Part shown: positions 1 through 57,620 of the stretch, one piece after another
How positions within the stretch are numbered: the stretch's first letter is position 1
Layout of the letters: each line of letters opens with the position of its first letter
DNA from: Spirochaetota bacterium
GTDB taxonomy: Bacteria; Spirochaetota; Spirochaetia; DSM-27196; PWMO01
Length of the DNA: 57,620 nucleotides
Assembly: GCA_009908925.1 (NCBI GenBank)
Contig: JAAAOH010000318.1
Span: forward strand, 1-57,620
Direction of reading: 5' to 3'
Notes under the pieces: generated by a model
The model's database searches: none
Seen by the model: only the letters and a program-made list of their open reading frames with translations
Told to the model about the DNA's origin: nothing
Translations under genes and position numbers: made by a program

Positions 1-404
1 CGCGCACGACGCTCGGGCGCTACGTGTACGCGATCGGAAACAATCCGGTGGCCTCGCGCGTGGCGGGGTTGCCGGTGCGGGCCACGACGATCGCGGTGTA
101 TGCCGTCTCCGGCACGCTCGCGGCTCTTGCCGGAATGATCCTCGTAGCCCGCCTCGATTCGGCGCAGCCGGTCATGGGCATCCGCTACGAGCTCGACGCC
201 ATCGCAGCAGTGGTCGTGGGCGGCGCCGCGCTGACCGGTGGAGAGGGAACGCTGTGGGGAACGGTGCTTGGCGCCCTTATCATGGCAATGATTGCCAACG
301 CCATCAACATTCTGAATGTTTCTCCATTTTACGCACAGGTGTTGCAGGGCGGAGTCATCATAGTCGCACTTCTTATCCACAGCTTCGGACGACGCAGAAC
401 GTAG
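1..404 (+). CDS. sugar ABC transporter permease, C-terminal part (gene begins upstream of the window)
   Basis: The frame is open to the window edge (RTTLGRYVYAIGNNPVASRVAGLPV...). It has the RbsC/AraH-type permease C-terminal pattern and is paralogous to the 3012-3959 permease. Confidence 0.8.
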   Translation, partial: RTTLGRYVYAIGNNPVASRVAGLPVRATTIAVYAVSGTLAALAGMILVARLDSAQPVMGIRYELDAIAAVVVGGAALTGGEGTLWGTVLGALIMAMIANAINILNVSPFYAQVLQGGVIIVALLIHSFGRRRT

Positions 405-491
405 TCGGAGAATGTAGGATATGACCGAGCGCAAAGAGAAAGTATCGGCTCCGTTGGGGCCGGAAGAATATAGAAAGAAGGAGGAGCAAAC

Positions 492-1427
492 ATGAAACGC
501 ACACTGGTTCTCATCGTTTCAGTACTGCTGGTAGCAGCCGGACCGCTCTTTGCAAGCGGTCAGGCGGAAGGGGGCGGAGAAGCCGAGGGACCGGTCTTCG
601 GACTGTCGGTTTCGACGTTGAATAATCCCTTCTTCGTAACGCTCAGAGACGGCGCGCAGGCGGCCGCCGACGAGATGGGAGCAGAGCTCGTGGTCGTGGA
701 CTCCCAGGACGACCCGGCACGGGAGGCGAGCAACATTCAGGATCTTATCCAGCGAGGGGTCGATGCACTGCTTATCAACCCCACCGACTCGGACGCCGTC
801 GTGCCGAGCGTGCGCCGCGCGAATGACGCCGGTATACCGGTGTTCACCATAGACCGCGGTGCGAACGGTGGTGAGGTCGTCTCTCACATCGCCAGTGACA
901 ACGTCGCGGGTGGCGAGATGGCGGCCGAGTACCTCATCGAGGCCATCGGCGGAAGTGGTCAGGTCGTCGAGCTCCAGGGCATCCCGGGTACCTCGGCGGC
1001 ACGGGATCGCGGCGAGGGCTTCAACAACATAGTCGACCAGAATGACGACGTGGAAGTGATCGCCCGTCAGACGGCCAACTTCAACCGCACCGAAGGGCTG
1101 AACGTTTTCCAGAACATACTGCAGGCGGAGTCCGACATTGACGGTGTGTTCGCACATAACGACGGTATGGTGCTCGGCGCCATTCAGGCCGCGGAGTCGG
1201 CAGGCCGTGCGGACGATATCGTCTTCGTCGGCTTCGACGCGATTGGCGACGCCGTACAGGCCGTGCAGGACGGCAGACTCGCCGCCACGGTTGCACAGCA
1301 GCCTGCACGTATCGGAAGCCTCGGCGTGGAGACTGCAATGAGTGACATGCAGGGTGAGTCGGTCGAGGACTTTATTCCGGTTCCCCTCGCGCTCGTGACT
1401 TCCGAGAATGCCTCGGAGTTCGAGTAG
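492..1427 (+). CDS. rbsB: ribose-type ABC transporter periplasmic substrate-binding protein
   Basis: N-terminal signal peptide. Long collinear similarity to E. coli RbsB as remembered (STLNNPFFV..L.DGAQ, LINPTDSDAV, VVSHIASDN, ELQGI.GTSAAR.RGEGF, KLAAT.AQ.P). AGGAGG lies about 9 nt upstream of the ATG. Confidence 0.88.
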   Translation: MKRTLVLIVSVLLVAAGPLFASGQAEGGGEAEGPVFGLSVSTLNNPFFVTLRDGAQAAADEMGAELVVVDSQDDPAREASNIQDLIQRGVDALLINPTDSDAVVPSVRRANDAGIPVFTIDRGANGGEVVSHIASDNVAGGEMAAEYLIEAIGGSGQVVELQGIPGTSAARDRGEGFNNIVDQNDDVEVIARQTANFNRTEGLNVFQNILQAESDIDGVFAHNDGMVLGAIQAAESAGRADDIVFVGFDAIGDAVQAVQDGRLAATVAQQPARIGSLGVETAMSDMQGESVEDFIPVPLALVTSENASEFE

Positions 1428-1460
1428 ACTCGAGTAGAACAGCTGTCGAGCAGGCAGTCT

Positions 1461-1497
1461 GCGGTGGGGCGTTCGGCGCCCCACCGCTTGTTCCTGT
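1461..1497 (+). terminator. GC-rich hairpin plus T-rich tail between rbsB and rbsA (attenuator or partial terminator)
   Basis: GCGGTGGGGCG/CGCCCCACCGC forms a perfect 11-bp stem (1461-1487), followed by TTGTTCCTGTT. Its position after the binding-protein gene is typical of stoichiometry-setting hairpins. Confidence 0.4.
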
Positions 1498-1521
1498 TGA
1501 CGGACTGAAGGAGCAGCGACG

Positions 1522-3015
1522 ATGAGTTACGCCCTGCGCATGGAGGGCATACATAAGAGATTCCCCGGTGTGCACGCCCTCGACGACGTGAGTTTCGAGG
1601 TTGGCACGGGGTCGGTGCACGCCCTCGTCGGAGAGAACGGCGCGGGGAAGTCCACGCTCATGAAGCTGTTGTCCGGCAGCCTGCAGAAAGACGAGGGACG
1701 CATCGAGATAGCCGGTGAAGAGGTCGAGTTCCGCACCCCGGGTGACGCGCAGGAAAAGGGCGTGAGCATGATTTACCAGGAGCTCACCGTCATTCCCTAC
1801 AGAAGCGTGGCGGCGAACATCCTGCTCGGCCGTGAGCCGCGTACGTTCGCCGGCCTCTTCATCGATTATCCCGAATTGCACAGTCGGGCGGCCGAGCTGC
1901 TCGAGCGCATCGACGTCGACGTAGACCCGACAGAAACCGTCGGCAGGCTTTCCATCGCCCAGCAGCAGATGGTCGAGGTCGCCAAGGCGCTCTCGCTCGA
2001 CGCGAAGATCATCATCATGGACGAGCCGACGAGCTCGCTCACCGAGCGCGAAACGGCGACTCTGTTCAGCATCATACGCGAGCTGAAGCGTCAGGGGATC
2101 ACCGTCATCTACATTTCCCACCGCCTCGAGGAGGTCTTCGAGATCGCGGACTGGGTCACCGTGCTGCGCGACGGCAAGAGTGTTCACAGTTCCCCGGTTT
2201 CGGAGGTCGACTCCGATGAGGTCGTGCAGCTGATGGTGGGCCGGGAGCTGACCGACTTCTTTCCCAAGCACGAGGCGGAGCTCGGAGAAACCATTCTCGA
2301 AGTAGAGGGGCTCTCAGGCGGGAGGTTCGAGGACGTCTCGTTCTCGCTTCGCGCCGGAGAGATTGTGGGTTTTTCCGGACTCGTCGGGGCGGGTCGTACC
2401 GAGACGGCACGGGCGCTGCTCGGCATAGACCCGGTGCGGGCCGGCACCGTACGTTTCATGGGCGAAGATGTTGAGCTCGGCTCAGTGCGACACATGATGA
2501 GACTCGGATTCGCCTACGTGCCGGAGGACCGCAAGGAGGAGGGGCTCTTCCTTCGTATGAACGTCCGCGACAACCTCGCGATCAGCGTTCTCGAGCGGCT
2601 CTTCACCGCCGGGCTGCTGCGCATGCAGAAGGTAGTAGATCTGGCACAGCGGTACGTGGAGCGGCTACGCATACAAACGCCGTCCCTGCAGCAGCTTATA
2701 AGAAACCTCTCCGGCGGGAACCAGCAGAAGGTGATCATCGCCCGCTGTCTCGCGCTCGACCCCAAGGTCCTGATCCTCGATGAGCCCACACGCGGTATCG
2801 ATGTCGGCGCCAAGGCGGAGATCCACACCATCATCGGTGAGCTCGCTGAGCGCGGGGTCGGAATCATTATGATCTCCTCCGAGCTGCCCGAAATTGTCGG
2901 CGTGTCGGACCGCGTCATAGTGATGCGGCAGGGGCGAGTGGCCGCCGAGTTCGGAACGGGCGAGGCAACCCAGGACGCAATCATGCAGAAGGCAGCGGGA
3001 GGCACCTCGCCGTGA
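1522..3015 (+). CDS. rbsA: sugar ABC transporter ATP-binding protein (duplicated ATPase)
   Basis: Two Walker A sites (GENGAGKST, GLVGAGRTE), two LSGG signatures (LSIAQQQ, LSGGNQQK) and two Walker B sites (IIIMDEPT, LILDEPT). Size is 497 aa. Confidence 0.9.
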   Translation: MSYALRMEGIHKRFPGVHALDDVSFEVGTGSVHALVGENGAGKSTLMKLLSGSLQKDEGRIEIAGEEVEFRTPGDAQEKGVSMIYQELTVIPYRSVAANILLGREPRTFAGLFIDYPELHSRAAELLERIDVDVDPTETVGRLSIAQQQMVEVAKALSLDAKIIIMDEPTSSLTERETATLFSIIRELKRQGITVIYISHRLEEVFEIADWVTVLRDGKSVHSSPVSEVDSDEVVQLMVGRELTDFFPKHEAELGETILEVEGLSGGRFEDVSFSLRAGEIVGFSGLVGAGRTETARALLGIDPVRAGTVRFMGEDVELGSVRHMMRLGFAYVPEDRKEEGLFLRMNVRDNLAISVLERLFTAGLLRMQKVVDLAQRYVERLRIQTPSLQQLIRNLSGGNQQKVIIARCLALDPKVLILDEPTRGIDVGAKAEIHTIIGELAERGVGIIMISSELPEIVGVSDRVIVMRQGRVAAEFGTGEATQDAIMQKAAGGTSP

Positions 3016-3959
3016 GACGGTTTACCTATCTGGCAGCGCGATACAGTACGCTATTCATCCTCCTGGGGCTGGTACTCCTCTTCTCGCTCACCTCCGGTCG
3101 ATTCCTGCGAGTGGGCAATCTGCTCAACATTGTCGAACAGTCGGCGCTGCTCGGCATCGTGGCGATCGGGGTTACCTTTACCATTATCTCCGGCGGCATA
3201 GACCTGTCGGTGGGATCGCTCGTTGCCTTCTCCGGCGCACTTGCTGCGGGCTTCATGGTGCGGATGGGAATGCCGCTTGCCGCGGCACTGGCACTGGCTG
3301 TCGCTGCCGGTGCCGCCCTCGGCTTCGTGAACGGCTTCTTCATCGTAAAGGGCGGCCTGCAGCCCTTCGTGGCCACCCTGGCCATGATGGCGATCGCGCG
3401 TGGACTGACGCTTATCTACACGCAGGGACAACCGATCTCCGGGATGGGAGACAGCTTCACCGCCCTCGGCTCGAACTGGGGGCCGATCCCGGTTCCGGCC
3501 GTCATATTCGTGGTCATCTTCATACTGAGCCACATTGTGCTACAACGTACGCCCTACGGCGCGTACATCTACGCGGTCGGCGGCAACGAAGAGACGGCAC
3601 GGCTGGCCGGTATAAACGTCCAGCTCGTCAAGCTTTCCTCCTACGTCGTCAGCGGCTCTCTGGCGGCCGTCGGTGGTATCGTTCTGGCCGCGCGCTTGTG
3701 GAGCGCCCAGCCGCAGGCGGCAAGCGGGCTGGAGCTGCAGGCCATCGCCGCCACCGTGCTCGGCGGCGCGTCACTCATGGGCGGCGCCGGAACGACCGTG
3801 GGCACCTTTGCTGGTGCCCTCATCATGGGTGTGCTCGCGAACGGCTTGAACCTCATCGGCGTATCCTCCTACATACAGCAGGTCATAACCGGCGCCATAT
3901 TCATACTCGCGGTCATGCTCGACATGTGGACCAAGCGGAAAGAGCGGGCAACGGCTTGA
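3012..3959 (+). CDS. rbsC: sugar ABC transporter permease
   Basis: GTGA overlap with rbsA. Multi-span hydrophobic protein with the RbsC-type motif GGIDLSVGS and C-terminal YAVGGNEE.ARL.GI. Confidence 0.88.
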   Translation: MRRFTYLAARYSTLFILLGLVLLFSLTSGRFLRVGNLLNIVEQSALLGIVAIGVTFTIISGGIDLSVGSLVAFSGALAAGFMVRMGMPLAAALALAVAAGAALGFVNGFFIVKGGLQPFVATLAMMAIARGLTLIYTQGQPISGMGDSFTALGSNWGPIPVPAVIFVVIFILSHIVLQRTPYGAYIYAVGGNEETARLAGINVQLVKLSSYVVSGSLAAVGGIVLAARLWSAQPQAASGLELQAIAATVLGGASLMGGAGTTVGTFAGALIMGVLANGLNLIGVSSYIQQVITGAIFILAVMLDMWTKRKERATA

Positions 3960-4078
3960 ACCGGCGACGGCGAATGAGCTCGCCGCAACTCGTGGTTTTC
4001 CTCTCCCGAAAGAAAAAACAGTGGCCATCCCTGCAGGCTTCCGTGTACGCTATCTTATAGAACAAGGAGCTATGCACC

Positions 4079-4498
4079 ATGGACACAGACAAAGTTGGCA
4101 AGCCCTACGTCGTCGACATTGAAACACTGACTACAAAGAACAAGAACTTTCGGACCGCAGAATGGACCGGCGAGTTCCTGCAGATGACCACGATGTCCGT
4201 TCCCGTTGGTGGCGAGGTAGGATTCGAGATTCACGAAGACACCGATCAGTTTCTCAGGATCGAGGCCGGTAAGGCGCGGGTTGTCATGGGCAAAGAGAAA
4301 AACAATCTCGACTTCGAGCAGGAAGCCGAAGACGACTACGCCATTTTCGTACCGTCCGGGTACTGGCACAACATATTGAACACTGGAGATGAGCCGCTCA
4401 AGCTATACTCCATCTATGCGCCACCTCATCACCCTGTCGGCACTGTCCACGAGACCTATGAGATTGCGATGGCTGCCGAGGAAGACGAGGATCACTAG
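4079..4498 (+). CDS. cupin domain protein, function unknown
   Basis: 139-aa ORF with a cupin-like core (G.E.G.E.H...FVPSGYWHN..N.G) and an acidic tail. AAGGAG lies 9 nt upstream. GC is clearly lower than in neighbouring genes: about 47% by hand count over the first 60 nt. Confidence 0.7.
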   Translation: MDTDKVGKPYVVDIETLTTKNKNFRTAEWTGEFLQMTTMSVPVGGEVGFEIHEDTDQFLRIEAGKARVVMGKEKNNLDFEQEAEDDYAIFVPSGYWHNILNTGDEPLKLYSIYAPPHHPVGTVHETYEIAMAAEEDEDH

Positions 4499-4550
4499 AG
4501 GAGCCCTGCAGGGCTATCCGGCCTGTAGTGGCTCCGCTGCGCTGTAGCAG

Positions 4551-5822
4551 ATGAAAGGAACCTTTCCACGGGACCTTCAGTACGCCAAGTTCTCAGCCTA
4601 CGGGTTCCTGAAGAACCTGCGGTTCTTCGAGCCGTTCATGATTCTGTTTCTCCTGGGGCAGGGGCTGTCTTATCTTCAGGTCGGGACGCTCTACGCGGTG
4701 CGCGAGATCCTGGTCAACGTGATGGAAATCCCGAGTGGTGCAGTTGCCGACGGCCTGGGACGGCGACGCACCATGGTTGCGTCGTTTCTCGGGTATCTCG
4801 TTTCCTTCGCTCTGTTCTGGGTGGGCTCGACCATGCAGCTTTTCCTCGGGGCTATCGTCTTTTTCTCCATCGGCGAGGCATTTCGCACGGGCACCCACAA
4901 GTCGATGATCTTTGCGTACCTGCGGATGAACAATCTGCAGCAGTACGGAAACGACTACTACGGTCACACGCGCTCGTGGTCTCAGCTGGGCTCAGCGACC
5001 TCGGCCATCATCGCCGCGGGAATCGTGTTCCTATCCCGGAACTATCGCGCCGTGTTCCTCTTCTCGATGATTCCCTACGTCCTCGATCTTCTCCTGATGC
5101 TCAGTTACCCCCGGGAGCTCGACGGGTCCGTCGAGAAGATTACCCTCAGGTCGATCGGCAGGAGTTTTCGTGAGGTCGGCAGAGGATTGGTGGAGACGGT
5201 GCGACGGCCCGGCGCCGCGCGCGCGGTCTTGAGCGCGTCATCCTTTGGAGGGTTCTACAAGGGTGGGAAGGATTACCTCCAGCCGATGATATCGGCCCTG
5301 GCGCTTTCTCTTCCCCTCGCCGGTGCTCTCCCTGCTCAGCGCCGGGAGGCGCTACTGATCGGAGCCGTATATACGGTGATCTATGTCCTTACCTCCTTTG
5401 CGTCACGCCACTCGGCGGCCCTTGCCGGACGATTCCCGAGCTCCGAGAGTGCCCTGAATCGGCTGCTCCTGCTCGGATTGGTGCTCGGGCTTACCGCCGG
5501 GCTTACCCGTTGGTACGGTCTCACCCTGGTACCGGTGATTCTGTTCCTGACGATCTATGCCCTGCAGAACCTGCGGCAACCGGTGGGCGTCTCCGTCGTG
5601 GCCGATCGGATTCCCGAGGAGGTCCTCTCTACGGTGCTTTCGGCCCAGTCCCAGTTGCAGAGTCTGTTTGCAGCCGTCGTGGCGCTCATCGTGGGTGCGA
5701 CCGTCGACTACGTGGGCGGGAATGTCGGCGTGGGACTTGCGCTGTCGGCCGGTCTCGGCGTGGTTCTGTTCCCGCTTCTGCGGCTTGCGCCCAGAGCGCA
5801 CGTGGAACAGGCCGGCTCCTGA
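4551..5822 (+). CDS. MFS transporter
   Basis: 423 aa with about 12 hydrophobic segments. The loop motif G.VADGLGRRRT between TM2 and TM3 is typical of the major facilitator superfamily. Confidence 0.75.
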   Translation: MKGTFPRDLQYAKFSAYGFLKNLRFFEPFMILFLLGQGLSYLQVGTLYAVREILVNVMEIPSGAVADGLGRRRTMVASFLGYLVSFALFWVGSTMQLFLGAIVFFSIGEAFRTGTHKSMIFAYLRMNNLQQYGNDYYGHTRSWSQLGSATSAIIAAGIVFLSRNYRAVFLFSMIPYVLDLLLMLSYPRELDGSVEKITLRSIGRSFREVGRGLVETVRRPGAARAVLSASSFGGFYKGGKDYLQPMISALALSLPLAGALPAQRREALLIGAVYTVIYVLTSFASRHSAALAGRFPSSESALNRLLLLGLVLGLTAGLTRWYGLTLVPVILFLTIYALQNLRQPVGVSVVADRIPEEVLSTVLSAQSQLQSLFAAVVALIVGATVDYVGGNVGVGLALSAGLGVVLFPLLRLAPRAHVEQAGS

Positions 5823-5879
5823 GGAGTTCAATCACCCTCGCGCGCTCCTGCGACCAGCCGACAGTCAGCTCGAAACCGT

Positions 5880-5908
5880 TTGACAGGCCATTGCCCATAT
5901 AGTAGTAT
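5880..5908 (+). promoter_or_regulatory. sigma70-like promoter upstream of nrdJ
   Basis: TTGACA (5880-5885), a 17-nt spacer, then TAGTAT (5903-5908). It sits in an AT-rich island 56 nt upstream of the nrdJ ATG. Confidence 0.4.
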
Positions 5909-5963
5909 TCAGCCCCGTTTCAGGGATGACGATACTATATATGGTGTAAAAGGGGCGCCGAGC

Positions 5964-7877
5964 ATGCAGGATACATCGGTTTCGATTCTTTCGGACATAA
6001 CGACATACATGAAATATGCCAGATACGTTCCGGGAAAGCGCAGACGAGAGACCTGGAGCGAGATCGTCGAGCGCAACATGGCGATGCACCTCGAGAAATT
6101 TCCGCAGCTATCCTCCGAGATCCGTGGCGCCTACGCCTACGTGTTCAACAAGAAGGTCGTGCCGTCGATGCGCTCCATGCAGTTCGCCGGCAGGGCGATC
6201 GAGGTGAACAACACACGTATGTACAACTGCTCGTTTCTGCCCGTCGACGACCCGGTGGCGTTCTCCGAGATCTTCTTTCTCCTTCTCGGGGGTACCGGAG
6301 TCGGGTTCTCCGTGCAGAAGGGGGACGTCGCGAAACTGCCGGCCGTACTCGGAGAGGCACCGCTTGGCGAAAACGAGCACCCGCGCGACGTGGTCGTGGC
6401 CGACAGTATCGAAGGCTGGGCGGACTCCGTCGCCGAGCTCGTGAACGGTTTTTTCCATGGGTCGCAGCCGGTGCGCTTCGACTACAGCCGCATCCGCCCC
6501 AAGGGGAGCCCGCTCGTGACCACCGGCGGCAGTGCACCCGGGCCGGGACCGCTCAAGGCCTGTCACGCGGCCATCGGCAGACTGCTTCGCGACGTCGTTC
6601 GAGAGCGTGGCCGCGGCACGACGCTACGTCCGATCGAGGTCCACGATATCGTCTGCCATATTGCCGATGCCGTGCTTGCCGGCGGAATCCGACGGGCCGC
6701 GCTCATCTCCCTGTTCTCTCCGGATGACGTCGAAATGATGGAGGCAAAGAGCGGACCCTGGTGGGAAAAACATCCCGAGCGAGCGCGGGCAAACAACAGT
6801 GTCGTGGTGGACCGCACCCGTGTGACCGAGGCGGAGTTCGATGCGTTCTGGGAGCACACGCGGCAATCGGACAGCGGGGAGCCGGGCATCTTCTTCACCA
6901 ATGACCCCCGCTACGGCGCGAATCCCTGCTGCGAGATCTCCCTGCAGCCCTTTCAGTTCTGCAATCTCACCGAGCTCAACGTCTCCAACGTCACCGACCA
7001 GCGCGACCTCAATGAGCGCGCCCGCGCGGCGGCGTTCATCGGCACACTTCAGGCATCCTACACCGATTTCCACTACCTGCGGGACCTGTGGCGCGAAACT
7101 ACCGAGAGCGAGGCGCTTCTCGGCGTCTCGATGACCGGCATCGCCTCGGGCAACGTGCTCAAGCTCGATCTCGAAGAGGCCGCCCGCGAGGCGGTCGCGG
7201 AAAACCGCCGCACCGCAGAGCGCATCGGCATCCGAAGTGCGGCCCGCGTGACCACCGTGAAGCCCTCGGGCACGACCTCGCTGGCCCTCGGCACCTCGTC
7301 AGGTATCCACGCCTGGCACAATGATTACTTCGTCCGGCGTATTCGGGTTGGAAAAAGCGAACCCATCTACACCTATCTCGCCGAGCACTACCCCGAGCTC
7401 GTGGAGGATGAGCGCTTCCGCCCCGAGTCCATGGCCGTGATCTCCGTTCCCGTGAAGGCGCCTGACGGCGCGATCCTGCGCACCGAGAGCCCGCTCGACA
7501 CTCTCGAGCGCGTGAAGCACGTGCAGAAGTACTGGATACGCCCGGGCCACACCGACGGGCCCAACACTCACAACGTCTCGGTGACCGTGAATGCCAAAGA
7601 GCACGAGTGGGATGATGTCGGACGCTGGATGTGGACGAACCGCGAGTTCTACAACGGCATCACCGTTTTCCCCCACGACGGCGGCACATACGAGCAGGCG
7701 CCCTTCGAGGACATCACCCGGGCGGAGTACGAGCGCATGGCGGCCGTGCTCCGCGACATCGACCTTACCGGGATCACAGAGGAGGCCGATAACACGCTGT
7801 TGCAGGGTGAGATTGCCTGTTCCGGCGGCGCCTGTGAGATCACCGGCTCGACCGCCGCCGAATCCATGGGTGCATGA
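5964..7877 (+). CDS. nrdJ: adenosylcobalamin-dependent ribonucleoside-triphosphate reductase (class II, monomeric RTPR type)
   Basis: Collinear with the L. leichmannii-type RTPR as remembered: GGTGVGFSV, the catalytic NPCCEISL region, TVKPSGT, and a C-terminal redox tail CSGGAC. ATG 5964 is preferred over the TTG at 5880 listed in the ORF track because homology starts at MQDTS. Confidence 0.85.
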   Translation: MQDTSVSILSDITTYMKYARYVPGKRRRETWSEIVERNMAMHLEKFPQLSSEIRGAYAYVFNKKVVPSMRSMQFAGRAIEVNNTRMYNCSFLPVDDPVAFSEIFFLLLGGTGVGFSVQKGDVAKLPAVLGEAPLGENEHPRDVVVADSIEGWADSVAELVNGFFHGSQPVRFDYSRIRPKGSPLVTTGGSAPGPGPLKACHAAIGRLLRDVVRERGRGTTLRPIEVHDIVCHIADAVLAGGIRRAALISLFSPDDVEMMEAKSGPWWEKHPERARANNSVVVDRTRVTEAEFDAFWEHTRQSDSGEPGIFFTNDPRYGANPCCEISLQPFQFCNLTELNVSNVTDQRDLNERARAAAFIGTLQASYTDFHYLRDLWRETTESEALLGVSMTGIASGNVLKLDLEEAAREAVAENRRTAERIGIRSAARVTTVKPSGTTSLALGTSSGIHAWHNDYFVRRIRVGKSEPIYTYLAEHYPELVEDERFRPESMAVISVPVKAPDGAILRTESPLDTLERVKHVQKYWIRPGHTDGPNTHNVSVTVNAKEHEWDDVGRWMWTNREFYNGITVFPHDGGTYEQAPFEDITRAEYERMAAVLRDIDLTGITEEADNTLLQGEIACSGGACEITGSTAAESMGA

Positions 7878-7919
7878 GGCAGGATGCGGAGGTAAACGAG
7901 GTGTGCTAAAATCCGTGGA

Positions 7920-9257
7920 ATGAACACCCTGATCGAGAATCTTGACTACGTCGTAACCGACACGGGCGTACTGGAGAATCGCAGCATAGTTATAGAGGGT
8001 GCGCGGATCACGAGTATACGACCTGCCGGTTCCGGCGCGGGGGCGGGCAGCTCAGGGGTGTCGGATGTCTCTCGCACCATATCCGGCACGGGCCGTGCCG
8101 CGTTGGCCGGACTGAAGAACGCGCATACCCACGCGGCGATGACGCTCCTGCGAGGCTACGGCGATGACATGAGGCTGCAGCCCTGGCTGGAGAACCTCAT
8201 CTGGCCGGCCGAGGGCAAGCTGACACCGGAAGACGTCTACTGGGGCACGCGGCTTGCCGCAATCGAAATGATCCGAAGCGGCACCACATTCGCCCACGAC
8301 ATGTACTTCTATCCGGCGGAGGTCGTGCGGGCATTCCGGGACTCAGGGATGCGTGCGGCAGTCGGTCTGGCTCTTTTTGACTTCGGTGATCCGGAGAATC
8401 GTCGCGGGCAGCAGAAGAACGTCGAGTCCTTCCTGCGAGAATATGGCGCGGCGCCGCCGGGCGCCGGTGACCGCGTGTTCCTTACCATGGCGCCGCACAG
8501 CGTGTATACCTGCAGCCCCGAGTTGCTCGTCTGGGCAGCAGAGGTCGCAGAGGCGCAGGGTCTCGTCTACCACACCCACATGAATGAAACGCAGCAAGAG
8601 GTGGATCAATGTCTTTCCGCTCACGGTGTGCGGCCCTTTGTTCACCTCGACAGCATCGGCGTCCTCGAGCGCGTCGGAAGCAGAACGGTTGCGGCGCATA
8701 CCATCTGGCTGGATGAAGCCGAGCTCGATCTCGTGTCAGGCCACGGCGTGACGGTCGTGCATAATCCGGCAAGCAACATGAAGCTCTCTTCCGGGTGTTT
8801 CCCGTGGAAGGAACTGCACGAGCGCGGGGCCCGGATGCTGCTCGCCCCCGATGGCGTTGCCAGTAACAACAGCCTCGACATGTTTGACGAAATGAAGCTC
8901 GCGGCACTTCTGCAGAAACACCACTACGGCGACCCGACACTTCTGCCGGCCGAGGAGACGCTTGCCGTCGCCACCGGCGCGCGCAGCACCGTATTCGGGT
9001 CTCACGGAGTCGGTGGCGCGCTTGCCGAAGGCGGACCCGCGGACCTCGTTCTTGTCGATGTGACTGCCCCCCGCATGACTCCTTCTCACAACCTCGTGAG
9101 CAACCTGGTGTATGCGGCAGATAGCTCGGTGGTGGACACGGTCATCTGCGATGGCGAGCTTCTGATGGAACACGGCTCGGTAGCTGAGGAAGAGACCGTC
9201 GTAGCCGAGGCCTCGCGCTGTGCAGCCGAGCTGGTGCGCCGCGCCCGCTCAGGCTGA
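7920..9257 (+). CDS. amidohydrolase of the MTA/SAH (adenosine-type) deaminase / chlorohydrolase family
   Basis: HTHAAMTLLRGYGDD metal motif, then HTHMNET, HNPASNMKL and APDGVASNNSLDMF. It is collinear with TM0936/MtaD-type deaminases as remembered. Confidence 0.8.
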   Translation: MNTLIENLDYVVTDTGVLENRSIVIEGARITSIRPAGSGAGAGSSGVSDVSRTISGTGRAALAGLKNAHTHAAMTLLRGYGDDMRLQPWLENLIWPAEGKLTPEDVYWGTRLAAIEMIRSGTTFAHDMYFYPAEVVRAFRDSGMRAAVGLALFDFGDPENRRGQQKNVESFLREYGAAPPGAGDRVFLTMAPHSVYTCSPELLVWAAEVAEAQGLVYHTHMNETQQEVDQCLSAHGVRPFVHLDSIGVLERVGSRTVAAHTIWLDEAELDLVSGHGVTVVHNPASNMKLSSGCFPWKELHERGARMLLAPDGVASNNSLDMFDEMKLAALLQKHHYGDPTLLPAEETLAVATGARSTVFGSHGVGGALAEGGPADLVLVDVTAPRMTPSHNLVSNLVYAADSSVVDTVICDGELLMEHGSVAEEETVVAEASRCAAELVRRARSG

Positions 9258-10445
9258 GGAAACGCGCTGCGGAGCGCTTTCGGCGAGCTTCCGAAGCACG
9301 CCGGCAGCATTCGGCGTCTTTGATAGCAGGATCATCGCAGCGATGATGAAGGGCTTGTACCCGGCCTCGCGATAGGTTGCGACCCGGTGCTTCTCGAAGA
9401 CGTCGACCGAGACCTCGCCGCGCTCGCAGCTTACACCGGATATGTCCGCCGGGAGACAGTGCATGTAGAGCGCGTCGTTGGTGGTGCCCATGCGATCGGC
9501 GTTGCACTCCCAGTCCATATGCCTGGCATTTTCCTGCAGGGCCTGCTGCTCCAGTCTCTCAAGCCCGCCCGCGTCCCCGGCGGCGAGGAAATCGGTTCGT
9601 TTCTGCATGACATTGAACGGCGCCCAGCTCTTCGGATAGACGATATCAGCGTCGGCAAACGCCTCGTCCATCGAGTTGCTCACCGAGAATCGTCCGCCGG
9701 CGTTCTGCGCGAACTCACCGGCCTGCGCCTCGAGCTCGGGGACCAGATTATAGCCCTCCGGATAGGCCAGCCGGACGTCCATCCCGAACCGGGTCATAAG
9801 CGAGATAACGCCCTGCGGCACCGACAGCGGCTTGCCGTAGGACGGCGAGTAGGCCCAGGTCATTGCAATCTTCTTGCCGCGGAGTTTCTCGAGACCGCCG
9901 AACTCGTTCGCAAGATGCTGCAGGTCGGCCATGGCCTGGGTGGGATGGTCGCGGTCGCACTGCAGGTTCACGATGCTCGGCCGCCGTTCGAGAAGCCCCG
10001 CCTCATGCGCGTCAGTAAGCGACTCGCCGACTTCGACCATATACTCGTGTCCGTGACCGATGTACATGTCGTCCCGGATGCCGATGACCTCGCTCAGAAA
10101 CGAGATCATGACGGCCGTTTCGCGGACAGTCTCGCCGTGGGCGATCTGACTCTTCTTCTCGTCGAGGTCCTGCACGGCGAGACCGAGGAGATTGGCAGCC
10201 GAGGCAAAGCTGAAGCGCGTCCGGGTCGAGTTGTCACGAAAGAGGGATACGGCAAGCCCGGAATCGAAGATGCGCGGGGAGATGCCGTCCGAACGCAGTC
10301 GGCGAAGCGCCTGCGAAACGGTCAGAACCGCACGGAGCTCGTCCGGGCTGTGGTTCCAGGTCAGAAGGAAATCTGAGCCGGACATCGATTCGAAAGAGAG
10401 CGATTCGAGCTCATGCAACAGTGTGGACATATCGGCAGTGTTCAT
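9249..10445 (-). CDS. ygeW: YgeW-type (knotted) carbamoyltransferase
   Basis: Near full-length match to E. coli YgeW as remembered: FLLTW...PDEL, FRDNSTRTRFS, KSQIAHGETVRETA.MISF, NLQCD.DHPTQ.MADL, KKIAMTWAYSPSYGKPLSVPQG, YMHCLPADISGVSC..GEV. Confidence 0.92.
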   Translation of the reverse strand: MNTADMSTLLHELESLSFESMSGSDFLLTWNHSPDELRAVLTVSQALRRLRSDGISPRIFDSGLAVSLFRDNSTRTRFSFASAANLLGLAVQDLDEKKSQIAHGETVRETAVMISFLSEVIGIRDDMYIGHGHEYMVEVGESLTDAHEAGLLERRPSIVNLQCDRDHPTQAMADLQHLANEFGGLEKLRGKKIAMTWAYSPSYGKPLSVPQGVISLMTRFGMDVRLAYPEGYNLVPELEAQAGEFAQNAGGRFSVSNSMDEAFADADIVYPKSWAPFNVMQKRTDFLAAGDAGGLERLEQQALQENARHMDWECNADRMGTTNDALYMHCLPADISGVSCERGEVSVDVFEKHRVATYREAGYKPFIIAAMILLSKTPNAAGVLRKLAESAPQRVSSA

Positions 10446-10583
10446 GAGACGGGATTATAGCGGCTGCGGCTGCGTGACGCAAAGGTGTGCGGACACCGGC
10501 GCCGCCATGCGGCGACCGGCCCCGGTAGATGCGCGAACGATATTTCCGTATAGTGCAGTCAGTCCGCGATTCTCGTTTCCGGA

Positions 10584-12053
10584 GTGTCTCCCGTGATCAA
10601 CCTGAAGGTTCAGCCTGATATCCGTCGTCGCAATATCGATCGGTGTCGCGAGCGCTCGATCCTGCTCCCCACCTTTGCCCAGATGCGCAACCCCTCGCAG
10701 ATTTCCGCGTCGGTGCGCAAACGGCTGCGCTCGGTCGGCCTGTGGGACCTCGACCCGCTTAACCTCTTTCGCATCACCTGGAAGAACGAGGCGGTTGATC
10801 ACGGCGGGACGTTTGCCGGCGTCAACGCGATGGAGATCCCGTCCTCGCTGACAGGCGTCCCGGCCCGCATCATCGCACTGGTCGGGCACTGGTTTCCCAC
10901 CGGTGCGCACAAGGTCGGTGCCACCTACGGCTGCCTTGCGCCGGAGCTCGTCCGTGGCGGCTTCGACGCCCAGAAACAGAAAGCGGTCTGGCCCTCGACC
11001 GGCAACTACTGCCGCGGCGGTGCGTACAACTCGGCGCTCCTCGGGTGCGACTCCGTCGCCATCCTTCCGGAGGGGATGAGCAGCGAGCGCTTCGAGTGGC
11101 TGAGGAACATTGCCGGGGAGATCATCTCCACCCCCGGCACCGAAAGCAACGTCAAGGAAATCTTTGACAAGTGCAACGAGATCGATGCGACCCGCGGCGA
11201 TGAAGTCGTCATTTTCAACCAGTTCTCCGAGCTCGGAAACTACCTCTGGCACTACGAAGTGACCGGCTCGGCCATTGCCGAGGTCCTGGAGACGGCGCTT
11301 GCCGACGGCGGACACTACGCGGGCTACGTGTCCTCTACGGGATCGGGCGGGACGCTGGCGGCCGGTGACCGGCTCAAGCAGCTCTACCCGACCAGCGTCA
11401 ACGTTGCGGCCGAGGCGCTGCAGTGCCCCACACTGCTGCGAAACGGATTCGGCGAGCATCGCATCGAGGGGATCGGCGACAAGCACGTGCCGTGGATTCA
11501 CAACGTGCGAAACACCGACATGGTTGTCGGTGTCGACGACAACGACTGTATCGATCTCATGCGGGTATTCAACGAGCCCGCCGGGCATCGATATCTCGAG
11601 GACGCCGGTGTCGATGCCGCCACGGTCCAGGCCCTGCCCATGATCGGCATCTCCGGCATCGGGAATGTCATCGCGGCAATCAAGGCGGCCCGCTACTGGG
11701 AGCTCGGTGCGGATGATGTTCTCGTTACGGTATTCACCGACTCCATGCAGCTGTACAACTCTCGGGTTGCCGAGGAGCGCGAGCGTCACGGGGACCTGGA
11801 TGAGGTGAACGCCGCGCGGGCAGTTGCCGGTGCCCTCGAGCGGCAGTCCATCGACGACACGCTCGAACTGTCCTACTACGAACGGCTTCGCATTCACAAT
11901 CTCAAGTACTACACCTGGATCGAGCAGCAGGGGAAGGACGTGGAAGAACTCAAGGCCCAGTGGTACGACCGCGAGTACTGGCTGCGTGTTCAGGAACGTG
12001 TGGGCGAAATCGACCGGCTCATCGACGAATTCAACGAAGAGGTCCTGGGATAA
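10584..12053 (+). CDS. PLP-dependent fold-type II enzyme (Trp-synthase-beta / cysteine-synthase superfamily), function unknown
   Basis: 489 aa. Probable PLP-lysine motif FPTGAHKVGA (TrpB-like TGAHK) and a glycine loop SSTGSGGT. Long N- and C-terminal extensions. Divergent from ygeW. The start could be GTG 10584 or GTG 10593. Confidence 0.72.
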   Translation: MSPVINLKVQPDIRRRNIDRCRERSILLPTFAQMRNPSQISASVRKRLRSVGLWDLDPLNLFRITWKNEAVDHGGTFAGVNAMEIPSSLTGVPARIIALVGHWFPTGAHKVGATYGCLAPELVRGGFDAQKQKAVWPSTGNYCRGGAYNSALLGCDSVAILPEGMSSERFEWLRNIAGEIISTPGTESNVKEIFDKCNEIDATRGDEVVIFNQFSELGNYLWHYEVTGSAIAEVLETALADGGHYAGYVSSTGSGGTLAAGDRLKQLYPTSVNVAAEALQCPTLLRNGFGEHRIEGIGDKHVPWIHNVRNTDMVVGVDDNDCIDLMRVFNEPAGHRYLEDAGVDAATVQALPMIGISGIGNVIAAIKAARYWELGADDVLVTVFTDSMQLYNSRVAEERERHGDLDEVNAARAVAGALERQSIDDTLELSYYERLRIHNLKYYTWIEQQGKDVEELKAQWYDREYWLRVQERVGEIDRLIDEFNEEVLG

Positions 12054-12070
12054 CCGCCGCGGCGGTTTGC
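12052..12070 (+). terminator. palindromic hairpin after the PLP-enzyme gene
   Basis: AACCGCCGCGGCGGTT is a perfect 16-nt palindrome overlapping the stop codon, followed by T. It lies between convergent genes. Confidence 0.3.
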
Positions 12071-12116
12071 GGCACGGCCGTGTCTCCCGGCGGCGCCCTG
12101 CGGTTCCCGCCCGCGG

Positions 12117-13655
12117 CTAGCCTGCCACCCCGGCCATGAGGCTTCCAACGCGCTCCACTTCGGCGTCGGCGCGGTCGAGCACGCCGACGATGCGTCCCGC
12201 ATAGATCACGGCCACTCTGTCCGAGAGCTCCCGGATCTCATCAAGGTCCTCCGAGATGAGGAGAATCGCGGTGCCGGCATCCCGCTGGGCCAGAAGGGTT
12301 CGATGGATGTACTCGGAGGCACCAATGTCCACACCCCGCGTCGGCTGTGAGGCGATGAGCACGGTCGGCCTGCGCGACAGCTCCCGCGCGAGAATGAGCT
12401 TCTGAATGTTTCCACCGGAGAGGTTCTTGAGCGGTGTCTCGAGGCTCGGTGTTTTCACCGCGTACTCCTTGACGAGGCGCCGGGCGTGGCGCTGCATTTC
12501 CCCGAAGCGAAGGAAGAGCCATCGGCGGAACTGCGAGGATTCGTGGTCCCGCAGAAAGACATTCTCCTCAACCGTGAACTCTCGAATCGCTCCGTCGCGC
12601 ATGCGTTCCTCCGGGATGAAGGATACGCCCGCTTTCACACGCTCGTTGAGGTGTGCTGTGGTGAGGTCCTGTCCGAGAACGTCGATCGTCCCCGAGGAAA
12701 CCAGCCGTACCCCCGCCAGAGCCTCGGCAAGCTCCCGCTGACCGTTTCCCGAGACGCCGGCGAGTCCGAGGATCTCACCGGTATCGACGTGGAGGTCCAC
12801 TCCGCGGACGATCTCCTCACCGCGGTCGCCGGTTACCCGCAGGTCCCGGACGACGAGACCGGCCTCGCCGGGACTGGGCTCGCGGTGGGTCTGCGGCTTG
12901 AGCTCGCGGCCGACCATGAGCGTGACGAGCTCCTCGCGGGTGACCTCGGCGGTGCGTCGCGTTCCCACGGTGATCCCGTCCCGCAGTACGGTCACGCGAT
13001 CGCTCACGTCGAGGACCTCGTGGAGCTTGTGCGAGATGAATAGAAGTGAGTGGCCTTCGGCCACCATCCGTTTGAGCGTGGCGAAGAGATCGCTCACCTC
13101 CTGGGGCGTGAGTACCGCGGTCGGCTCATCGAGAATGATGAGGCTCGCGCCGAGATCGAGGGCCTTGAGGATCTCAACCCGCTGCTGCTCGCCGACCGAA
13201 AGCTGCCAGACGCGCGCGTCGGGATCGACCTGCAGTCCGTAGTCGCGCGAGAGCAGCCGGATCCGCTCGCCGACCCGATCGAGGTCGAGGCGGATACCAC
13301 GACTGGAGCGGCGCCCCAGCGCCACGTTCTCGGCCACGGTCATGGTCGGGATCAGCATGAAGTGCTGGTGGATCATGCCGATACCTGCGCGAATGGCGTC
13401 CGCCGGCGATCGGAACAGGACGGGCGTCCCGTTGATGCGGATCTCTCCCTCGTCGGGCTCGTACATCCCGTAGAGTTGCCGCATCAACGTGCTCTTGCCC
13501 GCCCCGTTCTCCCCGAGAATTGCATGCGCCTCACCGGACCGCACGTCCAAGGACACGCCGTCGTTGGCGCGGACCCCCGGAAACTCCTTCACGATATCGA
13601 CCATCTCCATGTGATCGATGCGCGGCGGTTCGCTCTCCCGGCTGCGTCGGTGCAT
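12117..13655 (-). CDS. BMP-family (nucleoside/purine-type) ABC transporter ATP-binding protein
   Basis: Duplicated ATPase with GENGAGKST, LSVGEQQRVEI, LILDEPT, LSGGNIQK and Q.TRGVDIGA. ATG 13655 is preferred because the longer ORF to 13826 overlaps the upstream binding-protein gene and translates as Arg/Ser/Thr-rich junk. Confidence 0.85.
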   Translation of the reverse strand: MHRRSRESEPPRIDHMEMVDIVKEFPGVRANDGVSLDVRSGEAHAILGENGAGKSTLMRQLYGMYEPDEGEIRINGTPVLFRSPADAIRAGIGMIHQHFMLIPTMTVAENVALGRRSSRGIRLDLDRVGERIRLLSRDYGLQVDPDARVWQLSVGEQQRVEILKALDLGASLIILDEPTAVLTPQEVSDLFATLKRMVAEGHSLLFISHKLHEVLDVSDRVTVLRDGITVGTRRTAEVTREELVTLMVGRELKPQTHREPSPGEAGLVVRDLRVTGDRGEEIVRGVDLHVDTGEILGLAGVSGNGQRELAEALAGVRLVSSGTIDVLGQDLTTAHLNERVKAGVSFIPEERMRDGAIREFTVEENVFLRDHESSQFRRWLFLRFGEMQRHARRLVKEYAVKTPSLETPLKNLSGGNIQKLILARELSRRPTVLIASQPTRGVDIGASEYIHRTLLAQRDAGTAILLISEDLDEIRELSDRVAVIYAGRIVGVLDRADAEVERVGSLMAGVAG

Positions 13656-13671
13656 GCCTCGTATCCTCTGC

Positions 13672-14682
13672 CTATGGTTCCACGCTGACCGAGCCGTCAA
13701 CGATACCTTCGATGGCCGACTCTGCCGCTGCGGTCGCCTCGTCGGGGATGTCGAACTCCTCGTTGTAGGCGATCTTGAGGCCCTCGTTGGCCAGGCTGAG
13801 GATGTACGTCTCACCACCGTAGACACCGTCCTGGGCGTTCATGATCATTTCCTCGAGCATCATCGTCCAGTCGTAGACCTGAGAGGCAACAACCAGATCA
13901 GGGGCCAGTGATGCCTGATCGGCCTGGGTGCCGAACCAGAGCACGTCGCCGGCCTCCTGGGCGGCGCCGATGGAGCCCACGACCGACTGAGAGGACCCGG
14001 TGAGGATGTCCGCACCGTTGGAGATGTGTGTCTGGGCGGCTGCCGTCATCAGTGCCACGTCCGAGAAGGACCCGGTCCAGGTCTGGGAGACCCGCGCGTC
14101 CGGCCGAACGGACTCGACACCCTGCACGAAGCCGCTGATGTAGGTGCGGGCGTCGCCCACCTCGACCGGGCCGGTAACACCGATGCGCCCACTGTCGGTC
14201 ATGAGACCCGCCATCACGCCGTTCACGTAGCCGCCTTCCTCGGCCGCGGCGGTGTAGGCGTAGACGTTGTCGAGGCCGAAGGTGTTCACGTCCGTACCCC
14301 AGGCAAAGGCTGTCTCGGGAAACTCCGGCGCCAGGTCCTCGACGAACGTGCCGTACTGCGAGCCGTGAGCGATCACCAGGTCATAGCCCTGCGATGCATA
14401 GTCGCGCACCGCCGCTGAGGCGTCGGGAACGTTGAACATGTTCTCCGAGTACACCAGCTCGAGAGCGCTCTCACCGCCCATGTCCTCCTGCACGGTCGTC
14501 AGAGCCGACCACATTGACTGGCTGAACGCCGTATCGGTGGTAGCACTCGGCATAACGACCGCAACGCGAAACGGTGCGTCGCCGGCCTCGCCCTCCGCCT
14601 CGGCACCTCCGCCGGCAAACAGCGTGACCGTACCCAGAACCATCAACAGAACCAACGAAATCGAAACTGTTCGCGTGGTCAT
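13672..14682 (-). CDS. BMP-family ABC transporter substrate-binding protein
   Basis: Signal peptide, then the Bmp/PnrA/Med-type pattern (FRVAVVMPSATTDTAFSQS, ...HGSQYG, ...GVTGPVEVGD). No lipobox cysteine. Confidence 0.85.
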   Translation of the reverse strand: MTTRTVSISLVLLMVLGTVTLFAGGGAEAEGEAGDAPFRVAVVMPSATTDTAFSQSMWSALTTVQEDMGGESALELVYSENMFNVPDASAAVRDYASQGYDLVIAHGSQYGTFVEDLAPEFPETAFAWGTDVNTFGLDNVYAYTAAAEEGGYVNGVMAGLMTDSGRIGVTGPVEVGDARTYISGFVQGVESVRPDARVSQTWTGSFSDVALMTAAAQTHISNGADILTGSSQSVVGSIGAAQEAGDVLWFGTQADQASLAPDLVVASQVYDWTMMLEEMIMNAQDGVYGGETYILSLANEGLKIAYNEEFDIPDEATAAAESAIEGIVDGSVSVEP

Positions 14683-14735
14683 ACTCCCTCTCCTTTTCGA
14701 GCGTTGTCTGCCTCCATGGGCAGCTTATGCATGCT

Positions 14736-15668
14736 TCAGTTCTCCCCCCTCAGGAAGGGCTTGTTCAGCGCCGCCGGTTTTCGCCCCCGATACACCGTGA
14801 CCGTGAGTGCAACGATGGTGAGGATGTAGGGCAGCATGTTCGCGAGGCTCGCCGGCACGTTGACGCCCAGCACCTGCAGCCACAGCTGGATCGAGTTAGC
14901 CACGCTGAAGAGCAGGGCGCCAAGCATGACGCCGACCGGCGTCCAACCGCCGAAGTAAACGAGGGCCACCGCGATGAAACCCTGCCCGGCGGTCAGGTTA
15001 TCCTGGAAGAGATTCGTAACCGAGATCGAAAGCGAGGCCCCGGCGAGCCCCGCCAGTACCGCGCCCAGACAGACGCTCATATAGCGTACGAGGTTCACCG
15101 GCACGCCCCGTGAATCGGCCGCTGCCGGGTTCTGCCCCACCGACTTGATCGTCAGACCGATGGTCGTGCGCTCGAGAATCCACCACGAGACGGGCACGAG
15201 GGCGAAGGCGATATAGACGAGGATGGTGTTGTTGAACAGGATCGGGCCGAGGATGGGGATCTCGCCGAGAAGCGGTATCTGCAGCCGCGGAAAGCCGCGA
15301 ACCGTCTGGACGGTCCCGACGAGCTGCTTGAAAAGCAGGCTCGACATCCCGAGGCCGAACATCTGCAGGCCGATGCCGCTCACGCCCTGCTCCGCTTTGA
15401 GTGTCACACTGACGAAAGACATCATGAGGCCCATGACCAGCCCGATGATCATCGCCACGAGGACACCGAGCCAGAGGCTGGCGGTTGTCAGGACCGCGTA
15501 GAATGCCCCGAAGGCTGCGAGAAGCATGATACCGTCCACGCCGAGATTGAGGACGCCGGAGTTCTGCGAGAAGGTCTCCCCGAGGGCGGCGAACAGCAAC
15601 GGGGTGGCCAGCGTGAGCATCGTGCTGAGCATGCCGGTGAGTACCGAGACGTTGAATACTTCGTTCAT
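14736..15668 (-). CDS. BMP-family ABC transporter permease
   Basis: Hydrophobic multi-span protein starting MNEVFNVSVL. ATGA overlap with the upstream permease. The N-terminal 70 codons of the listed ORF are Arg-rich and overlap that gene. Confidence 0.85.
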   Translation of the reverse strand: MNEVFNVSVLTGMLSTMLTLATPLLFAALGETFSQNSGVLNLGVDGIMLLAAFGAFYAVLTTASLWLGVLVAMIIGLVMGLMMSFVSVTLKAEQGVSGIGLQMFGLGMSSLLFKQLVGTVQTVRGFPRLQIPLLGEIPILGPILFNNTILVYIAFALVPVSWWILERTTIGLTIKSVGQNPAAADSRGVPVNLVRYMSVCLGAVLAGLAGASLSISVTNLFQDNLTAGQGFIAVALVYFGGWTPVGVMLGALLFSVANSIQLWLQVLGVNVPASLANMLPYILTIVALTVTVYRGRKPAALNKPFLRGEN

Positions 15669-16789
15669 TCGGCTGCCTCCACGCGCACGCCGGCGCGCGC
15701 TTTCTCTATCCAGCGACGTGTCCAGACCGCCGATCCGGAGACGAACAGGACCACCAGCCCGAGGATCGCGCTGACGAGGGCAGACGGTACCTGCACCGCC
15801 CGCTGCATCGTGTCCGCGCCGACGAGCAGTGCGCCGAAAAACATCGATGCCGGGATGAGCCCGAGGGGATGGAGCCATCCGAGAAGGGCGGCAACGATAC
15901 CCGTAAAGCCGTACCCGCTGGTGAATCCCTCGATGAGTCGGTAGTGCACCCCCATGACCTCTACCGCGCCCGCCATGCCGGCGAAACCGCCGGCGAGCGT
16001 GAGGGAGAGCGCCTGGTGAAACGGTACCGCGATGCCCGAATACCGTGAGGCGTTGGGGTTCAGCCCCGTCGCGCGGATCCGGTAACCCACCGTCGTCCGC
16101 CAGAGAAAGAAGAATACGACAACCGCCATGATGAGCGCGAGGAAGATACCCGAATGCAGCAGGGTTCGCGGGATGAGTCGCACGAGGCGCGTCTGCTCCG
16201 GCAGTCTCGCCGATTGCATCAGAAACGTCCCCGCCTCGATGCCGGCCGGATCCATGAGTGGCCCCTGGAGCAGGAAGTTCATGAGCTGCAGGGCGATGGA
16301 GTTCATCATCACAGTGGTGAGAATCTCGTTCACATTATAGCGGGCTTTGAGAACGCCCGGCACGAAACCCCAGACAGCCCCACCGGCGAACCCCATCACG
16401 ACGAGTGAGGGCGTCAGCAGCCACCCAGGCCAGTGGGAGGCCTGTAGCGAGAACCACGCGGCGAGCAGCGCCCCGGAAATCATCTGACCGCGTCCCCCGA
16501 TGTTGATGCAGCTCGCCCGAAAGGCGATACAGATCCCGAGCCCTACGAGGAGCAGCGGCGTTGCCTTCACCAGGGTCTGCGTCAGTCCGAAGGTCGTGCC
16601 GAGGGCCCCCCTGAGCATTGCCCCGTAGGCAGCGAGAGGATTTGCCTGCAGGAGCAATAGAAAGAGAGCGCTCACGATGAGGGCCGCAGCGACGCCGGTG
16701 ACGGGAACGAGGAAACGTATGCCGGACTCTTTCCAGTCATGTCGGGTAAGGCTCACGGGTAGTGAGGTAGCAAGTGCCGTACCAAACAC
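15665..16789 (-). CDS. BMP-family ABC transporter permease
   Basis: 374-aa multi-span protein with the typical NIGGRGQM and TGLNPNA..YSGI motifs of nucleoside ABC permeases. GTG start. Confidence 0.82.
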   Translation of the reverse strand: MFGTALATSLPVSLTRHDWKESGIRFLVPVTGVAAALIVSALFLLLLQANPLAAYGAMLRGALGTTFGLTQTLVKATPLLLVGLGICIAFRASCINIGGRGQMISGALLAAWFSLQASHWPGWLLTPSLVVMGFAGGAVWGFVPGVLKARYNVNEILTTVMMNSIALQLMNFLLQGPLMDPAGIEAGTFLMQSARLPEQTRLVRLIPRTLLHSGIFLALIMAVVVFFFLWRTTVGYRIRATGLNPNASRYSGIAVPFHQALSLTLAGGFAGMAGAVEVMGVHYRLIEGFTSGYGFTGIVAALLGWLHPLGLIPASMFFGALLVGADTMQRAVQVPSALVSAILGLVVLFVSGSAVWTRRWIEKARAGVRVEAAE

Positions 16790-16913
16790 CCGTTGCGAAA
16801 CGCGAGCTACAACATGTTACATTGGAGAGGAATAGAGAAGAGTCTCGATCGGGCCACGTGCCCGTGACGCCGTCATCCTACGTCGATGTAGTTTTCTGGA
16901 TCTGAAGCTACAA

Positions 16914-19727
16914 TTATGTATGAAGGCCGTCGGTCGCGCGTACCCGGCCTTCGGGTGCCATTGGCAGTGTTTCAGGGTAGACGCCCGTCGCATCGTGGAT
17001 CGCCGCGGCAATGGCCGGTGCGGCCGGGTTGAGGGGAATCTCGCCGATTCCCTTCGCGCCGAAGGGGCCGTTGGGATCCGGCGCCTCGACGATGAACGTG
17101 GAAAGGCGCGGCGCGTCAGTGAACCGCGGCAGGCCAAGGGCGTTCATCGTCGTGGTCGCACGGCCGTTTCGGCCGCATTCGAAGTGCTCGCGCACGCCGA
17201 AACCATAGCCCATGACGGCGGCGCCCTCCAGCTGCCCCCGGACGTTCCCGGGGTGCAGGGCCCGGCCGACGTCCTGGGCGGTGATGAGCCGCAGCACACG
17301 CAGGTCCCGACCGTCCGGGGAGACCTCGACAACGGCTGCCATGCTCGTAAAGCAGTAGGCAAAGTGGATGGGGTAGCCGTCGTCGGCGGGCGGAGCCGCA
17401 TCATCCACAAACTCCGGTAGCACCACCGTCGCAGGCGGCCGGTACCGGTACTCGAACCGCAGCTGGTCCCCGGCGGCCGCGCGTCCGGTCGCGCGCTCGA
17501 CAAGGGCTGCCCTGGCCCAGCGCGGGGGCCGGAGGGACTCACCGGCGCGGTCGGCGGTTCCGGGTGGCGACTCCCCGACACCGTCGTCGGTCCCCGGCCC
17601 CAGTCCGGCCGCCACGGCGAGCTCGCGGGCCGCCCCGGCGACCGCGTTGCCGCTTATGAAGGTCTGGCGGGAGGCCGTGGTCATGCCGGCATCCGGACAG
17701 ACCTGTGTATCGCTCGAGATTACCTGCACGAGTCCGAAAGGCACCGAGAGCGTGTCCGCCGCGATCTGTGCCATCACCGTATCGGAGCCCTGACCCATGT
17801 CGGTTGCCCCGACGTAGACCACGATCGTGCCGTCCTCGCGCAGCTCTACCGCAGCTGATGCCTCATCGGGAAGCCCCTTGCCGATGCCGACGTTCTTGTA
17901 GGCCCCCGCGAAGCCGACGCCGATGCGCTTACCCGGGGCAGGTGTGAGCTCTGCCCGCACCCGCTCGAGCTCCCCGGCAACACGCTCGATGGTTTCCGGA
18001 TAGCCTGTGCCCTCTCCGAGTCGGTGGCCGGTCGCAGTTACCTTCCCCGGGGCAAGAGCGTTTCGTCTTCTGAGATCGACGGGATCAATGCCGAGGCGTC
18101 GGGCGATCTTGTCCATCTGGACCTCGACTGCAAAACTGATCTGCGTGCTCCCGAAGCCCCTGAACGCACCGGCGGGATTGGTATTGGTGTATACGCCGAT
18201 GGATTCGACGTCCGCGGAGGGCACTTCGTAGGGGCCGCCGGCCATGACCGCAGTGCGAAAGACTACGGGCTTCGTCAGCGAGAGATAGGCGCCTGCATCA
18301 CAGACGGTGCGGGTGCGTACGGCGAGGAGCCTTCCGTCGGCGCGCACCGCGTGGGCGATCCGGATGCGCGAGGCGTGCCGCTTGGTGCTGATGCGGATCG
18401 AAGAGGTTCTGTCGAGGGTGACCTTCACCGGCACACCGAGCAGGTACGAAGCGAGGGCCGCGTGGATTTGAACGGTCGGCTCTTCCTTGCCGCCGAATCC
18501 CCCGCCGGCGGGGGTGTAAACGACGCGCACCGCGGACTCATCGAGCGCAAGCGACGCGGCGATCATCTCGCGGAAGGCGCCGGATCCCTGATTCGCGGTG
18601 TAGACCGTCACCTGCGGCGCCTCACCGGGGACGGCAAGGCAGCTCTCCGGCTCGAGATAGGCGTGCTCGACCGGTTGGGTGTGGTACTCGCCCTCGACGA
18701 CGAGATCCGCCTCCGCGAAGGCACGCTCCGCGTCCCCACGGGTGAATCGCACGGTTTCGGCAACATTGCCGCCCTCGTGGAGCTCCGGCGCGCCGGCCGC
18801 GAGGGCCTCGTCCGGCCCGTGGAGGACCGGCAGCCCTTCGTACTCGGCGCGAACCTTCCCGGCCGCGCGACGGGCCGCGGCTTCGGTCTCGGCAACGACG
18901 AAGGCGACAGGCTCGCCGCGGTAGCGAACGAACTCATCCGCGAGTACGGGCTGGTGCGGGACGAAGAGGCCGAAGCCGTTCCGGCCCGGGATGTCCGCGG
19001 CAGTGAGCACGCGCACCACACCGTCGGTGGCGGCCGCGGCGGAGGTATCAACTCGAACGAACCGGGCGTGGTCTCCCTCGCTGAACGCAAGCGCCCCGTA
19101 GAGCATTCCCTCGGCGCTGTAGTCGGCTGCGAACACGCGCGCGCCCGTGACCTTCGCCCGCGCATCCACACGCTCTACAGACGTGCCGACCGCGGGGCCG
19201 TCGGCGGCGACGCCGCGCGACGTCGCGTCGGTGGCCACGGCCGGCGGAATGGCGGCGCCTGCGCGCATGAGGGTTGCAGCACGCTGCACTGCGCGCACGA
19301 TTGCGGCGTAGCCTGTGCAGCGGCACAGATTGGGATCGAGGGCGTTTCGGATGGCCTCCTCGTCCGGGTCGGGCGTGCGCTCGAGAAGCCCGCGGGCGGC
19401 CATGATCATGCCGGGGGTACAGAAGCCGCACTGGACCGCGTTCTCGTCGATGAAGGCCTGCTGGATGGGATGAAAGCTGCCGTCGCGGCTCATACCCTCG
19501 ATGGTGAGAATATCCGCCCCCTCGAGGTCTGCAATCCGGGTCGTGCACGCCCGCTTTACCTCACCGTCGATGAGCACCGAGCAGCTTCCGCACTGCCCGA
19601 CGCCGCAGCCGTTCTTCGTGCCGATGAGCCCGAGTTCCTCCCTGAGGAAGGTGAGAAGCCGCGCGCCGCGCTCCGCATCTACCCGGTGCTGTTCGCCGTT
19701 CACGGTGAGGGTGATCGATGCGCTCAT
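16914..19727 (-). CDS. xdhD: XdhD-type molybdenum hydroxylase, fused [2Fe-2S] and molybdopterin-binding domains
   Basis: N-terminus has both 2Fe-2S cysteine clusters (GCGVGQCGSCSV, QCGFCTPGMIM, CRCTGY). The large-subunit motifs GGGFGGKE and GAFRGFG follow. 937 aa, like E. coli XdhD (YgfN). ATGA overlap with ygeY. Confidence 0.88.
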   Translation of the reverse strand: MSASITLTVNGEQHRVDAERGARLLTFLREELGLIGTKNGCGVGQCGSCSVLIDGEVKRACTTRIADLEGADILTIEGMSRDGSFHPIQQAFIDENAVQCGFCTPGMIMAARGLLERTPDPDEEAIRNALDPNLCRCTGYAAIVRAVQRAATLMRAGAAIPPAVATDATSRGVAADGPAVGTSVERVDARAKVTGARVFAADYSAEGMLYGALAFSEGDHARFVRVDTSAAAATDGVVRVLTAADIPGRNGFGLFVPHQPVLADEFVRYRGEPVAFVVAETEAAARRAAGKVRAEYEGLPVLHGPDEALAAGAPELHEGGNVAETVRFTRGDAERAFAEADLVVEGEYHTQPVEHAYLEPESCLAVPGEAPQVTVYTANQGSGAFREMIAASLALDESAVRVVYTPAGGGFGGKEEPTVQIHAALASYLLGVPVKVTLDRTSSIRISTKRHASRIRIAHAVRADGRLLAVRTRTVCDAGAYLSLTKPVVFRTAVMAGGPYEVPSADVESIGVYTNTNPAGAFRGFGSTQISFAVEVQMDKIARRLGIDPVDLRRRNALAPGKVTATGHRLGEGTGYPETIERVAGELERVRAELTPAPGKRIGVGFAGAYKNVGIGKGLPDEASAAVELREDGTIVVYVGATDMGQGSDTVMAQIAADTLSVPFGLVQVISSDTQVCPDAGMTTASRQTFISGNAVAGAARELAVAAGLGPGTDDGVGESPPGTADRAGESLRPPRWARAALVERATGRAAAGDQLRFEYRYRPPATVVLPEFVDDAAPPADDGYPIHFAYCFTSMAAVVEVSPDGRDLRVLRLITAQDVGRALHPGNVRGQLEGAAVMGYGFGVREHFECGRNGRATTTMNALGLPRFTDAPRLSTFIVEAPDPNGPFGAKGIGEIPLNPAAPAIAAAIHDATGVYPETLPMAPEGRVRATDGLHT

Positions 19728-20929
19728 GTCGTCGATTCCGGCAGGTTGCAGGGAAGCTCGGCGTAGAATGCCGCCGCGACCGGCAGGTCGGACACGCGCA
19801 GCCGCTCGTTCGGTGCGTGGGCCTGGTCCTCATCGCCCGGCCCGAAGCCGATGAGCGGGACCTCGTGCATGCCGCAGATCGACACGCCGTTCGTGGAGAA
19901 GGTCCACTTGTCGACGACCGGATCGGAGCCGTAGAGTGCCTTGTAGGCGGCGACGCCGGACTGTACCAACGGATGGTCGGCGGGGATCTTCCAGGTCGGG
20001 AAGTAGAGCTCCTGCCCGTAAGTGGTACCTTTCCAGCTGGTGTTGGAGTAGTAGGGAATCTCGACGGAGTCGATCTCCCCCGCACCGGCTTCCATCACCT
20101 CCTCGACGGCCGTCTCCTTCGTCTCGCCCCAGGTCAGACGCCGGTCGAGGTAGAGCTCGGCCAGGTCCGGCACAGCGCACTGCGAGGGACCGTGAGCATG
20201 CACCTGGCTCACCACGATGGTTCCCTTGCCGAGGAAGTCGTCAGCGTCGGGTTCGAGGTTCTCGTTGAGTCGCTCGAGCGCAAGAACCGTTCGTGCCGCC
20301 TTGTAGGAGGCGTTCTCGCCCCGCTCCGGGGCACTGCCGTGGCTCGAGACGCCCTTGAAGTGCACCTTCATCTCCATACGGCCGCGGTGACCGCGGTAGA
20401 GCCGGCAGCTCGTGGGCTCGCTCGACACCGCAAAGGCGGGGCGGAGCTTCTCCTCCTCGATGAGGTAGCGCCAGCACATACCGTCACAGTCCTCTTCGAA
20501 AACCGTGAAGGTGAAGTAGACCGCGTACGGACCGGTGTAACCGATCTCCTTGAGAATGCGCCCGGCGGTGATCATGGACGCCGCCCCGCCTTTCTGGTCG
20601 GAGGCACCGCGACCGTAGAGCCAGCCGTCCTCCACATTGCCCGAGAACGGATCGCGGGTCCACTGCGACGGATCGCCGACGTGCACCGTATCCACATGGG
20701 CGTCGAAGGCGATGGCCTTTTCTCCCTCGCCGACGCGGCATACGAGGTTTCCCAGCCCGTCGTAGCGCACCTCGTCGAAGCCGTAGCCACGGCACAAGCC
20801 CTCGATAACCCCGAGTACCTCGCCCTCTTCCCCGCCGTAGGATCGCGCCTTCACCAGCCGCGACAGGATCTCCGTCGTGTCGTCTGCGTAGGCTTCGGCC
20901 CGTTTGCGTATCTCTTCCGACTGCTGCAT
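19724..20929 (-). CDS. ygeY: YgeY-type M20 family metallo-hydrolase
   Basis: Collinear with E. coli YgeY as remembered: FDAHVDTV, GRGASDQKGG, EEDCDG.CW.Y.IE, YRG.RGRME, VSSHGSAPERG.NA, VVDKWTFSTNGVSI, GFGPG.E..AHAPNE. ATG 20929 with GGAG upstream is preferred over 20965. Confidence 0.9.
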   Translation of the reverse strand: MQQSEEIRKRAEAYADDTTEILSRLVKARSYGGEEGEVLGVIEGLCRGYGFDEVRYDGLGNLVCRVGEGEKAIAFDAHVDTVHVGDPSQWTRDPFSGNVEDGWLYGRGASDQKGGAASMITAGRILKEIGYTGPYAVYFTFTVFEEDCDGMCWRYLIEEEKLRPAFAVSSEPTSCRLYRGHRGRMEMKVHFKGVSSHGSAPERGENASYKAARTVLALERLNENLEPDADDFLGKGTIVVSQVHAHGPSQCAVPDLAELYLDRRLTWGETKETAVEEVMEAGAGEIDSVEIPYYSNTSWKGTTYGQELYFPTWKIPADHPLVQSGVAAYKALYGSDPVVDKWTFSTNGVSICGMHEVPLIGFGPGDEDQAHAPNERLRVSDLPVAAAFYAELPCNLPESTT

Positions 20930-20943
20930 AGATCCGGCTCCTT

Positions 20944-22305
20944 TTACTCCGTCATCCGTTTCCACAACGCCTCCGCCACCGCTCGGGCGTCGGCGTATAT
21001 CGGTTCTATATCGAAAGGGAACTGCCGTTCAGCGTAGACGAGACGGCCGTCGATCACGACTGTGTTCACCTCCGCGCTCTTCATCGCAAAGGCGATATGT
21101 CCGGCTATGTTGTCCGGCACAAGCGCTGTGGGGCTGCGGTAGTCGAGCATCACCAGATCCGCAACCGCACCCCCCTCGAGTCTCCCGACCTGTGCGTCGA
21201 AGTGCCGCGAGGCCATGCGATGGCCACCCGATAGCTCACCGACCACCTCGTCGATGCCGAGCGGGCCGTGTGCATCGCGATGCTTGAACCACGCGATCGT
21301 CGCCTCCTCGAACATGTCGCTCGTTATGCCGTCGGTGCCGAGTGCCCGGTTCGCGAGTTCGCCGAGCATGCCGTTGTAGCCGACCCCATTGTTCATGTTC
21401 GACCGCGGATTGTGAACCAGAAAGGCATCGGCCGCGTTGATCGCCACCCGGTCTTCGGAGGAGAGATGGAGGCCGTGGACGAGTATGCTCTTCGCGTCGA
21501 GAAGGCCGTGCGCGGAGAGGCGGTCGGTGAGCGCGCAGCCGTAATCGCGACGGCAAGTCGCCGTGTCGACGGGGTCCTCGCCGATGTGCATATGGATCCC
21601 GAGTCCCGTGCGCTCACGGAGTGTGCCAAGCGAGGCGAGGGTCCCCTCGTCGAGCGTGAAGAGTGCATGGGCACCGATGGCCGCGCCGAGAAGAGGGGCA
21701 GCGCGTCCAGTGTTGCGGGCGGCCTCGCGCTCGGCGGCAGCCGCACGGGCCCAGGCTTCGTTCTCGGCCAGCGCGTCGTCACGAACGACCGGGCCGTCGC
21801 GGTCCGATGTCTCGTAGCAGAGAAGCCCACGCAGTCCCACGCGCCGGAACTCCCCGGCGATGATATCGAGCGAGCCGCGCACGTGGCCGGTAGAGGCGTG
21901 ATGATCGACCACCGTCGTCGTTCCCGACTGCACCGCCTCGAGGGCGTTCACGGCCGCGGATGCGCGGATCGCTTCCGCACCGAGGGAGCGGTCGAGCCGC
22001 CACCAGAGGTTCTCGAGAATGGCGGTGAAATCCGGCATCGGGCCGAGCGGAGCGGTGATGCCGCGGGCGAGGCCGGAGTAGAAGTGGGTGTGGGCGCAGA
22101 CGAGGCCCGGCATGACGATCCGATCTCGCGCGTCGATGCGTTCGGCGGCGGCCCCGTCGGCGGCGCCGCCGGTATCAACCGTCCGGGCGGCCGCCCCGGG
22201 GCCGACGTCCACGATCGCGCCGTTCTCGCAGATGATGTCGCAGTGCTCTGTCACCGATGCAGGGTCCAGCTGCACCGCGGTGGCGTTCTCGATAATCAGC
22301 ATCAT
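20944..22305 (-). CDS. ssnA: SsnA-type amidohydrolase
   Basis: Strong collinearity with E. coli SsnA as remembered: MLIIENATAVQL, HTHFYSGLARGI, NLWWRLDR, DHHAS, FLVHNPRSNMNN.VGYN, LGTDGI.SDMFEE, NIAGHIAF. Confidence 0.92.
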   Translation of the reverse strand: MMLIIENATAVQLDPASVTEHCDIICENGAIVDVGPGAAARTVDTGGAADGAAAERIDARDRIVMPGLVCAHTHFYSGLARGITAPLGPMPDFTAILENLWWRLDRSLGAEAIRASAAVNALEAVQSGTTTVVDHHASTGHVRGSLDIIAGEFRRVGLRGLLCYETSDRDGPVVRDDALAENEAWARAAAAEREAARNTGRAAPLLGAAIGAHALFTLDEGTLASLGTLRERTGLGIHMHIGEDPVDTATCRRDYGCALTDRLSAHGLLDAKSILVHGLHLSSEDRVAINAADAFLVHNPRSNMNNGVGYNGMLGELANRALGTDGITSDMFEEATIAWFKHRDAHGPLGIDEVVGELSGGHRMASRHFDAQVGRLEGGAVADLVMLDYRSPTALVPDNIAGHIAFAMKSAEVNTVVIDGRLVYAERQFPFDIEPIYADARAVAEALWKRMTE

Positions 22306-24893
22306 GAGCCTCTCGGGAGGAGATATGAGTAGTCGGTGAGAATCCGGCTCACCAGCACGGCAATCGAGCCGTCGGGGTCGTCGATGAGGGGCCTGCGGGT
22401 AAGATCATCCTGTCTGCGACACTGCCCCGTCCCGCCGAGGCGTGTCCGCACGAGAAGTTCCTCGCCGGCCGGCACGAAGCCTGGAGCTTCAGAGAACTCG
22501 AAGCGTTCGACGGAGGGGAAAATGGTGAGCTTCTCGCGATGGGGCCGTGCCGGGTAGGGGCAGAACGTTTCGCAGTTCCCGCAGTCGTTGCACCACGCAT
22601 CGAGGTGGACGACCTGATACGGATCTCGGAGTCCGTCGTCGCGCCGCATCTCGACCGCCACGTTCGCGCGGTTGGGGCAGACCTGAACGCACTTGAGGCA
22701 GACAGCATCGCACTCGAGGCAACGAGCGAACTCCACCTGTGCGACCTCCTCGTCCGTTCCCCGTGCCGGCCCGATCCGGCGCCCCGCCTTCAGCCGGATC
22801 TCATCGGCGTGCTCGGCCGACGTTTTCTTCCGGCGGCTCTCTCGCTCCGTGTCCGGCACATCGGGCGCCATCTGCTTTCCCGCGGCGATGAGCTCGATGA
22901 TGCTGGGGCGCGGGTCCGGCACCGGCTGACGGACGACGATAGTGTCTGCGCCGGCGTTTGCCCCGGCGCCCGCCACGGTATCCCGCACGGTGTCCACCCC
23001 GGCGAACCGCACGCCGGTTGCTTCGATACGCGCGAGGTCGGCATTGACCGCATCCTCCGCAATGCGATACGCCGCGAGCTCCGAGGCGATGCGCGCGGCC
23101 ACCGCGGCGCGCGGGTCGGATACGGTTACCGGGTGGCCGGCGCGGGCGTAGAAATAGGCGGCGCTCATCCCCTGAACACCGGGCTCCTCGGCGAGCACCG
23201 AGGGCCCGGCGGTTGCCGGGGCCCCCGTGGATTCCACGTCCCGGCGGATCGCGTCGGTTGCTCGCGCTTCCTCGGCGCGGCGTACCGCGACTCCTTTGAT
23301 CTTCCGGATCTGCACGGGCCCTTCGTACTCGATGCGCGTGCATGCCTTCGCGCAACGCTGATCGCAGAGGGCTGCAGTCAGTGCGGGAAACGGGTTTGTC
23401 TCGGCGACGCACCGAAGGGCCTCGTCGGGCGCCCCGGTCGCGGCGGCACGCATGTAGCCGGGTACGTCCTGAGAAATCGGGCAGGCTTCGACGCAGGGTG
23501 CGACGAAACAGTCGATCACCGGAAGAGCGCCGCCGACCCGTGCCGTGGTGGCCCCTCGGCGGACGCGCATGTCGTAGCGACCCGACACCGCGGCGGCAAG
23601 AGCGGCAAGCCGGTCCGCGCTCGGCATGAGCCTGGTCGGCGAGCTCGCTCCCTCAGCACCTGCAGCGAGCGCGCCGGACGCGGCACGTGCAACCGCTCCC
23701 AGGCGTCCGTACCCGCCGGGCTTGAGAAGGTCGGTGGAAACGGTGACTGGCGCGAGCCCGCACCCGAGAAGCTCTTCGATATTGCCGGCGGTTGCGCCTG
23801 CCGAGTAGGAGACCGGGAGGGGGACCTCGAGGTCACCGAGAAGCCGGGCGGCAAGTGCGACCGTTATCGGAAGCAGGGCCTTCCCGGAGAGGTACTCGGT
23901 GTCGCAGGGGAGCCGGCTGCGCTCGTTGGTAACGGGGAGGGTGTTGCTGAGCTTCACGCCGAAGGTGCGGCCCGCCCCAGCCGCGCGAATGCGCAGAAGC
24001 GCGATGAGCTCGAGGGCGCGCGGGTATTGAAGATCCCGCGCAAAGGCCTCCGCATCGAGTCCATACCCGTAGCCGTTCTCCGCGAGGATGCGTTGCACGT
24101 GGTCGAGACCGAGCAGCGTCGGATTGAGCTTGACCACCGTGTCGAGCTGCTTTTTCTCGATGAGGTGCAGGGCAATCGCTTCTATCTCCTCCGGCGGACA
24201 CCCGTGCATGGTTGAGAGGGCGACCGATCGGCACATCACCGGCGGTATGCTGTCGAGCGCCTCCGTCGCGCGACGGCGGGCATCCGCGCCGGCGTCGGTC
24301 TGCGGCGGGTGCGTGGCGGAGAGGGTCGTGCGGGCCTCCTCGCAAAGGCGGCCGAGTGCCGGGTTCTCGGCACGGCCCGAGAGGGTATCGATAAAGGCGT
24401 CCACCCGCTCGCTCGTGATCCCGTGGAGGTCGTATCCGACACTCATGGTGAACACCGAACCGTGGTCTGCAGTTCCGTATTCCAGAGCCGAGATCACGTG
24501 CAGGAGAATCCAGGCTTTCGTGTACTCCTCGATGGCCTCTCCGATACGAAGCTCCGTGGACCACTCGGTGTTGTAGCCCTCGTCTGCCGTGTCGATGCAG
24601 GGTTTCTCGATCTCGAGCTCATCGAGGATCTGCACGGTCTTGAGCTCGAACACACGACCGCCGGAGAGCCATCCGGACAGAATGCTCTGTGCAAGGTGAG
24701 TGTGGGGACCGGCTGCCGGCCCTATCGGCAACGAACAGGTCTCCGAAAGTACGGCGAACTGTGACGATGCAAACGGCGGAACGAAGAACGCATCGATGGG
24801 GAGATCGAGAATCGAGCCGGATTGCGCGCGCTCGATGAGTATCCGCTCGAGAAGGCGTGCGAGGGGCTCGGGATGCATTCGTGACGATACCAT
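22302..24893 (-). CDS. ygfK: YgfK-like Fe-S oxidoreductase (DPD-like barrel plus GltD-like plus 2x[4Fe-4S] ferredoxin tail) with a reduced nucleotide-binding module
   Basis: Matches to E. coli YgfK as remembered: PIGPAAGPHT.LAQ, ELKTVQILD.LE.EKPCID, NTEWSTE, LSTMHGCPP.EIEAI, KLNPTLLG, DLLKPGGY, C.VAPCV.AC, and C-terminal CLEC..VC.KCV.VCPNRAN...LDA.CN.CGNC..FCP. The start is uncertain (24893 or 24878). The listed ORF start at 24971 would overlap the xdhA promoter. Confidence 0.85.
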   Translation of the reverse strand: MVSSRMHPEPLARLLERILIERAQSGSILDLPIDAFFVPPFASSQFAVLSETCSLPIGPAAGPHTHLAQSILSGWLSGGRVFELKTVQILDELEIEKPCIDTADEGYNTEWSTELRIGEAIEEYTKAWILLHVISALEYGTADHGSVFTMSVGYDLHGITSERVDAFIDTLSGRAENPALGRLCEEARTTLSATHPPQTDAGADARRRATEALDSIPPVMCRSVALSTMHGCPPEEIEAIALHLIEKKQLDTVVKLNPTLLGLDHVQRILAENGYGYGLDAEAFARDLQYPRALELIALLRIRAAGAGRTFGVKLSNTLPVTNERSRLPCDTEYLSGKALLPITVALAARLLGDLEVPLPVSYSAGATAGNIEELLGCGLAPVTVSTDLLKPGGYGRLGAVARAASGALAAGAEGASSPTRLMPSADRLAALAAAVSGRYDMRVRRGATTARVGGALPVIDCFVAPCVEACPISQDVPGYMRAAATGAPDEALRCVAETNPFPALTAALCDQRCAKACTRIEYEGPVQIRKIKGVAVRRAEEARATDAIRRDVESTGAPATAGPSVLAEEPGVQGMSAAYFYARAGHPVTVSDPRAAVAARIASELAAYRIAEDAVNADLARIEATGVRFAGVDTVRDTVAGAGANAGADTIVVRQPVPDPRPSIIELIAAGKQMAPDVPDTERESRRKKTSAEHADEIRLKAGRRIGPARGTDEEVAQVEFARCLECDAVCLKCVQVCPNRANVAVEMRRDDGLRDPYQVVHLDAWCNDCGNCETFCPYPARPHREKLTIFPSVERFEFSEAPGFVPAGEELLVRTRLGGTGQCRRQDDLTRRPLIDDPDGSIAVLVSRILTDYSYLLPRGS

Positions 24894-24965
24894 ACCGGTC
24901 GTCAGCTTACCCGGCATGCCGAGATCCGTACAGGTGTATCGACTTGCGAACTTTGGCGGTTCCTT

Positions 24966-24994
24966 TTGCAAGATTATCTACAATTCTGTATAAT
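24966..24994 (+). promoter_or_regulatory. near-consensus sigma70 promoter for the xdhA operon
   Basis: TTGCAA (24966-24971), a 17-nt spacer, then TATAAT (24989-24994). GGGAGG RBS lies 7 nt before ATG 25018. Confidence 0.55.
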
Positions 24995-25017
24995 CGGGGC
25001 GGTATGGGAGGTTCCCT

Positions 25018-27180
25018 ATGAAGCAGACCATCAGTGCGCCGGTTCTCCGCGTAGACTCCCACGGAAAAACCGCCGGTGCTGCCAAATACCTTGCAGACTA
25101 TGACTTCGACGGCATGCTCTATGCGCGCACGCTTCGAAGCGAGCGGGCGCGTGCGAGAATCCGGGCAGTGCATATCCCCCCGCTTCCGGAGGGGTACTAT
25201 TACGTCGATCACACCGATATTCCCGCCGGCGGGGCCAATCGCGTCGAGATGATCAAGAAAGACTGGCGGGCCTTCGCCGGACAGGAAACCCGGTTTTTCG
25301 GCGAGACGATCGGACTGATCGTGGGGCCCGACCGCTCGGAGATCCTGCGCATCATGAAGGCCATCGAGGTCGAATACGAGGATCTCGAGCCCGCCGTCAC
25401 GATCGACGAAGGACTCGCGGTGAAGGGCGGGCCCATTCACGGCTCGGATAATTTCTTTGCCGAGATCGACCTCACGAAAGGAGATCCCGACGGCGCGTTT
25501 GCCTCGGCGGCGAACGTGTTCGAGGGCACCTACGAGTCGGGCGTTCAGGAGCACGTCTACCTCGAGCCGCAATCTCTCGCGGCCCTCGTGGAGGACGGGA
25601 AGCTCACTATCTACGCCTCGACACAGTGTCCCTTCTACATCCGCCACTCCGTTGCGTCGGCCCTCGGCGTCGCCGAGGACGAGGTGCGGGTGCGTCACAC
25701 GGTCACCGGCGGGGGCTTTGGCGGCAAGGAGCACTATCCCGACGTCATCGCCGTACCGCTTGCCGTCGCCGCGCTCAAGACCGGACGCCCGGTGCAGATG
25801 GTGCTTCCGCGCGAGGAGGATATGGCCTTCACCAGCAAGCGCCACGCTTCCCGGATTAGAATCAGAAGCGCCCTTGCCGAAGACGGCTCTCTCCTTGGGA
25901 TGGAGATCGATACCGTCATCGACGCCGGGGCCTACGAGAGCTCCTCGATGGTCGTCCTGCAGCGCGCGCTCTTCACGAGTAACGGTGTCTACGATGTACC
26001 AAACGTGCATGCCCACGGGCGGGCGGTGGCAACGAACACGGTCCCAGCCGATGCGTTCCGCGGCTTCGGCGCTCCGCAGGGCCTCTTTGCCATCGAGATG
26101 CACATGAGCCAGATCGCCCGTGAGTACGGCATCGACGAGGACGAGTACCGGCGCCGATACTTCCTGGAGCAGGGAAGCCCGACCATTACCAACGGTCGCA
26201 TCCACGAGGAGGTGAAGCTCGCCGAGCTCATCGACGCCGTCAAGTCCATTTCCGACTACGACGCTCGGCGCGCACGGTGCACCCCCGGAAGCGGGAGGGG
26301 CATCGCGCTGTCCTTCGTACAGCACGGAAGCGGCTTTACCGGAAGCGGCGAGCGCGACATCATCAAGGCCAAGGTGCTGCTCCGACGGACCGCAGAGGGT
26401 CAGGTGGAGATCCACGCATCCTGCGTCGAGATCGGACAGGGGGTAGATACGACGCACCGAAAGGTCGTCGCCGACATCCTCGAAATCCCCTACACCGATG
26501 TGCTTCTCGTTAATACCGATACCGATCTCACGCCGAACTCCGGGCCCACCTGCGCGTCGCGGTCGGCATCAGTTGTGGGATTCCTCATCGAGCAGGCCTC
26601 CCGCGACCTGAAGCCCCGCCTCGGCGAGGAGGGTGTCGTTGAGGTTCTGCGGGAGTACACCCAGCCGGATGAGATCGTCTGGGACCCCCAGACGAACCAG
26701 GGAGATGCGTATCCCGCCTACAGCTGGGGGGTGAACTGCGTGGAGGTGGAAGTCGATCCGGTCACCCTCGAGGTAAACACCACGGGCATCTGGGCGGCCT
26801 ATGACATCGGCCGTGCCCTCGATGCCCTGGTGGTGAAGGGCCAGATAGACGGCGGAATGATCCAGGGGCTCGGGTACGGCCACATCGAGAAGATGGAGAG
26901 CCGTAACGGCGAGTTTCTCCAGACGAGCATGGCCGACTACGCCATCCCCACGTCCCTCGACTATCCCTCGGTGGCCAGCAGGCTCGTAGACAATCCCTTC
27001 CCCTACGGTCCTTCCGGGGCAAAGGGTGCCGGTGAGGTCGTCTTCGACGGTGCGGCGCCGGCTTTCGCCCTGGCGGTGCAGCACGCCCTTGATATGTCCC
27101 TGCATCGTATTCCCGTTACGCCCGAGTATCTGATGGAGGCTCGATCTCATGTACGAGATTTCGTTCACGCTCAACGGTAA
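25018..27180 (+). CDS. xdhA: xanthine dehydrogenase family, molybdopterin-binding large subunit
   Basis: 720 aa with GGGFGGKE, AFRGFGAPQG and GAKGAGE near the C-terminus. No Fe-S domain. Followed by separate Fe-S and FAD subunits. Confidence 0.9.
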   Translation: MKQTISAPVLRVDSHGKTAGAAKYLADYDFDGMLYARTLRSERARARIRAVHIPPLPEGYYYVDHTDIPAGGANRVEMIKKDWRAFAGQETRFFGETIGLIVGPDRSEILRIMKAIEVEYEDLEPAVTIDEGLAVKGGPIHGSDNFFAEIDLTKGDPDGAFASAANVFEGTYESGVQEHVYLEPQSLAALVEDGKLTIYASTQCPFYIRHSVASALGVAEDEVRVRHTVTGGGFGGKEHYPDVIAVPLAVAALKTGRPVQMVLPREEDMAFTSKRHASRIRIRSALAEDGSLLGMEIDTVIDAGAYESSSMVVLQRALFTSNGVYDVPNVHAHGRAVATNTVPADAFRGFGAPQGLFAIEMHMSQIAREYGIDEDEYRRRYFLEQGSPTITNGRIHEEVKLAELIDAVKSISDYDARRARCTPGSGRGIALSFVQHGSGFTGSGERDIIKAKVLLRRTAEGQVEIHASCVEIGQGVDTTHRKVVADILEIPYTDVLLVNTDTDLTPNSGPTCASRSASVVGFLIEQASRDLKPRLGEEGVVEVLREYTQPDEIVWDPQTNQGDAYPAYSWGVNCVEVEVDPVTLEVNTTGIWAAYDIGRALDALVVKGQIDGGMIQGLGYGHIEKMESRNGEFLQTSMADYAIPTSLDYPSVASRLVDNPFPYGPSGAKGAGEVVFDGAAPAFALAVQHALDMSLHRIPVTPEYLMEARSHVRDFVHAQR

Positions 27181-27655
27181 GTCGGTAACAACCCGGGCGC
27201 ATCCGCTTGCCCGGTTCCTCGATGTTCTTCGCGAGGAGTTCGGCATGACCGGTGTCAAAGAGGGATGCGGCGAGGGCGAGTGCGGAGCATGCTCCGTGCT
27301 CAAGGACGGCCGCATCGTCAACTCCTGCATCCTCTCGGTCGGCATGATCGAGGGCTGCTCGATCGAGACCCCGGAGGGTATCTCCGCAACCGAGAAGGGT
27401 GCGCTCATCTCCGACGGCTACGCCGAGGCCGGCGCCGTACAGTGCGGTTTCTGCATGACCGGCATGCTCGTTGCAACGGAGGCCCTGCTGCGGGAGAACC
27501 CCGATCCTGATGAGTGGACCATCCGCACGGCGATCTCTGGAAACCTGTGCCGGTGCACGGGCTACGCGCTGGTTGTGGACGGGGTCCAGCGGGCGGCCGA
27601 GAGGCGGGCCGCGGGGACGCAGCCGGCCCGGATGCAACCGGGAGGCCAGTCATGA
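27149..27655 (+). CDS. xdhC: xanthine dehydrogenase family [2Fe-2S] small subunit
   Basis: GCGEGECGACSV, QCGFCMTGML and CRCTGY. 168 aa. Overlaps the xdhA end. Confidence 0.9.
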   Translation: MYEISFTLNGKSVTTRAHPLARFLDVLREEFGMTGVKEGCGEGECGACSVLKDGRIVNSCILSVGMIEGCSIETPEGISATEKGALISDGYAEAGAVQCGFCMTGMLVATEALLRENPDPDEWTIRTAISGNLCRCTGYALVVDGVQRAAERRAAGTQPARMQPGGQS

Positions 27656-28548
27656 GCGCCGCCGGCCCCGATTTCTACAGCCCGAAGACGCTCGCAGAGG
27701 CATTGGAGGTTCGTGGCCGCACGGGCGCAATCCCGCTCGCCGGCGGCACCGACCTGCTGGTGCGGCGTCGAAGCTGGGCAGGCACGTTGCCCGAAATCGA
27801 CGAGCCTGTAGTCTTCATCGGCGCCGTTCCGGAGCTTTCAGGTGCAGAGGAGACCGAGACCGACGCGGGCAGGACGCTTCGCGTGGGCGCCGGGGTCACG
27901 TATGCCGATCTCCTCGTCGATTCGCGAGTTCCCGAGCTCCTTCGGGACTCCATTGCAGAGCTTGCAGCCCCCGGACTTCGCAACGTCGCGACGCTGGCGG
28001 GAAATATCTGCAACGCCTCCCCGGCGGCGGACGCCGTCTGCGCGCTCTACGCGCTCGACGCGAGCGTTGAACTCGCCTCCGCGGCCGGTACACGCACCGT
28101 CCCGATCGGCGAGTTCATTCTCGGCCCGGGCCGCACCACACTCGGCATCGATGAGCTCGTGGTGGCGGTGAGCATTCCGCAGATCGAGGGTAACCGTGTC
28201 TTCTACCACAAGGTGGGTACGCGTCGCGCGAACGCCCTGTCGAAGCTCTCCATCTGCGCCCATGCTACGGTGGTGGGGGACACCGTCGCCGCGGTGGCCG
28301 TGGCCCTCGGCGCGGTTGCACCCACGGTCGTTCGCGTGCGCGAGGCGGAGGAACTCGTGCGCTCCGCACCGGTATCGGGTATTGAATCCCGCATCGAGTC
28401 CGTTCTCGATGCCTATCGGCCCTTCGTCACGCCTATCTCGGATCAGCGGTCCACCGCGGAGTATCGAACGGAGGTGGCGCTCGGCCTGGTGAAGCGGTTT
28501 CTCGGAGAGTACCTGATCGCACCTGGATTGGCAAAGAATCCGGCGTAA
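27652..28548 (+). CDS. xdhB: xanthine dehydrogenase family FAD-binding subunit
   Basis: ATGA overlap with the Fe-S subunit and GGGAGG upstream. CoxM/XdhB pattern: AGGTDLLV, ATLAGNICNASPAAD, D.RSTAEYR. The listed ORF start at 27514 is out-of-frame overlap. Confidence 0.88.
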   Translation: MSAAGPDFYSPKTLAEALEVRGRTGAIPLAGGTDLLVRRRSWAGTLPEIDEPVVFIGAVPELSGAEETETDAGRTLRVGAGVTYADLLVDSRVPELLRDSIAELAAPGLRNVATLAGNICNASPAADAVCALYALDASVELASAAGTRTVPIGEFILGPGRTTLGIDELVVAVSIPQIEGNRVFYHKVGTRRANALSKLSICAHATVVGDTVAAVAVALGAVAPTVVRVREAEELVRSAPVSGIESRIESVLDAYRPFVTPISDQRSTAEYRTEVALGLVKRFLGEYLIAPGLAKNPA

Positions 28549-28607
28549 GCCCCGAGCCGCACCGGCTGTTTGCATTTTCTTACCGATTTCGTGTATTTTT
28601 TTTCACC

Positions 28608-29648
28608 ATGAACGTCGTTACCGTTCGGCATGCCGAGCTAATGCTCTCCGGGTGTACGACCGCCGCAGATCACACCTACATCTGGCCCAACGACACACGG
28701 GTGGATGACGAGCTCGAGGCTGTCGCGGAGATGGGATTGCGGGTCCACTGCTCCCGGGGGTCCATGTCGGTGGGAGAGAGCCGCGGAGGACTCCCGCCGG
28801 ACAGCGTTGTGGAGGATGAGGATGCGATTCTGGCCGACACGCGACGGTTCATCGAGGAGTATCACGACGATCGCAACTACGCGATGACGCGCATCGTGGT
28901 AGCGCCGTGCTCGCCGTTCTCGGTTTCGGAGGACCTCATGAGAGAGAGCGCCGAGCTTGCCAGAAGCTACGGGGTGCACCTGCACACACACCTGGCCGAA
29001 ACCCGGGACGAGGAGGCCTACTGCCGAGGAACCCTCGGCGCGACGCCGGTGGAGTTTGCCGAGCGCGTGGGTTGGGCCGGTGATGATGTGTGGTTTGCTC
29101 ACATGGTGCACCCCCGTGAGGAGGAGATAACGCGTCTCGGCCGGCACCGCTGCGGCGCGGCGCACTGCCCGAGCTCCAACATGCGGCTCGGTTCCGGAAT
29201 TGCGCCCATTGCCCGCATGCACGCTGCCGGGATGCGTGTCGGGATCGGCGTGGACGGTTCGGCGTCAAACGACAGCTCGAACATGCTCGGTGAGGTGCGA
29301 CAGGCGATGCTTCTGCAGCGCCTTACGGGCTCCGGGGACATGAGCGCCCGCGAGGCGCTGTGGTACGCCACACGCGGCGGGGCGGCCGTGCTCGGGAGGG
29401 ACGACATCGGACGGATCGCGCCCGGGACGGCGGCGGACATCATCGGCGTGCGGCTCGACACGCTGTCCATGGCGGGCGGCGCCGTGCATGACCCCCTTGC
29501 GGCGCTGGTCTTCTGCAGCAATCCGGCGGTTTCGTTCTCTCTCATCAACGGGCGGCAGCGCGTCGTCGACGGTGAGCTGACCGGAGTCGACGTAGCTGCC
29601 CAGGTCTCACGTCACAACCGTGCCGCAACACGGCTCATCGACGGGTAG
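28608..29648 (+). CDS. 8-oxoguanine/isoxanthopterin deaminase-like amidohydrolase lacking the N-terminal ~100 residues (possibly a pseudogene)
   Basis: Homology starts mid-protein (AELMLSGCTTAADHTY...) and continues through HLHTHLAET, AHCPSSNMRLGSG and GVDGSASND. The N-terminal beta-sandwich and HxH metal motif are absent. Only 59 nt separate it from xdhB. Confidence 0.7.
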   Translation: MNVVTVRHAELMLSGCTTAADHTYIWPNDTRVDDELEAVAEMGLRVHCSRGSMSVGESRGGLPPDSVVEDEDAILADTRRFIEEYHDDRNYAMTRIVVAPCSPFSVSEDLMRESAELARSYGVHLHTHLAETRDEEAYCRGTLGATPVEFAERVGWAGDDVWFAHMVHPREEEITRLGRHRCGAAHCPSSNMRLGSGIAPIARMHAAGMRVGIGVDGSASNDSSNMLGEVRQAMLLQRLTGSGDMSAREALWYATRGGAAVLGRDDIGRIAPGTAADIIGVRLDTLSMAGGAVHDPLAALVFCSNPAVSFSLINGRQRVVDGELTGVDVAAQVSRHNRAATRLIDG

Positions 29649-29654
29649 GCTGCT

Positions 29655-30518
29655 ATGGATCTTATCGAGGTGAGTGACATCGTGCGACCGCGGAGTGAGG
29701 CGGATATACCACCATGGCAGGAGGGAGATGCGTACGTGGCCGGGGGCACGTGGTTATTCTCCGAGCCGCAGCCCGGCGTTCGACGGCTTGTCGATCTGAC
29801 CGACATCCCCTGGACACCCATCGAGCGCACCGACGACGTTATTCGGATTTCCGCAACCTGCACCTATGACGAGCTCGAAGCCGGTGGCGAGCTGCTCGGG
29901 GGGGCGGGGCCGCTGTTTTCCCGCGCGATCCGCACGCTCTCATCGAGCTTCAAGACCTACGGCGAGGCGACACTCGGCGGCAACATCTGCCTCGCATACG
30001 CGAAGTCGATGATGGCGCCGGTTTGTTGCGCGCTCGGGGCGACCTACGATCTTGCCACGCCGGAGGGACGGTCGCGGCGCGTCCTGGCCACGCTATTCCA
30101 GATCGATGCGCGAGAGACCATTCGCCGTCCCGGCGAATACCTCCGGGCAATTCTCATTCCGGCCGCGGCTACGAACGCTGCGTACGCGCTTCGCGCTCAC
30201 AGTTACACACCGACAAGCCACGCAACGGCCATGGTCATCGCGACGCGGCAGCCGGGGGCGGGCGGAAACGGATCGCGGGCTCATGAGGCGATGGCGCTCG
30301 TGGTGTCGGCCGCTACGACGCACCCGGTGCGTGTGGAGCTCGCCCCGGGCGCCCGAGAGGAGGACGCTGCCGCCGCCGCGGTGCGCGTCTGCAATAAGTC
30401 CTCCCTGCTCGATGACGCCCACGGCTCGGCAGCCTACCGCCGGGCGGTGGTGGCTCATCTCGCGGCACGCGCCACGGCGGCCGTCGGGAACAACGGGAGC
30501 GAAGAGGTGCGCTCATGA
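29655..30518 (+). CDS. FAD-binding subunit of a molybdenum hydroxylase (CoxM/YgfM-like)
   Basis: AGGTWLFSEPQ and TLGGNIC motifs. ATGA-coupled to the following Fe-S/Moco fusion. Confidence 0.8.
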   Translation: MDLIEVSDIVRPRSEADIPPWQEGDAYVAGGTWLFSEPQPGVRRLVDLTDIPWTPIERTDDVIRISATCTYDELEAGGELLGGAGPLFSRAIRTLSSSFKTYGEATLGGNICLAYAKSMMAPVCCALGATYDLATPEGRSRRVLATLFQIDARETIRRPGEYLRAILIPAAATNAAYALRAHSYTPTSHATAMVIATRQPGAGGNGSRAHEAMALVVSAATTHPVRVELAPGAREEDAAAAAVRVCNKSSLLDDAHGSAAYRRAVVAHLAARATAAVGNNGSEEVRS

Positions 30519-33403
30519 GAACGACGTCTCGCGTGAACGGGGTACAGCGGCAACTCGACCACGAGCCCGGAGACAGCCTTCTAACCGCGCTTCGATCCAA
30601 CGGGGTAACCGGTCCGAAGCGGGGCTGTGAGGCCGGCGACTGCGGCTGCTGCACCGTATGGATCGACGGCGAGGCGGTGCAGTCCTGCCTCTTCCCGGCC
30701 TTTCGTGCGGGGCATCGTCAGGTGACGACGATCGAAGGGCTTGCCCGCGTCTCCGGGGCGGCCGTCGTCGGCCATAGGACTTTGCCCCTTCATCCGGTTC
30801 AACAGGCCTTTCTCGACGAAGAGGGATATCAGTGCGGCTACTGCACCGCCGGGATGATCATGACCCTCGCATCCCCAGGGGCGGAGCGCTGCGACGGCCT
30901 CGGGGCACGGACGAAGGGAAATATCTGTCGCTGTACCGGCTGGAAATCCATCGAGCGGGCCGCGCATGCGGTCGAGGAACCCCGGCAGGCGGCGCTGCGC
31001 GAGGAGGAGACCGCCGGTGGTGTCGGCGCATCGGTTCCGAACCGTCATGGCCCCGACATCGTGAGCGGGGTCCCCTCCTTCACGAGTGACTTCCATGACG
31101 AGCTCCCCGGAGACGCAGAGCTCCTCCATATCGCGGCGGTTCGCTCGCCGCATGCCCATGCCGAGATCCACCGCGTAGACGCGGCCGCGGCGCTGGCCAC
31201 CGACGGCGTTATCGATGTGTTCTGGCACGAGCATGTCCCGCGCGTACCCTACACGACTGCCTGCCACCCCGCAGAGCCGCGAGATGCCTTCGACACCTAT
31301 CTGCTCGACAATCGGGTTCGGTTCGTCGGGCAGCGGGTAGCCATCGTCGTAGCAGAGTCGGTGCAGGCGGCGCGGCGTGCCGCCCGACGTGTCCGCGTGG
31401 AGTACACGGTACTCCAGTCTGTTATTGATCCGAGAGAGGCGCTCCGCGAGGGCGCGCCCGTTATCCATCCGGAGGCGGAGTCAACGCAGATTGCCGATCC
31501 GTGCCGCAATCTCATCGGTGAAATACGCTACCGACGGGGGGATGTGGAGGCCGGCCTGGCGGCGGCCGACGAGACCGTTGAGCTCGAGGTAGAGACGCCG
31601 CGGCAGCAGCACACCCATCTCGAGCCTCATACAGCGACGGCCTGGGTGGAGAATGACGGAACGTCGGAGGGGCTGCTTGTCGTGCGCACGAGCACACAGG
31701 TCCCGTATCTCACCCGGCGCACGCTCGCGCGCTCCCTCGGCCGAACGGAGGAGAGCATCCGCGTCTTCAAGCCGCGCGTCGGCGGGGGGTTCGGCAACAA
31801 GCAGGAGGTACTCTGCGAAGACCTCGTGGCGTTTACGGCGCTGCGGCTCGGGAGGCCGGTGAGCTGGGAGCTCTCTCGTGACGAGGAGTTCATAGCCACG
31901 AACACCCGCCACCCCATGATCCTCAGGGTTCGCGCGGGCGCCACGCGTGCCGGAGCTCTCACCGCCCTGTGTCTGGACTTCCTCGCCACCGGTGGGGCTT
32001 ACGGGAATCACTCCTATGACGTGCTCGAATGCGGCGCTTTCGAATCCCTTGCGTTGTACACCTGCGATGCCAAGGAGACCCATGGTCGTGCCGTGTATAC
32101 GAATACCGTGCCGGCCGGTGCCTTCCGCGGCTACGGTGCGGCGCAGACCACTTTTGCCGTGGACTCCGCGCTCGACGAGCTGGCCCTGAAACTTGGGATG
32201 GATCCCTGGGAGTTTCGACGCATGAACGTGGTGGGGCCCGACTCACCACTTCATCTCGGGCAGGAGGCGGACGCGTCGCACCGCCTCGGCGGCTATGCAC
32301 TCGACCGATGCCTCGACTACGTGCAGCGTAGGCTCAACGAGCTCGACGCCGCCGGAGAGGCGCATGCCGCGTCGAGCGGGAGCACCGAGTGGCGCTACGG
32401 CAGCGGGTTCGGTGTCTCCACGGTGGCCAGCGGGCTCGCCGATATCCATGTCTCCGGTGCAACCGCCGAGCTCACCGAGAGCGGCGTGCGGATCTGCACC
32501 GCTACCGCTGATATCGGCACGGGCTCGGATACGACCCTCGCGCAGATTGCAGCCGAAACGCTCGGCATCGGCTTCGACCGCATCGAGCTTCAAAGCGGAG
32601 ACACCGCCCGTGCTCCCGAAGACTCCGGTGCCTACGCATCCGCAACGGCCTATATCGGTGGCCGTGCGGTTGCGCTTGCTGCCGAACGCCTGCGGGAACG
32701 AATCCGTAAGCTCTCGGCAATCGTCCATGCGAGTGACCCGGAGGAGCTCGAGCTCACCGATCAGGGGATCGTGCGGCGTCCCGCGCGCCCAGGGGATGAC
32801 GGAGGCCGACCGACGAGGACCGTGGGCTTTGCCGAGCTTCTGCAGGCTGCGAAGGAGGCCGGTACGACGCTTCGGGCGAGCTCCGAGAGCGTCTCCTACC
32901 AAAGCGTGTCGATGAGCTTCGCCGTGGTGGGCGTGCATCTTCGCTGCCATGTTCCCACCGGGAGGGTCGAAGTCCTGGACGTGGTCCAGGGTGTCGACGC
33001 CGGACGGCTTCTGAATCCGCGCATCGCGCGTGCCCAGGCGGAGGGTGCTACCGCTCAGTCCATCGGCTATTCACTGAGCGAAGAGCTCGTCATAGACGAC
33101 AGCGGGAGGGTGGAAAATCCGACGTTTCGCGAGTATCGTGTACCCGCAGTGGGAGACATTGGTCCCATGGAGACGGTATTTTTCGAGGATCCCGACGATG
33201 CGGGCCCGTTCGGGGCGAAGGCGTTGGGTGAGCTCACCACCACTGCCGCACCTGCAGCGGTTGCCAACGCGGTCAGGCGCGCGATCGGGTCGCGCCCGAC
33301 GCGGTTGCCGCTGACCGGTGAGACCGTGTGGCGGCTGCTGAACGACGCAACAGCAAAAGGAGGGCCGGTTCATGAGAAAGCAGACCGAGCTTCTCGGAAG
33401 TAG
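30515..33403 (+). CDS. second XdhD-type fused [2Fe-2S]/molybdopterin hydroxylase, substrate unknown
   Basis: CEAGDCGCCTV, QCGYCTAGMIM and CRCTGW, followed by large-subunit motifs GGGFGNKQ (not GGGFGGKE), GAFRGYGAAQ and GAKALGE. 962 aa. Confidence 0.85.
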   Translation: MRTTSRVNGVQRQLDHEPGDSLLTALRSNGVTGPKRGCEAGDCGCCTVWIDGEAVQSCLFPAFRAGHRQVTTIEGLARVSGAAVVGHRTLPLHPVQQAFLDEEGYQCGYCTAGMIMTLASPGAERCDGLGARTKGNICRCTGWKSIERAAHAVEEPRQAALREEETAGGVGASVPNRHGPDIVSGVPSFTSDFHDELPGDAELLHIAAVRSPHAHAEIHRVDAAAALATDGVIDVFWHEHVPRVPYTTACHPAEPRDAFDTYLLDNRVRFVGQRVAIVVAESVQAARRAARRVRVEYTVLQSVIDPREALREGAPVIHPEAESTQIADPCRNLIGEIRYRRGDVEAGLAAADETVELEVETPRQQHTHLEPHTATAWVENDGTSEGLLVVRTSTQVPYLTRRTLARSLGRTEESIRVFKPRVGGGFGNKQEVLCEDLVAFTALRLGRPVSWELSRDEEFIATNTRHPMILRVRAGATRAGALTALCLDFLATGGAYGNHSYDVLECGAFESLALYTCDAKETHGRAVYTNTVPAGAFRGYGAAQTTFAVDSALDELALKLGMDPWEFRRMNVVGPDSPLHLGQEADASHRLGGYALDRCLDYVQRRLNELDAAGEAHAASSGSTEWRYGSGFGVSTVASGLADIHVSGATAELTESGVRICTATADIGTGSDTTLAQIAAETLGIGFDRIELQSGDTARAPEDSGAYASATAYIGGRAVALAAERLRERIRKLSAIVHASDPEELELTDQGIVRRPARPGDDGGRPTRTVGFAELLQAAKEAGTTLRASSESVSYQSVSMSFAVVGVHLRCHVPTGRVEVLDVVQGVDAGRLLNPRIARAQAEGATAQSIGYSLSEELVIDDSGRVENPTFREYRVPAVGDIGPMETVFFEDPDDAGPFGAKALGELTTTAAPAAVANAVRRAIGSRPTRLPLTGETVWRLLNDATAKGGPVHEKADRASRK

Positions 33404-34136
33404 GACGCGTGTCGAGGCGCGCTACGCGCTTATTCCGCTCGACGGCATCCCGCTTTCACGCCTGCCGGCGTGGCCCGATGCGGAGGTACAGGTGCTCGCA
33501 GCTCCGGCTCTCGGTGCGCAGTTCGCCGAGTACCGGATTCACATGCCGCCCGGCACCGGGGGTGCGTACGGCGCCGATGGAGAGACCGAGCACTTCCTTT
33601 TCGTGCTCGACGGTGCGGTGGAGCTCGGCCTCGAGTCCGGCACCGGCACCGGGGCCCACCGACTTGATTCAGGCGGCTATGCCCTCATCCCGCCGAGCGC
33701 GGGCTACCGAGTTCGTGCCGCCGAGGATACGACCCTTCTTCTGCTTCGCAAGCGGTATGAGCCCCTGCCCGAGGTCGAGGAGTTCGAGGCGCTCATCGGG
33801 TCCCAGCAGGACGTTCGCGGCGAAGTCTACATGGGGGACGAGGGAGCGCTCTTGCAGTCGCTCGTTCCCAAAGACTTCTCCTACGACCTCGCGATGAACA
33901 TCTTTACCTTCGAGACCGGGCACAGCCTGCCGGTTACCGAAACCCACGTTATGGAACACGGTTTGTACGTGCTTGCCGGAAAGGGGTTGTACTACCTCGG
34001 AGGTACCTGGATGGAAGTGAGAGAAAGCGACTTCATCTGGATGGGGCCCTTCTGTCCCCAGAGTTACTACGCGACCGGGCCCGAGCCGACTCGCTACATC
34101 TACTACAAGAACGTGAATCGCGAAATACCCCTCTGA
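33372..34136 (+). CDS. allE: (S)-ureidoglycine aminohydrolase (bicupin)
   Basis: Collinear with E. coli AllE/YlbA as remembered: two cupin halves, ...E.F.FV..G...L, ET.HVMEHGLYVL.G.G.Y.L...W..V...DFIWMG, YIYYK.VNR. Confidence 0.85.
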   Translation: MRKQTELLGSRTRVEARYALIPLDGIPLSRLPAWPDAEVQVLAAPALGAQFAEYRIHMPPGTGGAYGADGETEHFLFVLDGAVELGLESGTGTGAHRLDSGGYALIPPSAGYRVRAAEDTTLLLLRKRYEPLPEVEEFEALIGSQQDVRGEVYMGDEGALLQSLVPKDFSYDLAMNIFTFETGHSLPVTETHVMEHGLYVLAGKGLYYLGGTWMEVRESDFIWMGPFCPQSYYATGPEPTRYIYYKNVNREIPL

Positions 34137-34156
34137 GCAACCGAAAGGAGCATATC

Positions 34157-35140
34157 ATGAACGAGAAGATTTACCGCGACGACGACGTGGATGAGTCCGT
34201 ACTCGACGGGAAGACCATAGCGGTCATCGGCTACGGCATTCAGGGAAAGGTTCAGGCAATGAACGCTCGCGACTCCGGTTGCAGCGTCATCGTCGGGACC
34301 CGCCCCGCCTCCCGCAGCCGATCCCGCCGGGAGGCGGAGGCCGACGGCTTCGAGGTCCGCGACTACGCCGAGGCCGTATCGAAAGGCGATGTACTGCTCA
34401 TCGAGCTCGCCGATCCGGCGCAACCACCTGTCTACGCCGAATCCATCGAGCCGAACCTGCGTGCCGGACAGACCCTCGTCTTCTGTCACGGATTCAACGT
34501 GCTTTACGGCTCCATCAAGCCGCCGGAGAATGTGAACACGGCCCTCTTCGTGCCGAACGCGCCCGGCGCTTTTGTCCGCGAGAAGTATCAGAATGGCGAG
34601 GGCATCTACGGATGTATCAGCGTAGACCACGATGCCACGGGAAATGCGCGCGAGATCGCGCTTGCCGTATCCAAGGTGGTCGGATCGACGCGTGCCGGTG
34701 TAGTGGAGCTGACGTTCCAGCAGGAAACCGAAGGCGATAACTTCGAGGAGCAGATCCTCTACGGCGGGGTAATCCACCTCATGCGGTTGTGCTTTCAGAC
34801 GATGGTGAACAACGGCTACCCGGCGAGCTTTGCCTACGCGAAGTCGATCCGATCGCTTCGCAGTGTGATCGACGTGATGGACGAGCACGGGATCGAGGAC
34901 TACCTGACCGGCCGCTCGAGCCGAACCTGCGAGTTCGCGGTCCGTACTCGGGGGCCGCGGGTCATAAACGACGAAGAGGTAGCAAAGATCTTCGCCGAGA
35001 CCGAGCAGGGCATCTTTGCGCGCGACTGGATGCAGGAGTGGCAGCTCGGCATGCCCCAGATTCATCGCCTACGGAGAGCCCAGGCCGACACCACCATGGA
35101 GCAGACCGGCCGGGACTGGCGCGAGCAGTTCGGCGTATGA
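34157..35140 (+). CDS. ketol-acid reductoisomerase-fold (class I KARI-like) oxidoreductase paralogue
   Basis: Full-length collinearity with class I IlvC: LDGKTIAVIGYGIQG, LVFCHGFNV, TFQQETEGDNFEEQ. Several canonical catalytic motifs are replaced (see finding). AAAGGAG RBS. Confidence 0.8.
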   Translation: MNEKIYRDDDVDESVLDGKTIAVIGYGIQGKVQAMNARDSGCSVIVGTRPASRSRSRREAEADGFEVRDYAEAVSKGDVLLIELADPAQPPVYAESIEPNLRAGQTLVFCHGFNVLYGSIKPPENVNTALFVPNAPGAFVREKYQNGEGIYGCISVDHDATGNAREIALAVSKVVGSTRAGVVELTFQQETEGDNFEEQILYGGVIHLMRLCFQTMVNNGYPASFAYAKSIRSLRSVIDVMDEHGIEDYLTGRSSRTCEFAVRTRGPRVINDEEVAKIFAETEQGIFARDWMQEWQLGMPQIHRLRRAQADTTMEQTGRDWREQFGV

Positions 35141-36837
35141 CGGAGCACGGGAGCGCCGACCCGATCAGCGCCTCGCAGATCAGTGCCGAGCGCATCGCCG
35201 CCGATATCGAGGCGATCGCCGGCTTCTCCGAGAGCCCGGCTGAGATCGGCTACAGTCGCCCCACTTTCACGAGCGCCTGGAAAGCCGCCAGGGACTACGT
35301 GATCGAGCAGGCAGAGAAGGCCGGCGCCGAACACGTGATTGACGCTGCGGGCAACGTGCACGTCCGCCATCCGACGGTGGGCTGGGATAGCCCGGTATGG
35401 CTTTCCGGCTCTCACCTCGACTCCGTGCCGTCAGGCGGTAAGTACGATGGCGTGATGGGAGTGGTCATCCCCCTCGAGATTCTGCGGGTGCGTCCCGACC
35501 TGCCCCTCGAGCTGGTGATATTCTGCGAAGAGGAGGGGACGACGTTCAACCTCGGCATGATCGGAAGCCGCGCCTGGACCGGGGCGGTGGACGTAGAGAC
35601 GCTCGAGCGCCTAACCAATCGTGACGGGCAGACTGTTGTCGAGGCGGGAACGCCGTACGGGCTCGACGTCGAGCGGCTCAGAGCCGCGGCGGCCGCAGAC
35701 CCGGCCTCGGCACCCACGGGTGTGCGCTGGACCGACCGGATCGACCCGCAGCGCTACATCGGCCTCGTCGAGGTGCACGCCGAGCAGGGGGTGAGCCTGT
35801 GGGACGCAGGGGTTCCCCTTGCGGCGGTGGACCGGATCAACGGCCGGCGACAGTTCGAGGTCACGGTTACCGGGCACGCAAATCACGCGGGCTCCACCGG
35901 GATGCAGGGCAGACGCGATGCGCTCGTCGGCGCTGCGGAGATGGTAGCCGCCATTGAGACCCTCGGGCTCGAGCTTGATGCGGATCTCCCGTACTCGGTC
36001 TGCACGGTCGGAAGGCTCTCGGTGGCACCGGGGGCGGCAAACGTCATACCCGGCGAGGTCGGGTTCTCGGTGGATATGCGGGGCCAGCAGGAGGAGCTTC
36101 TCGAGCGCGGGGAGACCGCCCTCCGCGAGCGTCTCGCCGGGATTGCCGGGCGCCGTGGTCTGGACGTCCACGTGGGGCGAAGCGAGCATATCGCGCCGTC
36201 GCCGTTGTCGTCGAAGATCGGTCGTGCCCTGCAGGCCGCCGCCGCGGAGCTTGGTCTCGAGATTCCCATTCGGCCGAGCGGTGCTCTCCACGATGCCGCC
36301 ATCGTCGCTGAGCATGTGCCGACGGCCATGGTCTTCGTGGCAAGCCGCGGCGGCATCAGCCACAACCCGGAGGAGTTCAGCGCGAGTGACGACATCGCGC
36401 AGGCGGCGGCGGTGCTGCTTCGTATGATCGAACGCATCCCGACGGGGCGGCGAGCGGACAGCCGGCCGGAGATGCGATCACCCTCGGAGAGCTCAACGCG
36501 ATGCCCCACGACCGGGCGGTTGACTGCTGCAGCGGATTCTTCGAGCGGTCTCCGTGGATCGTCGAGCAGGCACTTCGCGGGCGGCCCTTTCGGTCGCTCC
36601 CGGCACTCCACGGCGCGTGCATGCGTGTCATCGAAGAGGCCGGTGAGGACGCGCAACTTGCCCTTATTCGGGCGCATCCGGACCTCGTCGGGCGCCTCGC
36701 GAAACAGGGGCGTCTGGGTGCGGAGTCCACCCGTGAGCAGGCAGCCGCCGGTCTTGCCGAGCTCAGGCCCGCGGAAGCGGAGACCTTTGACCGCTTCAAC
36801 GCCGCGTACCACGAGCGGTTCGGATTTCCATTCGTGA
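35137..36837 (+). CDS. allC: allantoate amidohydrolase (M20). Homology ends near 36445 and the rest is stop-less read-through
   Basis: ATGA overlap with the KARI-like gene. AllC pattern: SGSHLDSVP.GG.YDG, EEEG..F, VTVTGHANHAGSTGM..R.DA, ALHDAAI...VPTAMVFV.S..GISHNPEE. No in-frame stop occurs until 36835-36837. The listed ORF start at 34789 is spurious. Confidence 0.8.
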   Translation: MTEHGSADPISASQISAERIAADIEAIAGFSESPAEIGYSRPTFTSAWKAARDYVIEQAEKAGAEHVIDAAGNVHVRHPTVGWDSPVWLSGSHLDSVPSGGKYDGVMGVVIPLEILRVRPDLPLELVIFCEEEGTTFNLGMIGSRAWTGAVDVETLERLTNRDGQTVVEAGTPYGLDVERLRAAAAADPASAPTGVRWTDRIDPQRYIGLVEVHAEQGVSLWDAGVPLAAVDRINGRRQFEVTVTGHANHAGSTGMQGRRDALVGAAEMVAAIETLGLELDADLPYSVCTVGRLSVAPGAANVIPGEVGFSVDMRGQQEELLERGETALRERLAGIAGRRGLDVHVGRSEHIAPSPLSSKIGRALQAAAAELGLEIPIRPSGALHDAAIVAEHVPTAMVFVASRGGISHNPEEFSASDDIAQAAAVLLRMIERIPTGRRADSRPEMRSPSESSTRCPTTGRLTAAADSSSGLRGSSSRHFAGGPFGRSRHSTARACVSSKRPVRTRNLPLFGRIRTSSGASRNRGVWVRSPPVSRQPPVLPSSGPRKRRPLTASTPRTTSGSDFHS

Positions 36838-36983
36838 TCTGCGCGCGGAAGAACCGGAAGAATGCGATTCTCGAAGCCTTCCCGAAGCGGCTCGAACACG
36901 AGCGCACGGAAGAGATTGCTACCGCGATCGGGCAGATCGGCGAGATTGCGTGGTTGCGCATGTCCGACGCCATCGTGGACTGA
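36501..36983 (+). CDS. uraD: OHCU (2-oxo-4-hydroxy-4-carboxy-5-ureidoimidazoline) decarboxylase. Homology extends upstream of the only start codon
   Basis: FERSPWIVEQA, RPF.S, IRAHPDL, S..EQA.AGL, FN.AY..RFGFPFVIC and R motifs. The frame is open from 36390 and encodes ITLGELNA before ATG 36501. Confidence 0.8.
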   Translation: MPHDRAVDCCSGFFERSPWIVEQALRGRPFRSLPALHGACMRVIEEAGEDAQLALIRAHPDLVGRLAKQGRLGAESTREQAAAGLAELRPAEAETFDRFNAAYHERFGFPFVICARKNRKNAILEAFPKRLEHERTEEIATAIGQIGEIAWLRMSDAIVD

Positions 36984-37016
36984 GAGACATAGCGCAGCAC
37001 TGGGAGAGGAGGATTC

Positions 37017-37910
37017 ATGGCAGTTCTGAGAGACAATTCCTACGGGAAGGAACGGGTCAGGCTGACGAAGATTGTGCGTGACGAGTCGGGCGGCTCGACG
37101 CCCCCGGTCCATCACGTCTACGAGTACACCGTCGAGATCATGCTTCACGGAGCCTTCGATCGGGTGTATACCGATGCGGACAACTCCGCATGCGTTCCCA
37201 CCGACACGATGAAGAACACCGTGTATGCGGTGGCTCGCACGAGCACGTTTTCCTCTCCAGAGCAATTTGCCGATGCGCTCTCGGGCCGCTTCATCGACCG
37301 CTTCGAGCAGGTAGAGGGGGTCGATATCGAGTTAGAGGCCCAACGCTGGCGCCGCATCGAGGTGGACGGAGCGCAGCACCCGCACGCCTTCGAGAAACAG
37401 CATGGCACGCGGACGGCCGTCATATCCCGTCGAGGTGCAGATGCGGCATCCTCGCAGTCGGCTCTGTCAGGCGGCATCCGCGGTATGGAGGTCTTCAAGA
37501 GCACGGGCTCGGGCTTCACGGGGTTCTACCACGACGAGTACACGACCCTGCCTGAAACCGAAGACCGTATCCTTGCCACCACCGTCGACGCGGAGTGGGA
37601 CTACGGTGCCGGCGTGGACATGGCGGGCACGGACTTCGATAGCGTTTGGGAGACGATCCATCACACCGTCGCGCGGGTCTTCGCGAAGCATGACAGCCCG
37701 AGCCTACAGGCGACCCTCTGGGAGATGGGCACCGCAGTCATCGGGGAGGTGCCGGTCGTGGACTCCATCAGCTTCTCCATGCCCAACCAGCATCACATCC
37801 GCTTCGACTTGAGCGCGTTCGGGCTCGACAACCCGAACGAGGTCTTCTACGGAACCGACTCACCGTTCGGCATTATCACCGGCACGGTCGATCGTGAGGA
37901 GGAAACATGA
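37017..37910 (+). CDS. urate oxidase (cofactor-independent uricase)
   Basis: Collinear with Arthrobacter/Bacillus uricases as remembered: YGK..VRL.K, V.TDT.KNTVYA.A, HAF, TAV, KSTGS.F.GF..D.YTTL.ET.DRILAT, MPN.HH, DNPNEVFY. Confidence 0.88.
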   Translation: MAVLRDNSYGKERVRLTKIVRDESGGSTPPVHHVYEYTVEIMLHGAFDRVYTDADNSACVPTDTMKNTVYAVARTSTFSSPEQFADALSGRFIDRFEQVEGVDIELEAQRWRRIEVDGAQHPHAFEKQHGTRTAVISRRGADAASSQSALSGGIRGMEVFKSTGSGFTGFYHDEYTTLPETEDRILATTVDAEWDYGAGVDMAGTDFDSVWETIHHTVARVFAKHDSPSLQATLWEMGTAVIGEVPVVDSISFSMPNQHHIRFDLSAFGLDNPNEVFYGTDSPFGIITGTVDREEET

Positions 37911-38260
37911 GCGCAAAACTGAGTACGCACGTGCTCGACACCGCCTCCGGGCGGCCTGCCGGCGGCGTAGCGCTTGAGCTGTGGCGAAAAGCGGCGGAGG
38001 AGTGGGAGCTCGTGATCACGGCGCGGACCAACGCCGACGGCCGCACCGACGGCCCGCTGCTGTCCGGAGACAGAATCGAGCCGGGCGACTACCGGCTCGT
38101 GTTCGATGTTGCCTCCTATTTTCGCGCGCAGGGCCACCCGGATGCCGGCGTGTTTCTGACCGAGGTGCCGCTTGCCTTCCGGATTTCCGACGCGGGCGCC
38201 GGCTATCACGTTCCGCTGCTCGTCTCGCCCTGGTCCTACACCACTTATCGGGGGAGTTGA
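37907..38260 (+). CDS. hiuH: 5-hydroxyisourate hydrolase (transthyretin-like)
   Basis: 117 aa with LSTHVLDT..G.PA, YHVPLL.SP..Y.TYRGS and the diagnostic C-terminal YRGS. Confidence 0.9.
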   Translation: MSAKLSTHVLDTASGRPAGGVALELWRKAAEEWELVITARTNADGRTDGPLLSGDRIEPGDYRLVFDVASYFRAQGHPDAGVFLTEVPLAFRISDAGAGYHVPLLVSPWSYTTYRGS

Positions 38261-38263
38261 GCC

Positions 38264-39640
38264 ATGGCGTACGAGCTACTGATTCGCGGCGGGACGGTGG
38301 TGACGGCGGAGGGCGTCGAGGTTGCCGACATCGGGATCGAAGACGGCCGGATCGCCGAGGTTGCCGGTGAGATGAGTGGCGGGCGCGGTCCCGGCACGCA
38401 GGAGATCGATGCCCGGGGGCTTCACGTGTTCCCGGGCGTCGTGGATGCCCATGTGCACTTCAACGATCCCGGGCGCGACCATTGGGAAGGCGCGGCCACC
38501 GGTTCGGCGGCGCTCGCAGCAGGCGGGGGCACCGTCTTCATCGACATGCCCCTCAACTCATCCCCGCCCGTCCTCGACGGCGCATCCTTCGACGCCAAGC
38601 TCCAGGCCTGCGAAGGGCGATCCTTCACCGACTTTGCGCTCTACGGGGGGCTCACCCCCGTGAATCTCGATTCCATGGAGGAGCTCGCCGAGCGGGGCGT
38701 TGCCGGCTACAAGGCCTTCATGTGCCCGAGCGGCATTGACGATTTCCAGTGGTCCGACGACGTCACGCTGTACCGCGGCATGGAGATCGCCGCCCGGGCG
38801 GGGCTGCCCGTGCTCCTCCACGCCGAGAGCGCGCCTATCCTTGCCGCGCTGAGTGCAGCGTCTCAGGGTTCCGGGGAGGGACCGGGCGCCGCGAACGCCG
38901 GCGCCGGCGGTGCGCCAACCGCCGTGCGCCGCTTCCTCGACTCGCGGCCGGTCATTGCCGAGCTCGAGGCCATCAACCGGGCGCTTCTCTTCGCCGAGGA
39001 GACCGGCTGCCGAATTCACGTCGTCCACATCACCAACCGCCGCGGTGTCGAGCTCATCCGTCGGGCCGTTGCCGGCGGCCGGGTCGACGCGTCCGCCGAG
39101 ACCTGTCCCCACTACCTGTTCTTCACCGACCGGGACATGGAGACGATCGGCGCCCGAGCGAAGTGCGCGCCGCCATTGCGCGAGGAGGACATTCGCCGCG
39201 GCCAGATCGAGGCCCTGCTCGCCGGTGAGATCGACACCGTGGGCTCGGACCACTCGCCGGCGCCGTCGGACATGAAGGACCGCGAGGATTTCTCTACCGC
39301 CTGGGGGGGCATCCCGGGTGCCCAGACGACGCTACGCACCCTGCTGACGGTGGAAATACCCCCGGAGCGCATCGCGGCGGTGGCCGCACAGAATCCAGCC
39401 GAGCGCTTCGGACTGGCGGGGAAGGGCCGCATCGAAGTGGGCTACGATGCCGACCTCGCGCTGGTGCGTGTCGATACCGAGGCTGAGCTTACCAGCGACG
39501 AGCTTCGTGACCGCCATCGGCTGAGTCCCTACTTGGGGCGCAGGTTGTGCGGCCACGTGGAGCGGGTCCTGCTTCGGGGACGCGAGGTAGACGACACGCC
39601 GCGCGGGCGGTTCCTCCGGCCGGCTGACGCGCGGCGCTAG
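38264..39640 (+). CDS. allB: allantoinase
   Basis: DAHVHFNDPGR.HWEG, GG.T...DMPLN, LLHAE, HVVHI, ETCPHYL, GSDHSP.P, WGGI.G.Q and RH..SPY.GR, collinear with E. coli AllB as remembered. Confidence 0.9.
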   Translation: MAYELLIRGGTVVTAEGVEVADIGIEDGRIAEVAGEMSGGRGPGTQEIDARGLHVFPGVVDAHVHFNDPGRDHWEGAATGSAALAAGGGTVFIDMPLNSSPPVLDGASFDAKLQACEGRSFTDFALYGGLTPVNLDSMEELAERGVAGYKAFMCPSGIDDFQWSDDVTLYRGMEIAARAGLPVLLHAESAPILAALSAASQGSGEGPGAANAGAGGAPTAVRRFLDSRPVIAELEAINRALLFAEETGCRIHVVHITNRRGVELIRRAVAGGRVDASAETCPHYLFFTDRDMETIGARAKCAPPLREEDIRRGQIEALLAGEIDTVGSDHSPAPSDMKDREDFSTAWGGIPGAQTTLRTLLTVEIPPERIAAVAAQNPAERFGLAGKGRIEVGYDADLALVRVDTEAELTSDELRDRHRLSPYLGRRLCGHVERVLLRGREVDDTPRGRFLRPADARR

Positions 39641-40788
39641 GAAGTCGCAGGCGGCACGAAGGGAGAGAAAATCGGCGCGGCCGCGTGTGCGCTCAACGGC
39701 TCGCCGCTTCGTCCGTGGCGGGTCGCCTGGATCTCGGCCACGATCGACAGGGCGATGTCCTCGGGTGCTTTCCCGCCGAGGTCGAGCCCGATGGGTGTGT
39801 GTACCGGCGGAAGCACCGAGAGATCGAATCCGGACTCCGCCTGCCGGGTCTCGCGCTCGGTGTGGCGCGCCCGCTTTCCCATGCACCCGACATAGGAAAC
39901 CCGCGGCATCTTTATGAGTGTCCGGAACAGGTCGTCCTCGAACCGGGTCTCATGTGTGAGCGATACGACGCAGGCGCGCCTTCCGAGGCCGTCGGGCCCG
40001 GTGCCCAGGCGTTCGGGAAGCTCCCGTGGCCAGGCGCAGATGACCTCTTGCGCATCGGGGAAGTGCTCGGCGCGGGCGTAGGTGGCGCGGGGGTCTGCAA
40101 CGACCACCCGAAAGCCCATGGTCCGACCGAGGGTGCTGAGGGGATAGGCAACCGTTGCCGCCCCGAAGATGAGCAGAAGCGTGGACGGAATGCGTGGCTC
40201 GGAGAGCTCGACCCACAACCCTTCGTCGGTGTTCGTGACCCGGGACACGGGGGCGTCGGACGGGCCGACGGATCCGGCCGCGGACTCCCGCCCGCCTGCC
40301 GACCCGGTTGCCGCCGCACCGTCTGCCGGTACCAGGCGATGCTCGAGCTCGTGGACCTCCTGCCCGTCCGGCGTGCGGTACCGGGTGAGCAGTGTCGCTC
40401 CCGCCGGGCGCTCGAGCTGTTCGAGCAGGGTGGAGGTGAGTGGCTCGAGGAGGACGTCGATCGTACCGTCGCAGTTGAGGCCGACCTCGAGCTCGGTGTT
40501 CTCCACTTTGCTGTACTCGACGAGGCGGGGCGCGCCGCCGGCAAGAACCTGTTCGGCCTGTAGCGTCACATCGCGTTCGACACATCCGCCGCTTACCGAC
40601 CCGACGAAATCGTCGCCGTCGGAGATGACCATACGCCCGCCGAGCGGCCGGCTCGACGAGCCGCGAATCCGCGTGATCGTGGCCAGGACCAGGGGACGTC
40701 CCTGATCCGCCCATGCGCGTGCTTTCTGCAGCAGATACTCTTCGAACACCACGTGCAGAAGATACCGTGTAGGCCGCGTTGTTGTCAT
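39637..40788 (-). CDS. XdhC/CoxI family molybdenum hydroxylase accessory (Moco sulfuration/insertion) protein
   Basis: N-terminal XdhC_CoxI pattern (LATI..IRGSS.RP.G.RM.I...G...GS.SGGC.E) and a C-terminal Rossmann-like XdhC_C domain (LLIFGA). The start may be a downstream GTG (40752 or 40749). Confidence 0.83.
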   Translation of the reverse strand: MTTTRPTRYLLHVVFEEYLLQKARAWADQGRPLVLATITRIRGSSSRPLGGRMVISDGDDFVGSVSGGCVERDVTLQAEQVLAGGAPRLVEYSKVENTELEVGLNCDGTIDVLLEPLTSTLLEQLERPAGATLLTRYRTPDGQEVHELEHRLVPADGAAATGSAGGRESAAGSVGPSDAPVSRVTNTDEGLWVELSEPRIPSTLLLIFGAATVAYPLSTLGRTMGFRVVVADPRATYARAEHFPDAQEVICAWPRELPERLGTGPDGLGRRACVVSLTHETRFEDDLFRTLIKMPRVSYVGCMGKRARHTERETRQAESGFDLSVLPPVHTPIGLDLGGKAPEDIALSIVAEIQATRHGRSGEPLSAHAAAPIFSPFVPPATS

Positions 40789-40820
40789 CCCGGGCGGGCT
40801 GTTCTACACTCTCGTCCACT

Positions 40821-41423
40821 GTGAGGCAAGCGATAGACGGAATCATACCGGTGGCCGGTTTCTCGGCACGTATGGGGCGGTGGAAGCCCGAAATCAGGTG
40901 GCATGGACGATCGCTCCTTGCGGTGGTTGCCGAGCGTGCGCGCGCTCACTGTGGCCGCCTGCTCGTTGTCACCGGCTACCGGGCTTCGGATGTTCCGGCC
41001 CTCCTCCCCTCTGACGCAAGCATTCGCCTCGTCCACAACCAGGACTTCGAACGCGGCATGTTCTCCTCCATTCAGACCGCGCTCCCCGAGATAGCGACCG
41101 AGACGTTCTTCGTCTTCCTCGCCGACATGCCTGCCGTACCCGACGACGTCGTGGCTCGCCTTGCCGGACCGCATATCACGACCTGGATTCGTCCCGCATA
41201 CAACGGGAAGCCCGGTCACCCGGTCCGGATCCACCGACGCCTCGTTCCTGAGCTCCTCGAGCTCGACCCGCGTATCGGCTCCATGCGCGAAGTGTTGCAT
41301 CGCCACGAGGGGAGTCTGCTCGAGACTGACGATCCGGGCGTCTACCTCGACCTCGATCATCCCGCGGACGTCGTACGATTCGAGGGGGCCTGGGCGCGAG
41401 ACCCCGGGCCGGAGGAGCGCTGA
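40821..41423 (+). CDS. mocA: molybdenum cofactor cytidylyltransferase (MobA-like NTP transferase, MocA/YgfJ type)
   Basis: IIPVAGFSARMG.WK, VVTGYR, HN.D...GM.SS, F....DMP and NGKPGHPV resemble E. coli MocA as remembered. GTG 40821 is preferred over the listed TTG 40779, which overlaps the divergent XdhC-family gene. Confidence 0.78.
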   Translation: MRQAIDGIIPVAGFSARMGRWKPEIRWHGRSLLAVVAERARAHCGRLLVVTGYRASDVPALLPSDASIRLVHNQDFERGMFSSIQTALPEIATETFFVFLADMPAVPDDVVARLAGPHITTWIRPAYNGKPGHPVRIHRRLVPELLELDPRIGSMREVLHRHEGSLLETDDPGVYLDLDHPADVVRFEGAWARDPGPEER

Positions 41424-41424
41424 G

Positions 41425-41928
41425 GTGCCGGTGACGATCGTGACCGGCGGCCGTGATGCCGGCAAGACGCAGTGGGTCCGCGAGCTCTCCGACCGGCGGC
41501 CGGCGTGGGGGTTCATCTCGCCGAAGGTCTTCACCGGCGGGGCCTTCGTGGGGTACGACCTCCTGTTCCTTCCCGACGGAGACCGGATGCCGCTTGCGCG
41601 CCTCGCCGCGGGTCCCGGCGCCGAGAGCTCCGTCCCCGACGATGAGAGCTTCCGCTTCCGGCGGTTCCGCTTCAATGGGGCGGCCTTCGACCGGGCGCGA
41701 AATGAGGCACGGCGCGCGCTTGCCGGTGGCGGTCCCAGGCCGGAGGCGGCCATTCTCCTCGATGAGGTCGGGCCGCTCGAGGTAGACGGCGGCGGGTTTC
41801 GCGAGGTGCTCGACGGCATTCTTGCGGCGGCCCGCACGGCTGTCCTGACGACGAGACCGGGCCTTGTGGGCTGGCTCACCGAGTGGGCCGGGGCGGACCG
41901 TGTCGAGGTCATCGATCTTGGTCCCTGA
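41425..41928 (+). CDS. small P-loop NTPase (THEP1/DUF2478-like), function unknown
   Basis: GTG start 1 nt after the mocA stop. Walker A is TGGRDAGKT and Walker B-like is ILLDEVGPLE. About 167 aa. The upstream part of the listed 255-aa ORF overlaps mocA out of frame. Confidence 0.6.
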   Translation: MPVTIVTGGRDAGKTQWVRELSDRRPAWGFISPKVFTGGAFVGYDLLFLPDGDRMPLARLAAGPGAESSVPDDESFRFRRFRFNGAAFDRARNEARRALAGGGPRPEAAILLDEVGPLEVDGGGFREVLDGILAAARTAVLTTRPGLVGWLTEWAGADRVEVIDLGP

Positions 41929-42025
41929 CTTCAGGTGGCGGATGACCGCCACGACTGTGTTGAACGGCAAAACCTGCTTGAGTAGATTAGGAACACGAGG
42001 CAACCACCCTGCCCGGAGGTCAACC

Positions 42026-43108
42026 ATGAACGTGCATCATCGAGTCGTATCCGTTTTCGTCGTCCTGCTTCTGCTCGCCCCCCTGCCGCTCGCAGCTGAA
42101 GGTGAGCCGGAGCCGCCCGCCGAGATCACCGTCGAAGACTCCTTCGGGCGCACGGTGGAGCTCCCCGAGGTCCCCTCGCGGATCGTGCTTGCCGGGCGTG
42201 CAACCATCATGCTTGTCGATGCGATCTATCTCTTTCCGGGTGTCGGCGAGCGAATCGTGGCTGTCGGCCGCACCAACCAGGGCATCGGAGATTTCTTTCC
42301 CGTGCTCGACGACGATCCGGGGGCGAAGCGTCGCCTCGGCCGCAGCGCCGGCGCCGAGGAAATCCTCGCGTCAGACCCCGATCTCGTCATCCTGAAGTCC
42401 CAGATGCGAAGCAACCTCGGCACGGCCCTCGAGAACGCCGGCGCCACGGTCCTGTATCTCGATCTCGAAACCCCCGAGCAGTACGCCCGAGACATACGCG
42501 TGCTCGGTGACGTCCTCGATCAGCCCGAGCGGGCGGAAGAGATTGTGTCGCTCTTCCGGCGACGCGCCGCGGCGCTGCGTGAGGCCACCGGCGGCCTGGA
42601 GCGCCCGAAGGTGCTCGTGCTCTCCTATGCCCGAAGCGGCGAGGAGTACAGCTTCCGGGTGGCCCCGGAGTCCTGGATCCAGACCGATCAGGTTCGGCTG
42701 GCCGGAGGTGAGCCGATCTGGACGGACGCTGCGACCAGTCCCGGATGGAATCAGATCGAGTTCGAGCAGATCGCCGCATGGGATCCCGCGGTGATCGTGC
42801 TTATTTCATACCGCACCGACGTCGCCGAGCCGAAGCGGCGTGTGCTCGCGGATGAGCTATGGGCGGAGCTGCAGGCCGTTCGGAACGGACGTGTATATGC
42901 GATGCCCTCCGACTACTACAGCTGGGGCCAGCCGGATACACGCTGGATACTCGGCGCGGAGTGGATGGCCTACGCCCTCCATCCCGGGCGCTTTGAGCAG
43001 CCCTTCGAGGAGCGCATCCGCGTCTTCTTCCGCGAGTTCTACGGTATCGGGGCGCAGGACTACCGCGTCGAGATCGCACCGCGACTCTCCGGGGATCTCG
43101 TTGAGTAG
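42026..43108 (+). CDS. ABC transporter substrate-binding protein, iron-siderophore/cobalamin (FhuD/BtuF, cluster A) type
   Basis: Signal peptide (MNVHHRVVSVFVVLLLLAPLPLAA). Periplasmic_binding_2-like layout (RIV.....T.ML..I......IVAV, DPDLVI, WDP.VIV). GGAGG RBS before ATG 42026. Confidence 0.78.
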   Translation: MNVHHRVVSVFVVLLLLAPLPLAAEGEPEPPAEITVEDSFGRTVELPEVPSRIVLAGRATIMLVDAIYLFPGVGERIVAVGRTNQGIGDFFPVLDDDPGAKRRLGRSAGAEEILASDPDLVILKSQMRSNLGTALENAGATVLYLDLETPEQYARDIRVLGDVLDQPERAEEIVSLFRRRAAALREATGGLERPKVLVLSYARSGEEYSFRVAPESWIQTDQVRLAGGEPIWTDAATSPGWNQIEFEQIAAWDPAVIVLISYRTDVAEPKRRVLADELWAELQAVRNGRVYAMPSDYYSWGQPDTRWILGAEWMAYALHPGRFEQPFEERIRVFFREFYGIGAQDYRVEIAPRLSGDLVE

Positions 43109-43127
43109 CGCTGCTGCCAATCCCGAC

Positions 43128-44111
43128 ATGCGGCGACGCAGCTTCCTGCCGCTCGCACTGCTCTTCGTGGTGCTCTTTGCCGCGTCGCTGCTGCTCGGCC
43201 GCTATCCGGAGGCCGGGTTCGTTGCCCCGCAGCGGCTCTTCGCAGATCCGATGGGGGTGCGGGTCTTCAGCTTCCTGCGACTCCCGCGCGTCATCACGGC
43301 GAGCCTCCTCGGAGCGAGCCTGGCCGGCGCAGGAAGCGCCTTCCAGATGCTGTTTCGGAATCCCCTGGTCGAACCCGGCTTTCTCGGCGTGACCCAGGGG
43401 GCGGCGTTCGGCGCAGCAGGCTCCATTCTGTTCCTCCCCGGCGTCCCGGGTGCCGTTCAGGTTTCGGCGATCGTCTTCGCCGTTGCCGGTTTGTCGCTGT
43501 CCTTCTCGGTAGCGCGACGGCTGAAGTTTGGCGGCTGGGTTATCCGGATGGTCATTTCAGGCATTGCCGTCTCTGCCCTCTTTGCCGCCGCCGTCGGTAT
43601 TCTCAAGTACACCGCGGATCCCCTGTCCGAGCTGCCGGAGCTCACCTTCTGGATGCTCGGCGGACTTCAGGGTGTGACCTGGCGGGAAACCCTGGGCGTT
43701 GCCGTGGTTAGCGTGCCCGGACTGACTCTGCTGTATGCATATCGCTGGCGCCTCAATCTCCTGTCTCTCGACGACCTCACTGCCTTCTCCCTCGGCGCCA
43801 GCCCGGCCCGCCAGCGGATACTTCTGCTCCTCGCGGCCTCTCTGGCCACGGCCGGCGTGACGGCTGTTGCGGGAATCGTCGGCTGGGTCGGGCTCCTCGT
43901 GCCGCATCTTGCGCGGCGATTCTACGGAGCGGAAGGAAGCCGGGTCATGCCGGCCTCCATGATGATGGGGGCCATTATGGTGCTGATTTGCGACGACATC
44001 GCGCGTTCCGCCATGGTCTACGAGTTCCCGCTCGGCATTCTCACCTCGCTCCTCGGCGCGGGGCTGTTCCTGATGCTTCTTGCATCGGGTCGCGTGAGGT
44101 TCAGGCGATGA
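43128..44111 (+). CDS. FecCD-family ABC transporter permease
   Basis: 327 aa, multi-span, with RLPR...A.L.GA.LA.AG...Q....NPL..P..LGV..GA and a C-terminal P.GI.T...G..F motif. Confidence 0.85.
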   Translation: MRRRSFLPLALLFVVLFAASLLLGRYPEAGFVAPQRLFADPMGVRVFSFLRLPRVITASLLGASLAGAGSAFQMLFRNPLVEPGFLGVTQGAAFGAAGSILFLPGVPGAVQVSAIVFAVAGLSLSFSVARRLKFGGWVIRMVISGIAVSALFAAAVGILKYTADPLSELPELTFWMLGGLQGVTWRETLGVAVVSVPGLTLLYAYRWRLNLLSLDDLTAFSLGASPARQRILLLLAASLATAGVTAVAGIVGWVGLLVPHLARRFYGAEGSRVMPASMMMGAIMVLICDDIARSAMVYEFPLGILTSLLGAGLFLMLLASGRVRFRR

Positions 44112-44878
44112 TCGTCATCCGGATCGAGGAACTGAGCTTCGGCTACGACGCGGAGCGGCCCGTTATCGCGGGGCTTTCGCTCGAGGTCGAGGCCGGCAGC
44201 GCCACCGTCATCCTCGGTCCGAACGGGGCGGGGAAGAGCACCCTTCTGAGTCTGCTCCTGGGCTATAACCTGCCGCGCGAGGGGAGCATCGAGATCCTCG
44301 GCGCGCCCCTGTCGAGCTACCAGCGCCATGAGCTCGGACAACTCATCGCCTACGTCTCCGACGAAACCTATCTGCCGTTCAACTACTCGGTGCTCGACTA
44401 TGTGCTCCTCGGCCGTGGTGCGCGCGTCCCGACCTGGGGTCTCCCGGCATCGGCGGATTACCGGGCCCTCGAAGATGCGATCGACCGCATCGGCATCGGC
44501 AGCCTTCGCAGTCGAAGCGTGCAGGAGCTCTCCGCCGGCGAGCTGCAGCTCGCATCGGTCGCTCGAGCCCTTGCACAGGAGCCCCGGATTCTGCTCATGG
44601 ACGAGCCGACCAGTCACCTCGACCCGGCAAACGCGCTGTCGGTCTTCCGGCTCGTTCGCGAGCTCACGGGAGCGGGGCTCACGGTGCTCTTCACGACCCA
44701 CGACCCGGTGCATGCGCGACAGGTAGCGGATCGGGCGGTACTGCTCGGCCGAAGTGGGCTCGTTGCCGCCGGTCCTGCAGCGGAGGCCCTCTCCACGGAT
44801 AACCTCGAGCGACTCTACGGTGTGCGGTTCGAGGAGGCCGCGGCCGGGTCGCGACGGATTCCCTTCGTGGAGTTGTGA
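44108..44878 (+). CDS. ABC transporter ATP-binding protein (FepC/BtuD-like)
   Basis: ATGA overlap with the permease. GPNGAGKSTL, LSAGELQ, LLMDEPTSHLD and TTHDP motifs. Confidence 0.88.
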   Translation: MIVIRIEELSFGYDAERPVIAGLSLEVEAGSATVILGPNGAGKSTLLSLLLGYNLPREGSIEILGAPLSSYQRHELGQLIAYVSDETYLPFNYSVLDYVLLGRGARVPTWGLPASADYRALEDAIDRIGIGSLRSRSVQELSAGELQLASVARALAQEPRILLMDEPTSHLDPANALSVFRLVRELTGAGLTVLFTTHDPVHARQVADRAVLLGRSGLVAAGPAAEALSTDNLERLYGVRFEEAAAGSRRIPFVEL

Positions 44879-44964
44879 GGCACGGACTCGGGCGCGGCGG
44901 TGCGAACCCGGGCGCCGCACCGGGAGCTATGACCCGCGTCGGGCGGCCGCGGCCCGGGCGCCGC

Positions 44965-45906
44965 TTACGGTACGATGTGGGTGTCGGACTCGCCCTCGAG
45001 GGCGGCCGCAAGATGCTCCGGGTCGGTGATGATGCCCTGGCGGCCGGTCGCTTCGACGAACTCTATCATCGTCTGGATCTTCGGCAGCATGCTGCCGCGC
45101 GCAAAGTGGCCGTCGGCCGTGTAATCCCGCGCCGCAGCGACACTCATCTCCTCGACGGCGCGCTGGACGGGTTTCCCGTAGTTCAGATAGACCTTCTCAA
45201 CTGCCGTGGAGATGACGAAGCGATCTGCCCCGAGGCTGCGGGCAAGCAGGCTCGCGGCGAGGTCCTTGTCGATGACCGCCTCCACGCCGGCGTAGCTTCC
45301 GTCCGGGGTGCGGATGACGGGGATCCCGCCGCCGCCGGCGGCGATGGTTATGGTGCCGCTTTCGACGAGCTGACGGATGACCGGTAGCTCGAGGATCTCG
45401 AGCGGGCGCGGCGAGGGCACGACCCAGCGCCAGCCACGCCCCGCGTCCTCGGCAACAGCCCACCCGTCTCGGTCGCGGCGAGCCATGGCCTCCTTCTCTG
45501 ACATGAAGGTTCCGATAGGCTCCGACGGATCTGAAAAGGACGGGTCCGCCTCGTCGACGAGCACCTCGGTGACGATTGTCAAGACATTGCGTTGCTGCTC
45601 GAGTCCGCCGATGACGTTACGGATGGCGGTCTGGATATTGTAATCGAGGGCACCCTGAGTATCGGCCACGCAGGAGTCGAGCGGTACCATGTGCAGCTCG
45701 GCTGCCCCGAGCTGGGCTTGCCGGAGGATGAAGCTCACCTGCGGGCCGTTTCCGTGCACGATAGCGATACGATGGTCGGAAGCGCGCACCGGCCGGAGGT
45801 TGCGGGCGGTTGCAAAGGCCGCCTCGTACTGGGCCGGAACGGTGACGTGCTGCGCGTCGGTGATGAGTGAGTTCCCGCCGATGGCGATGACGATGGTTTC
45901 GCTCAC
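44965..45906 (-). CDS. arcC: carbamate kinase
   Basis: IAIGGNSL, VHGNGPQV, GGGGIPV and the ...DKDLA..LLA... pattern. 313 aa. Confidence 0.9.
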   Translation of the reverse strand: MSETIVIAIGGNSLITDAQHVTVPAQYEAAFATARNLRPVRASDHRIAIVHGNGPQVSFILRQAQLGAAELHMVPLDSCVADTQGALDYNIQTAIRNVIGGLEQQRNVLTIVTEVLVDEADPSFSDPSEPIGTFMSEKEAMARRDRDGWAVAEDAGRGWRWVVPSPRPLEILELPVIRQLVESGTITIAAGGGGIPVIRTPDGSYAGVEAVIDKDLAASLLARSLGADRFVISTAVEKVYLNYGKPVQRAVEEMSVAAARDYTADGHFARGSMLPKIQTMIEFVEATGRQGIITDPEHLAAALEGESDTHIVP

Positions 45907-46882
45907 GTTGCCTCCAGCGGCATGAACTCGAAGGCGGCCACGTCGAAGAGGCCCATGTCCGTAAGCTTGATCTCGGGGATCACCGGAAGCGCCATGAAGG
46001 AGAGGGCCGTGAAGGGGTCGATGTCACGTCGTACCCCGAGGCGCTCGCGTGCAATCTCGGTGAGCGCCGCCATCCGCCGGCTGAGCTCCTGTGCCGGCTC
46101 ACCGGTCATGAGCCTGGAGATCGGCAGGGGCAAGCTCTCGAGCACTTCACCGTCTGCAACGATGCACATCCCTCCGCCGATACGAACGAGCTCTTCGGCT
46201 GCGCGGAGCATGTCCGCATCCGAATCCCCGAGGATGAGCAAGTTGTGCGAGTCGTGTGCGTTGGTTGTGGCCATCGCACCGCCGCGCGCACCGAAACCGC
46301 GTATGAGGCCCAGGCCGCCACTGCCGGTCCGGCGGTGGCGCTCGATCACGTTCACGGTGTCGCCCTGCAGCGGGAGGGAGAAGTCGGTCTCGGTGATCAA
46401 TGCGACGTTCACCGTGTCGGAGACCTTCGCCCGATCGGGCACACCTACCGAGAACAGTGGCGCGCCATTCTCGGCTGCAAGCTCGCCCCGCTTGAAGACA
46501 TCCCGAACCCGGAAGTCGGTGAGGTCGTCTACCACCGCCAAGTCTGCAAGCATTCCCGGCGCAAGGGCGCCACGGCCGTGCGGAGGTTGTAGTCGATGTG
46601 GCCCTCCGCTATGAGGTCCGCCGGCTGCTTGTCGTCGGTGCAGAATGCGCAGAGGTGTGCGGTATGCGGGTCGACCCCCTCGATGAGGGTCGTGAGGTTG
46701 CGAGCAGCCGAGCCGTCGCGAATGAGCACGCGCATGCCGAGCCCCCCGATCAGCCCGTCGTCAACGGCCACGTCGGTCTGCAGAACCTCGTGTGTGTATA
46801 CGTTTACCACCCGGGTATTCTTGAGTACCAGCGTGGCGGGTCTCCTGCACGTGGCGACCTCGATCAAACGGCCTCTGTTCAT
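45903..46882 (-). pseudogene. ade: adenine deaminase pseudogene (internal deletions plus frameshift)
   Basis: The N-terminal ~50 aa (LVLKNTRVVNVYT.EV...DVAV.DG.I.G.G) are joined directly to the IR.GSAA.NL...F.TDD....DL...GHID segment. The catalytic HxH-containing core is therefore missing. A second gap and a frame change near 46553-46575 precede the intact-looking C-terminal domain (GALAPGMLADLAVVDDL ... ATTNAHDSHNL...). Confidence 0.75.
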
Positions 46883-47002
46883 ACGTGCTCCTTGACGCCC
46901 ACGCTCTGCGTCGCTCAACAGTATAGCCCTTCCCGCCGGGCGCGCAAGGAAGAACCAATCTTGACAGCCGTCGTGTGCAGTCATAGGCTCGCGCTACGAG
47001 CT

Positions 47003-48151
47003 ATGAGCGATTTTATCTACCGCTGCAGTCAGTGTGGACGCGAGTACGAGATCACCCCCGACCGTATGGTGTGCGAGGACTGCTCGGCGGATCAGTCCGC
47101 CGACGAGCCCCTGCGGGGGATCCTCGAGGTCGTGAATCGGCGCGGCGTGCCCGCCGACTGGAGCATCTACGACTTCCTGCCGGTCGGTCGCGAGTGGTTT
47201 CCGCCGATACCGGCCGGGAACACCCCCCTCTGGGAGCCGACACGACTGCGCGAGCAGACCGGGCTGCCCGGTCTCTTTCTCAAAGACGACTCCTGCAACC
47301 CCACCGGCTCTTTCAAGGACCGTGCAAGTGCCCTTGTTGCCGCCTACGCGCGTCGCGAAGATATCGACCGCATCGTTCTGGCGTCCACCGGCAATGCCGG
47401 AAGCTCGATGTGCGGGGTGGGCGCAGCCGCGGGCCTGCAGGTCCGCCTCTACCTCCCCGCGGCGGCGCCGCCGGCCAAGCTCGTGCAGTCGCTGCAGTAC
47501 GGCGCCGATGTCATCCGCGTGGATGGAACCTACGACGAGGCCTCCGCGCAGGCCATGGCCTACATTGCCGAGCACGGCGGCCTTTCGAGAAACACCGGCC
47601 ACAATCCGCTGACTATCGAGGGCAAGAAGACCGTCTCCCTCGAGATCTTCCGGCAACTCGGCGACCGGGTCCCCGACTACGTCTTCGTCTCCACCGGTGA
47701 CGGCGTGATCCTCAGCGGGGTCTACCGTGGCTTCGAGGCCCTGGTGAACGCGGGCGTCGCGGATCACATGCCGACCATGGTCGCGGTGCAGGCGGAGGGG
47801 TCCTGTGCCATTACGCGGGCACTCCGCGAGGGTGGGTTCACCGCGCCGGTGCCGTCCCGCACCGTGGCGGACTCCATTTCGGTGGATGTTCCGGCAGCCG
47901 GCTACTTTGCCGCAGACCGACTCCGTCGCCACGAGGGACGCGCCGTCACCGTCACAGACGATGCCATCCTTGCCGCACAGACGGAGCTCGCGTCGGGGTC
48001 CGGGCTGTTTGCAGAGCCCGCGGCCGCGGCAGCCTGGGCGGGCGTCGCGGCCCTGCGCGGTGAGCTCGATGCCGATGCCACGGTCGTGGTGCTCATCACC
48101 GGGAGCGGCCTCAAAGACATCGATTCCGCAAAGCGGGCGGTGGGCTTGTAG
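47003..48151 (+). CDS. threonine synthase-family PLP enzyme with N-terminal zinc-ribbon
   Basis: MSDFIYRCSQCGREY...CEDC zinc ribbon, NPTGSFKDRAS PLP-lysine motif and STGNAG. 382 aa from ATG 47003. The listed ORF start at 46598 overlaps the ade pseudogene. Confidence 0.8.
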   Translation: MSDFIYRCSQCGREYEITPDRMVCEDCSADQSADEPLRGILEVVNRRGVPADWSIYDFLPVGREWFPPIPAGNTPLWEPTRLREQTGLPGLFLKDDSCNPTGSFKDRASALVAAYARREDIDRIVLASTGNAGSSMCGVGAAAGLQVRLYLPAAAPPAKLVQSLQYGADVIRVDGTYDEASAQAMAYIAEHGGLSRNTGHNPLTIEGKKTVSLEIFRQLGDRVPDYVFVSTGDGVILSGVYRGFEALVNAGVADHMPTMVAVQAEGSCAITRALREGGFTAPVPSRTVADSISVDVPAAGYFAADRLRRHEGRAVTVTDDAILAAQTELASGSGLFAEPAAAAAWAGVAALRGELDADATVVVLITGSGLKDIDSAKRAVGL

Positions 48152-48172
48152 GGCCGCGCGAGTGCCGCGGCC
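48152..48172. terminator. hairpin between convergent genes
   Basis: GGCCGCG-CGAGTGC-CGCGGCC (7-bp stem), immediately after the stop at 48149-48151 and before the convergent hydrolase stop. No clear U-tract. Confidence 0.3.
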
Positions 48173-48176
48173 TGGC

Positions 48177-48977
48177 TCAGCCGCTGAGCTCCTCTACGAA
48201 GCCCGCAATGTCCCCGATCACCTCCTGACGGTTGACCTCGTTCACGAGCTCGTGCTTTGCCTCCGGGTAGCGCTTCATCGTTTTCTTCTGCGCAGGCATC
48301 CGCTCCACCGCCCGGGCGCTGGTGTCGCCGGGAACGAAGGGGTCGGCCTCTCCGTGGAGGAAGAGCACCGGCATCGTCAGTCGATGGATCTCTTCGTTGA
48401 ACCGATCAAGTGCTCTGACCTCGGCCTCGAGCAGTGGCCGCTTGTAGCCGCCGTGGTAGACGAGCGGATCCTCGGCGTATGATCGCACCGCCTCGGGGTT
48501 CCGGGACATGCCGCCGGGATCGCTCGGCTCGGACGGAAGCGCGGGCTGTGCAAGCACCTCCCGTGCCCAGTTCCAGTCGCCGAGCACCGCCCCGAGAAAG
48601 CCGACGCCGGCAAGCGAGTCGGGGTAACGCTCGGCGTAGCAGGCTGTGAGAAGCCCGCCCATCGAGTGGCCGATCATAATAAGCGGAAGGTCTCCGGCCT
48701 GCTCCCGGGTCATCCCGACGAGCGAGCGAAGGTCGTCGACGACGTGCTCGAAGTCGGTGATGAGCGCCCGCTCCCCCTCCGTCCTGCCGTGACCGATATG
48801 ATCCGGCGCGTAGACGACTGCCTGCGATCGGGTAAGCCGTTCGGCGACATGGGCGTAGCGTCCGCCGTGCTCTGCGTAGCCATGCACCAGCACGACGATG
48901 CACGTCGCCCGGCCTTCGGGATCCCAGCGGCGGTAGAACACCGTGCCCTCACTGCCGCGAAAGGTAGCGGTTGTCAT
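48177..48977 (-). CDS. alpha/beta hydrolase (lysophospholipase / monoacylglycerol lipase-like)
   Basis: HGYAEHGGRY, nucleophile elbow GHSMGG and a C-terminal H in EAKHE. 266 aa. Confidence 0.8.
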   Translation of the reverse strand: MTTATFRGSEGTVFYRRWDPEGRATCIVVLVHGYAEHGGRYAHVAERLTRSQAVVYAPDHIGHGRTEGERALITDFEHVVDDLRSLVGMTREQAGDLPLIMIGHSMGGLLTACYAERYPDSLAGVGFLGAVLGDWNWAREVLAQPALPSEPSDPGGMSRNPEAVRSYAEDPLVYHGGYKRPLLEAEVRALDRFNEEIHRLTMPVLFLHGEADPFVPGDTSARAVERMPAQKKTMKRYPEAKHELVNEVNRQEVIGDIAGFVEELSG

Positions 48978-49016
48978 GTGTGCAGTCCTCCGTTGCCGTT
49001 GGCCGTCTGCGGCTTC

Positions 49017-49967
49017 CTACCCGCTTGCTGCGCCGGAGCGGTAGCTGTTGCCGAGGGCCGCCGGCGGGCGCGAGCGAACCATACCGCCTGCCAGGATGAG
49101 AATGGTCAGCGCGTAGGGCAGCATCTGGATTATATTGTGAGGCAGGGCGATTTCCAGTCCCTGGAGCCTGATCTGGATGGCATCTGCGTAGGAGAAGAGC
49201 ATGCTCGCGCCGAGTCCCCCAAACGGGTTCCATTGCCCGAAGATATTGGCTGCAAGCCCCATGAATCCCCGGCCCGCACTCATTCCGTTGCTGAAGCGAC
49301 CAAGACTCCCGATGGACAGGTAGGCACCGCCGATACCGCAGAGCACGCCGCCGAGAATGACGCTGAAGTGCTTGATCGCACGGACGTTGATGCCAAGCGT
49401 ATCGGCGGCCTCCGGGTTCTCCCCGGTCATTCGGATCCGGAGACCGAGCGGTGTTTTGAAAAGCAGTACCCACCCCGCCACGATGAGCGCGAGCATCAGG
49501 TACACGAACGGTGACTGCACGCCGAGCACCGGCCCAACCACCGGGATGTCGCTGAGAAGGGGGATGGTGATGACCTCGAGCCGGGCGACGGCGGGTGTCG
49601 TGCCCTTGGATCCCCAGATCACCTGCATCAGCCAGGTCGTCATTCCCGCCGCAAAGATGTTGATGCCTACGCCGGCGACGACGTGGTTTGCCCGGAACTC
49701 GACCGTGAACACGGAGTGAACCACCGCTATCAGGGCGCCGGCAACCACCGCGAACAGGAGTCCGACAACGGCACTGTCGCTCAGGTAGCTCCCGAGCGCG
49801 CCCGCAAACGCCCCGGTGAGCAGCATTCCCTCGAGGCCGATGTTGATGATGCCCGCCCGCTCGGAAAAGGTCCCGCCCATCGCGGCCAGGGCGATCGGTG
49901 TGGAGAGGCGGATCGCGGCATTCAGCGTCTGCAGGTTGAATATCGTGGCAAGGATCTCACCCAGCAT
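49017..49967 (-). CDS. BMP-family ABC transporter permease
   Basis: Starts MLGEILATIF. Carries GGTFSERAGIINIGLEGM and TGENPEAADTLGINV motifs. The longer listed ORF overlaps the upstream permease. Confidence 0.85.
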   Translation of the reverse strand: MLGEILATIFNLQTLNAAIRLSTPIALAAMGGTFSERAGIINIGLEGMLLTGAFAGALGSYLSDSAVVGLLFAVVAGALIAVVHSVFTVEFRANHVVAGVGINIFAAGMTTWLMQVIWGSKGTTPAVARLEVITIPLLSDIPVVGPVLGVQSPFVYLMLALIVAGWVLLFKTPLGLRIRMTGENPEAADTLGINVRAIKHFSVILGGVLCGIGGAYLSIGSLGRFSNGMSAGRGFMGLAANIFGQWNPFGGLGASMLFSYADAIQIRLQGLEIALPHNIIQMLPYALTILILAGGMVRSRPPAALGNSYRSGAASG

Positions 49968-51045
49968 CCGAGTCTCTCCTTCGTCGAAGGCGCAGGCGTG
50001 AGAGCGCGTGGAGCGCCGCGGGGGCTGCGACAAGCAGAATTACAAGGCCCTGTATGACCGTTGTAAGATCGCTCGGGATGCGGGCGAAAAGCTGCATCGA
50101 CATGCCGCCGGTTTCCAGGACGGCAAACAGAAAGGCGGCGAGGAGCACACCCCAGGGTTTTCCCCTGCCGAGCACCGCAACCGCGATACCGGTGAATCCG
50201 TATCCGGGCGAGAAATTGGCCACAAAGCGGCTGATCTGCGAGAGCACGACCATTCCTCCGGCAATCCCGGCCATCGCGCCGCCGAGAGACATGGCCATGA
50301 CCTGGATGCGGGAGCTTCGCACGCCTCCGTACTCCGCGGCCGAGGCATTAAGCCCGACGGCGCGGAAGTCGTAGCCCAGGGACGTCTTTCCGAGAAACCA
50401 GCTGAACAGGGCGATCGCGACGACCCCAACAAGCAGGCCCGCTGAGATGTCGGACCCGAGGATGCCCGGCATTTCGGCGGTGGCGGCGATACGCTCGGTC
50501 TGGTCTACCGCGCCGGGTGCCTTGAAGTAGGCAGAGGTCACGTGCGTGGTTCCGAGCACGGCGATTGAGTTCAGCATGATGCTTGTGATGACCTCGTGTG
50601 CGCCCGTGCGTGCCTTGAGGATGCCGGGGATCGAGCCCCAGAGCGCACCTGTCAGAGCGCCTGCAAGGATGGGCAGTCCCACGGCCACCATCGGTGGCGC
50701 CCCGTCCATGGCGATTGCTGCGACCGCGGTTGCAAGGGCGCCCCAGTAGAGCTGACCCTCGGCGCCGATATTGAACAGTCCGGCGCGAAAGGCCAGCGCC
50801 ACGGCGAGTCCGGCAAAGACCAGCGGTGTGGTGCGCAAGACGGTCTGCGAGATCGCGTAGGCACTGCCGAACGCGCCCTGAAAGAGGCTCGCAAGTGCGG
50901 TTCTCACATCGTAGCCGAATATGACAATGAGAACCGCGCCGATGGAAATGGCGATGATGATGGCAAGGATCGAGTAACCGAGCTCGAGAAGGGCAGTTCT
51001 CGCGCCGTCCGGCAGACGGGAAGCCCGTGACTCGCTGCCGCTCAT
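49957..51045 (-). CDS. BMP-family ABC transporter permease
   Basis: 362-aa multi-span protein with FNIGAEGQL and VGLNASAAEYGG motifs. Paralogue of 15665-16789. Confidence 0.85.
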   Translation of the reverse strand: MSGSESRASRLPDGARTALLELGYSILAIIIAISIGAVLIVIFGYDVRTALASLFQGAFGSAYAISQTVLRTTPLVFAGLAVALAFRAGLFNIGAEGQLYWGALATAVAAIAMDGAPPMVAVGLPILAGALTGALWGSIPGILKARTGAHEVITSIMLNSIAVLGTTHVTSAYFKAPGAVDQTERIAATAEMPGILGSDISAGLLVGVVAIALFSWFLGKTSLGYDFRAVGLNASAAEYGGVRSSRIQVMAMSLGGAMAGIAGGMVVLSQISRFVANFSPGYGFTGIAVAVLGRGKPWGVLLAAFLFAVLETGGMSMQLFARIPSDLTTVIQGLVILLVAAPAALHALSRLRLRRRRDSDAG

Positions 51046-52556
51046 GCGGATTCCTCGGTGTGGCCGGCCATGAGGAGGCCGAGCTCGTGATCGTCACAGT
51101 CGGCCGGTCGCTCGGCAACGATGCGGCCTTCGTAGAGAACGAGGATCCGGTCACTGAGGGCGCGCACCTCGTCAAGCTCGGCGGAGATGAGCAGGACTCC
51201 CTTCCCCCGCTCCCTGAGCTCGAGCAGCTGCTTGTGTATGTACTCGATGGCTCCGACATCGACGCCGCGGGTGGGCTGGCAGGCGAGTACTACTTCGGGC
51301 TGTCTACTGAACTCGCGTGCGATAATGAGCTTCTGCTGATTGCCACCCGAGAGGGAAGATGCCGGAGCGAACAGTCCCGCGGCACGGATAGCAAAATCCC
51401 GGACGAGCTGCTTGGCGAACGCGACGATGGAGGCAATGCGAAACACGCCGCGGCGGGCGAACGGCTGCCTCCACTGGGAGCCAAGGATGAGATTCCAGGC
51501 GACGGAAAACCCGCCGATGATACCACGTCGTTGTCGATCCGAGGGGATGTGGGCAAGACCAAGTCTGCGTCGCTGCTCGGGTCCGCCCCTTAGCTCGCGG
51601 TCGCCGATGGCGATCGTGCCGTTGTAGTGCCTGCGCAGGCCGCTGATGGCTTCCTCGAGCTCGAGCTGCCCGTTCCCCTCCACGCCGGCGATGCCGAGGA
51701 TCTCGCCCGCCCGGACCTGCAGCGACACGCCGCGGACATGGGCGCCGAGGGCGCTCTCCACCGACAATTCGGTCACCTCGAGAATGGTGTCTCCCGCCTC
51801 GACAGGCATGCGCTCCACGCGCAGCAGCACCTCTCTGCCCACCATCATTCGTGCCAGATCCGCCGGAGTCGTTTCGCTCGTGTTCACGGTATCCACGACC
51901 CGGCCGTCGCGGAGTACGGTGACACGATCAGAGACCGCCATAGTCTCGCGGAGTTTGTGGGTAATGAAGATGATCGTCTGGCCGTCTTCCTTGAGCCGCT
52001 CGATAATACTAAAGAGCTCATCCGTTTCCTGCGGGGTGAGCACGGCGGTGGGCTCGTCCAGGATCAGGATGCGTGCCCTGCGATACAGGGCCTTGAGAAT
52101 TTCGACGCGCTGCTGCTCGCCGACCGAGATGTTCTCCACCCTAGCGGTCGGATTCACCGTTAGACGATATCGCTCGGCGAGCTCACGCACCTGCGCGGTT
52201 GCGCTGGCCATATCGAGAAATCCCCGCCGGGCCACCTCCGTGCCGGCGATGACGTTCTCCGTGACGGTGAGCCGCGGGACGAGCATGAAATGCTGGTGCA
52301 CCATCCCGATGCCGAGCGCGATTGCATCACTCGGGCGGCGGATGGTGACCGCCTCGCCGTTTACCCTGATAGAGCCGGCGTCGGCATGATGAAGCCCGAA
52401 GAGGATCTTCATCAGCGTCGTCTTTCCCGCTCCGTTCTCGCCGAGGAGGCTGTGAACTTCCCCCGTGCGAATGGAGAGAGAAACCGCGTCGTTCGCGTTT
52501 ACCGTGCCGAAGCGCTTGGTTATGCCGGTAAGCTCAGCTGCGTTCATTGGCTTCAC
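51042..52556 (-). CDS. BMP-family ABC transporter ATP-binding protein
   Basis: Duplicated ATPase with GENGAGKTT, ISVGEQQRVEI, LILDEPT, LSGGNQQK and QPTRGVDVGA. Paralogue of 12117-13655. Confidence 0.9.
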   Translation of the reverse strand: MKPMNAAELTGITKRFGTVNANDAVSLSIRTGEVHSLLGENGAGKTTLMKILFGLHHADAGSIRVNGEAVTIRRPSDAIALGIGMVHQHFMLVPRLTVTENVIAGTEVARRGFLDMASATAQVRELAERYRLTVNPTARVENISVGEQQRVEILKALYRRARILILDEPTAVLTPQETDELFSIIERLKEDGQTIIFITHKLRETMAVSDRVTVLRDGRVVDTVNTSETTPADLARMMVGREVLLRVERMPVEAGDTILEVTELSVESALGAHVRGVSLQVRAGEILGIAGVEGNGQLELEEAISGLRRHYNGTIAIGDRELRGGPEQRRRLGLAHIPSDRQRRGIIGGFSVAWNLILGSQWRQPFARRGVFRIASIVAFAKQLVRDFAIRAAGLFAPASSLSGGNQQKLIIAREFSRQPEVVLACQPTRGVDVGAIEYIHKQLLELRERGKGVLLISAELDEVRALSDRILVLYEGRIVAERPADCDDHELGLLMAGHTEESA

Positions 52557-52567
52557 TGCTCGGAGAC

Positions 52568-52593
52568 GCGGGCCCCCGCCCGGCGGGAGCCCG
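52568..52593 (-). terminator. GC-rich hairpin between binding-protein and ATPase genes (attenuator-like)
   Basis: GCGGGC.CCCGCC.GGCGGG.GCCCGC nested inverted repeat in the 48-nt gap. Its position is analogous to the rbsB-rbsA hairpin. Confidence 0.3.
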
Positions 52594-52604
52594 CAGCAGG
52601 TGTG

Positions 52605-53720
52605 CTACATTGACCGTGCTTCTTCGACGGTGGTCGGTATGTCCATCTCGCCGGAAATGATGACCTCCTCCACCTCCTCGAGTCGCCCTATCGTGTCGGC
52701 GGTCAGCAGGCTTTCAGTGTACCCGAGCGCACCTTCTTCCACGCCGAGGGTGTTCACGCCGCCCTCGAAGTCGCCTGCGAGAGTCGTCTCGATGGCGATG
52801 AACATCGTCTCGTCGACAAACTTCATTCCGTTCGTCAGGACGTGTCCCGGCGCGACACTGCCCTGGTCGGAGTCCGCGCCGATGCCGTAGACACCGCGCT
52901 CCATTGCAGCATCGAGGACGCCGAGTCCCGAACGGCCCGCGGCGCCCCATACGACGTCAGCACCGTTTTCGATCATCGAGATGGCGATCTCCTTTCCACG
53001 TGCGGGGTCGGCCCAGCTGCCGACGTACCCGTGCGCAACCGATACATCTTCGTTTATGTACTTCGCCCCGGCGATGTAACCGGCTATGTTGGCATCGATC
53101 AGCGGGCTCTGTACACCGCCGATGACCGCCACCTGCCCGGCATCGTTCGTCATCTCGTATGCGTCGTTCTGTGTTACGAGCGCAGCCGCGGCTCCCATGA
53201 GGAACCCGCGCTCCTGCTCGGCATAGGTGTAGGAAGCCACGTTCGGCTGGTCGACAACCGTGTCGATGATAGCGAAGTTCTGATCGGGGAACTCCTGCGC
53301 TACAGCCCCGAGCGCGTCGCCCTGCTCGAACCCGATCGACACGATCAGGTCATACTGTCCCTGAGCGGCAAACTGGGTGAGAAGCGGCTCGAACTCCGCA
53401 ACGGCCTGGGGCTCCGCATAGTCGAACTCGACACCGAGCTCCTCGTTGGCCATTTCGAGACCGCGGAACGCCGCGTCGTTGAACGACTCGTCTCCGAGAC
53501 CTCCGCGGCCGAACACGACCGCTACGCTGCCGGCGGGCTCTGCGGCTTCCGCGCCGGCATCTTCAGTCTCGGCATCCTCTGCTTCAGCAGCCTGATCTTC
53601 CGTGCCGTCTTCCTGGGCGCAGCCCACAAAGACGCCCGACACGGCTATGAGCGCGAGCAGAATCAGGAGCACGACGGCAGATCCGCCACGCATGCCTCTC
53701 CGTGTTCGATGAAACCTCAT
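52605..53720 (-). CDS. BMP-family ABC transporter substrate-binding lipoprotein
   Basis: Signal peptide with lipobox (VFVGC). An acidic Ala/Glu/Asp linker is followed by the Bmp/PnrA-like body (VAVVFGRGGLGDESFND..., IGFEQGDA, AVIGGVQSP). Confidence 0.88.
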   Translation of the reverse strand: MRFHRTRRGMRGGSAVVLLILLALIAVSGVFVGCAQEDGTEDQAAEAEDAETEDAGAEAAEPAGSVAVVFGRGGLGDESFNDAAFRGLEMANEELGVEFDYAEPQAVAEFEPLLTQFAAQGQYDLIVSIGFEQGDALGAVAQEFPDQNFAIIDTVVDQPNVASYTYAEQERGFLMGAAAALVTQNDAYEMTNDAGQVAVIGGVQSPLIDANIAGYIAGAKYINEDVSVAHGYVGSWADPARGKEIAISMIENGADVVWGAAGRSGLGVLDAAMERGVYGIGADSDQGSVAPGHVLTNGMKFVDETMFIAIETTLAGDFEGGVNTLGVEEGALGYTESLLTADTIGRLEEVEEVIISGEMDIPTTVEEARSM

Positions 53721-53767
53721 GTAAACCTCCTGTCGGCGGAATAGTGCCGCCGCATTTCTGTAAGAAT

Positions 53768-53818
53768 ATGCACGAAAAGCCGCTTTCTGTCGCTATTTAT
53801 GCAGAAAGATTCGTGCAT
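53768..53818 (-). promoter_or_regulatory. AT-rich structured element between punA and the binding-protein gene (terminator/attenuator or unknown leader element)
   Basis: On the transcribed strand, AUGCACGAA...UUCGUGCAU (9 bp) encloses CUUUCUG...CAGAAAG (7 bp), followed by AUAUUCUU. A second small hairpin (53734-53752) lies next to the GGAGG RBS. Confidence 0.3.
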
Positions 53819-53822
53819 TTTT

Positions 53823-54671
53823 CTACTCGGATTCGCCAAGAACAGTGGCCGCGACGCCGTCGAGGAAGGGGCGCAGTCGCGGAATCGCGTTTCTGGCCAC
53901 CTCGAGCACCTCTTCTCCGGACAGTTTCTTCCCGGCAAGGCCCGCCGCGCGGTTGGTAACCAGGGACAGGCCGACCACCTCGGCCCCCGCCTCGCGGGCG
54001 GCAATTGCCTCGAGGACGGTGGACATTCCCACCATGTCCGCACCGAGGCGGTGCATCATCTCGATCTCGGCCGGTGTTTCGAACGCAGGTCCGTACCACC
54101 CGGCGTACACCCCTTCGCCGATACCGGGGTTCTTGGCCGCAATGGCCTCACGAAGACGCGGTGAGTAGGTATCGGTGAGATCGACGAAGCGTGCGCCGAT
54201 GAGCGGGGTGCGGGCCGTAAAGTTGATGTGGTCACGAATGAGCGCGGGTTCCCCGATGGGGAGATCGGCGTTGAGTCCGCCGCACGCGTTGCTGAGGACG
54301 ACCGTATGAGCACCGGCGGCGATAGCTGTGCGAACGCCGTGGGCGACAGCCAGTGGACCGTAGCCTTCGTACAGGTGTGTGCGACCGAAGAAGACGAGAA
54401 GTTTCTGATCGCCACGTACGACGATCCGGATCGTACCTGCGTGGCCCGCAGCCGAGGGTGCAACGAAGCCCGGGAGATCCGTCATCGGGAGCTCGGCAGC
54501 CGTCTCTCCGAGCGAGTCGGCCGCCTCTTTCCAGCCGGATCCCATGACGAACAGGGCATCAGCACGATCCAGATTCAGCCTGGCGCACAGCTCTTTTCCC
54601 GCGGTCGCAGCGATCCGTTGCGCCTCGCGGGCGTCGGCTTCCGGATTCGTCTCCGTCCACATGGTGAACAC
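53823..54671 (-). CDS. punA: purine nucleoside phosphorylase (trimeric PNP/PunA type)
   Basis: GSGW, S..GH.G, GR.H.YEG, LSNA.GG.N, GPA.ETPAE and GAD.VGMS.V.E..AAR motifs. 282 aa. Confidence 0.88.
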   Translation of the reverse strand: MFTMWTETNPEADAREAQRIAATAGKELCARLNLDRADALFVMGSGWKEAADSLGETAAELPMTDLPGFVAPSAAGHAGTIRIVVRGDQKLLVFFGRTHLYEGYGPLAVAHGVRTAIAAGAHTVVLSNACGGLNADLPIGEPALIRDHINFTARTPLIGARFVDLTDTYSPRLREAIAAKNPGIGEGVYAGWYGPAFETPAEIEMMHRLGADMVGMSTVLEAIAAREAGAEVVGLSLVTNRAAGLAGKKLSGEEVLEVARNAIPRLRPFLDGVAATVLGESE

Positions 54672-54741
54672 CTCCGTTGGCTCGTCCGGGGAGTGTAGGC
54701 GCCCTCGGTCCGCCCGTCAAGACAAACCGTTACCGAAACCC

Positions 54742-55287
54742 TTATGTTCCGCGGCGCGTTTTCTCTTCGGGTCGGGTGAGTCGGATGATGAGGTCGGCTT
54801 CCTCCGGATAGGAGGCGACGAGCGCCGTGCGTTCACCGCCCTCGTAGTCGGTCTCCGTGAATCCCGGCGCCATGGTCGTCCCGATGAGCGCATACTCGCC
54901 ACCCGGGGAAAGATAGGAGCCCTGCCAGACGCCGGCGGGGACCGTGAACTGCACGTGCTGCCCCGCGCGAAGGTCCTGCCCGAGGGTTGCTCGCGAGCTC
55001 GAGCCGTCGGGATGGAGCAGCAGCGTATGCACCGGGTCGCCGAGGTAGAAGTGAAAGATCTCGTCCGTCGGCAGGCGGTGCAGCGCCGAGAACCCGCCCC
55101 GATCCGGTGTTATGAGGTAGTAAATGGCGGTGCCGGCGGGCTTCTCCTGCGAATAGCTGCCGCCGAGGGCTTCCGGCGTCAGTATCCGTGTGGAACGATA
55201 GCTCTGCCGGTAGCGGCCGCCTTCCACCGGCAGCGGCTCCAGGCCGAGGATCTCGATGAGCTCAGCCGCGCTCGGTCGGTGTGCCAT
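54742..55287 (-). CDS. cupin, DUF985 (Cupin_5) family
   Basis: LGLEP.P.EGG.Y...Y.S, T.IYYL......S..HRL..DEI.H.Y.G.P and VP.G.W pattern. 181 aa. Confidence 0.72.
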   Translation of the reverse strand: MAHRPSAAELIEILGLEPLPVEGGRYRQSYRSTRILTPEALGGSYSQEKPAGTAIYYLITPDRGGFSALHRLPTDEIFHFYLGDPVHTLLLHPDGSSSRATLGQDLRAGQHVQFTVPAGVWQGSYLSPGGEYALIGTTMAPGFTETDYEGGERTALVASYPEEADLIIRLTRPEEKTRRGT

Positions 55288-55291
55288 TGCT

Positions 55292-56095
55292 CTAAAACAG
55301 CGGGCGGCTCGTCACACCGCCGTCTACGACGAGGTTCGCCCCCGTGATCCAACGCGCAGCGGGCGAAGCGAGGAACAGGACCGCGTCACCGATATCCTCC
55401 GGGGTTCCGAGGCGCTCGAGTGGTGCGGCCGCCTTCCACCGCGCCACACCGTCGGGCCAGGCCTCCTCGATTCCGTCGCGAGCGATGAGCCCGGGGGAAA
55501 CGGCGTTCACGCGTATCGGGGCGAGCTCGAGCGCCGAGGCCTTCGTGTAGGTTATGACACCACCCTTTGCAGCGTTGTAGTGACTGTGCCGCCAGGCGGG
55601 CTGAAGGCCTTCGATGCTCGCAATGTTCACGATGCTGCCGCCGGGACGTACGCCCGGCGCTCCGTCTGCGAGCCGGGATTTCATCCGGGCCGCTACCTGC
55701 TGCGTGCAGAGGAATACGCTGCGGAGGTTCGCGTTCATCATCTCGTCCCATTGCTCGGCGGTCATTTCCTCAAGCGGCGCCAGCGGATAGATGCCGGCGT
55801 TGTTCACCAGTATCGAAACGGGGCCGAGCTGCGCCTCGACATCGGAAACCAGCGCCTTCACAGCGTCGGCGTCGGTGACGTCGGCCTTCACCGGCAGGGC
55901 CCGGCGGCCGTAGCCCTCGATTTCCCGCGCGACCGTTGCGGCGCCGGCCTCGCTGTTGCGGAAATGCACCGCGACATTCGCACCGGCCTGGCCGAGACGG
56001 CGCGCGATGCCTGCACCGATGCCGGTCCCAGCGCCCGTGACGAGCGCCGTTTCTCCGCTCAAGTCGAGCAGTCTCTGTGGTTCAGGTAGATGCAT
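55292..56095 (-). CDS. short-chain dehydrogenase/reductase (FabG-like)
   Basis: TGAGTGIG cofactor motif, NNAG and the YNAAK catalytic motif. 267 aa. Confidence 0.88.
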   Translation of the reverse strand: MHLPEPQRLLDLSGETALVTGAGTGIGAGIARRLGQAGANVAVHFRNSEAGAATVAREIEGYGRRALPVKADVTDADAVKALVSDVEAQLGPVSILVNNAGIYPLAPLEEMTAEQWDEMMNANLRSVFLCTQQVAARMKSRLADGAPGVRPGGSIVNIASIEGLQPAWRHSHYNAAKGGVITYTKASALELAPIRVNAVSPGLIARDGIEEAWPDGVARWKAAAPLERLGTPEDIGDAVLFLASPAARWITGANLVVDGGVTSRPLF

Positions 56096-56117
56096 CGTGA
56101 CAGGGTAGCATGGTCCG

Positions 56118-56405
56118 ATGATATTCGGAAACGGTGCGCCTCCTGCCTATGTGATGCAGTACGCAATCGAAGCCTCCGTCACGGAGGTGACCGTCGGGCA
56201 CGTCACCGAGAACCCGCTCGACACCCTCGAGCGCGCAATGCACGTGCAGAAGCACTGGATACGTTCGGCCCACAACGTCTCGGTCACCGTGACCGTGAAA
56301 GAGCGCGAGTGGGATGATGTCGGACGCCGGATGTGGATAACACTTTGCTGCAGGGTGAGATTGCCTGATCCGTCGGCACCTGCTGGTACTCGGCCGCCGC
56401 ACCAC
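56118..56405 (+). pseudogene. nrdJ: decayed 3' fragment of a class II ribonucleotide reductase gene (nrdJ remnant)
   Basis: 56205-56336 aligns to 7484-7636 of the intact nrdJ and 56336-56400 aligns to 7788-7860 (roughly 80% identity by eye). The fragment carries a ~21-nt deletion, a ~151-nt deletion and TGA in place of the first tail cysteine codon. Translation reads ENPLDTLERAMHVQKHWIR...NVSVTV..KEREWDDVGR.MW. Confidence 0.75.
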
Positions 56406-56417
56406 GCGAGGGTCTGC

Positions 56418-56849
56418 CTATCCGGTGAGCGGGTTTTCCCATCGCACGCCCTCGAAGCGCGCGAAGTCGGTGTCGGTGGAGTAGACCGTTGCCTGGTACT
56501 CGATGGCGATGGCGGCGATGACGGCATCCGTCAGCAGGTTTGCTCCAGTGCCCGCGCGCTCGAGCAGGTGGCGAAGCAGCTCCATATGCCGGGGGCCCGG
56601 ACCGATGAAGGAAACAGGCGGTGCCGAGAGCCATGCTTCGACGTCATCGACCGCGACGTCCGGTTGCAGCGGATGAGTCATGACCCGCGGGTGCGTCATG
56701 AGACGGACGTACCCGTGCGCAGCAACATACGTTAATCCGACCGGTTCCCGCGCCGACAGTACCGATTCCCACCATCGCCGCGCATCGTCGTGAAAGCGCG
56801 CGGACGCGGTGTAGGCGTAGACGAGGAGATTGACGTCCGGAACGATCAC
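56418..56849 (-). CDS. vapC: PIN-domain toxin VapC
   Basis: MIVPDVNLLVYA start with the first acidic residue, LTDA.IAAIAIE and YSTDTDF motifs. 4-nt overlap with the upstream antitoxin gene. Confidence 0.85.
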   Translation of the reverse strand: MIVPDVNLLVYAYTASARFHDDARRWWESVLSAREPVGLTYVAAHGYVRLMTHPRVMTHPLQPDVAVDDVEAWLSAPPVSFIGPGPRHMELLRHLLERAGTGANLLTDAVIAAIAIEYQATVYSTDTDFARFEGVRWENPLTG

Positions 56850-57163
56850 TGCGTTTTACCTGTCTGTGGCCTGTATTCACCCGAGGTCTCTGCGGCCGCA
56901 TCCTGTGCCTCGAGCTCGTCGATGAGCTGATGAAGCCGCCGAGGGTCGACGCCCGGCTTGAGACCGATCGTATGGGGTATCACGGTAAACGGGCGTCCTT
57001 CGGTTTGTATCGGCGCATTCAGCCCGGCCCGCAGCACATCATTTACCGTCTTTTTGAATGATCGGTCCGTCAGGCGCGAGAGCTCCCGCAAGCGCGCCGC
57101 CACATCCTCATCGAGCGTCAGGGTGGTTCTCACATAAACATCTTGATGTCCATGCGGGGGCAT
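56846..57163 (-). CDS. vapB: ribbon-helix-helix antitoxin (VapB-type)
   Basis: RTTLTLDEDVAARLRELS is an RHH-type N-terminus. 105 aa. Translationally coupled to vapC. Confidence 0.72.
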   Translation of the reverse strand: MPPHGHQDVYVRTTLTLDEDVAARLRELSRLTDRSFKKTVNDVLRAGLNAPIQTEGRPFTVIPHTIGLKPGVDPRRLHQLIDELEAQDAAAETSGEYRPQTGKTQ

Positions 57164-57187
57164 GCCAAGATGTTAGTGATGCCAACG

Positions 57188-57510
57188 TCATTGAAAACGA
57201 AGGGACGACGAACCGGCGGCACGCATGAAGGCGTCGGTTGTGCCGACCACTGAAGCCGCGCTCATCGTTTCGGCAATTCGGTCAGCAACCGTGCGGCGCC
57301 ATGCGGCAGCGTCCGTTTCGGCACTGTCGGCGCGGGTAGGCCTCTGATTCGAAAGCGAAGCGCGTTTCCGCCGAGGAATGCCCACGTCGAGAAGGCTCCC
57401 GCACGCTGTAGCGCCTCGAGCACGCGCGCCTGGAGGTACTCATGAACGATGAGTCCTGCTTCGGCGGTGGTTGAAGATTGAGAAACGAGCTCGTGTAGAT
57501 GGTCTTTCAT
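57188..57510 (-). pseudogene. truncated/frameshifted AbiEii-like nucleotidyltransferase toxin fragment
   Basis: The N-terminus (IVHEYLQARVLEAL...FLGGNALRF) resembles the AbiEii/AbiGii start. The frame breaks near 57385 and continues in another frame (RADSAETD, a possible remnant of the R.SEDIDF motif). It ends after about 100 codons, against about 250-300 in intact members. Confidence 0.45.
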
Positions 57511-57620
57511 CGGATCTCGCCTCCCTCCTCCACGAGCTGTGAGACGATGCCCACCGCGCGCTCGATTTTGGGCGATGCGAACCGCCGGGTCATCCGCGAC
57601 AATGTAGCACTGTCGAGGTT
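57507..57620 (-). CDS. 3' end of an upstream gene (possible AbiEi-like antitoxin), partial at the window edge
   Basis: Open frame ...NLDSATLSRMTRRFASPKIERAVGIVSQLVEEGGEIR ending in an ATGA overlap with the AbiEii-like fragment. Too short for a family call. Confidence 0.3.
   Translation of the reverse strand, partial: NLDSATLSRMTRRFASPKIERAVGIVSQLVEEGGEIR

Follow-up and report, generated by a model that had tools for sequence, protein, structure and literature searches.

Predicted oxygen-requiring and oxygen-free routes of urate breakdown lie back to back on a Spirochaetota contig

The window analysed here is an entire 57.6-kb contig from a metagenome-assembled genome of an uncultured Spirochaetota bacterium, with a G+C content (58-69%) that is even over its whole length. 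It carries a purine-catabolism island centred on a pair of divergent operons 123 bp apart. The one on the plus strand (25018-39640) joins xanthine dehydrogenase (XDH) genes to those of oxidative uricolysis, with translational coupling over most of its length, and the minus-strand operon (24894-16914) consists of ygfK-ssnA-ygeY and the gene of a fused 2Fe-2S/Mo enzyme. Gene identities were assigned from curated NCBIfam HMM scores relative to their cut-offs, from Pfam and from identity to E. coli proteins; the enzymology of the pathway proteins is taken from the literature on E. coli and clostridial proteins. The two operons comprise (bit score/cut-off in brackets):

16914-19727, minus: XdhD_op, fused 2Fe-2S and molybdopterin hydroxylase (TIGR03311 Se_dep_XDH, 669/830)
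19724-20929, minus (ORF to 20965): YgeY, M20 hydrolase (NF009555, 484/321)
20944-22305, minus: SsnA, amidohydrolase predicted to open the reduced purine ring (NF005540, 483/444; TIGR03314, 462/455.5)
22302-24894, minus: YgfK homologue without FAD/NAD(P)H module, putative 2,8-dioxopurine reductase (TIGR03315, 726/835)
24895-25017: divergent intergenic region, 123 bp, between the reductive (minus) and XDH/uricolysis (plus) operons
25018-27180, 27149-27655 and 27652-28548, plus: Mo, 2Fe-2S and FAD subunits of a three-subunit xanthine-dehydrogenase-type enzyme (pucD/XdhA, pucE/XdhC and XdhB models)
28608-29648, plus: 8-oxoguanine deaminase with in-frame deletion (NF006055, 506/532, profile positions 112-452 only)
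29655-30518 and 30515-33403, plus: FAD subunit (FAD2; Pfam FAD_binding_5) and fused 2Fe-2S and Mo subunit (XdhD2; XdhA-type models, 530/780)
33372-34136, plus: (S)-ureidoglycine aminohydrolase AllE (TIGR03214, 270/200)
34157-35140, plus: KARI-like oxidoreductase, divergent ketol-acid reductoisomerase paralogue (KARI_N, KARI_C; NF004017, 322/336)
35137-36983, plus: allantoate amidohydrolase::OHCU decarboxylase fusion, split (AllC models; TIGR03164)
36501-36983, plus: OHCU decarboxylase, the uraD part (TIGR03164, 174/96)
37017-37910, plus: uricase, cofactor-independent urate oxidase (TIGR03383, 326/168)
37907-38260, plus: 5-hydroxyisourate (HIU) hydrolase (TIGR02962, 128/87)
38264-39640, plus: allantoinase AllB (TIGR03178, 485/358)

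On both sides, further genes of the island and its surroundings follow:

7920-9257, plus: TRZ/ATZ-family amidohydrolase, deaminase-like (Pfam Amidohydro_1; all NCBIfam models below cut-off)
9249-10445, minus: YgeW, knotted carbamoyltransferase (NF005538, 647/453; TIGR03316, 633/500)
10584-12053, plus: PALP489, uncharacterised, highly conserved fold-type-II PLP enzyme (Pfam PALP only; CysK models, 95/351)
12117-16789, minus: BMP-family ABC transporter with ATPase, substrate-binding protein and two permeases (NCBIfam, Pfam)
39637-40788, minus: XdhC-family protein, Mo-cofactor maturation (top match the named family, below cut-off)
40779-41423, plus: MocA-like cytidylyltransferase, Mo-cofactor maturation (120/186, below cut-off)
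about 41347-41922, plus: NTPase_1-like protein (tblastn with the 198-aa protein of relative L087, 51%)
41864-44878, plus: BtuF/BtuC/BtuD-type (Peripla_BP_2/FecCD) ABC transporter (profile matches)
44965-45906, minus: carbamate kinase, predicted to turn carbamoyl phosphate into ATP (NF009007, 349/266)
45903-46882, minus: adenine deaminase remnant (Adenine_deam_C only; fragmentary tblastn/blastn matches)
47003-48151, plus: ThrC-like fold-type-II PLP enzyme, about 382 aa (PALP, 249 bits; threonine synthase models below cut-off)
49017-53720, minus: second BMP-family ABC transporter (profile matches)
53823-54671, minus: purine-nucleoside phosphorylase (NF006054, 274.5/218)

The original prediction of an O2-dependent uricase route and a ygeW/ygeY/ssnA/ygfK set in one region is borne out, as all genes it named lie at or near their predicted places. 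Family searches upheld YgeW, YgeY, SsnA, the YgfK homologue, carbamate kinase and the XdhC-family and MocA-like proteins, and family models recover the full uricolytic set of uricase, HIU hydrolase, OHCU decarboxylase, allantoinase, allantoate amidohydrolase and ureidoglycine aminohydrolase. The cluster had been ended at 46882, which is too early, since purine-related genes go on to about 54671. ATGA overlaps join ygfK/ssnA, ygeY/Mo enzyme, FeS/FAD, FAD2/XdhD2, KARI/allC and uricase/hiuH. The proposed ATGA coupling of the whole ygfK-ssnA-ygeY-Mo operon thus holds at its first and last junctions and probably fails at ssnA/ygeY: ygeY probably begins at ATG 20929, its second in-frame start codon with AAGGAG ahead, which leaves a 14-nt spacer containing this AAGGAG and no ATGA. 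Among the flanking genes, the first BMP-family transporter (12117-16789), a probable purine or nucleoside importer, keeps its position in relative L095, and both the XdhC-family/MocA-like/NTPase_1-like trio and the position of the BtuF/BtuC/BtuD-type transporter inside the island are conserved in L087, L092 and L093.

In the oxidative branch, the uricase (NCBI record NBF41516.1, "urate oxidase") aligns over its full length to that of Arthrobacter globiformis (210 bits) and keeps the motifs YGK, TDT.KNT, DRILAT, SLQAT and PNQHH, and the HIU hydrolase ends in the C-terminal YRGS. The allantoinase is the sole hydantoinase-class cyclic amidohydrolase on the contig. No AllA, AllD or UAH was identified as ureidoglycolate enzyme; a candidate for this missing step is the KARI-like oxidoreductase, encoded between allE and allC. 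All seven copies of the clade read AYAKSIRSLR for the canonical AYFETVNELK, with both glutamates replaced, and the gene occupies the same position at 79-97% identity in L004, L087, L088, L092, L093 and L096.

The reductive operon belongs to a gene set (ygeW/ygeY/ssnA/ygfK) that according to the literature encodes the recently discovered reductive 2,8-dioxopurine pathway of urate, with SsnA as its marker gene. SsnA and YgeY are each 47% identical to their E. coli counterparts, YgeW 61%, and the carbamate kinase is 40% identical to E. coli YqeA. In the characterised pathway, YgeW phosphorolyses a ureido group of 2,3-diureidopropionate to carbamoyl phosphate, and YgeY takes off the remaining one to yield 2,3-diaminopropionate. 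That the two routes share a downstream part made up of ygeW and arcC, as originally suggested, is a conjecture. YgfK, whose start at ATG 24894 was placed by alignment with relatives, has its named family as top match, albeit below cut-off, and matches best on profile positions 2-605 of 1012; it measures about 863 aa versus 1032 in E. coli (40% identity). In the homologues from the window, L002, L004 and L090, most of E. coli residues ~650-893 is deleted in the alignment and no GxGxxG motif is seen; the window protein matches the GltD-like NAD(P)-binding family at residues 483-664, E. coli YgfK at 446-950. Of 64 GTDB loci with a YgfK match, six have short frames; in the remaining 58 the frame runs to 1029-1170 codons and the motif falls at codon 540-690. 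On these comparisons the FAD/NAD(P)H module was lost specifically in this clade, whose short form persists at identities between 100% and about 50%, and its electron donor presumably differs from that in E. coli. In L097, a DHO_dh-type protein takes the place of YgfK, like UacX of C. difficile.

The three predicted Mo hydroxylase systems (16914-19727, 25018-28548 and 29655-33403) are real, and all three Mo enzymes are 27-34% identical to both XdhA and XdhD of E. coli. The pucD/XdhA, pucE/XdhC and XdhB models are the top matches of 25018-28548, under their equivalog cut-offs, and in L002, L004, L090 and L092, too, XDH genes face the beginning of the reductive operon (ygfK, or amidohydrolases ahead of it). 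The FAD2-XdhD2 pair shares the architecture of E. coli YgfM-XdhD; as a cassette it is variable, being present in L087 and L093 and not in L004, L092, L088/L089 and L096. XdhD_op has Se_dep_XDH as top match, lacks an adjacent FAD subunit and has orthologues (60-89%) downstream of ygeY in L002, L004, L090, L095 and L097; its operon position makes it a candidate urate-to-2,8-dioxopurine reductase. The label xdhD originally given to this gene is not supported: the better match for E. coli XdhD is 30515-33403 (32%, 353 bits) and not XdhD_op (26%, 239 bits; 26-28% identity), and neither is a clear orthologue. The position of Glu606, proposed to orient urate, falls in XdhD_op within a loop of unreliable alignment. 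YqeB and YqeC, markers of the selenium-cofactor trait that is required in C. sporogenes, are not on the contig.

We consider it somewhat probable that urate is a branch point for the two operons, met by uricase under oxic conditions and by the reductive branch under anoxic ones. Alternatively, the branches might serve different purines rather than O2 regimes, an explanation that we regard as unlikely though worth weighing. The two operons would then work in parallel, the ygfK-ssnA-ygeY-Mo operon starting not from urate but from another oxopurine, such as 2,8-dioxopurine or 8-oxopurines derived from adenine or purine via one of the extra Mo hydroxylases and deaminases. This would agree with the lack of a clear orthologue of a proven urate reductase at 27-34% identity, with the patchy FAD2-XdhD2 cassette among close relatives, and with the several deaminases encoded in this island or in related ones (for 8-oxoguanine, adenine and guanine, and of MTA/SAH-deaminase-like type). 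However, the orthologues of SsnA, YgfK, YgeY and YgeW act on substrates that all come from urate by way of 2,8-dioxopurine, and the genes of the urate-making XDH lie immediately across from the reductive operon, here and in the four relatives named above.

As originally noted, the contig has no recognisable ygeX or hyuA: the best tblastn match of YgeX reaches 23% over 130 aa, and that of HyuA is the allantoinase (29%). Neither was found in the parts read of the island of the closest relative, L093+L095; the unread 5.4 kb between these two loci are occupied by the remainder of ssnA, by ygfK and by the Mo-subunit gene, so that a hyuA-like gene ahead of ygfK would not fit there. In L004, too, nothing is encoded between ygfK and the XDH genes. 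Hence the reductive branch, as it stands on this contig, is incomplete. The further claim that other PLP enzymes and amidohydrolases sit in the place of YgeX and HyuA is not supported, because L002, L090 and L097, relatives at 56-72% identity, hold in their clusters a HyuA-like cyclic amidohydrolase and a true YgeX (47-49% identical to that of E. coli; NF006058, 500 bits, cut-off 276) together with the CysK-like PLP enzyme. Since both coexist, PALP489 is an additional conserved component and no plain YgeX replacement. It has a CysK/beta-cyanoalanine-synthase-like core with helical N- and C-terminal extensions (AF2 model, pLDDT 87; top Foldseek matches cysteine synthase and beta-cyanoalanine synthase, target-normalised TM about 0.8), an invariant PTGAHKVGA motif and homologues of 62-94% identity across Spirochaetota, Sphaerochaeta globosa included, and it adjoins SsnA in 34 of 80 GTDB species loci. 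Homologues of the ThrC-like enzyme (40-74% identity) occur in 36 of the 80; PDB threonine synthases match it at about 155 bits, its orthologues in L087 and L093 have 382 aa, and the 517-aa ORF from 46598 is over-extended. The amidohydrolase at 7920-9257 occupies the position of YgeX in L002, L090 and L097 and has an orthologue in L095 (91% amino acid identity, dN/dS 0.09). Its nearest matches are MTA/SAH deaminases (best PDB match 4f0r, 258 bits) rather than hydantoinases.

Besides, three genes on the contig are damaged. The 8-oxoguanine deaminase has lost about 111 codons (residues ~10-120) with the junction at an 8-nt near-repeat and is probably inactive; its orthologues in L004, L087 and L093 are full-length (457 aa; NF006055, 637 versus 532). 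Tblastn and DNA comparison placed the frame change of allC::uraD at 36430-36432, where a 1-nt deletion (AAA to AA) splits the fusion, uraD keeping its own ATG at 36501; of six related assemblies, four (L004, L087, L092 and L093) encode the fusion (600-627 aa), and L088/L089 and L096 have allC and uraD as separate genes. The adenine deaminase shows three deletions with about 250 codons lost, so that a 216-aa ORF (45903-46553) comprises the C-terminal domain only; L087 has a 574-aa orthologue (TIGR01178, 603 versus 472), and in L093/L094 the gene likewise encodes 574 aa with both domains. This damage could reflect an island that decays in this strain or an imperfect consensus of the metagenome-assembled genome. 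Together with the lost NAD(P)H module of YgfK and the HyuA-like and YgeX genes that are present in L002, L090 and L097 and missing here and in the L093+L095 parts read, it might suggest that the reductive branch is a relic or is truncated in this sub-lineage, so that this way from urate to pyruvate was lost and only the uricase route is complete. We judge this improbable, because no frame is broken in the genes of YgeW, YgeY, PALP489 and XdhD_op, whose dN/dS values are 0.05-0.11 at dS ~0.5, the conservation of the short YgfK argues for function, and 30 of the 80 other SsnA loci likewise lack YgeX and yet contain both PLP enzymes.

A comparison of gene neighbourhoods, as originally suggested, found uricase genes together with the ssnA set five more times among related spirochaetes, each time in one assembly or a pair of assemblies, at uricase identities from 90% to 55%: on a single 106-kb contig collinear with the window at about 85% DNA identity (L093+L095), in L004 (with L087 showing the oxidative half), in L002 with L092, on a single 91-kb contig (L089+L091; SsnA-uricase distance 18.6 kb) and on a single 3.9-Mb chromosome (L096+L097; 10.7 kb). 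In 80 other species with SsnA, no uricase lies within 10 kb of it. Both gene sets are under purifying selection, with dN/dS of 0.03-0.19 for 15 of 15 genes of both branches relative to L093/L095 (dS 0.35-0.62), for instance 0.11 for XdhD_op, 0.05 for YgeY, 0.03 for the KARI-like gene and 0.07 for carbamate kinase. This recurrence and selection show that the pairing is no accident of one contig. A chimeric assembly of an aerobe's uricase operon and an anaerobe's ssnA cluster, for which one could cite the metagenomic origin, the deletions seen against close relatives and an alignment that rises in one stretch to 93-97% identity from an otherwise prevailing 81-85%, is hardly credible given the same order in other samples and assemblers (including the 91-kb and 106-kb contigs and the 3.9-Mb chromosome), the even G+C content and the translational coupling of XDH and uricolysis genes.

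In the spacer between the operons, an AT-rich block, CGATTATACAGAATTGT(A/T)GATAAT..TGCAAAAGGAA, is conserved with L004 and in part with L002, and the plus strand has a sigma-70-like TTGCAA-17-TATAAT (10/12 matches). No Rfam element was found there, and neither a riboswitch nor an O2-sensing regulator was detected. According to the branch-point reading, the three-subunit XDH would make urate, which with O2 would pass through uricase, HIU hydrolase, OHCU decarboxylase, AllB, AllC and AllE to ureidoglycolate. Without O2, XdhD_op may convert it to 2,8-dioxopurine, whose ring YgfK would reduce and SsnA open before YgeY acts, and YgeW and carbamate kinase would channel a ureido group via carbamoyl phosphate into ATP. 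As YgfK has no FAD/NAD(P)H module and no FAD subunit accompanies the operon Mo enzyme, the electrons for the reductive enzymes probably come from a ferredoxin-type donor and not from NAD(P)H. The hydantoin-opening (HyuA) and diaminopropionate-deaminating (YgeX) steps may be covered by the allantoinase, the two conserved PLP enzymes or genes elsewhere in the genome. Based on these assignments, the contig pairs the genes of the O2-requiring uricase route back to back with most of those of the O2-free 2,8-dioxopurine route, a pairing that is kept in related spirochaetes and is thus a real variant of known purine catabolism, composed of known parts.

Gene calling by third-position G+C, combined with scans of the open reading frames against NCBIfam and Pfam, revealed gene sets for both an oxidative (uricase) and a reductive (2,8-dioxopurine) route of urate degradation side by side in the window, which has a G+C content of about 65% throughout. 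The original prediction had placed such a purine supercluster at 7920-46882; the genes it named are indeed present according to the family scans and to tblastn with E. coli proteins, but the purine-related genes reach further, to about 54671 (span about 7920-54671). Our confidence in the gene content and its conservation is very high. The genes are arranged as follows:

7920-9257, leftmost: deaminase-like amidohydrolase, convergent with ygeW
10584-12053: PALP489, a CysK-like PLP enzyme, forming a divergent pair with ygeW to the left of the BMP-type transporter
Minus strand: operon of ygfK (start ATG at 24894), ssnA, ygeY and a fused 2Fe-2S and Mo enzyme (16914-19727), then a BMP-type ABC transporter
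24895-25017: divergent spacer of 123 bp between the two operons, with a conserved AT-rich block and a sigma-70-like site
Plus strand: operon of XDH Mo/FeS/FAD genes, a damaged 8-oxoguanine deaminase, FAD2 and XdhD2 (an FAD subunit and a second fused Mo enzyme), allE, a KARI-like gene (a divergent ketol-acid reductoisomerase paralogue), allC::uraD, uricase, hiuH and allB
Right of allB: XdhC-family, MocA-like and NTPase_1-like genes, a BtuFCD-type ABC transporter, carbamate kinase preceded by an adenine deaminase remnant, and a ThrC-like PLP enzyme
Right end: alpha/beta hydrolase, second BMP-type transporter, purine-nucleoside phosphorylase

Start and stop codons overlap by ATGA at ygfK/ssnA and ygeY/Mo enzyme on the minus strand, and at FeS/FAD, FAD2/XdhD2, KARI/allC and uricase/hiuH on the plus strand. 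An Rfam scan of the window found no riboswitch or other RNA. The minus-strand frame 40785-41912 was discarded as spurious, as it has no family match and overlaps better-supported genes, and both a 517-aa reading of the ThrC-like frame and a 216-aa “stand-alone adenine-deaminase C-domain protein” were dropped after comparison with relatives.

Scores above the curated cut-offs were obtained for YgeW (647 bits vs. a cut-off of 453), YgeY (an M20 hydrolase, 484 vs. 321), SsnA as marker of the reductive route (NF005540, 483 vs. 444; TIGR03314, 462 vs. 455.5), carbamate kinase (349 vs. 266), ureidoglycine aminohydrolase, OHCU decarboxylase, uricase, 5-hydroxyisourate (HIU) hydrolase, allantoinase and purine-nucleoside phosphorylase. 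For YgfK (TIGR03315, 726 vs. 835), the three Mo-hydroxylase large subunits, MocA and XdhC, the expected family was the best match, yet below the equivalog cut-off. Using the E. coli K-12 proteins as tblastn queries, identities in the window were 61% for YgeW, 47% for YgeY and SsnA, 40% for YgfK and YqeA and 31% for MocA. The window uricase matches NBF41516.1 (“MAG: urate oxidase [Spirochaetes bacterium]”) with 100% identity, and the same contig carries SsnA NBF41504.1; the window represents a whole contig of a metagenome-assembled Spirochaetota genome. Besides, 41347-44878 encodes the NTPase_1-like P-loop protein after MocA and the BtuF/C/D-type (Peripla_BP_2, FecCD) transporter, both kept in the related spirochaete loci L087, L092 and L093, and 5880-7877 encodes a 665-aa protein resembling adenosylcobalamin-dependent ribonucleoside-triphosphate reductase (TIGR02505, 250 vs. 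340), with the match starting at about residue 164.

Three genes are damaged in comparison to the relatives L093, L087 and L004. The 8-oxoguanine deaminase gene (28608-29648) has lost about 111 codons in frame (residues about 10-120 of the 457-aa orthologues in these loci), with the deletion junction at an 8-nt near-repeat (GCCGAGCT / GCGGAGCT); the lost stretch presumably held the first metal-binding motif, judging from the fold. In allC::uraD (35137-36983), a single fused gene of 600-627 aa in L004, L087, L092 and L093, a 1-nt deletion (AAA to AA at 36430-36432) lets the allC frame continue out of frame to 36837 and leaves the internal ATG at 36501 as the only possible uraD start. Of the adenine deaminase gene (45903-46882, minus strand), which in L087 encodes 574 aa and exceeds the cut-off of TIGR01178, three deletions (roughly 100, 80 and 550 nt) have left only remnants; precisely here the DNA is 93-97% identical to L093, compared to about 85% elsewhere, which may reflect recent recombination or a mixed-strain assembly. 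Since the retained part of the damaged deaminase has a dN/dS of 0.09, the lesions are either recent or consensus errors of the MAG. All three lesions spare the core enzymes of both urate routes, with the exception of the allC tail.

The reductive route has been worked out step by step in two recent studies (Li et al., 2025, PMC12507026; Liu et al., 2025, bioRxiv 10.1101/2025.04.24.650524) and a commentary. According to this work, urate is reduced to 2,8-dioxopurine by XdhD/YgfM in E. coli or XdhAC in C. sporogenes, ring reduction by YgfK is followed by ring opening to ureidomethyl-hydantoin by SsnA, HyuA opens the hydantoin to 2,3-diureidopropionate, YgeW phosphorolyses one ureido group to carbamoyl phosphate for ATP formation by carbamate kinase, YgeY takes off the other ureido group, and YgeX converts 2,3-diaminopropionate to pyruvate and ammonia. 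The clostridial variant (C. difficile, C. sporogenes) uses XdhD/XdhAC without YgfM and UacX instead of YgfK, with ferredoxin as proposed donor. Both papers and the commentary treat the uricase route as the solution of aerobic and the 2,8-dioxopurine route as that of anaerobic organisms, and among the papers of the library searched we found none describing the two encoded side by side.

Compared to the E. coli cluster (ygeW-ygeX-ygeY-hyuA-yqeA...ygfK-ssnA-ygfM-xdhD), the window shares orthologues of YgeW, YgeY, SsnA, YgfK and carbamate kinase, a fused 2Fe-2S and Mo enzyme beside ssnA/ygeY, MocA-like and XdhC-family maturation genes and a nearby XDH. In contrast, the contig is without YgeX, HyuA, YqeB, YqeC and the sigma-54 regulator YgeV, its YgfK lacks the FAD/NAD(P)H module, and the operon Mo enzyme, which lacks a partner of the YgfM type, shares only 26% identity with XdhD. 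The window adds two PLP enzymes and the adjacent uricase route; to our knowledge, E. coli has no uricase. A counterpart in terms of the PLP enzymes is found in Spirochaetota, Bacteroidota and Ignavibacteriota (e.g. Sphaerochaeta; L063, a Bacteroides uniformis MAG), where loci of this type (30 of the 80 species loci listed) share SsnA, YgfK, YgeY, YgeW and both the 487-aa CysK-like and the ThrC-like enzyme and also lack an E. coli-type YgeX. However, YgfK is full-length with a GxGxxG motif there, and uricase, HIU hydrolase, OHCU decarboxylase, AllC, AllE and the KARI-like gene are missing within 10 kb. The latter absence extends to all 80 SsnA loci listed from other GTDB species within +/-10 kb, a distance to be read against the 14.7 kb between ssnA and uricase in the window itself. 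This set (L006-L085; mostly Spirochaetota, Enterobacterales, Vibrionaceae, Ignavibacteriota, Bacteroidota and Negativicutes) came from an SsnA-alignment scan of genome contigs; among the matches listed there is no relative above 50% identity, and the window's MAG and clade are absent from it.

The short YgfK departs from the E. coli enzyme. The proteins of the window, L002, L004 and L090 are 863-931 residues long, have no GxGxxG dinucleotide motif and, by alignment, lack most of the region corresponding to E. coli residues 650-893, and the GltD-like NAD(P)-binding model spans residues 483-664 in the window protein vs. 446-950 in E. coli YgfK. The genes of the uricase-bearing clade are located at:

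Window, 22302-24894, minus strand
L002, 4799-7573
L004, 7293-10001
L090, 7212-10007

In comparison, 58 of the 64 listed GTDB loci with a YgfK match have frames of 1029-1170 codons with GxGxxG at codon 540-690, and the remaining six are short frames. As the operon Mo enzyme is also without an FAD subunit, the absence of the NAD(P)H module points to a putative ferredoxin-type electron donor for the reductive branch, as proposed for the clostridial enzymes. Both features, a Mo enzyme without FAD subunit and a ring reductase without FAD/NAD(P)H domain, are shared with the clostridial variant and imply a donor other than pyridine nucleotides. The window reductase is nevertheless a YgfK homologue with a Fer4_20 and a C-terminal 2x[4Fe-4S]-like region, and the window differs further in keeping YgeW and carbamate kinase rather than the hydrolytic UacY, in having a uricase and in the lack of detectable selenium markers on the contig. 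In L097, a 304-aa DHO_dh-type (UacX-like) protein takes the place of YgfK, which parallels UacX in C. difficile. In L096 (1-2161), the uricolysis operon is preceded, at a distance of about 4 kb, by genes for a 2-oxoacid:ferredoxin oxidoreductase (POR_N, TPP_enzyme_C, POR); this may fit a ferredoxin-linked electron supply or could be coincidence.

Similarity does not single out one of the three Mo enzymes as the urate reductase: in pairwise comparison, each shows 27-34% identity to E. coli XdhA as well as to XdhD, and the published Glu606 position falls into an E. coli-specific insertion, making this column unreliable for the window enzymes. The best match of E. coli XdhD is XdhD2 (30515-33403, 32%), which with its upstream FAD subunit has the same architecture as YgfM-XdhD, while the operon enzyme at 16914-19727 reaches only 26-28%. 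FAD2-XdhD2 (29655-33403) is a variable cassette between the 8-oxoguanine deaminase gene and allE, present in the window, L087 and L093, but missing from L004 (about as closely related, 82-86% protein identity), L092, L088/L089 and L096, and its dN/dS of 0.15 is among the higher values of the island. The operon enzyme, on the other hand, is kept beside ygeY in every relative, and from this context it is more likely than XdhD2 to be the candidate urate reductase. The Mo enzymes of C. sporogenes require the SelD-dependent selenium cofactor trait (2025 studies); on the window contig we found no selenium-trait markers and no YqeC match, and YqeB matches weakly to the XdhC-family gene (tblastn); the genes of this trait may be located in other parts of the genome.

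For the late steps, no credible YgeX or HyuA was found in the window by tblastn, with best matches of 23% over 130 aa to the ThrC-like gene and of 29% to allantoinase, respectively. Neither gene occurs in the parts of L093+L095 that were read, and in L004 the XDH genes follow ygfK with no other gene in between. In the more distant relatives L002, L090 and L097, however, a true diaminopropionate ammonia-lyase lies beside ygeW (47-49% identical to E. coli YgeX; L002 copy NF006058, 500 vs. 276), together with a cyclic amidohydrolase 30-32% identical to HyuA (TIGR03178, 313 vs. 358), whose gene is the one directly before ygfK (L002, L090) or ygeY (L097). This places the loss of both genes from the island in the sub-lineage of the window. 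The idea that other PLP enzymes and amidohydrolases sit in their place is not supported as it stands. PALP489 occurs together with YgeX in L002, L090 and L097, which rules it out as a plain replacement and rather makes it an extra component of the uricase-bearing clade, and the amidohydrolase at 7920-9257 was rejected as leading HyuA substitute, its nearest structures being MTA/SAH and related deaminases.

PALP489 belongs to a family of 486-489 aa with an invariant PTGAHKVGA motif and 62-94% identity across Spirochaetota including cultured Sphaerochaeta, whose members carry no annotation beyond “cysteine synthase” or “PLP-dependent enzyme”. The family shows a tight linkage to SsnA (34 of the 80 loci listed) and is accompanied by the ThrC-like enzyme in 30 of these 80, a pattern which never coincides with the E. 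coli-type YgeX found in nine. Structure prediction (pLDDT 87) yields a confident fold, a core like that of cysteine synthase and beta-cyanoalanine synthase to which helical extensions are added, and gives no specific function; the fold suggests a possible beta-elimination or beta-replacement on a beta-substituted alanine, e.g. diaminopropionate or albizziin.

The oxidative branch leads from urate to ureidoglycolate. The uricase (TIGR03383, 326 vs. 168) aligns end to end with the Arthrobacter globiformis enzyme (2yzb/1vax) and retains YGK, TDT.KNT, DRILAT, SLQAT and PNQHH, motifs that contain the catalytic and urate-binding residues. HIU hydrolase (128 vs. 87, C-terminus YRGS), OHCU decarboxylase (174 vs. 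96), AllB (485 vs. 358) and AllE (270 vs. 200) likewise score above their cut-offs, and the AllC-type M20 protein exceeds the cut-off for hydantoinase/carbamoylase (TIGR01879, 300 vs. 204) but not for allantoate amidohydrolase (NF006771, 345 vs. 399). In Bacillus subtilis, the puc regulon comprises XDH (pucABCDE), uricase/OHCU decarboxylase (pucL), HIU hydrolase (pucM), allantoinase (pucH) and allantoate amidohydrolase (pucF). The window shows the same grouping of these functions with purine uptake, and pucD/pucE/pucC-type models are among the best matches of its Mo systems; it differs in fusing AllC::UraD rather than UraD::uricase, in the KARI-like gene between allE and allC and in the divergent pairing with a reductive pathway.

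Among the window frames scanned with NCBIfam and Pfam, there is no ureidoglycolate enzyme (AllA lyase, AllD dehydrogenase, UAH), and the KARI-like gene encodes the sole unassigned oxidoreductase of the plus-strand operon. It always lies between allE and allC:

Window, 34157-35140
L004, 286-1269
L087, 7218-8201
L088, 7085-8068
L092, 7186-8169
L093, 7113-8096
L096, 7265-8248

With 79-97% identity across lineages and a dN/dS of 0.03, the lowest of the genes tested, it is more conserved than its neighbours. It scores slightly below the cut-off of NF004017 (322 vs. 336) and retains “DNFEEQ”, but the canonical “AYFETVNELK” is changed to “AYAKSIRSLR” in all seven clade copies. In ketol-acid reductoisomerase (IlvC), the metal is bound by acidic residues, a D..E and an E...E pair in the C-terminal domain. 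Since both glutamates of “AYFETVNELK” are replaced, the protein is, judged by its residues, probably not a true ketol-acid reductoisomerase. It is the most obvious candidate for the missing ureidoglycolate step, e.g. oxidation to oxalurate; among the papers of the library searched, none ties KARI to ureide catabolism.

Taken together, we favour a dual-regime model, which as a whole seems somewhat more probable than its alternatives combined. Two BMP-type transporters would import purines and nucleosides, phosphorylase and deaminases would trim them, and XDH would oxidise the products to urate. With oxygen present, uricase and its partners would carry urate to ureidoglycolate, on which the KARI-like enzyme would act next. 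Without oxygen, the operon Mo enzyme and the short YgfK would reduce urate with a low-potential donor, SsnA would open the ring, YgeW and carbamate kinase would harvest ATP and YgeY would release diaminopropionate. Hydantoin opening and deamination in the window's sub-lineage would have to be carried out by allantoinase, the two PLP enzymes or products of genes elsewhere in the genome. A far more specific version remains quite doubtful: here, the 123-bp region would regulate the urate branch point between uricase with oxygen and a ferredoxin-driven short-YgfK route without it, the CysK-like and ThrC-like enzymes would replace YgeX on diaminopropionate/albizziin and allantoinase or another amidohydrolase would replace HyuA, the KARI-like enzyme would make oxalurate, and both branches would have as their end product a carbamoyl compound, from which carbamoyl phosphate and, via carbamate kinase, ATP are obtained.

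The two operons might serve different purines simultaneously, which we consider rather unlikely. That the reductive branch, short of YgeX and HyuA, is truncated or a relic in the window's sub-lineage appears distinctly unlikely: dN/dS between the window and L093/L095 (Nei-Gojobori) is 0.03-0.19 at a dS of 0.35-0.62 for all genes compared, with values of 0.10 for YgeW, 0.05 for YgeY, 0.11 for the operon Mo enzyme and 0.08 for PALP489, and of 0.09 for uricase, 0.11 for AllB and 0.07 for carbamate kinase, and such low values in both gene sets argue that both branches are maintained by selection. An assembly artefact as the cause of the juxtaposition is extremely improbable, as the neighbourhood comparison called for by the original prediction, which started from the contigs encoding the nearest homologues of SsnA, uricase and PALP489, recovered the composite layout in five further assemblies or assembly pairs. 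L093+L095 belong to a single ENA contig of 106 kb that is collinear with the window at about 85% DNA identity. L004 (a Logan contig, SsnA 82%) carries allC::uraD, KARI, allE, deaminase and XDH opposite ygfK-ssnA-ygeY-Mo and is complemented by L087 (uricase 84%), which shows the oxidative half and the right-hand part. L002 and L092 come from a single ENA study (SsnA 65%, uricase 67%). At greater distance, SsnA and uricase lie 18.6 kb apart on one 91-kb JGI contig (L089+L091, about 55% identity) and 10.7 kb apart on a 3.9-Mb chromosome (L096+L097, uricase 57%).

Each pathway by itself is already known, and facultative organisms often carry oxic and anoxic routes for one and the same substrate. 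New are the conserved physical pairing of both routes in one divergent operon pair, a clade-specific YgfK without NAD(P)H module and, among the conserved companions, three that are uncharacterised, namely PALP489, the ThrC-like and the KARI-like protein. Short of experimental proof of the switching or of the substitute enzymes, the advance is incremental. Our data also direct attention to uncharacterised enzymes, namely the YgfK without NAD(P)H module, the highly conserved 487-aa PLP “cysteine synthase”, the ThrC-like PLP enzyme and the KARI-like protein in a ureide operon. These bear on which electron donor the pathway uses and in which order its late steps proceed, on selecting enzyme variants when uricolytic probiotics are engineered and on the correction of genome annotations. 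A clade that holds both routes in one divergent operon pair under purifying selection represents a natural system for asking how cells choose between them.

Follow-up and report, generated by a model that had tools for sequence, protein, structure and literature searches.

How bacteria finish purine and allantoin catabolism has been worked out for a few model organisms, with AllA, AllD or UAH as the enzymes involved. All three are missing from many genomes that have complete uricase-to-ureidoglycolate operons, and the only conserved gene without an assigned role in those operons is systematically mis-annotated as ilvC, the gene for ketol-acid reductoisomerase (KARI). One such gene lies within a 57,620-nucleotide stretch of Spirochaetota DNA (hereafter, the window). 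Why does a KARI-like gene occupy an operon for purine breakdown, and what might its product do there?

The KARI-like gene belongs to a co-directional array of purine genes (Table 1). Pfam profiles recognize both KARI_N (PF07991, E 3e-55) and KARI_C (PF01450, E 1e-26) in its product, and HMMER alignments show solved class I KARIs, about 40-45% identical, to be collinear with it over the two domains at about the same length. The allE stop codon (34134-34136) is followed by a ribosome-binding site, GAAAGGAG, and the KARI-like ATG lies 20 nt downstream of that stop. At the other end, an ATGA at 35137-35140 overlaps the KARI-like stop with the start of the M20 gene. An AF2 monomer model built from a 51-sequence alignment has a mean pLDDT of 73.5, with a good N-domain and a pLDDT of ~45 in the C-terminal knotted domain (residues ~190-310), because this domain folds only as an intertwined dimer. 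The model is unreliable in that domain, which forms half of the active site.

Table 1. Features of the purine-catabolic array in the window.
Feature	Coordinates	Strand	Remarks
Upstream genes of the same co-directional array	28608..33403	+	
8-oxoguanine/guanine-deaminase-like amidohydrolase	28608-29648	+	
XDH FAD subunit	29655-30518	+	
XDH FeS/Mo subunit	30515-33403	+	overlaps allE start
AllE, (S)-ureidoglycine aminohydrolase	33372..34136	+	TIGR03214 270 bits (cut-off 200); yields (S)-ureidoglycolate
KARI-like oxidoreductase (probable)	34157..35140	+	327 aa, ATG start; KARI_N + KARI_C
AllC-like M20 amidohydrolase, hydantoinase/carbamoylase family	35137..36837	+	homology ends ~36440; ORF runs over next gene
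OHCU decarboxylase	36477..36983	+	PF09349 E 1e-44; tblastn vs orthologue in locus L084; homology from ~36477, first start codon 36501
Cofactor-independent urate oxidase	37017..37910	+	TIGR03383 326 bits
5-hydroxyisourate (HIU) hydrolase	37907..38260	+	TIGR02962 128 bits
Allantoinase (AllB type)	38264..39640	+	TIGR03178 485 bits (cut-off 358)

We read motif changes in HMMER alignments to PDB KARIs and in MAFFT alignments, numbering residues by alignment to E. coli IlvC. The GxGxxG motif is kept, within a glycine motif that has changed from GYGSQG(H/R)AQA in KARI to GYGIQGKVQA. The KARI motif APK(G/S)PG has become VPNAPG, AYFE.(L/V)HELK has become AYAKSIRSLR, and S(D/N)TAE has become SRTCE. ETETDLFGEQ reads ETEGDNFEEQ: Asp and Glu remain, and a Glu now stands where Gly preceded the Glu. 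The full set of conserved polar KARI active-site residues (H132, K155, E213, D217, E221, E389, E393 and S414) is not present: five of the eight are kept (E. coli numbering first; H132=H111, E213=E190, D217=D194, E221=E198 and S414=S255), and the other three are replaced (K155 by N134, E389 by K229 and E393 by S233). The mutagenesis literature on E. coli IlvC assigns these three residues to the second metal and to alkyl migration. The pattern of replaced and retained residues is invariant in more than 200 homologues, so the changes reflect neither chance nor decay, and N134, E197, K229, S233, R256 and C258 together form the signature of a subfamily.

An initial annotation, made from the letters of the window, had described a 327-aa protein collinear with class I KARI, separated from allE by 20 nt and ATGA-coupled to allC, with altered catalytic motifs. 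The domain profiles, the PDB alignments and the junctions bear out the first part of that description. As for the motifs, GYGIQGKVQA, the lost Lys, the AYAKSIRSLR helix and the retained GDNFEEQ all stand, and the alignment to KARI sequences and structures that it had called for finds the equivalents of K155, E389 and E393 replaced. The loss of a 'His' from APKGPGH, which it had also counted, means nothing, as the MAFFT alignment shows that this His is not conserved among ordinary KARIs.

The protein is 38-45% identical to ordinary class I KARIs, compared to 70-92% within its own clade, across phyla. The KARI-like clade is tight and set apart from true KARIs by a sharp identity gap, with a sister clade of its own at ~60% identity. 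Carriers include Spirochaetota, Planctomycetota, Chloroflexota, Clostridia, a Verrucomicrobia MAG and archaeal MAGs, and among the complete genomes with the gene are OZ271854.1, OZ271836.1, CP138202.1 and BFCB01000002; one pattern set found the family in at least 195 reference genomes and another found it on more than 260 metagenome contigs. A literature search for links between KARI or IlvC and ureidoglycolate, allantoate, allantoinase, uricase or oxalurate returned nothing relevant. Judged by its sequence, the gene is a remodelled, neofunctionalised KARI paralogue and not ilvC.

We surveyed 80 genome loci of the window's own clade using tblastn with the window proteins together with called genes. 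A fixed array emerged, running AllE, KARI-like, AllC, OHCU decarboxylase, uricase, HIU hydrolase and allantoinase. AllE adjoins the KARI-like gene upstream in 73/80 loci and AllC adjoins it in 73-74/80, with OHCU decarboxylase present in 67, HIU hydrolase in 62, urate oxidase in 57 and allantoinase in 56-58 of the 80; in many related loci the block is bordered by XDH and deaminase genes. In this clade the KARI-like protein is more conserved than any other member of the array, with a median of 73% as against 43-57%. We also considered it as a replacement for OHCU decarboxylase and rejected this because the gene for that enzyme is present in the array (Table 1).

No AllA or AllD family member was found in the window by Pfam scans of essentially all ORFs or by tblastn with the E. 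coli proteins, and homologues of AllA, AllD, GlxR, Hyi, GlxK and AllFGH are absent from the window and from every one of 171 related loci. In E. coli the block is allD-allC-allE, and here the KARI-like gene fills the allD slot beside allC and allE. It is thus co-operonic with allC and allE and exclusive with the other ureidoglycolate-consuming enzymes (AllA or AllD in 0/171 loci), and the allD position combined with the absence of AllA and AllD amounts to a displacement signature.

The window does contain a carbamoyltransferase and a carbamate kinase, and the initial annotation had argued that these would need oxalurate-type substrates. That argument does not hold. At 647 bits (cut-off 453) the carbamoyltransferase is a genuine YgeW, and it sits among YgeY-, YgfK- and XdhD-type genes, SsnA/HyuA-type amidohydrolases and genes for PLP enzymes, perhaps of the YgeX type. 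The pair is the YgeW and YqeA-type module of the reductive urate pathway, in which a ureido intermediate is converted to albizziin by YgeW with phosphate, and by HyuA, so the window YgeW has no need for oxalurate. In none of the 80 own-clade loci does a gene of either type come within 10 kb of the KARI-like gene. The other neighbourhood claims fared better: the lack of allA and allD and the location outside a branched-chain amino acid context are both confirmed, and the residues and the survey support the view of a KARI paralogue embedded in the allantoin pathway at the ureidoglycolate step.

The sister clade (82 loci) has a different array, in which AllE, the KARI-like gene and an OTC-like carbamoyltransferase are accompanied by carbamate kinase, allantoinase, and flavoprotein and ETF genes. 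Directly upstream of the KARI-like gene lies AllE in 35/57 loci, and directly downstream an OTC/AOTC-like carbamoyltransferase in 33/55. An additional ATC-like carbamoyltransferase, presumably the published ureidoglycine carbamoyltransferase (UGTCase), shares the array with carbamate kinase and allantoinase. A ThiO/SoxB-like flavoprotein with ETF is common in these clusters; glycine-cleavage genes end the array in 8/34 loci, accompanied by serine dehydratase in a few. The sister-clade members include Aggregatilinea lenta and Wukongibacter baidiensis. In Wukongibacter a true AllC is joined by another M20 enzyme, AAH-like and encoded between AllE and the KARI-like gene, and in two other loci (L098 and L110) the order is ATC-like carbamoyltransferase, AllE, KARI-like gene, AAH-like M20. 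Across many phyla, the KARI-like gene is a fixed part of operons for purine (allantoin) breakdown.

The two clades also differ in the cofactor loop. In the window's own clade the loop is of the NADPH type, with R49, S54 and S56 in 141/149 sequences. In the sister clade it is of the NADH type, having lost the Arg and gained an Asp at the position where an S-to-D change makes KARI use NADH. An NADPH-type loop is more usual in reductases and would be odd in a catabolic oxidation that is thermodynamically uphill. For a reductive step one would expect such a change of loop type between aerobic and anaerobic settings. Taken with the glycine-cleavage genes, the loops of the two clades suit a reductive role no less than an oxidative one.

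Could the gene still be an ordinary, divergent ilvC that lies in a purine operon by accident? The protein does pass the TIGR00465 cut-off (275 vs 226), and every source that gives the family a name calls it KARI. It nevertheless falls below the cut-offs of NF004017 (322 vs 336) and NF009940 (267 vs 406), no member retains the Lys or either Glu of the second half-site, and the identity gap to true KARIs is sharp. With a purine context in 160+ loci from several phyla, and ilv and leu genes absent among the conserved neighbours, we regard this explanation as scarcely credible. It is also very unlikely that the protein is a catalytically dead scaffold or regulator of the AllE and AllC steps, for instance one that channels the unstable ureidoglycine and ureidoglycolate. 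Its standing as the most conserved protein of the cluster, its translational coupling to both neighbours and the three lost catalytic residues would suit such a role, but GxGxxG, the His, the acidic metal motif and the Ser are all invariant, as are the replacement residues themselves, and the coherent, clade-specific changes in the cofactor loop indicate selection on nucleotide binding.

We therefore favor an active enzyme and propose, with a probability of roughly 0.8, that the KARI-like protein is an NAD(P)-linked oxidoreductase acting at the ureidoglycolate node of allantoin catabolism. It keeps KARI's dinucleotide-binding domain together with the 'reductase half' of the active site, namely the His, the E-x-x-x-D-x-x-x-E metal site and the Ser, but has lost the three residues (Lys to Asn, Glu to Lys, Glu to Ser) for the second metal and alkyl migration, and it would no longer make branched-chain amino-acid precursors. 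Co-translated AllE would release labile (S)-ureidoglycolate, and the KARI-like enzyme would then alter the oxidation state of C2, the same carbon to which KARI transfers hydride. By CIP rules, we infer that C2 of (S)-ureidoglycolate has the spatial arrangement of the KARI product (2R)-2,3-dihydroxyisovalerate, with the ureido group replacing C3. Among the residues lost are ligands of the metal that holds the C3 oxygen, which fits a substrate with an N-H at that position. A neighbouring enzyme would then decarbamoylate the ureido product: the AllC-like M20 hydrolase in the window's clade, and the OTC-like carbamoyltransferase with carbamate kinase, yielding ATP, in the sister clade.

The direction of this step is less certain. 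We tentatively rank first the reaction (S)-ureidoglycolate + NAD(P)+ -> oxalurate + NAD(P)H, in which the enzyme would be a non-orthologous replacement of AllD, as the initial annotation had suggested. The allD position and the absence of AllA and AllD speak for it; the window carbamoyltransferase does not. The OTC-like carbamoyltransferase and carbamate kinase of the sister clade are what an oxalurate branch needs. On the other hand, their absence near the gene in the 80 own-clade loci counts against oxalurate, which would there require the M20 enzyme or unlinked genes, and so does the NADPH-type loop of that clade. The glycine-cleavage genes and the ThiO/SoxB-like flavoprotein with ETF also speak against it, since oxamate formation explains neither.

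A reductive branch is a serious rival, if on balance a doubtful one. Here NAD(P)H would reduce ureidoglycolate, by way of its dehydrated N-carbamoyl-imine, to N-carbamoylglycine, from which a decarbamoylase would free glycine: an AllC-like carbamoylase in the window's clade and Wukongibacter, and the OTC-like transferase with carbamate kinase in the sister clade. The route would salvage all four nitrogens of urate while bypassing urea, glyoxylate and oxamate, and the window's clade would require no extra unlinked enzyme. Every cluster type has a decarbamoylase from a family active on N-carbamoyl-amino acids (M20 hydantoinase/carbamoylase or AOTC/YgeW-like), and the AAH-like M20 lies between AllE and the KARI-like gene beside a true AllC in Wukongibacter and after the KARI-like gene in L098 and L110. 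Glycine-cleavage genes at the array end, with serine dehydratase in a few loci, would suit glycine as the product, and the loop is of the NADPH type in the uricase (aerobic) clade and the NADH type in the carbamate-kinase clade. ProC and the opine dehydrogenases, which are imine reductases, share the KARI fold superfamily, and we count this in its favor. Yet hemiaminal dehydration followed by C=N reduction would be new chemistry on a KARI scaffold, the retained Mg-site residues are better suited to 2-hydroxy/2-oxo acid chemistry, and the glycine-cleavage genes occur in only about a quarter of loci. Furthermore, N-carbamoylglycine is not among the known purine catabolites, and our search for literature connecting it to the allantoin pathway found none beyond two unrelated P. 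putida studies. A reductase acting one step later, at the level of glyoxylate, is unlikely. The M20 enzyme, as a ureidoglycolate amidohydrolase, or the OTC-like enzyme would strip the ureido group from ureidoglycolate before the KARI-like enzyme reduced glyoxylate to glycolate or reductively aminated it to glycine. UAH is a known AAH paralogue and Wukongibacter has two AAH-family genes, the NADPH-type loop and the glycine-cleavage genes of some clusters are compatible, and 2-oxo-acid reduction is the chemistry of the retained KARI half-site. However, other families already supply common glyoxylate reductases, an aerobic nitrogen scavenger would have no use for glycolate as a product, and no glycolate-utilisation genes were found in the clusters. 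The tightest linkage is to AllE rather than to a glyoxylate-forming enzyme, and the heavily remodelled pocket (K229, R232, R235, R256, N134) and very high conservation suggest a larger, specific ligand.

Assigning the family to the ureidoglycolate node would close a pathway hole and correct thousands of annotations, along with metabolic reconstructions in which a branched-chain amino-acid step is credited by mistake. The family would further provide a clean example of a KARI that lost its isomerase half-site and was recruited to nitrogen catabolism. If the reductive branch were true, it would establish a carbamoyltransferase of new specificity and a purine-to-glycine route that is also new, with an AllC-like carbamoylase in aerobes and, in anaerobes, a new OTC-family 'glycine carbamoyltransferase' with carbamate kinase making ATP. 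Purine rings would end as glycine and ammonia, redox-balanced with the glycine cleavage system of the same clusters.

Compared with class I KARI (IlvC, EC 1.1.1.86; PDB 8EP7, 7Q03, 4TSK), the KARI-like protein shares the two domains, the length, GxGxxG, the HGF His, E-x-x-x-D-x-x-x-E and the partner-domain Ser. It differs in the substitutions at K155 (N), E389 (K) and E393 (S), in E197, R256 and C258, and in forming a separate clade within a conserved purine-catabolic operon, outside any ilv/leu context. E. coli AllD (Ldh_2, EC 1.1.1.350) is to our knowledge the only NAD-dependent enzyme that consumes ureidoglycolate, and its gene has the same operon position beside allC and allE. AllD is followed by AllFGH and AllK, and the sister-clade KARI-like gene is likewise followed by a branch that yields carbamoyl phosphate. 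The folds are nonetheless unrelated: the KARI-like protein lacks an Ldh_2 domain and has no tblastn match to E. coli AllD, so any function the two have in common would be analogy and not homology. AllD uses NAD, whereas the cofactor loop of the window's clade suggests NADP(H).

The sister-clade clusters resemble the allantoin-to-carbamoyl-phosphate route of Rubrobacter, which uses the ureidoglycine carbamoyltransferase Rxyl_2847 (Barba et al. 2013, PMC4016543), in having an ATC-like carbamoyltransferase, carbamate kinase and allantoinase. That work describes neither a KARI-like gene nor a second, AOTC-like carbamoyltransferase, and the window's clade has a hydrolytic AllC instead. The YgeW/YqeA module of the 2,8-dioxopurine urate pathway belongs to a separate pathway; it is present in this window and is unlinked to the KARI-like gene elsewhere (0/80 loci). 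It resembles our system in that an N-carbamoyl-amino acid is decarbamoylated phosphorolytically, a task for which other species have a hydrolase, and this alternative mirrors the OTC-like and M20 partners of the KARI-like gene.

Aligned with E. coli IlvC, the reference that ties its motifs to residues studied by mutagenesis, the KARI-like protein keeps H111, E190, D194, E198 and S255 (E. coli H132, E213, D217, E221 and S414), which form the dinucleotide site and first metal site used by the 2-oxo-acid reduction half-reaction. The replaced residues, K155 (N134; APK to VPN), E389 (K229) and E393 (S233; AYFE..HELK to AYAK..RSLR), serve the second metal and alkyl migration in KARI. New to the protein are E197, which precedes E198, and R256 and C258, which follow the serine. 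The alignment shows a KARI scaffold in which the reductase half is intact and the isomerase half replaced. The initial annotation had described a changed metal-binding helix and the loss of Lys and His from APKGPGH; the helix and lysine changes stand, but ordinary KARIs do not conserve the histidine, so its loss carries no weight.

Alignments of the protein with solved class-I KARIs span its full length (best E 9e-81). It scores above the cut-off of the older model TIGR00465 (275 against 226) and below those of the newer equivalog models NF004017 (322 against 336) and NF009940 (267 against 406). Both junctions are as first described: the allE stop (34134-34136) is followed by GAAAGGAG, with the ATG of the KARI-like gene 20 nt downstream, and the gene shares an ATGA stop/start overlap with the AllC-like gene at 35137-35140.

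Identity to the best 120 database relatives is 74-92%, and 160 of 327 positions, every changed motif included, are at least 97% conserved among them. The gene belongs to a family and is not a decayed gene. A gap separates this family from other proteins: the closest full-length non-members among 1.8 billion cluster representatives searched are 38-48% identical. With P0121, a 48%-identical intermediate, as query, the six-residue signature N134/E197/K229/S233/R256/C258 reaches members only 55-64% identical, including isolates of Wukongibacter baidiensis (Clostridia) and Aggregatilinea lenta (Chloroflexota) and one archaeal MAG. Bathyarchaeia hold a sister clade with a different signature, E134/V197/K229/E233/D256/C258. 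There the gene has an OTC-like gene on one side and an isopropylmalate/homocitrate-synthase-like gene on the other; an arginine-deiminase-like gene, DUF1989 and a creatininase are close by. This neighborhood points to a further uncharacterized ureido-compound pathway.

The cofactor loop (residues 47-58; 34295-34330) divides the family. In the window's own clade, clade A, it reads G-T/A-R-P-x-x-x-S-x-S-R, and 141 of 149 sequences carry the NADPH-type R49/S54/S56, of which R49 and S56 correspond to E. coli R68 and S78. In clade B, a second clade, and in the sister clade it reads G-A/S-G/S-x-x-x-x-F/H/Y-x-D-W, with Gly/Ser49 and Asp56-Trp57. The S78D change makes KARI use NADH, and Asp56 resembles it, which points to a change of cofactor, NADP(H) against NAD(H), within one functional family.

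A scan at one genome per species gave 195 relatives. The best 80, counted here as clade A, come from Spirochaetota, Planctomycetota (Tepidisphaeraceae, Pirellulales, Phycisphaerae, Planctomycetaceae) and one Verrucomicrobia MAG. With the window proteins as tblastn queries, one fixed gene order, all in the same direction, emerged: AllE-KARI-like-AllC-OHCU decarboxylase-uricase-HIU hydrolase-allantoinase. Purine deaminases, XDH and XdhC usually lie on its flanks. By tblastn plus called genes, and with many loci on incomplete contigs, AllE and AllC are each present in 73 of 80 loci, OHCU decarboxylase in 67, HIU hydrolase in 62, uricase in 57 and allantoinase in 56. Of the array's proteins, the KARI-like one is best conserved: its median identity is 73%, and those of the others are 43-57%. 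Carbamoyltransferase, carbamate kinase, flavoprotein and ETF genes occur within 10 kb in 0/80 loci.

In the window (region 36330-36983), the AllC-like ORF lacks a stop codon at the point where orthologous proteins terminate (~410-413 aa) and reads ~130 aa further to 36837, crossing the OHCU decarboxylase gene in another frame. Decarboxylase homology begins at ~36477, and that frame has no ATG, GTG or TTG before 36501. An assembly indel, a shortened decarboxylase or a genuine AllC::OHCU-decarboxylase fusion that requires a frameshift could each account for this junction.

Coordinates of the KARI-like gene and associated features (window positions unless an L label names a related locus from another genome or metagenome)
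Feature	Position	Strand	Evidence
KARI-like oxidoreductase candidate, 327 aa	34157-35140	+	KARI_N E 3e-55, KARI_C E 1e-26
YgeW, bona fide carbamoyltransferase	9249-10445		647 bits, cut-off 453
Carbamate kinase	44965-45906		
SsnA/HyuA-type amidohydrolases	7920-9257, 20944-22305		
YgeY-type M20	19724-20965		
XdhD-type Mo enzyme	16914-19727		
YgfK-type FeS flavoprotein	22302-24971		
PLP enzymes, may be YgeX-type	10584-12053, 46598-48151		
Other XDH-family Mo subunits	25018-27180, 30515-33403		
FAD subunits	27514-28548, 29655-30518		
XdhC maturation factor	39637-40788		
Amidohydrolase	28608-29648		8-oxoguanine deaminase model, 506 bits, cut-off 532
Small cupin, 181 aa	54742-55287		DUF985/Cupin_5
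Small cupin, 139 aa	4079-4498		Cupin_2
AOTC-like carbamoyltransferase after KARI-like gene	L086 11083-12135; L089 11120-12154; L132 11532-12584		
167-175-aa ORF	L132 10960-11487; L093 5211-5714; 24 others		
Sister-clade loci	L090/L091 8713-12240 (Bathyarchaeia); L087 6047-10414		

The window's carbamoyltransferase and carbamate kinase had been thought to need oxalurate-type substrates. This claim fails: the carbamoyltransferase is YgeW, and with carbamate kinase and their neighbors it belongs to the reductive 2,8-dioxopurine urate pathway. No oxalurate is needed because YgeW, with phosphate, and HyuA turn a ureido intermediate into albizziin (bioRxiv 10.1101/2025.05.19.654654). Regions 7920-24971 and 44965-48151 look like a near-complete set for this pathway. 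It lies beside the uricase array, and one organism therefore encodes O2-dependent uricase and anaerobic reductive routes side by side. Three xanthine-dehydrogenase-family molybdenum subunits, the XdhD-type enzyme included, fall inside 17 kb, accompanied by two FAD subunits and XdhC. The amidohydrolase at 28608-29648 covers only positions 112-452 of the 455-position 8-oxoguanine deaminase model; the N-terminal 110 residues, some of them metal ligands, are apparently either absent or encoded in a different frame.

E. coli has allD, allC and allE in one block. Searches by tblastn with E. coli queries found no AllA, AllD, GlxR, Hyi, GlxK or AllF/G/H in the window or 171 loci, and Gcl in one locus; Pfam scans of essentially all window ORFs gave the same absence, upholding the earlier observation for AllA and AllD. 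The KARI-like gene is thus left as the sole conserved unassigned gene in operons otherwise ending at ureidoglycolate. We classify its product as a putative neofunctionalized KARI-fold enzyme in the AllD/AllA position. The window also encodes two small cupins, the fold class to which AllA-like lyases belong; neither has a match to the ureidoglycolate lyase family.

Clade B (82 loci from isolates, large contigs and a metagenome scan; members ~55-65% identical) has an array that differs from that of clade A and is equally consistent. It begins with an optional allantoin racemase, then an ATC-like carbamoyltransferase, carbamate kinase, allantoinase, sometimes an ArgE/DapE-type M20, AllE and the KARI-like gene. 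A 170-aa thioredoxin-fold ORF often comes next, then an AOTC-like carbamoyltransferase, optional FixC-FixX-ETFβ-ETFα and a ThiO/SoxB-like flavoprotein; some arrays extend to a deaminase, an amidohydrolase and GcvT/H/P. AllE lies directly upstream of the KARI-like gene in 35/57 loci and directly downstream in 7 more, and the AOTC-like gene directly downstream in 33/55. In variant arrays the partner of the KARI-like gene is instead an AAH-like M20: Wukongibacter has AllE-M20-KARI-like with a bona fide AllC elsewhere, and two loci (L098, L110) read ATC-like-AllE-KARI-like-M20. Across the family, linkage to AllE is fixed, with a decarbamoylase as the other partner. The small ORF (167-175 aa; 26/44 loci) is thioredoxin-fold by eye, with WSGDV where CxxC is expected, and has no NCBIfam match.

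The KARI-like enzyme would transfer hydride at C2 of AllE's product. The reading we rank first, at a probability of roughly 0.4, is oxidation of ureidoglycolate to oxalurate. This would reverse KARI's own C2 chemistry, and AllD provides a precedent. CIP analysis gives (S)-ureidoglycolate the same spatial arrangement as (2R)-dihydroxyisovalerate. The ligands now lost were those of the metal bound to the C3 oxygen, a position at which ureidoglycolate has N-H. Clade B also carries the carbamoyltransferase and carbamate kinase that an oxamate branch requires (PMC11326118). Against oxalurate formation, clade A has no nearby oxalurate consumer and keeps the NADPH-type loop, both of which favor a reductive role. 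The likelier form of that role runs from ureidoglycolate to N-carbamoylglycine to glycine. A division between NADPH for aerobes and NADH for anaerobes is typical of a reductive step, N-carbamoyl-amino acids are substrates of both partner families (hydantoinase/carbamoylase M20 and AOTC/YgeW-like), and glycine-cleavage genes close the array in 8/34 clade B loci with enough sequence (serine dehydratase in three). We rank the N-carbamoylglycine route second, as a less likely but serious rival.

Reduction or amination of glyoxylate, the other reductive reading, is improbable. A pseudoenzyme is very unlikely, and a true KARI, the name every naming source gives these proteins, is the least likely reading of all. 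The AF2 monomer model is unreliable in the knotted C-terminal domain.

The literature searched links no KARI/IlvC-like protein to allantoin, ureidoglycolate or oxalurate, nor N-carbamoylglycine to the allantoin pathway, and there is a credible chance that the KARI-like enzyme defines a new pathway branch. In clade B, the ATC-like enzyme, carbamate kinase and allantoinase match the Rubrobacter ureidoglycine carbamoyltransferase cluster (PMC4016543). The AOTC-like enzymes are nearest to N-acetylornithine carbamoyltransferase models, yet fall below every NCBIfam cut-off, and form a transcarbamylase subfamily without an assigned substrate. Whether that substrate is oxamate, glycine or hydroxyglycine, it would be a first for the OTC family, since AllFGH, the enzyme already known for oxamate, is not related to it.

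Follow-up and report, generated by a model that had tools for sequence, protein, structure and literature searches.

A probable single-nucleotide deletion in a widespread allantoate amidohydrolase-OHCU decarboxylase fusion gene of a Spirochaetota bacterium

The window analysed here, a stretch of 57,620 nucleotides from a Spirochaetota draft genome, carries a ureide/purine-catabolism operon in which a gene of a known fusion family most probably lacks one nucleotide; whatever the cause, we take this to be a trivial deletion and put the probability of this reading at roughly 0.93. The locus is orthologous to a bifunctional gene that is widespread and in which an AllC-like M20 amidohydrolase (~432 aa) is followed by a short, variable linker and an OHCU decarboxylase (UraD, ~170 aa). 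Where the linker begins, the ancestral sequence has GAA-ACG (Glu-Thr); here one A of these two codons is missing, at positions 36431-36432. Read literally, the sequence would specify the whole AllC domain with 134 junk codons behind it, and a UraD domain in the -1 frame that has no proper start; no designed mechanism would be involved. As recorded, the two domains do not lie in one uninterrupted frame, and the locus is a broken, pseudogene-like member of its family. The fused architecture in relatives, the position of the indel and the purifying selection on the uraD frame are shown by the data; how the deletion arose, and how it affects expression, we infer.

The family was delineated by searching the 615-aa read-through protein against a collection of 5.8 billion proteins, which returned 1,374 matches. 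In 96 of the best 120 of these 1,374 matches, the Pfam domains PF01546 and PF09349 are found together in one protein of 550-627 aa, and the fused proteins among these best 120 derive from Spirochaetaceae, Spirochaetota, Planctomycetota and Verrucomicrobiota/Chthoniobacterales. The best match (P0002) is 86% identical across 100% of the query (88% in the multiple alignment) and is encoded within an identical gene order of cupin, ketol-acid reductoisomerase (KARI), fusion, uricase, HIUase and allantoinase, and the alignment is unbroken across the junction in 16 relatives. Single-frame fusions are likewise encoded in four of the 40 GTDB relatives examined, one of them in the same genus (G005; the others are G011, G014 and G016). 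The preliminary description of this DNA was aware of no fused allantoate amidohydrolase/OHCU decarboxylase; judging from these sequences, the fusion is in fact an abundant and known architecture, named as such by annotation pipelines, and not a new one. Its suggestion of a disrupted or mis-assembled AllC-UraD fusion has, on the other hand, been borne out, as the equivalent place of the operon is occupied in relatives by one unbroken gene for an M20-UraD protein. Intact relatives of the P0002 type share with the window the domain order, 86-88% identity, the place between the KARI paralogue and uricase, and the residues MIE-THPDG at the linker start, but they do so in one continuous open reading frame, while in the window the gene is divided over two frames by the absence of one A where the Glu and Thr codons meet.

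A comparison of orthologous loci had been proposed with that description as a check, and it yielded in-frame fusions in the closest relatives, separate genes in one genome and a frame broken elsewhere in another. The separate genes are found in a genome of the same order and another family (G035), where allC and uraD lie 12 nt apart (locus L011, G035:C277, 16182-18043), allC with a stop codon of its own and uraD with its own ATG 17 codons ahead of the LN motif. The two genes follow each other in the same order as in the window, which has neither such an ATG nor such a stop, and this layout likely represents the pre-fusion (or post-fission) arrangement. The AllC-UraD orthologue in a draft genome of the same family (G017; locus L010, G017:C80, ~3018-3030, minus strand) is frame-broken too, with a break that falls within the M20 domain, at DSVPSG|GKYDG.

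In the window, the break maps to 36431..36432 on the plus strand, where a run of two A stands in place of the three found in the closest relatives (GAACG versus GAAACG). The junction reads ATGATCGAACGC, compared with ATGATCGAAACGC in the closest relative, and the DNA alignment between them has a single gap near the junction, with ATGATCG-AACGC in the window and ATGATCGAAACGC in both L002 and L003, the loci of the closest relatives. A36432 closes the GAA (Glu) codon of the AllC frame and at once opens the ACG (Thr) codon of the uraD frame; MIE, read in the former, and THPDG, read in the latter, flank the break and jointly match the MIETHPDG of P0002, and the frame favoured by codon usage changes from that of AllC to that of uraD at ~36436. 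The AllC homology, which had been thought to reach ...RIPTG (about 36445), ends at ...LLRMIE (36432), and RIPTG is THPDG read out of frame: it occurs in no relative, and [ST/A]HP is present in 9 of the first 11 aligned relatives.

The two frames are one base apart, and one base added anywhere in the linker yields a continuous protein of 615 aa. It was proposed earlier that a single G added to the G4 run at 36444..36447 (plus strand) would restore the protein; this stands insofar as any linker base does so, but the lesion is the A run at 36431-36432. The G4 run, which arises from the linker codons GAC-GGG-G(CG) 13 nt downstream of the lesion, was considered as its site and rejected, as L002 has the same run in frame (GAC GGG GTG) and the uraD frame already gives THPDG ahead of it. 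Over 13.7 kb the window is collinear with L002 at 84% identity, and across this distance the missing A is the sole isolated coding indel that is not divisible by three, the remaining indels being multiples of three, compensating clusters or intergenic. From this pattern it follows that the contig is not riddled with indels and that a chimeric join is ruled out; a mis-assembly of that kind at the junction was also rejected on the grounds that collinearity runs straight through it, interrupted by no more than the 1-nt gap.

The AllC-like M20 part extends over 35137..36432 on the plus strand (432 codons, from an ATG that overlaps the stop codon of the KARI-like gene 5' of it, to the GAA of ...LLRMIE). 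Its frame, as had been noted before, has no stop at the end of the homology and stays open as far as TGA 36835-36837, which gives a reading frame of 566 aa. Pfam recognises a Peptidase_M20 domain (PF01546, 58 bits, residues 91-432) with an inserted M20 dimerisation domain (PF07687, 34.9 bits, residues 236-334). Of the NCBIfam models, the family-level TIGR01879 alone is passed (301 bits against a cut-off of 204); the best named matches are allantoate amidohydrolase models, and their scores stay below the respective cut-offs (at best 345.6 against 399 for NF006771, a subfamily model, and 195.7 against 597.75 for TIGR03176), so that we describe this half as AllC-like, going by its best matches and operon context. 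Relative to L002, it shows 89.6% amino acid identity and a dN/dS of 0.10. The rest of the open reading frame, at 36433..36837 on the plus strand, is an out-of-frame tail of 134 Arg/Ser/Pro-rich codons and the TGA at 36835-36837, which overlaps uraD; the 134 residues are homologous to nothing, and a stop-free stretch of 134 out-of-frame codons is unremarkable at 65-69% G+C.

The linker (THPDGAASGQPAGDA) and the OHCU decarboxylase domain occupy 36432..36983 on the plus strand in the uraD frame, with a stop codon at 36981-36983. The domain begins 21 codons past the end of the M20 homology and matches Pfam OHCU_decarbox (PF09349) with 155.9 bits over profile positions 1-154 of 155 and NCBIfam TIGR03164 with 172.7 bits against a cut-off of 96.25. 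The invariant UraD motifs HPDLVG, EQ and FPFVICA are kept (H514 P515 D516 L517, E534 Q535 and F564-A570 of the read-through protein). When linker and UraD are compared with L002 in the uraD frame, dN/dS is 0.13-0.15, a value that indicates purifying selection on the UraD part as read in its own frame. The low dN/dS, together with the intact motifs, implies that the UraD domain was kept coding until very recently, and that the break is therefore either young or not real.

Whether the missing A is an error in the draft consensus or a very recent, near-neutral mutation is a matter of roughly even odds. In favour of an artefact, the genome is a metagenome-assembled draft of 375 contigs, 82% complete and with 6% contamination, a crude codon-usage scan brought up three other frame-broken genes, and the orthologue in G017 is broken as well. 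The scan found 4 candidates among ~1,976 gene-like open reading frames, which is a lower bound because its sensitivity is low (breaks with an out-of-frame tail of fewer than 30 codons escape it), and it does not distinguish errors from real mutations; with earlier settings, 175 candidates were swamped by antisense shadow ORFs, and a stricter version missed the AllC-UraD locus. The three further breaks affect a GAF/PAS sensor histidine kinase whose Pfam domains are split over the frames (contig C32, ~10194, plus strand), an argC gene whose Semialdhyde_dhC_1 match is divided between the two frames, with profile positions 1-72 and 117-165 (C273, ~1987, plus strand), and a gene of the metallo-beta-lactamase fold of which Pfam matches the upstream piece alone (C180, ~1372, minus strand).

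In favour of a real mutation, the assembly is short-read-like (N50 of 11 kb, no Ns), frame breaks are rare genome-wide and no other frame-breaking change lies in the surrounding 13.7 kb, and an adenine deaminase gene nearby looks truly degraded. A change from A3 to A2 is also atypical as a short-read error. No conspecific sequence was found: two exact DNA patterns, allowing GAACG or GANACG, had zero matches in the metagenome and genome contig collections, and the search of 5.8 billion proteins contained nothing that was >90% identical.

If the deletion is real, UraD would be obtainable only by internal initiation at ATG 36501, as a protein of 160 aa without TLGELNA. The uraD frame is closed upstream by a TGA at 36387..36389 (plus strand), 5' of which no uraD start is possible, and it is open from 36390, whence it reads ...THPDGAASGQPAGDAITLGELNAMPHD... 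(also given as ...THPDGAASGQPAGDAITLGELNAMPHDRAV...). As the preliminary description had correctly observed, ATG 36501 is the first start codon in this frame, with zero ATG, GTG or TTG codons between 36390 and that point. It was right, too, in placing the conserved UraD N-terminus upstream of this ATG: the OHCU_decarbox profile starts at an N (36495) two residues ahead of Met 36501, and the reverse-order fusion model NF010373 aligns from an I (36477) eight residues ahead of it, so that the ATG sits 2 Pfam positions, or ~8 conserved residues (TLGELNA), inside the UraD domain. A GGAG at 36486-36489 lies 11 nt before this sole canonical start of the uraD frame (36486..36503, plus strand), and ATG 36501 may, on this inference from the sequence, be used as a start.

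These features bear on a scenario in which a true deletion has become fixed and the fusion is now splitting up (fission), leaving an AllC with a 134-aa junk tail and a UraD that is either made separately from ATG 36501 or lost. We regard this as possible, though rather unlikely; it is a sub-case of the main reading, namely its branch of a real mutation, and not exclusive of it. A start at ATG 36501 would cost the Pfam profile just 2 positions and the GGAG is in place, but neither the ATG nor the codons around it are newly evolved start signals: they are ancestral, NAMPHD being found in P0002 too, and the standalone UraD of G035 begins 17 codons ahead of the LN motif. That G035 has adjacent, separate allC and uraD genes indicates that both arrangements are viable, and fission would also fit with a short-read-like assembly, with the few frame breaks and with the seemingly true degradation of the adenine deaminase gene nearby; against this, dN/dS is unrelaxed, and any fission must therefore be very recent.

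Frameshifting, which had been left as an option in the preliminary description, finds no footing in the data. It would consist in a programmed -1 shift (e.g., of tRNA-Gly on G_GGG at 36444-36447) that yields AllC by itself and AllC-UraD at a constant ratio, and a -1 slip on G GGG would indeed regain the uraD frame within the variable linker. However, the relatives examined all have in-frame fusions or separate genes, and L002 carries the G4 run in frame; neither the junction (ATC GAA CGC) nor the sequence around the G4 run (C CCG ACG GGG C) contains an X XXY YYZ heptamer; and the 98 nt downstream fold with a minimum free energy of -39.9 kcal/mol, compared with a mean of -39.0 kcal/mol for shuffled sequences (z = -0.28). 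The ancestral THPDG is, moreover, read upstream of G4 in the uraD frame, which places the lesion at the A run rather than at a slip site. We consider it most improbable that GAACG is correct and that low-level -1 slippage on the linker G_GGG yields some full-length AllC-UraD, thereby setting a ratio of AllC-only to bifunctional protein.

Two ordinary genes, with uraD starting from a non-canonical ATC (36477) or CTC (36483) and AllC bearing a long, overlapping C-terminal extension, could be conceived, given that the uraD frame contains no stop from 36390 onwards and shows homology 5' of ATG 36501, but this is scarcely credible: the tail in the AllC frame has no match, codon usage in this stretch speaks for the uraD frame, the uraD frame ahead of such starts still reads the linker of the relative (THPDG..AGDA), and ATC and CTC are, as a matter of general knowledge, very rare as start codons.

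Under the main reading of a deletion in a known fusion gene, the locus should be annotated as one frameshifted AllC-UraD gene, rather than as two genes, a 566-aa amidohydrolase and a shortened UraD. Since OHCU is converted spontaneously to racemic allantoin by decarboxylation, the absence of UraD would have a nearly neutral effect over a short period should the deletion be real, and the locus would then offer a small example of the splitting of a fusion gene, tolerated since OHCU decays on its own.

UraD domains have been joined repeatedly to enzymes of the ureide pathway, and the window conforms to this pattern, which is usually explained by co-expression and a fixed stoichiometry. UraD is fused to uricase in PucL of Bacillus subtilis. 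It is fused to allantoicase, a partner different from the AllC of the window, in the proteins described by the NCBIfam model NF010371, and to Urah in the 'allantoin synthase' of plants, diatoms and some bacteria (PMC13751858). In the window, the partner AllC acts two steps past UraD, with allantoinase in between, so that the fused steps are non-consecutive; this joining of non-consecutive ureide steps is a property of the AllC-UraD family and not of the window locus.

A model with the same two domain families is NCBIfam NF010373 (PRK13799, 'unknown domain/N-carbamoyl-L-amino acid hydrolase fusion protein', 591 aa), which pairs an OHCU-decarboxylase-like domain with an M20 amidase of the hydantoinase/carbamoylase family but in the reverse order to the window, the UraD-like domain being N-terminal. 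Both halves of the window gene match it, with 215 and 133 bits, which is far under its cut-off of 1087 bits, and the gene is not a member. The examined passages of the review (PMC13751858) make no mention of an AllC-UraD pairing, and a search of the full-text literature, where absence is not proof, returned no description of it, while Urah-Urad, UraD-uricase-type and similar fusions are described; the AllC-UraD family may thus be under-described in the literature.

The operon as a whole has a G+C content of 63-69%, and its genes, all on the plus strand, cover much of the pathway on either side of the fusion. Upstream, at 33372..34136, lies a (S)-ureidoglycine aminohydrolase of the bicupin type (TIGR03214, 270 bits against a cut-off of 200), which catalyses the step following AllC. 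Downstream are a uricase (37017-37910, Pfam Uricase), a HIU hydrolase (37907-38260, Pfam Transthyretin) and an allantoinase (38264-39640, Pfam Amidohydro_1; TIGR03178, 485 bits against a cut-off of 358), which together (37017..39640) account for the steps around UraD. The enzymes for the step before AllC, allantoinase, and for the step after it, ureidoglycine aminohydrolase, are thus both present in one operon and both above their NCBIfam cut-offs.

Further along the window, a remnant of an adenine deaminase gene is found at 45903-46984 on the minus strand, adjoining a carbamate kinase gene (44965-45906, minus strand). It comprises a 216-aa open reading frame that matches Adenine_deam_C alone (174 bits) and, upstream, one of 151 aa without a Pfam match; it seems to be devoid of the catalytic amidohydrolase core, and the gene appears to be truly degraded.

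Between the ureidoglycine aminohydrolase gene and the AllC-UraD gene, at 34157..35140 on the plus strand, the operon encodes a class-I KARI paralogue of 327 aa (Pfam KARI_N and KARI_C; TIGR00465, 275 bits). A second ilvC gene, on contig C225 of the same genome, scores better than this paralogue, whose position is kept in the closest relatives (5021-6004 in L002 and 3323-4306 in L003). We speculate that it may serve as an oxidoreductase for an intermediate of the ureide pathway, such as ureidoglycolate.
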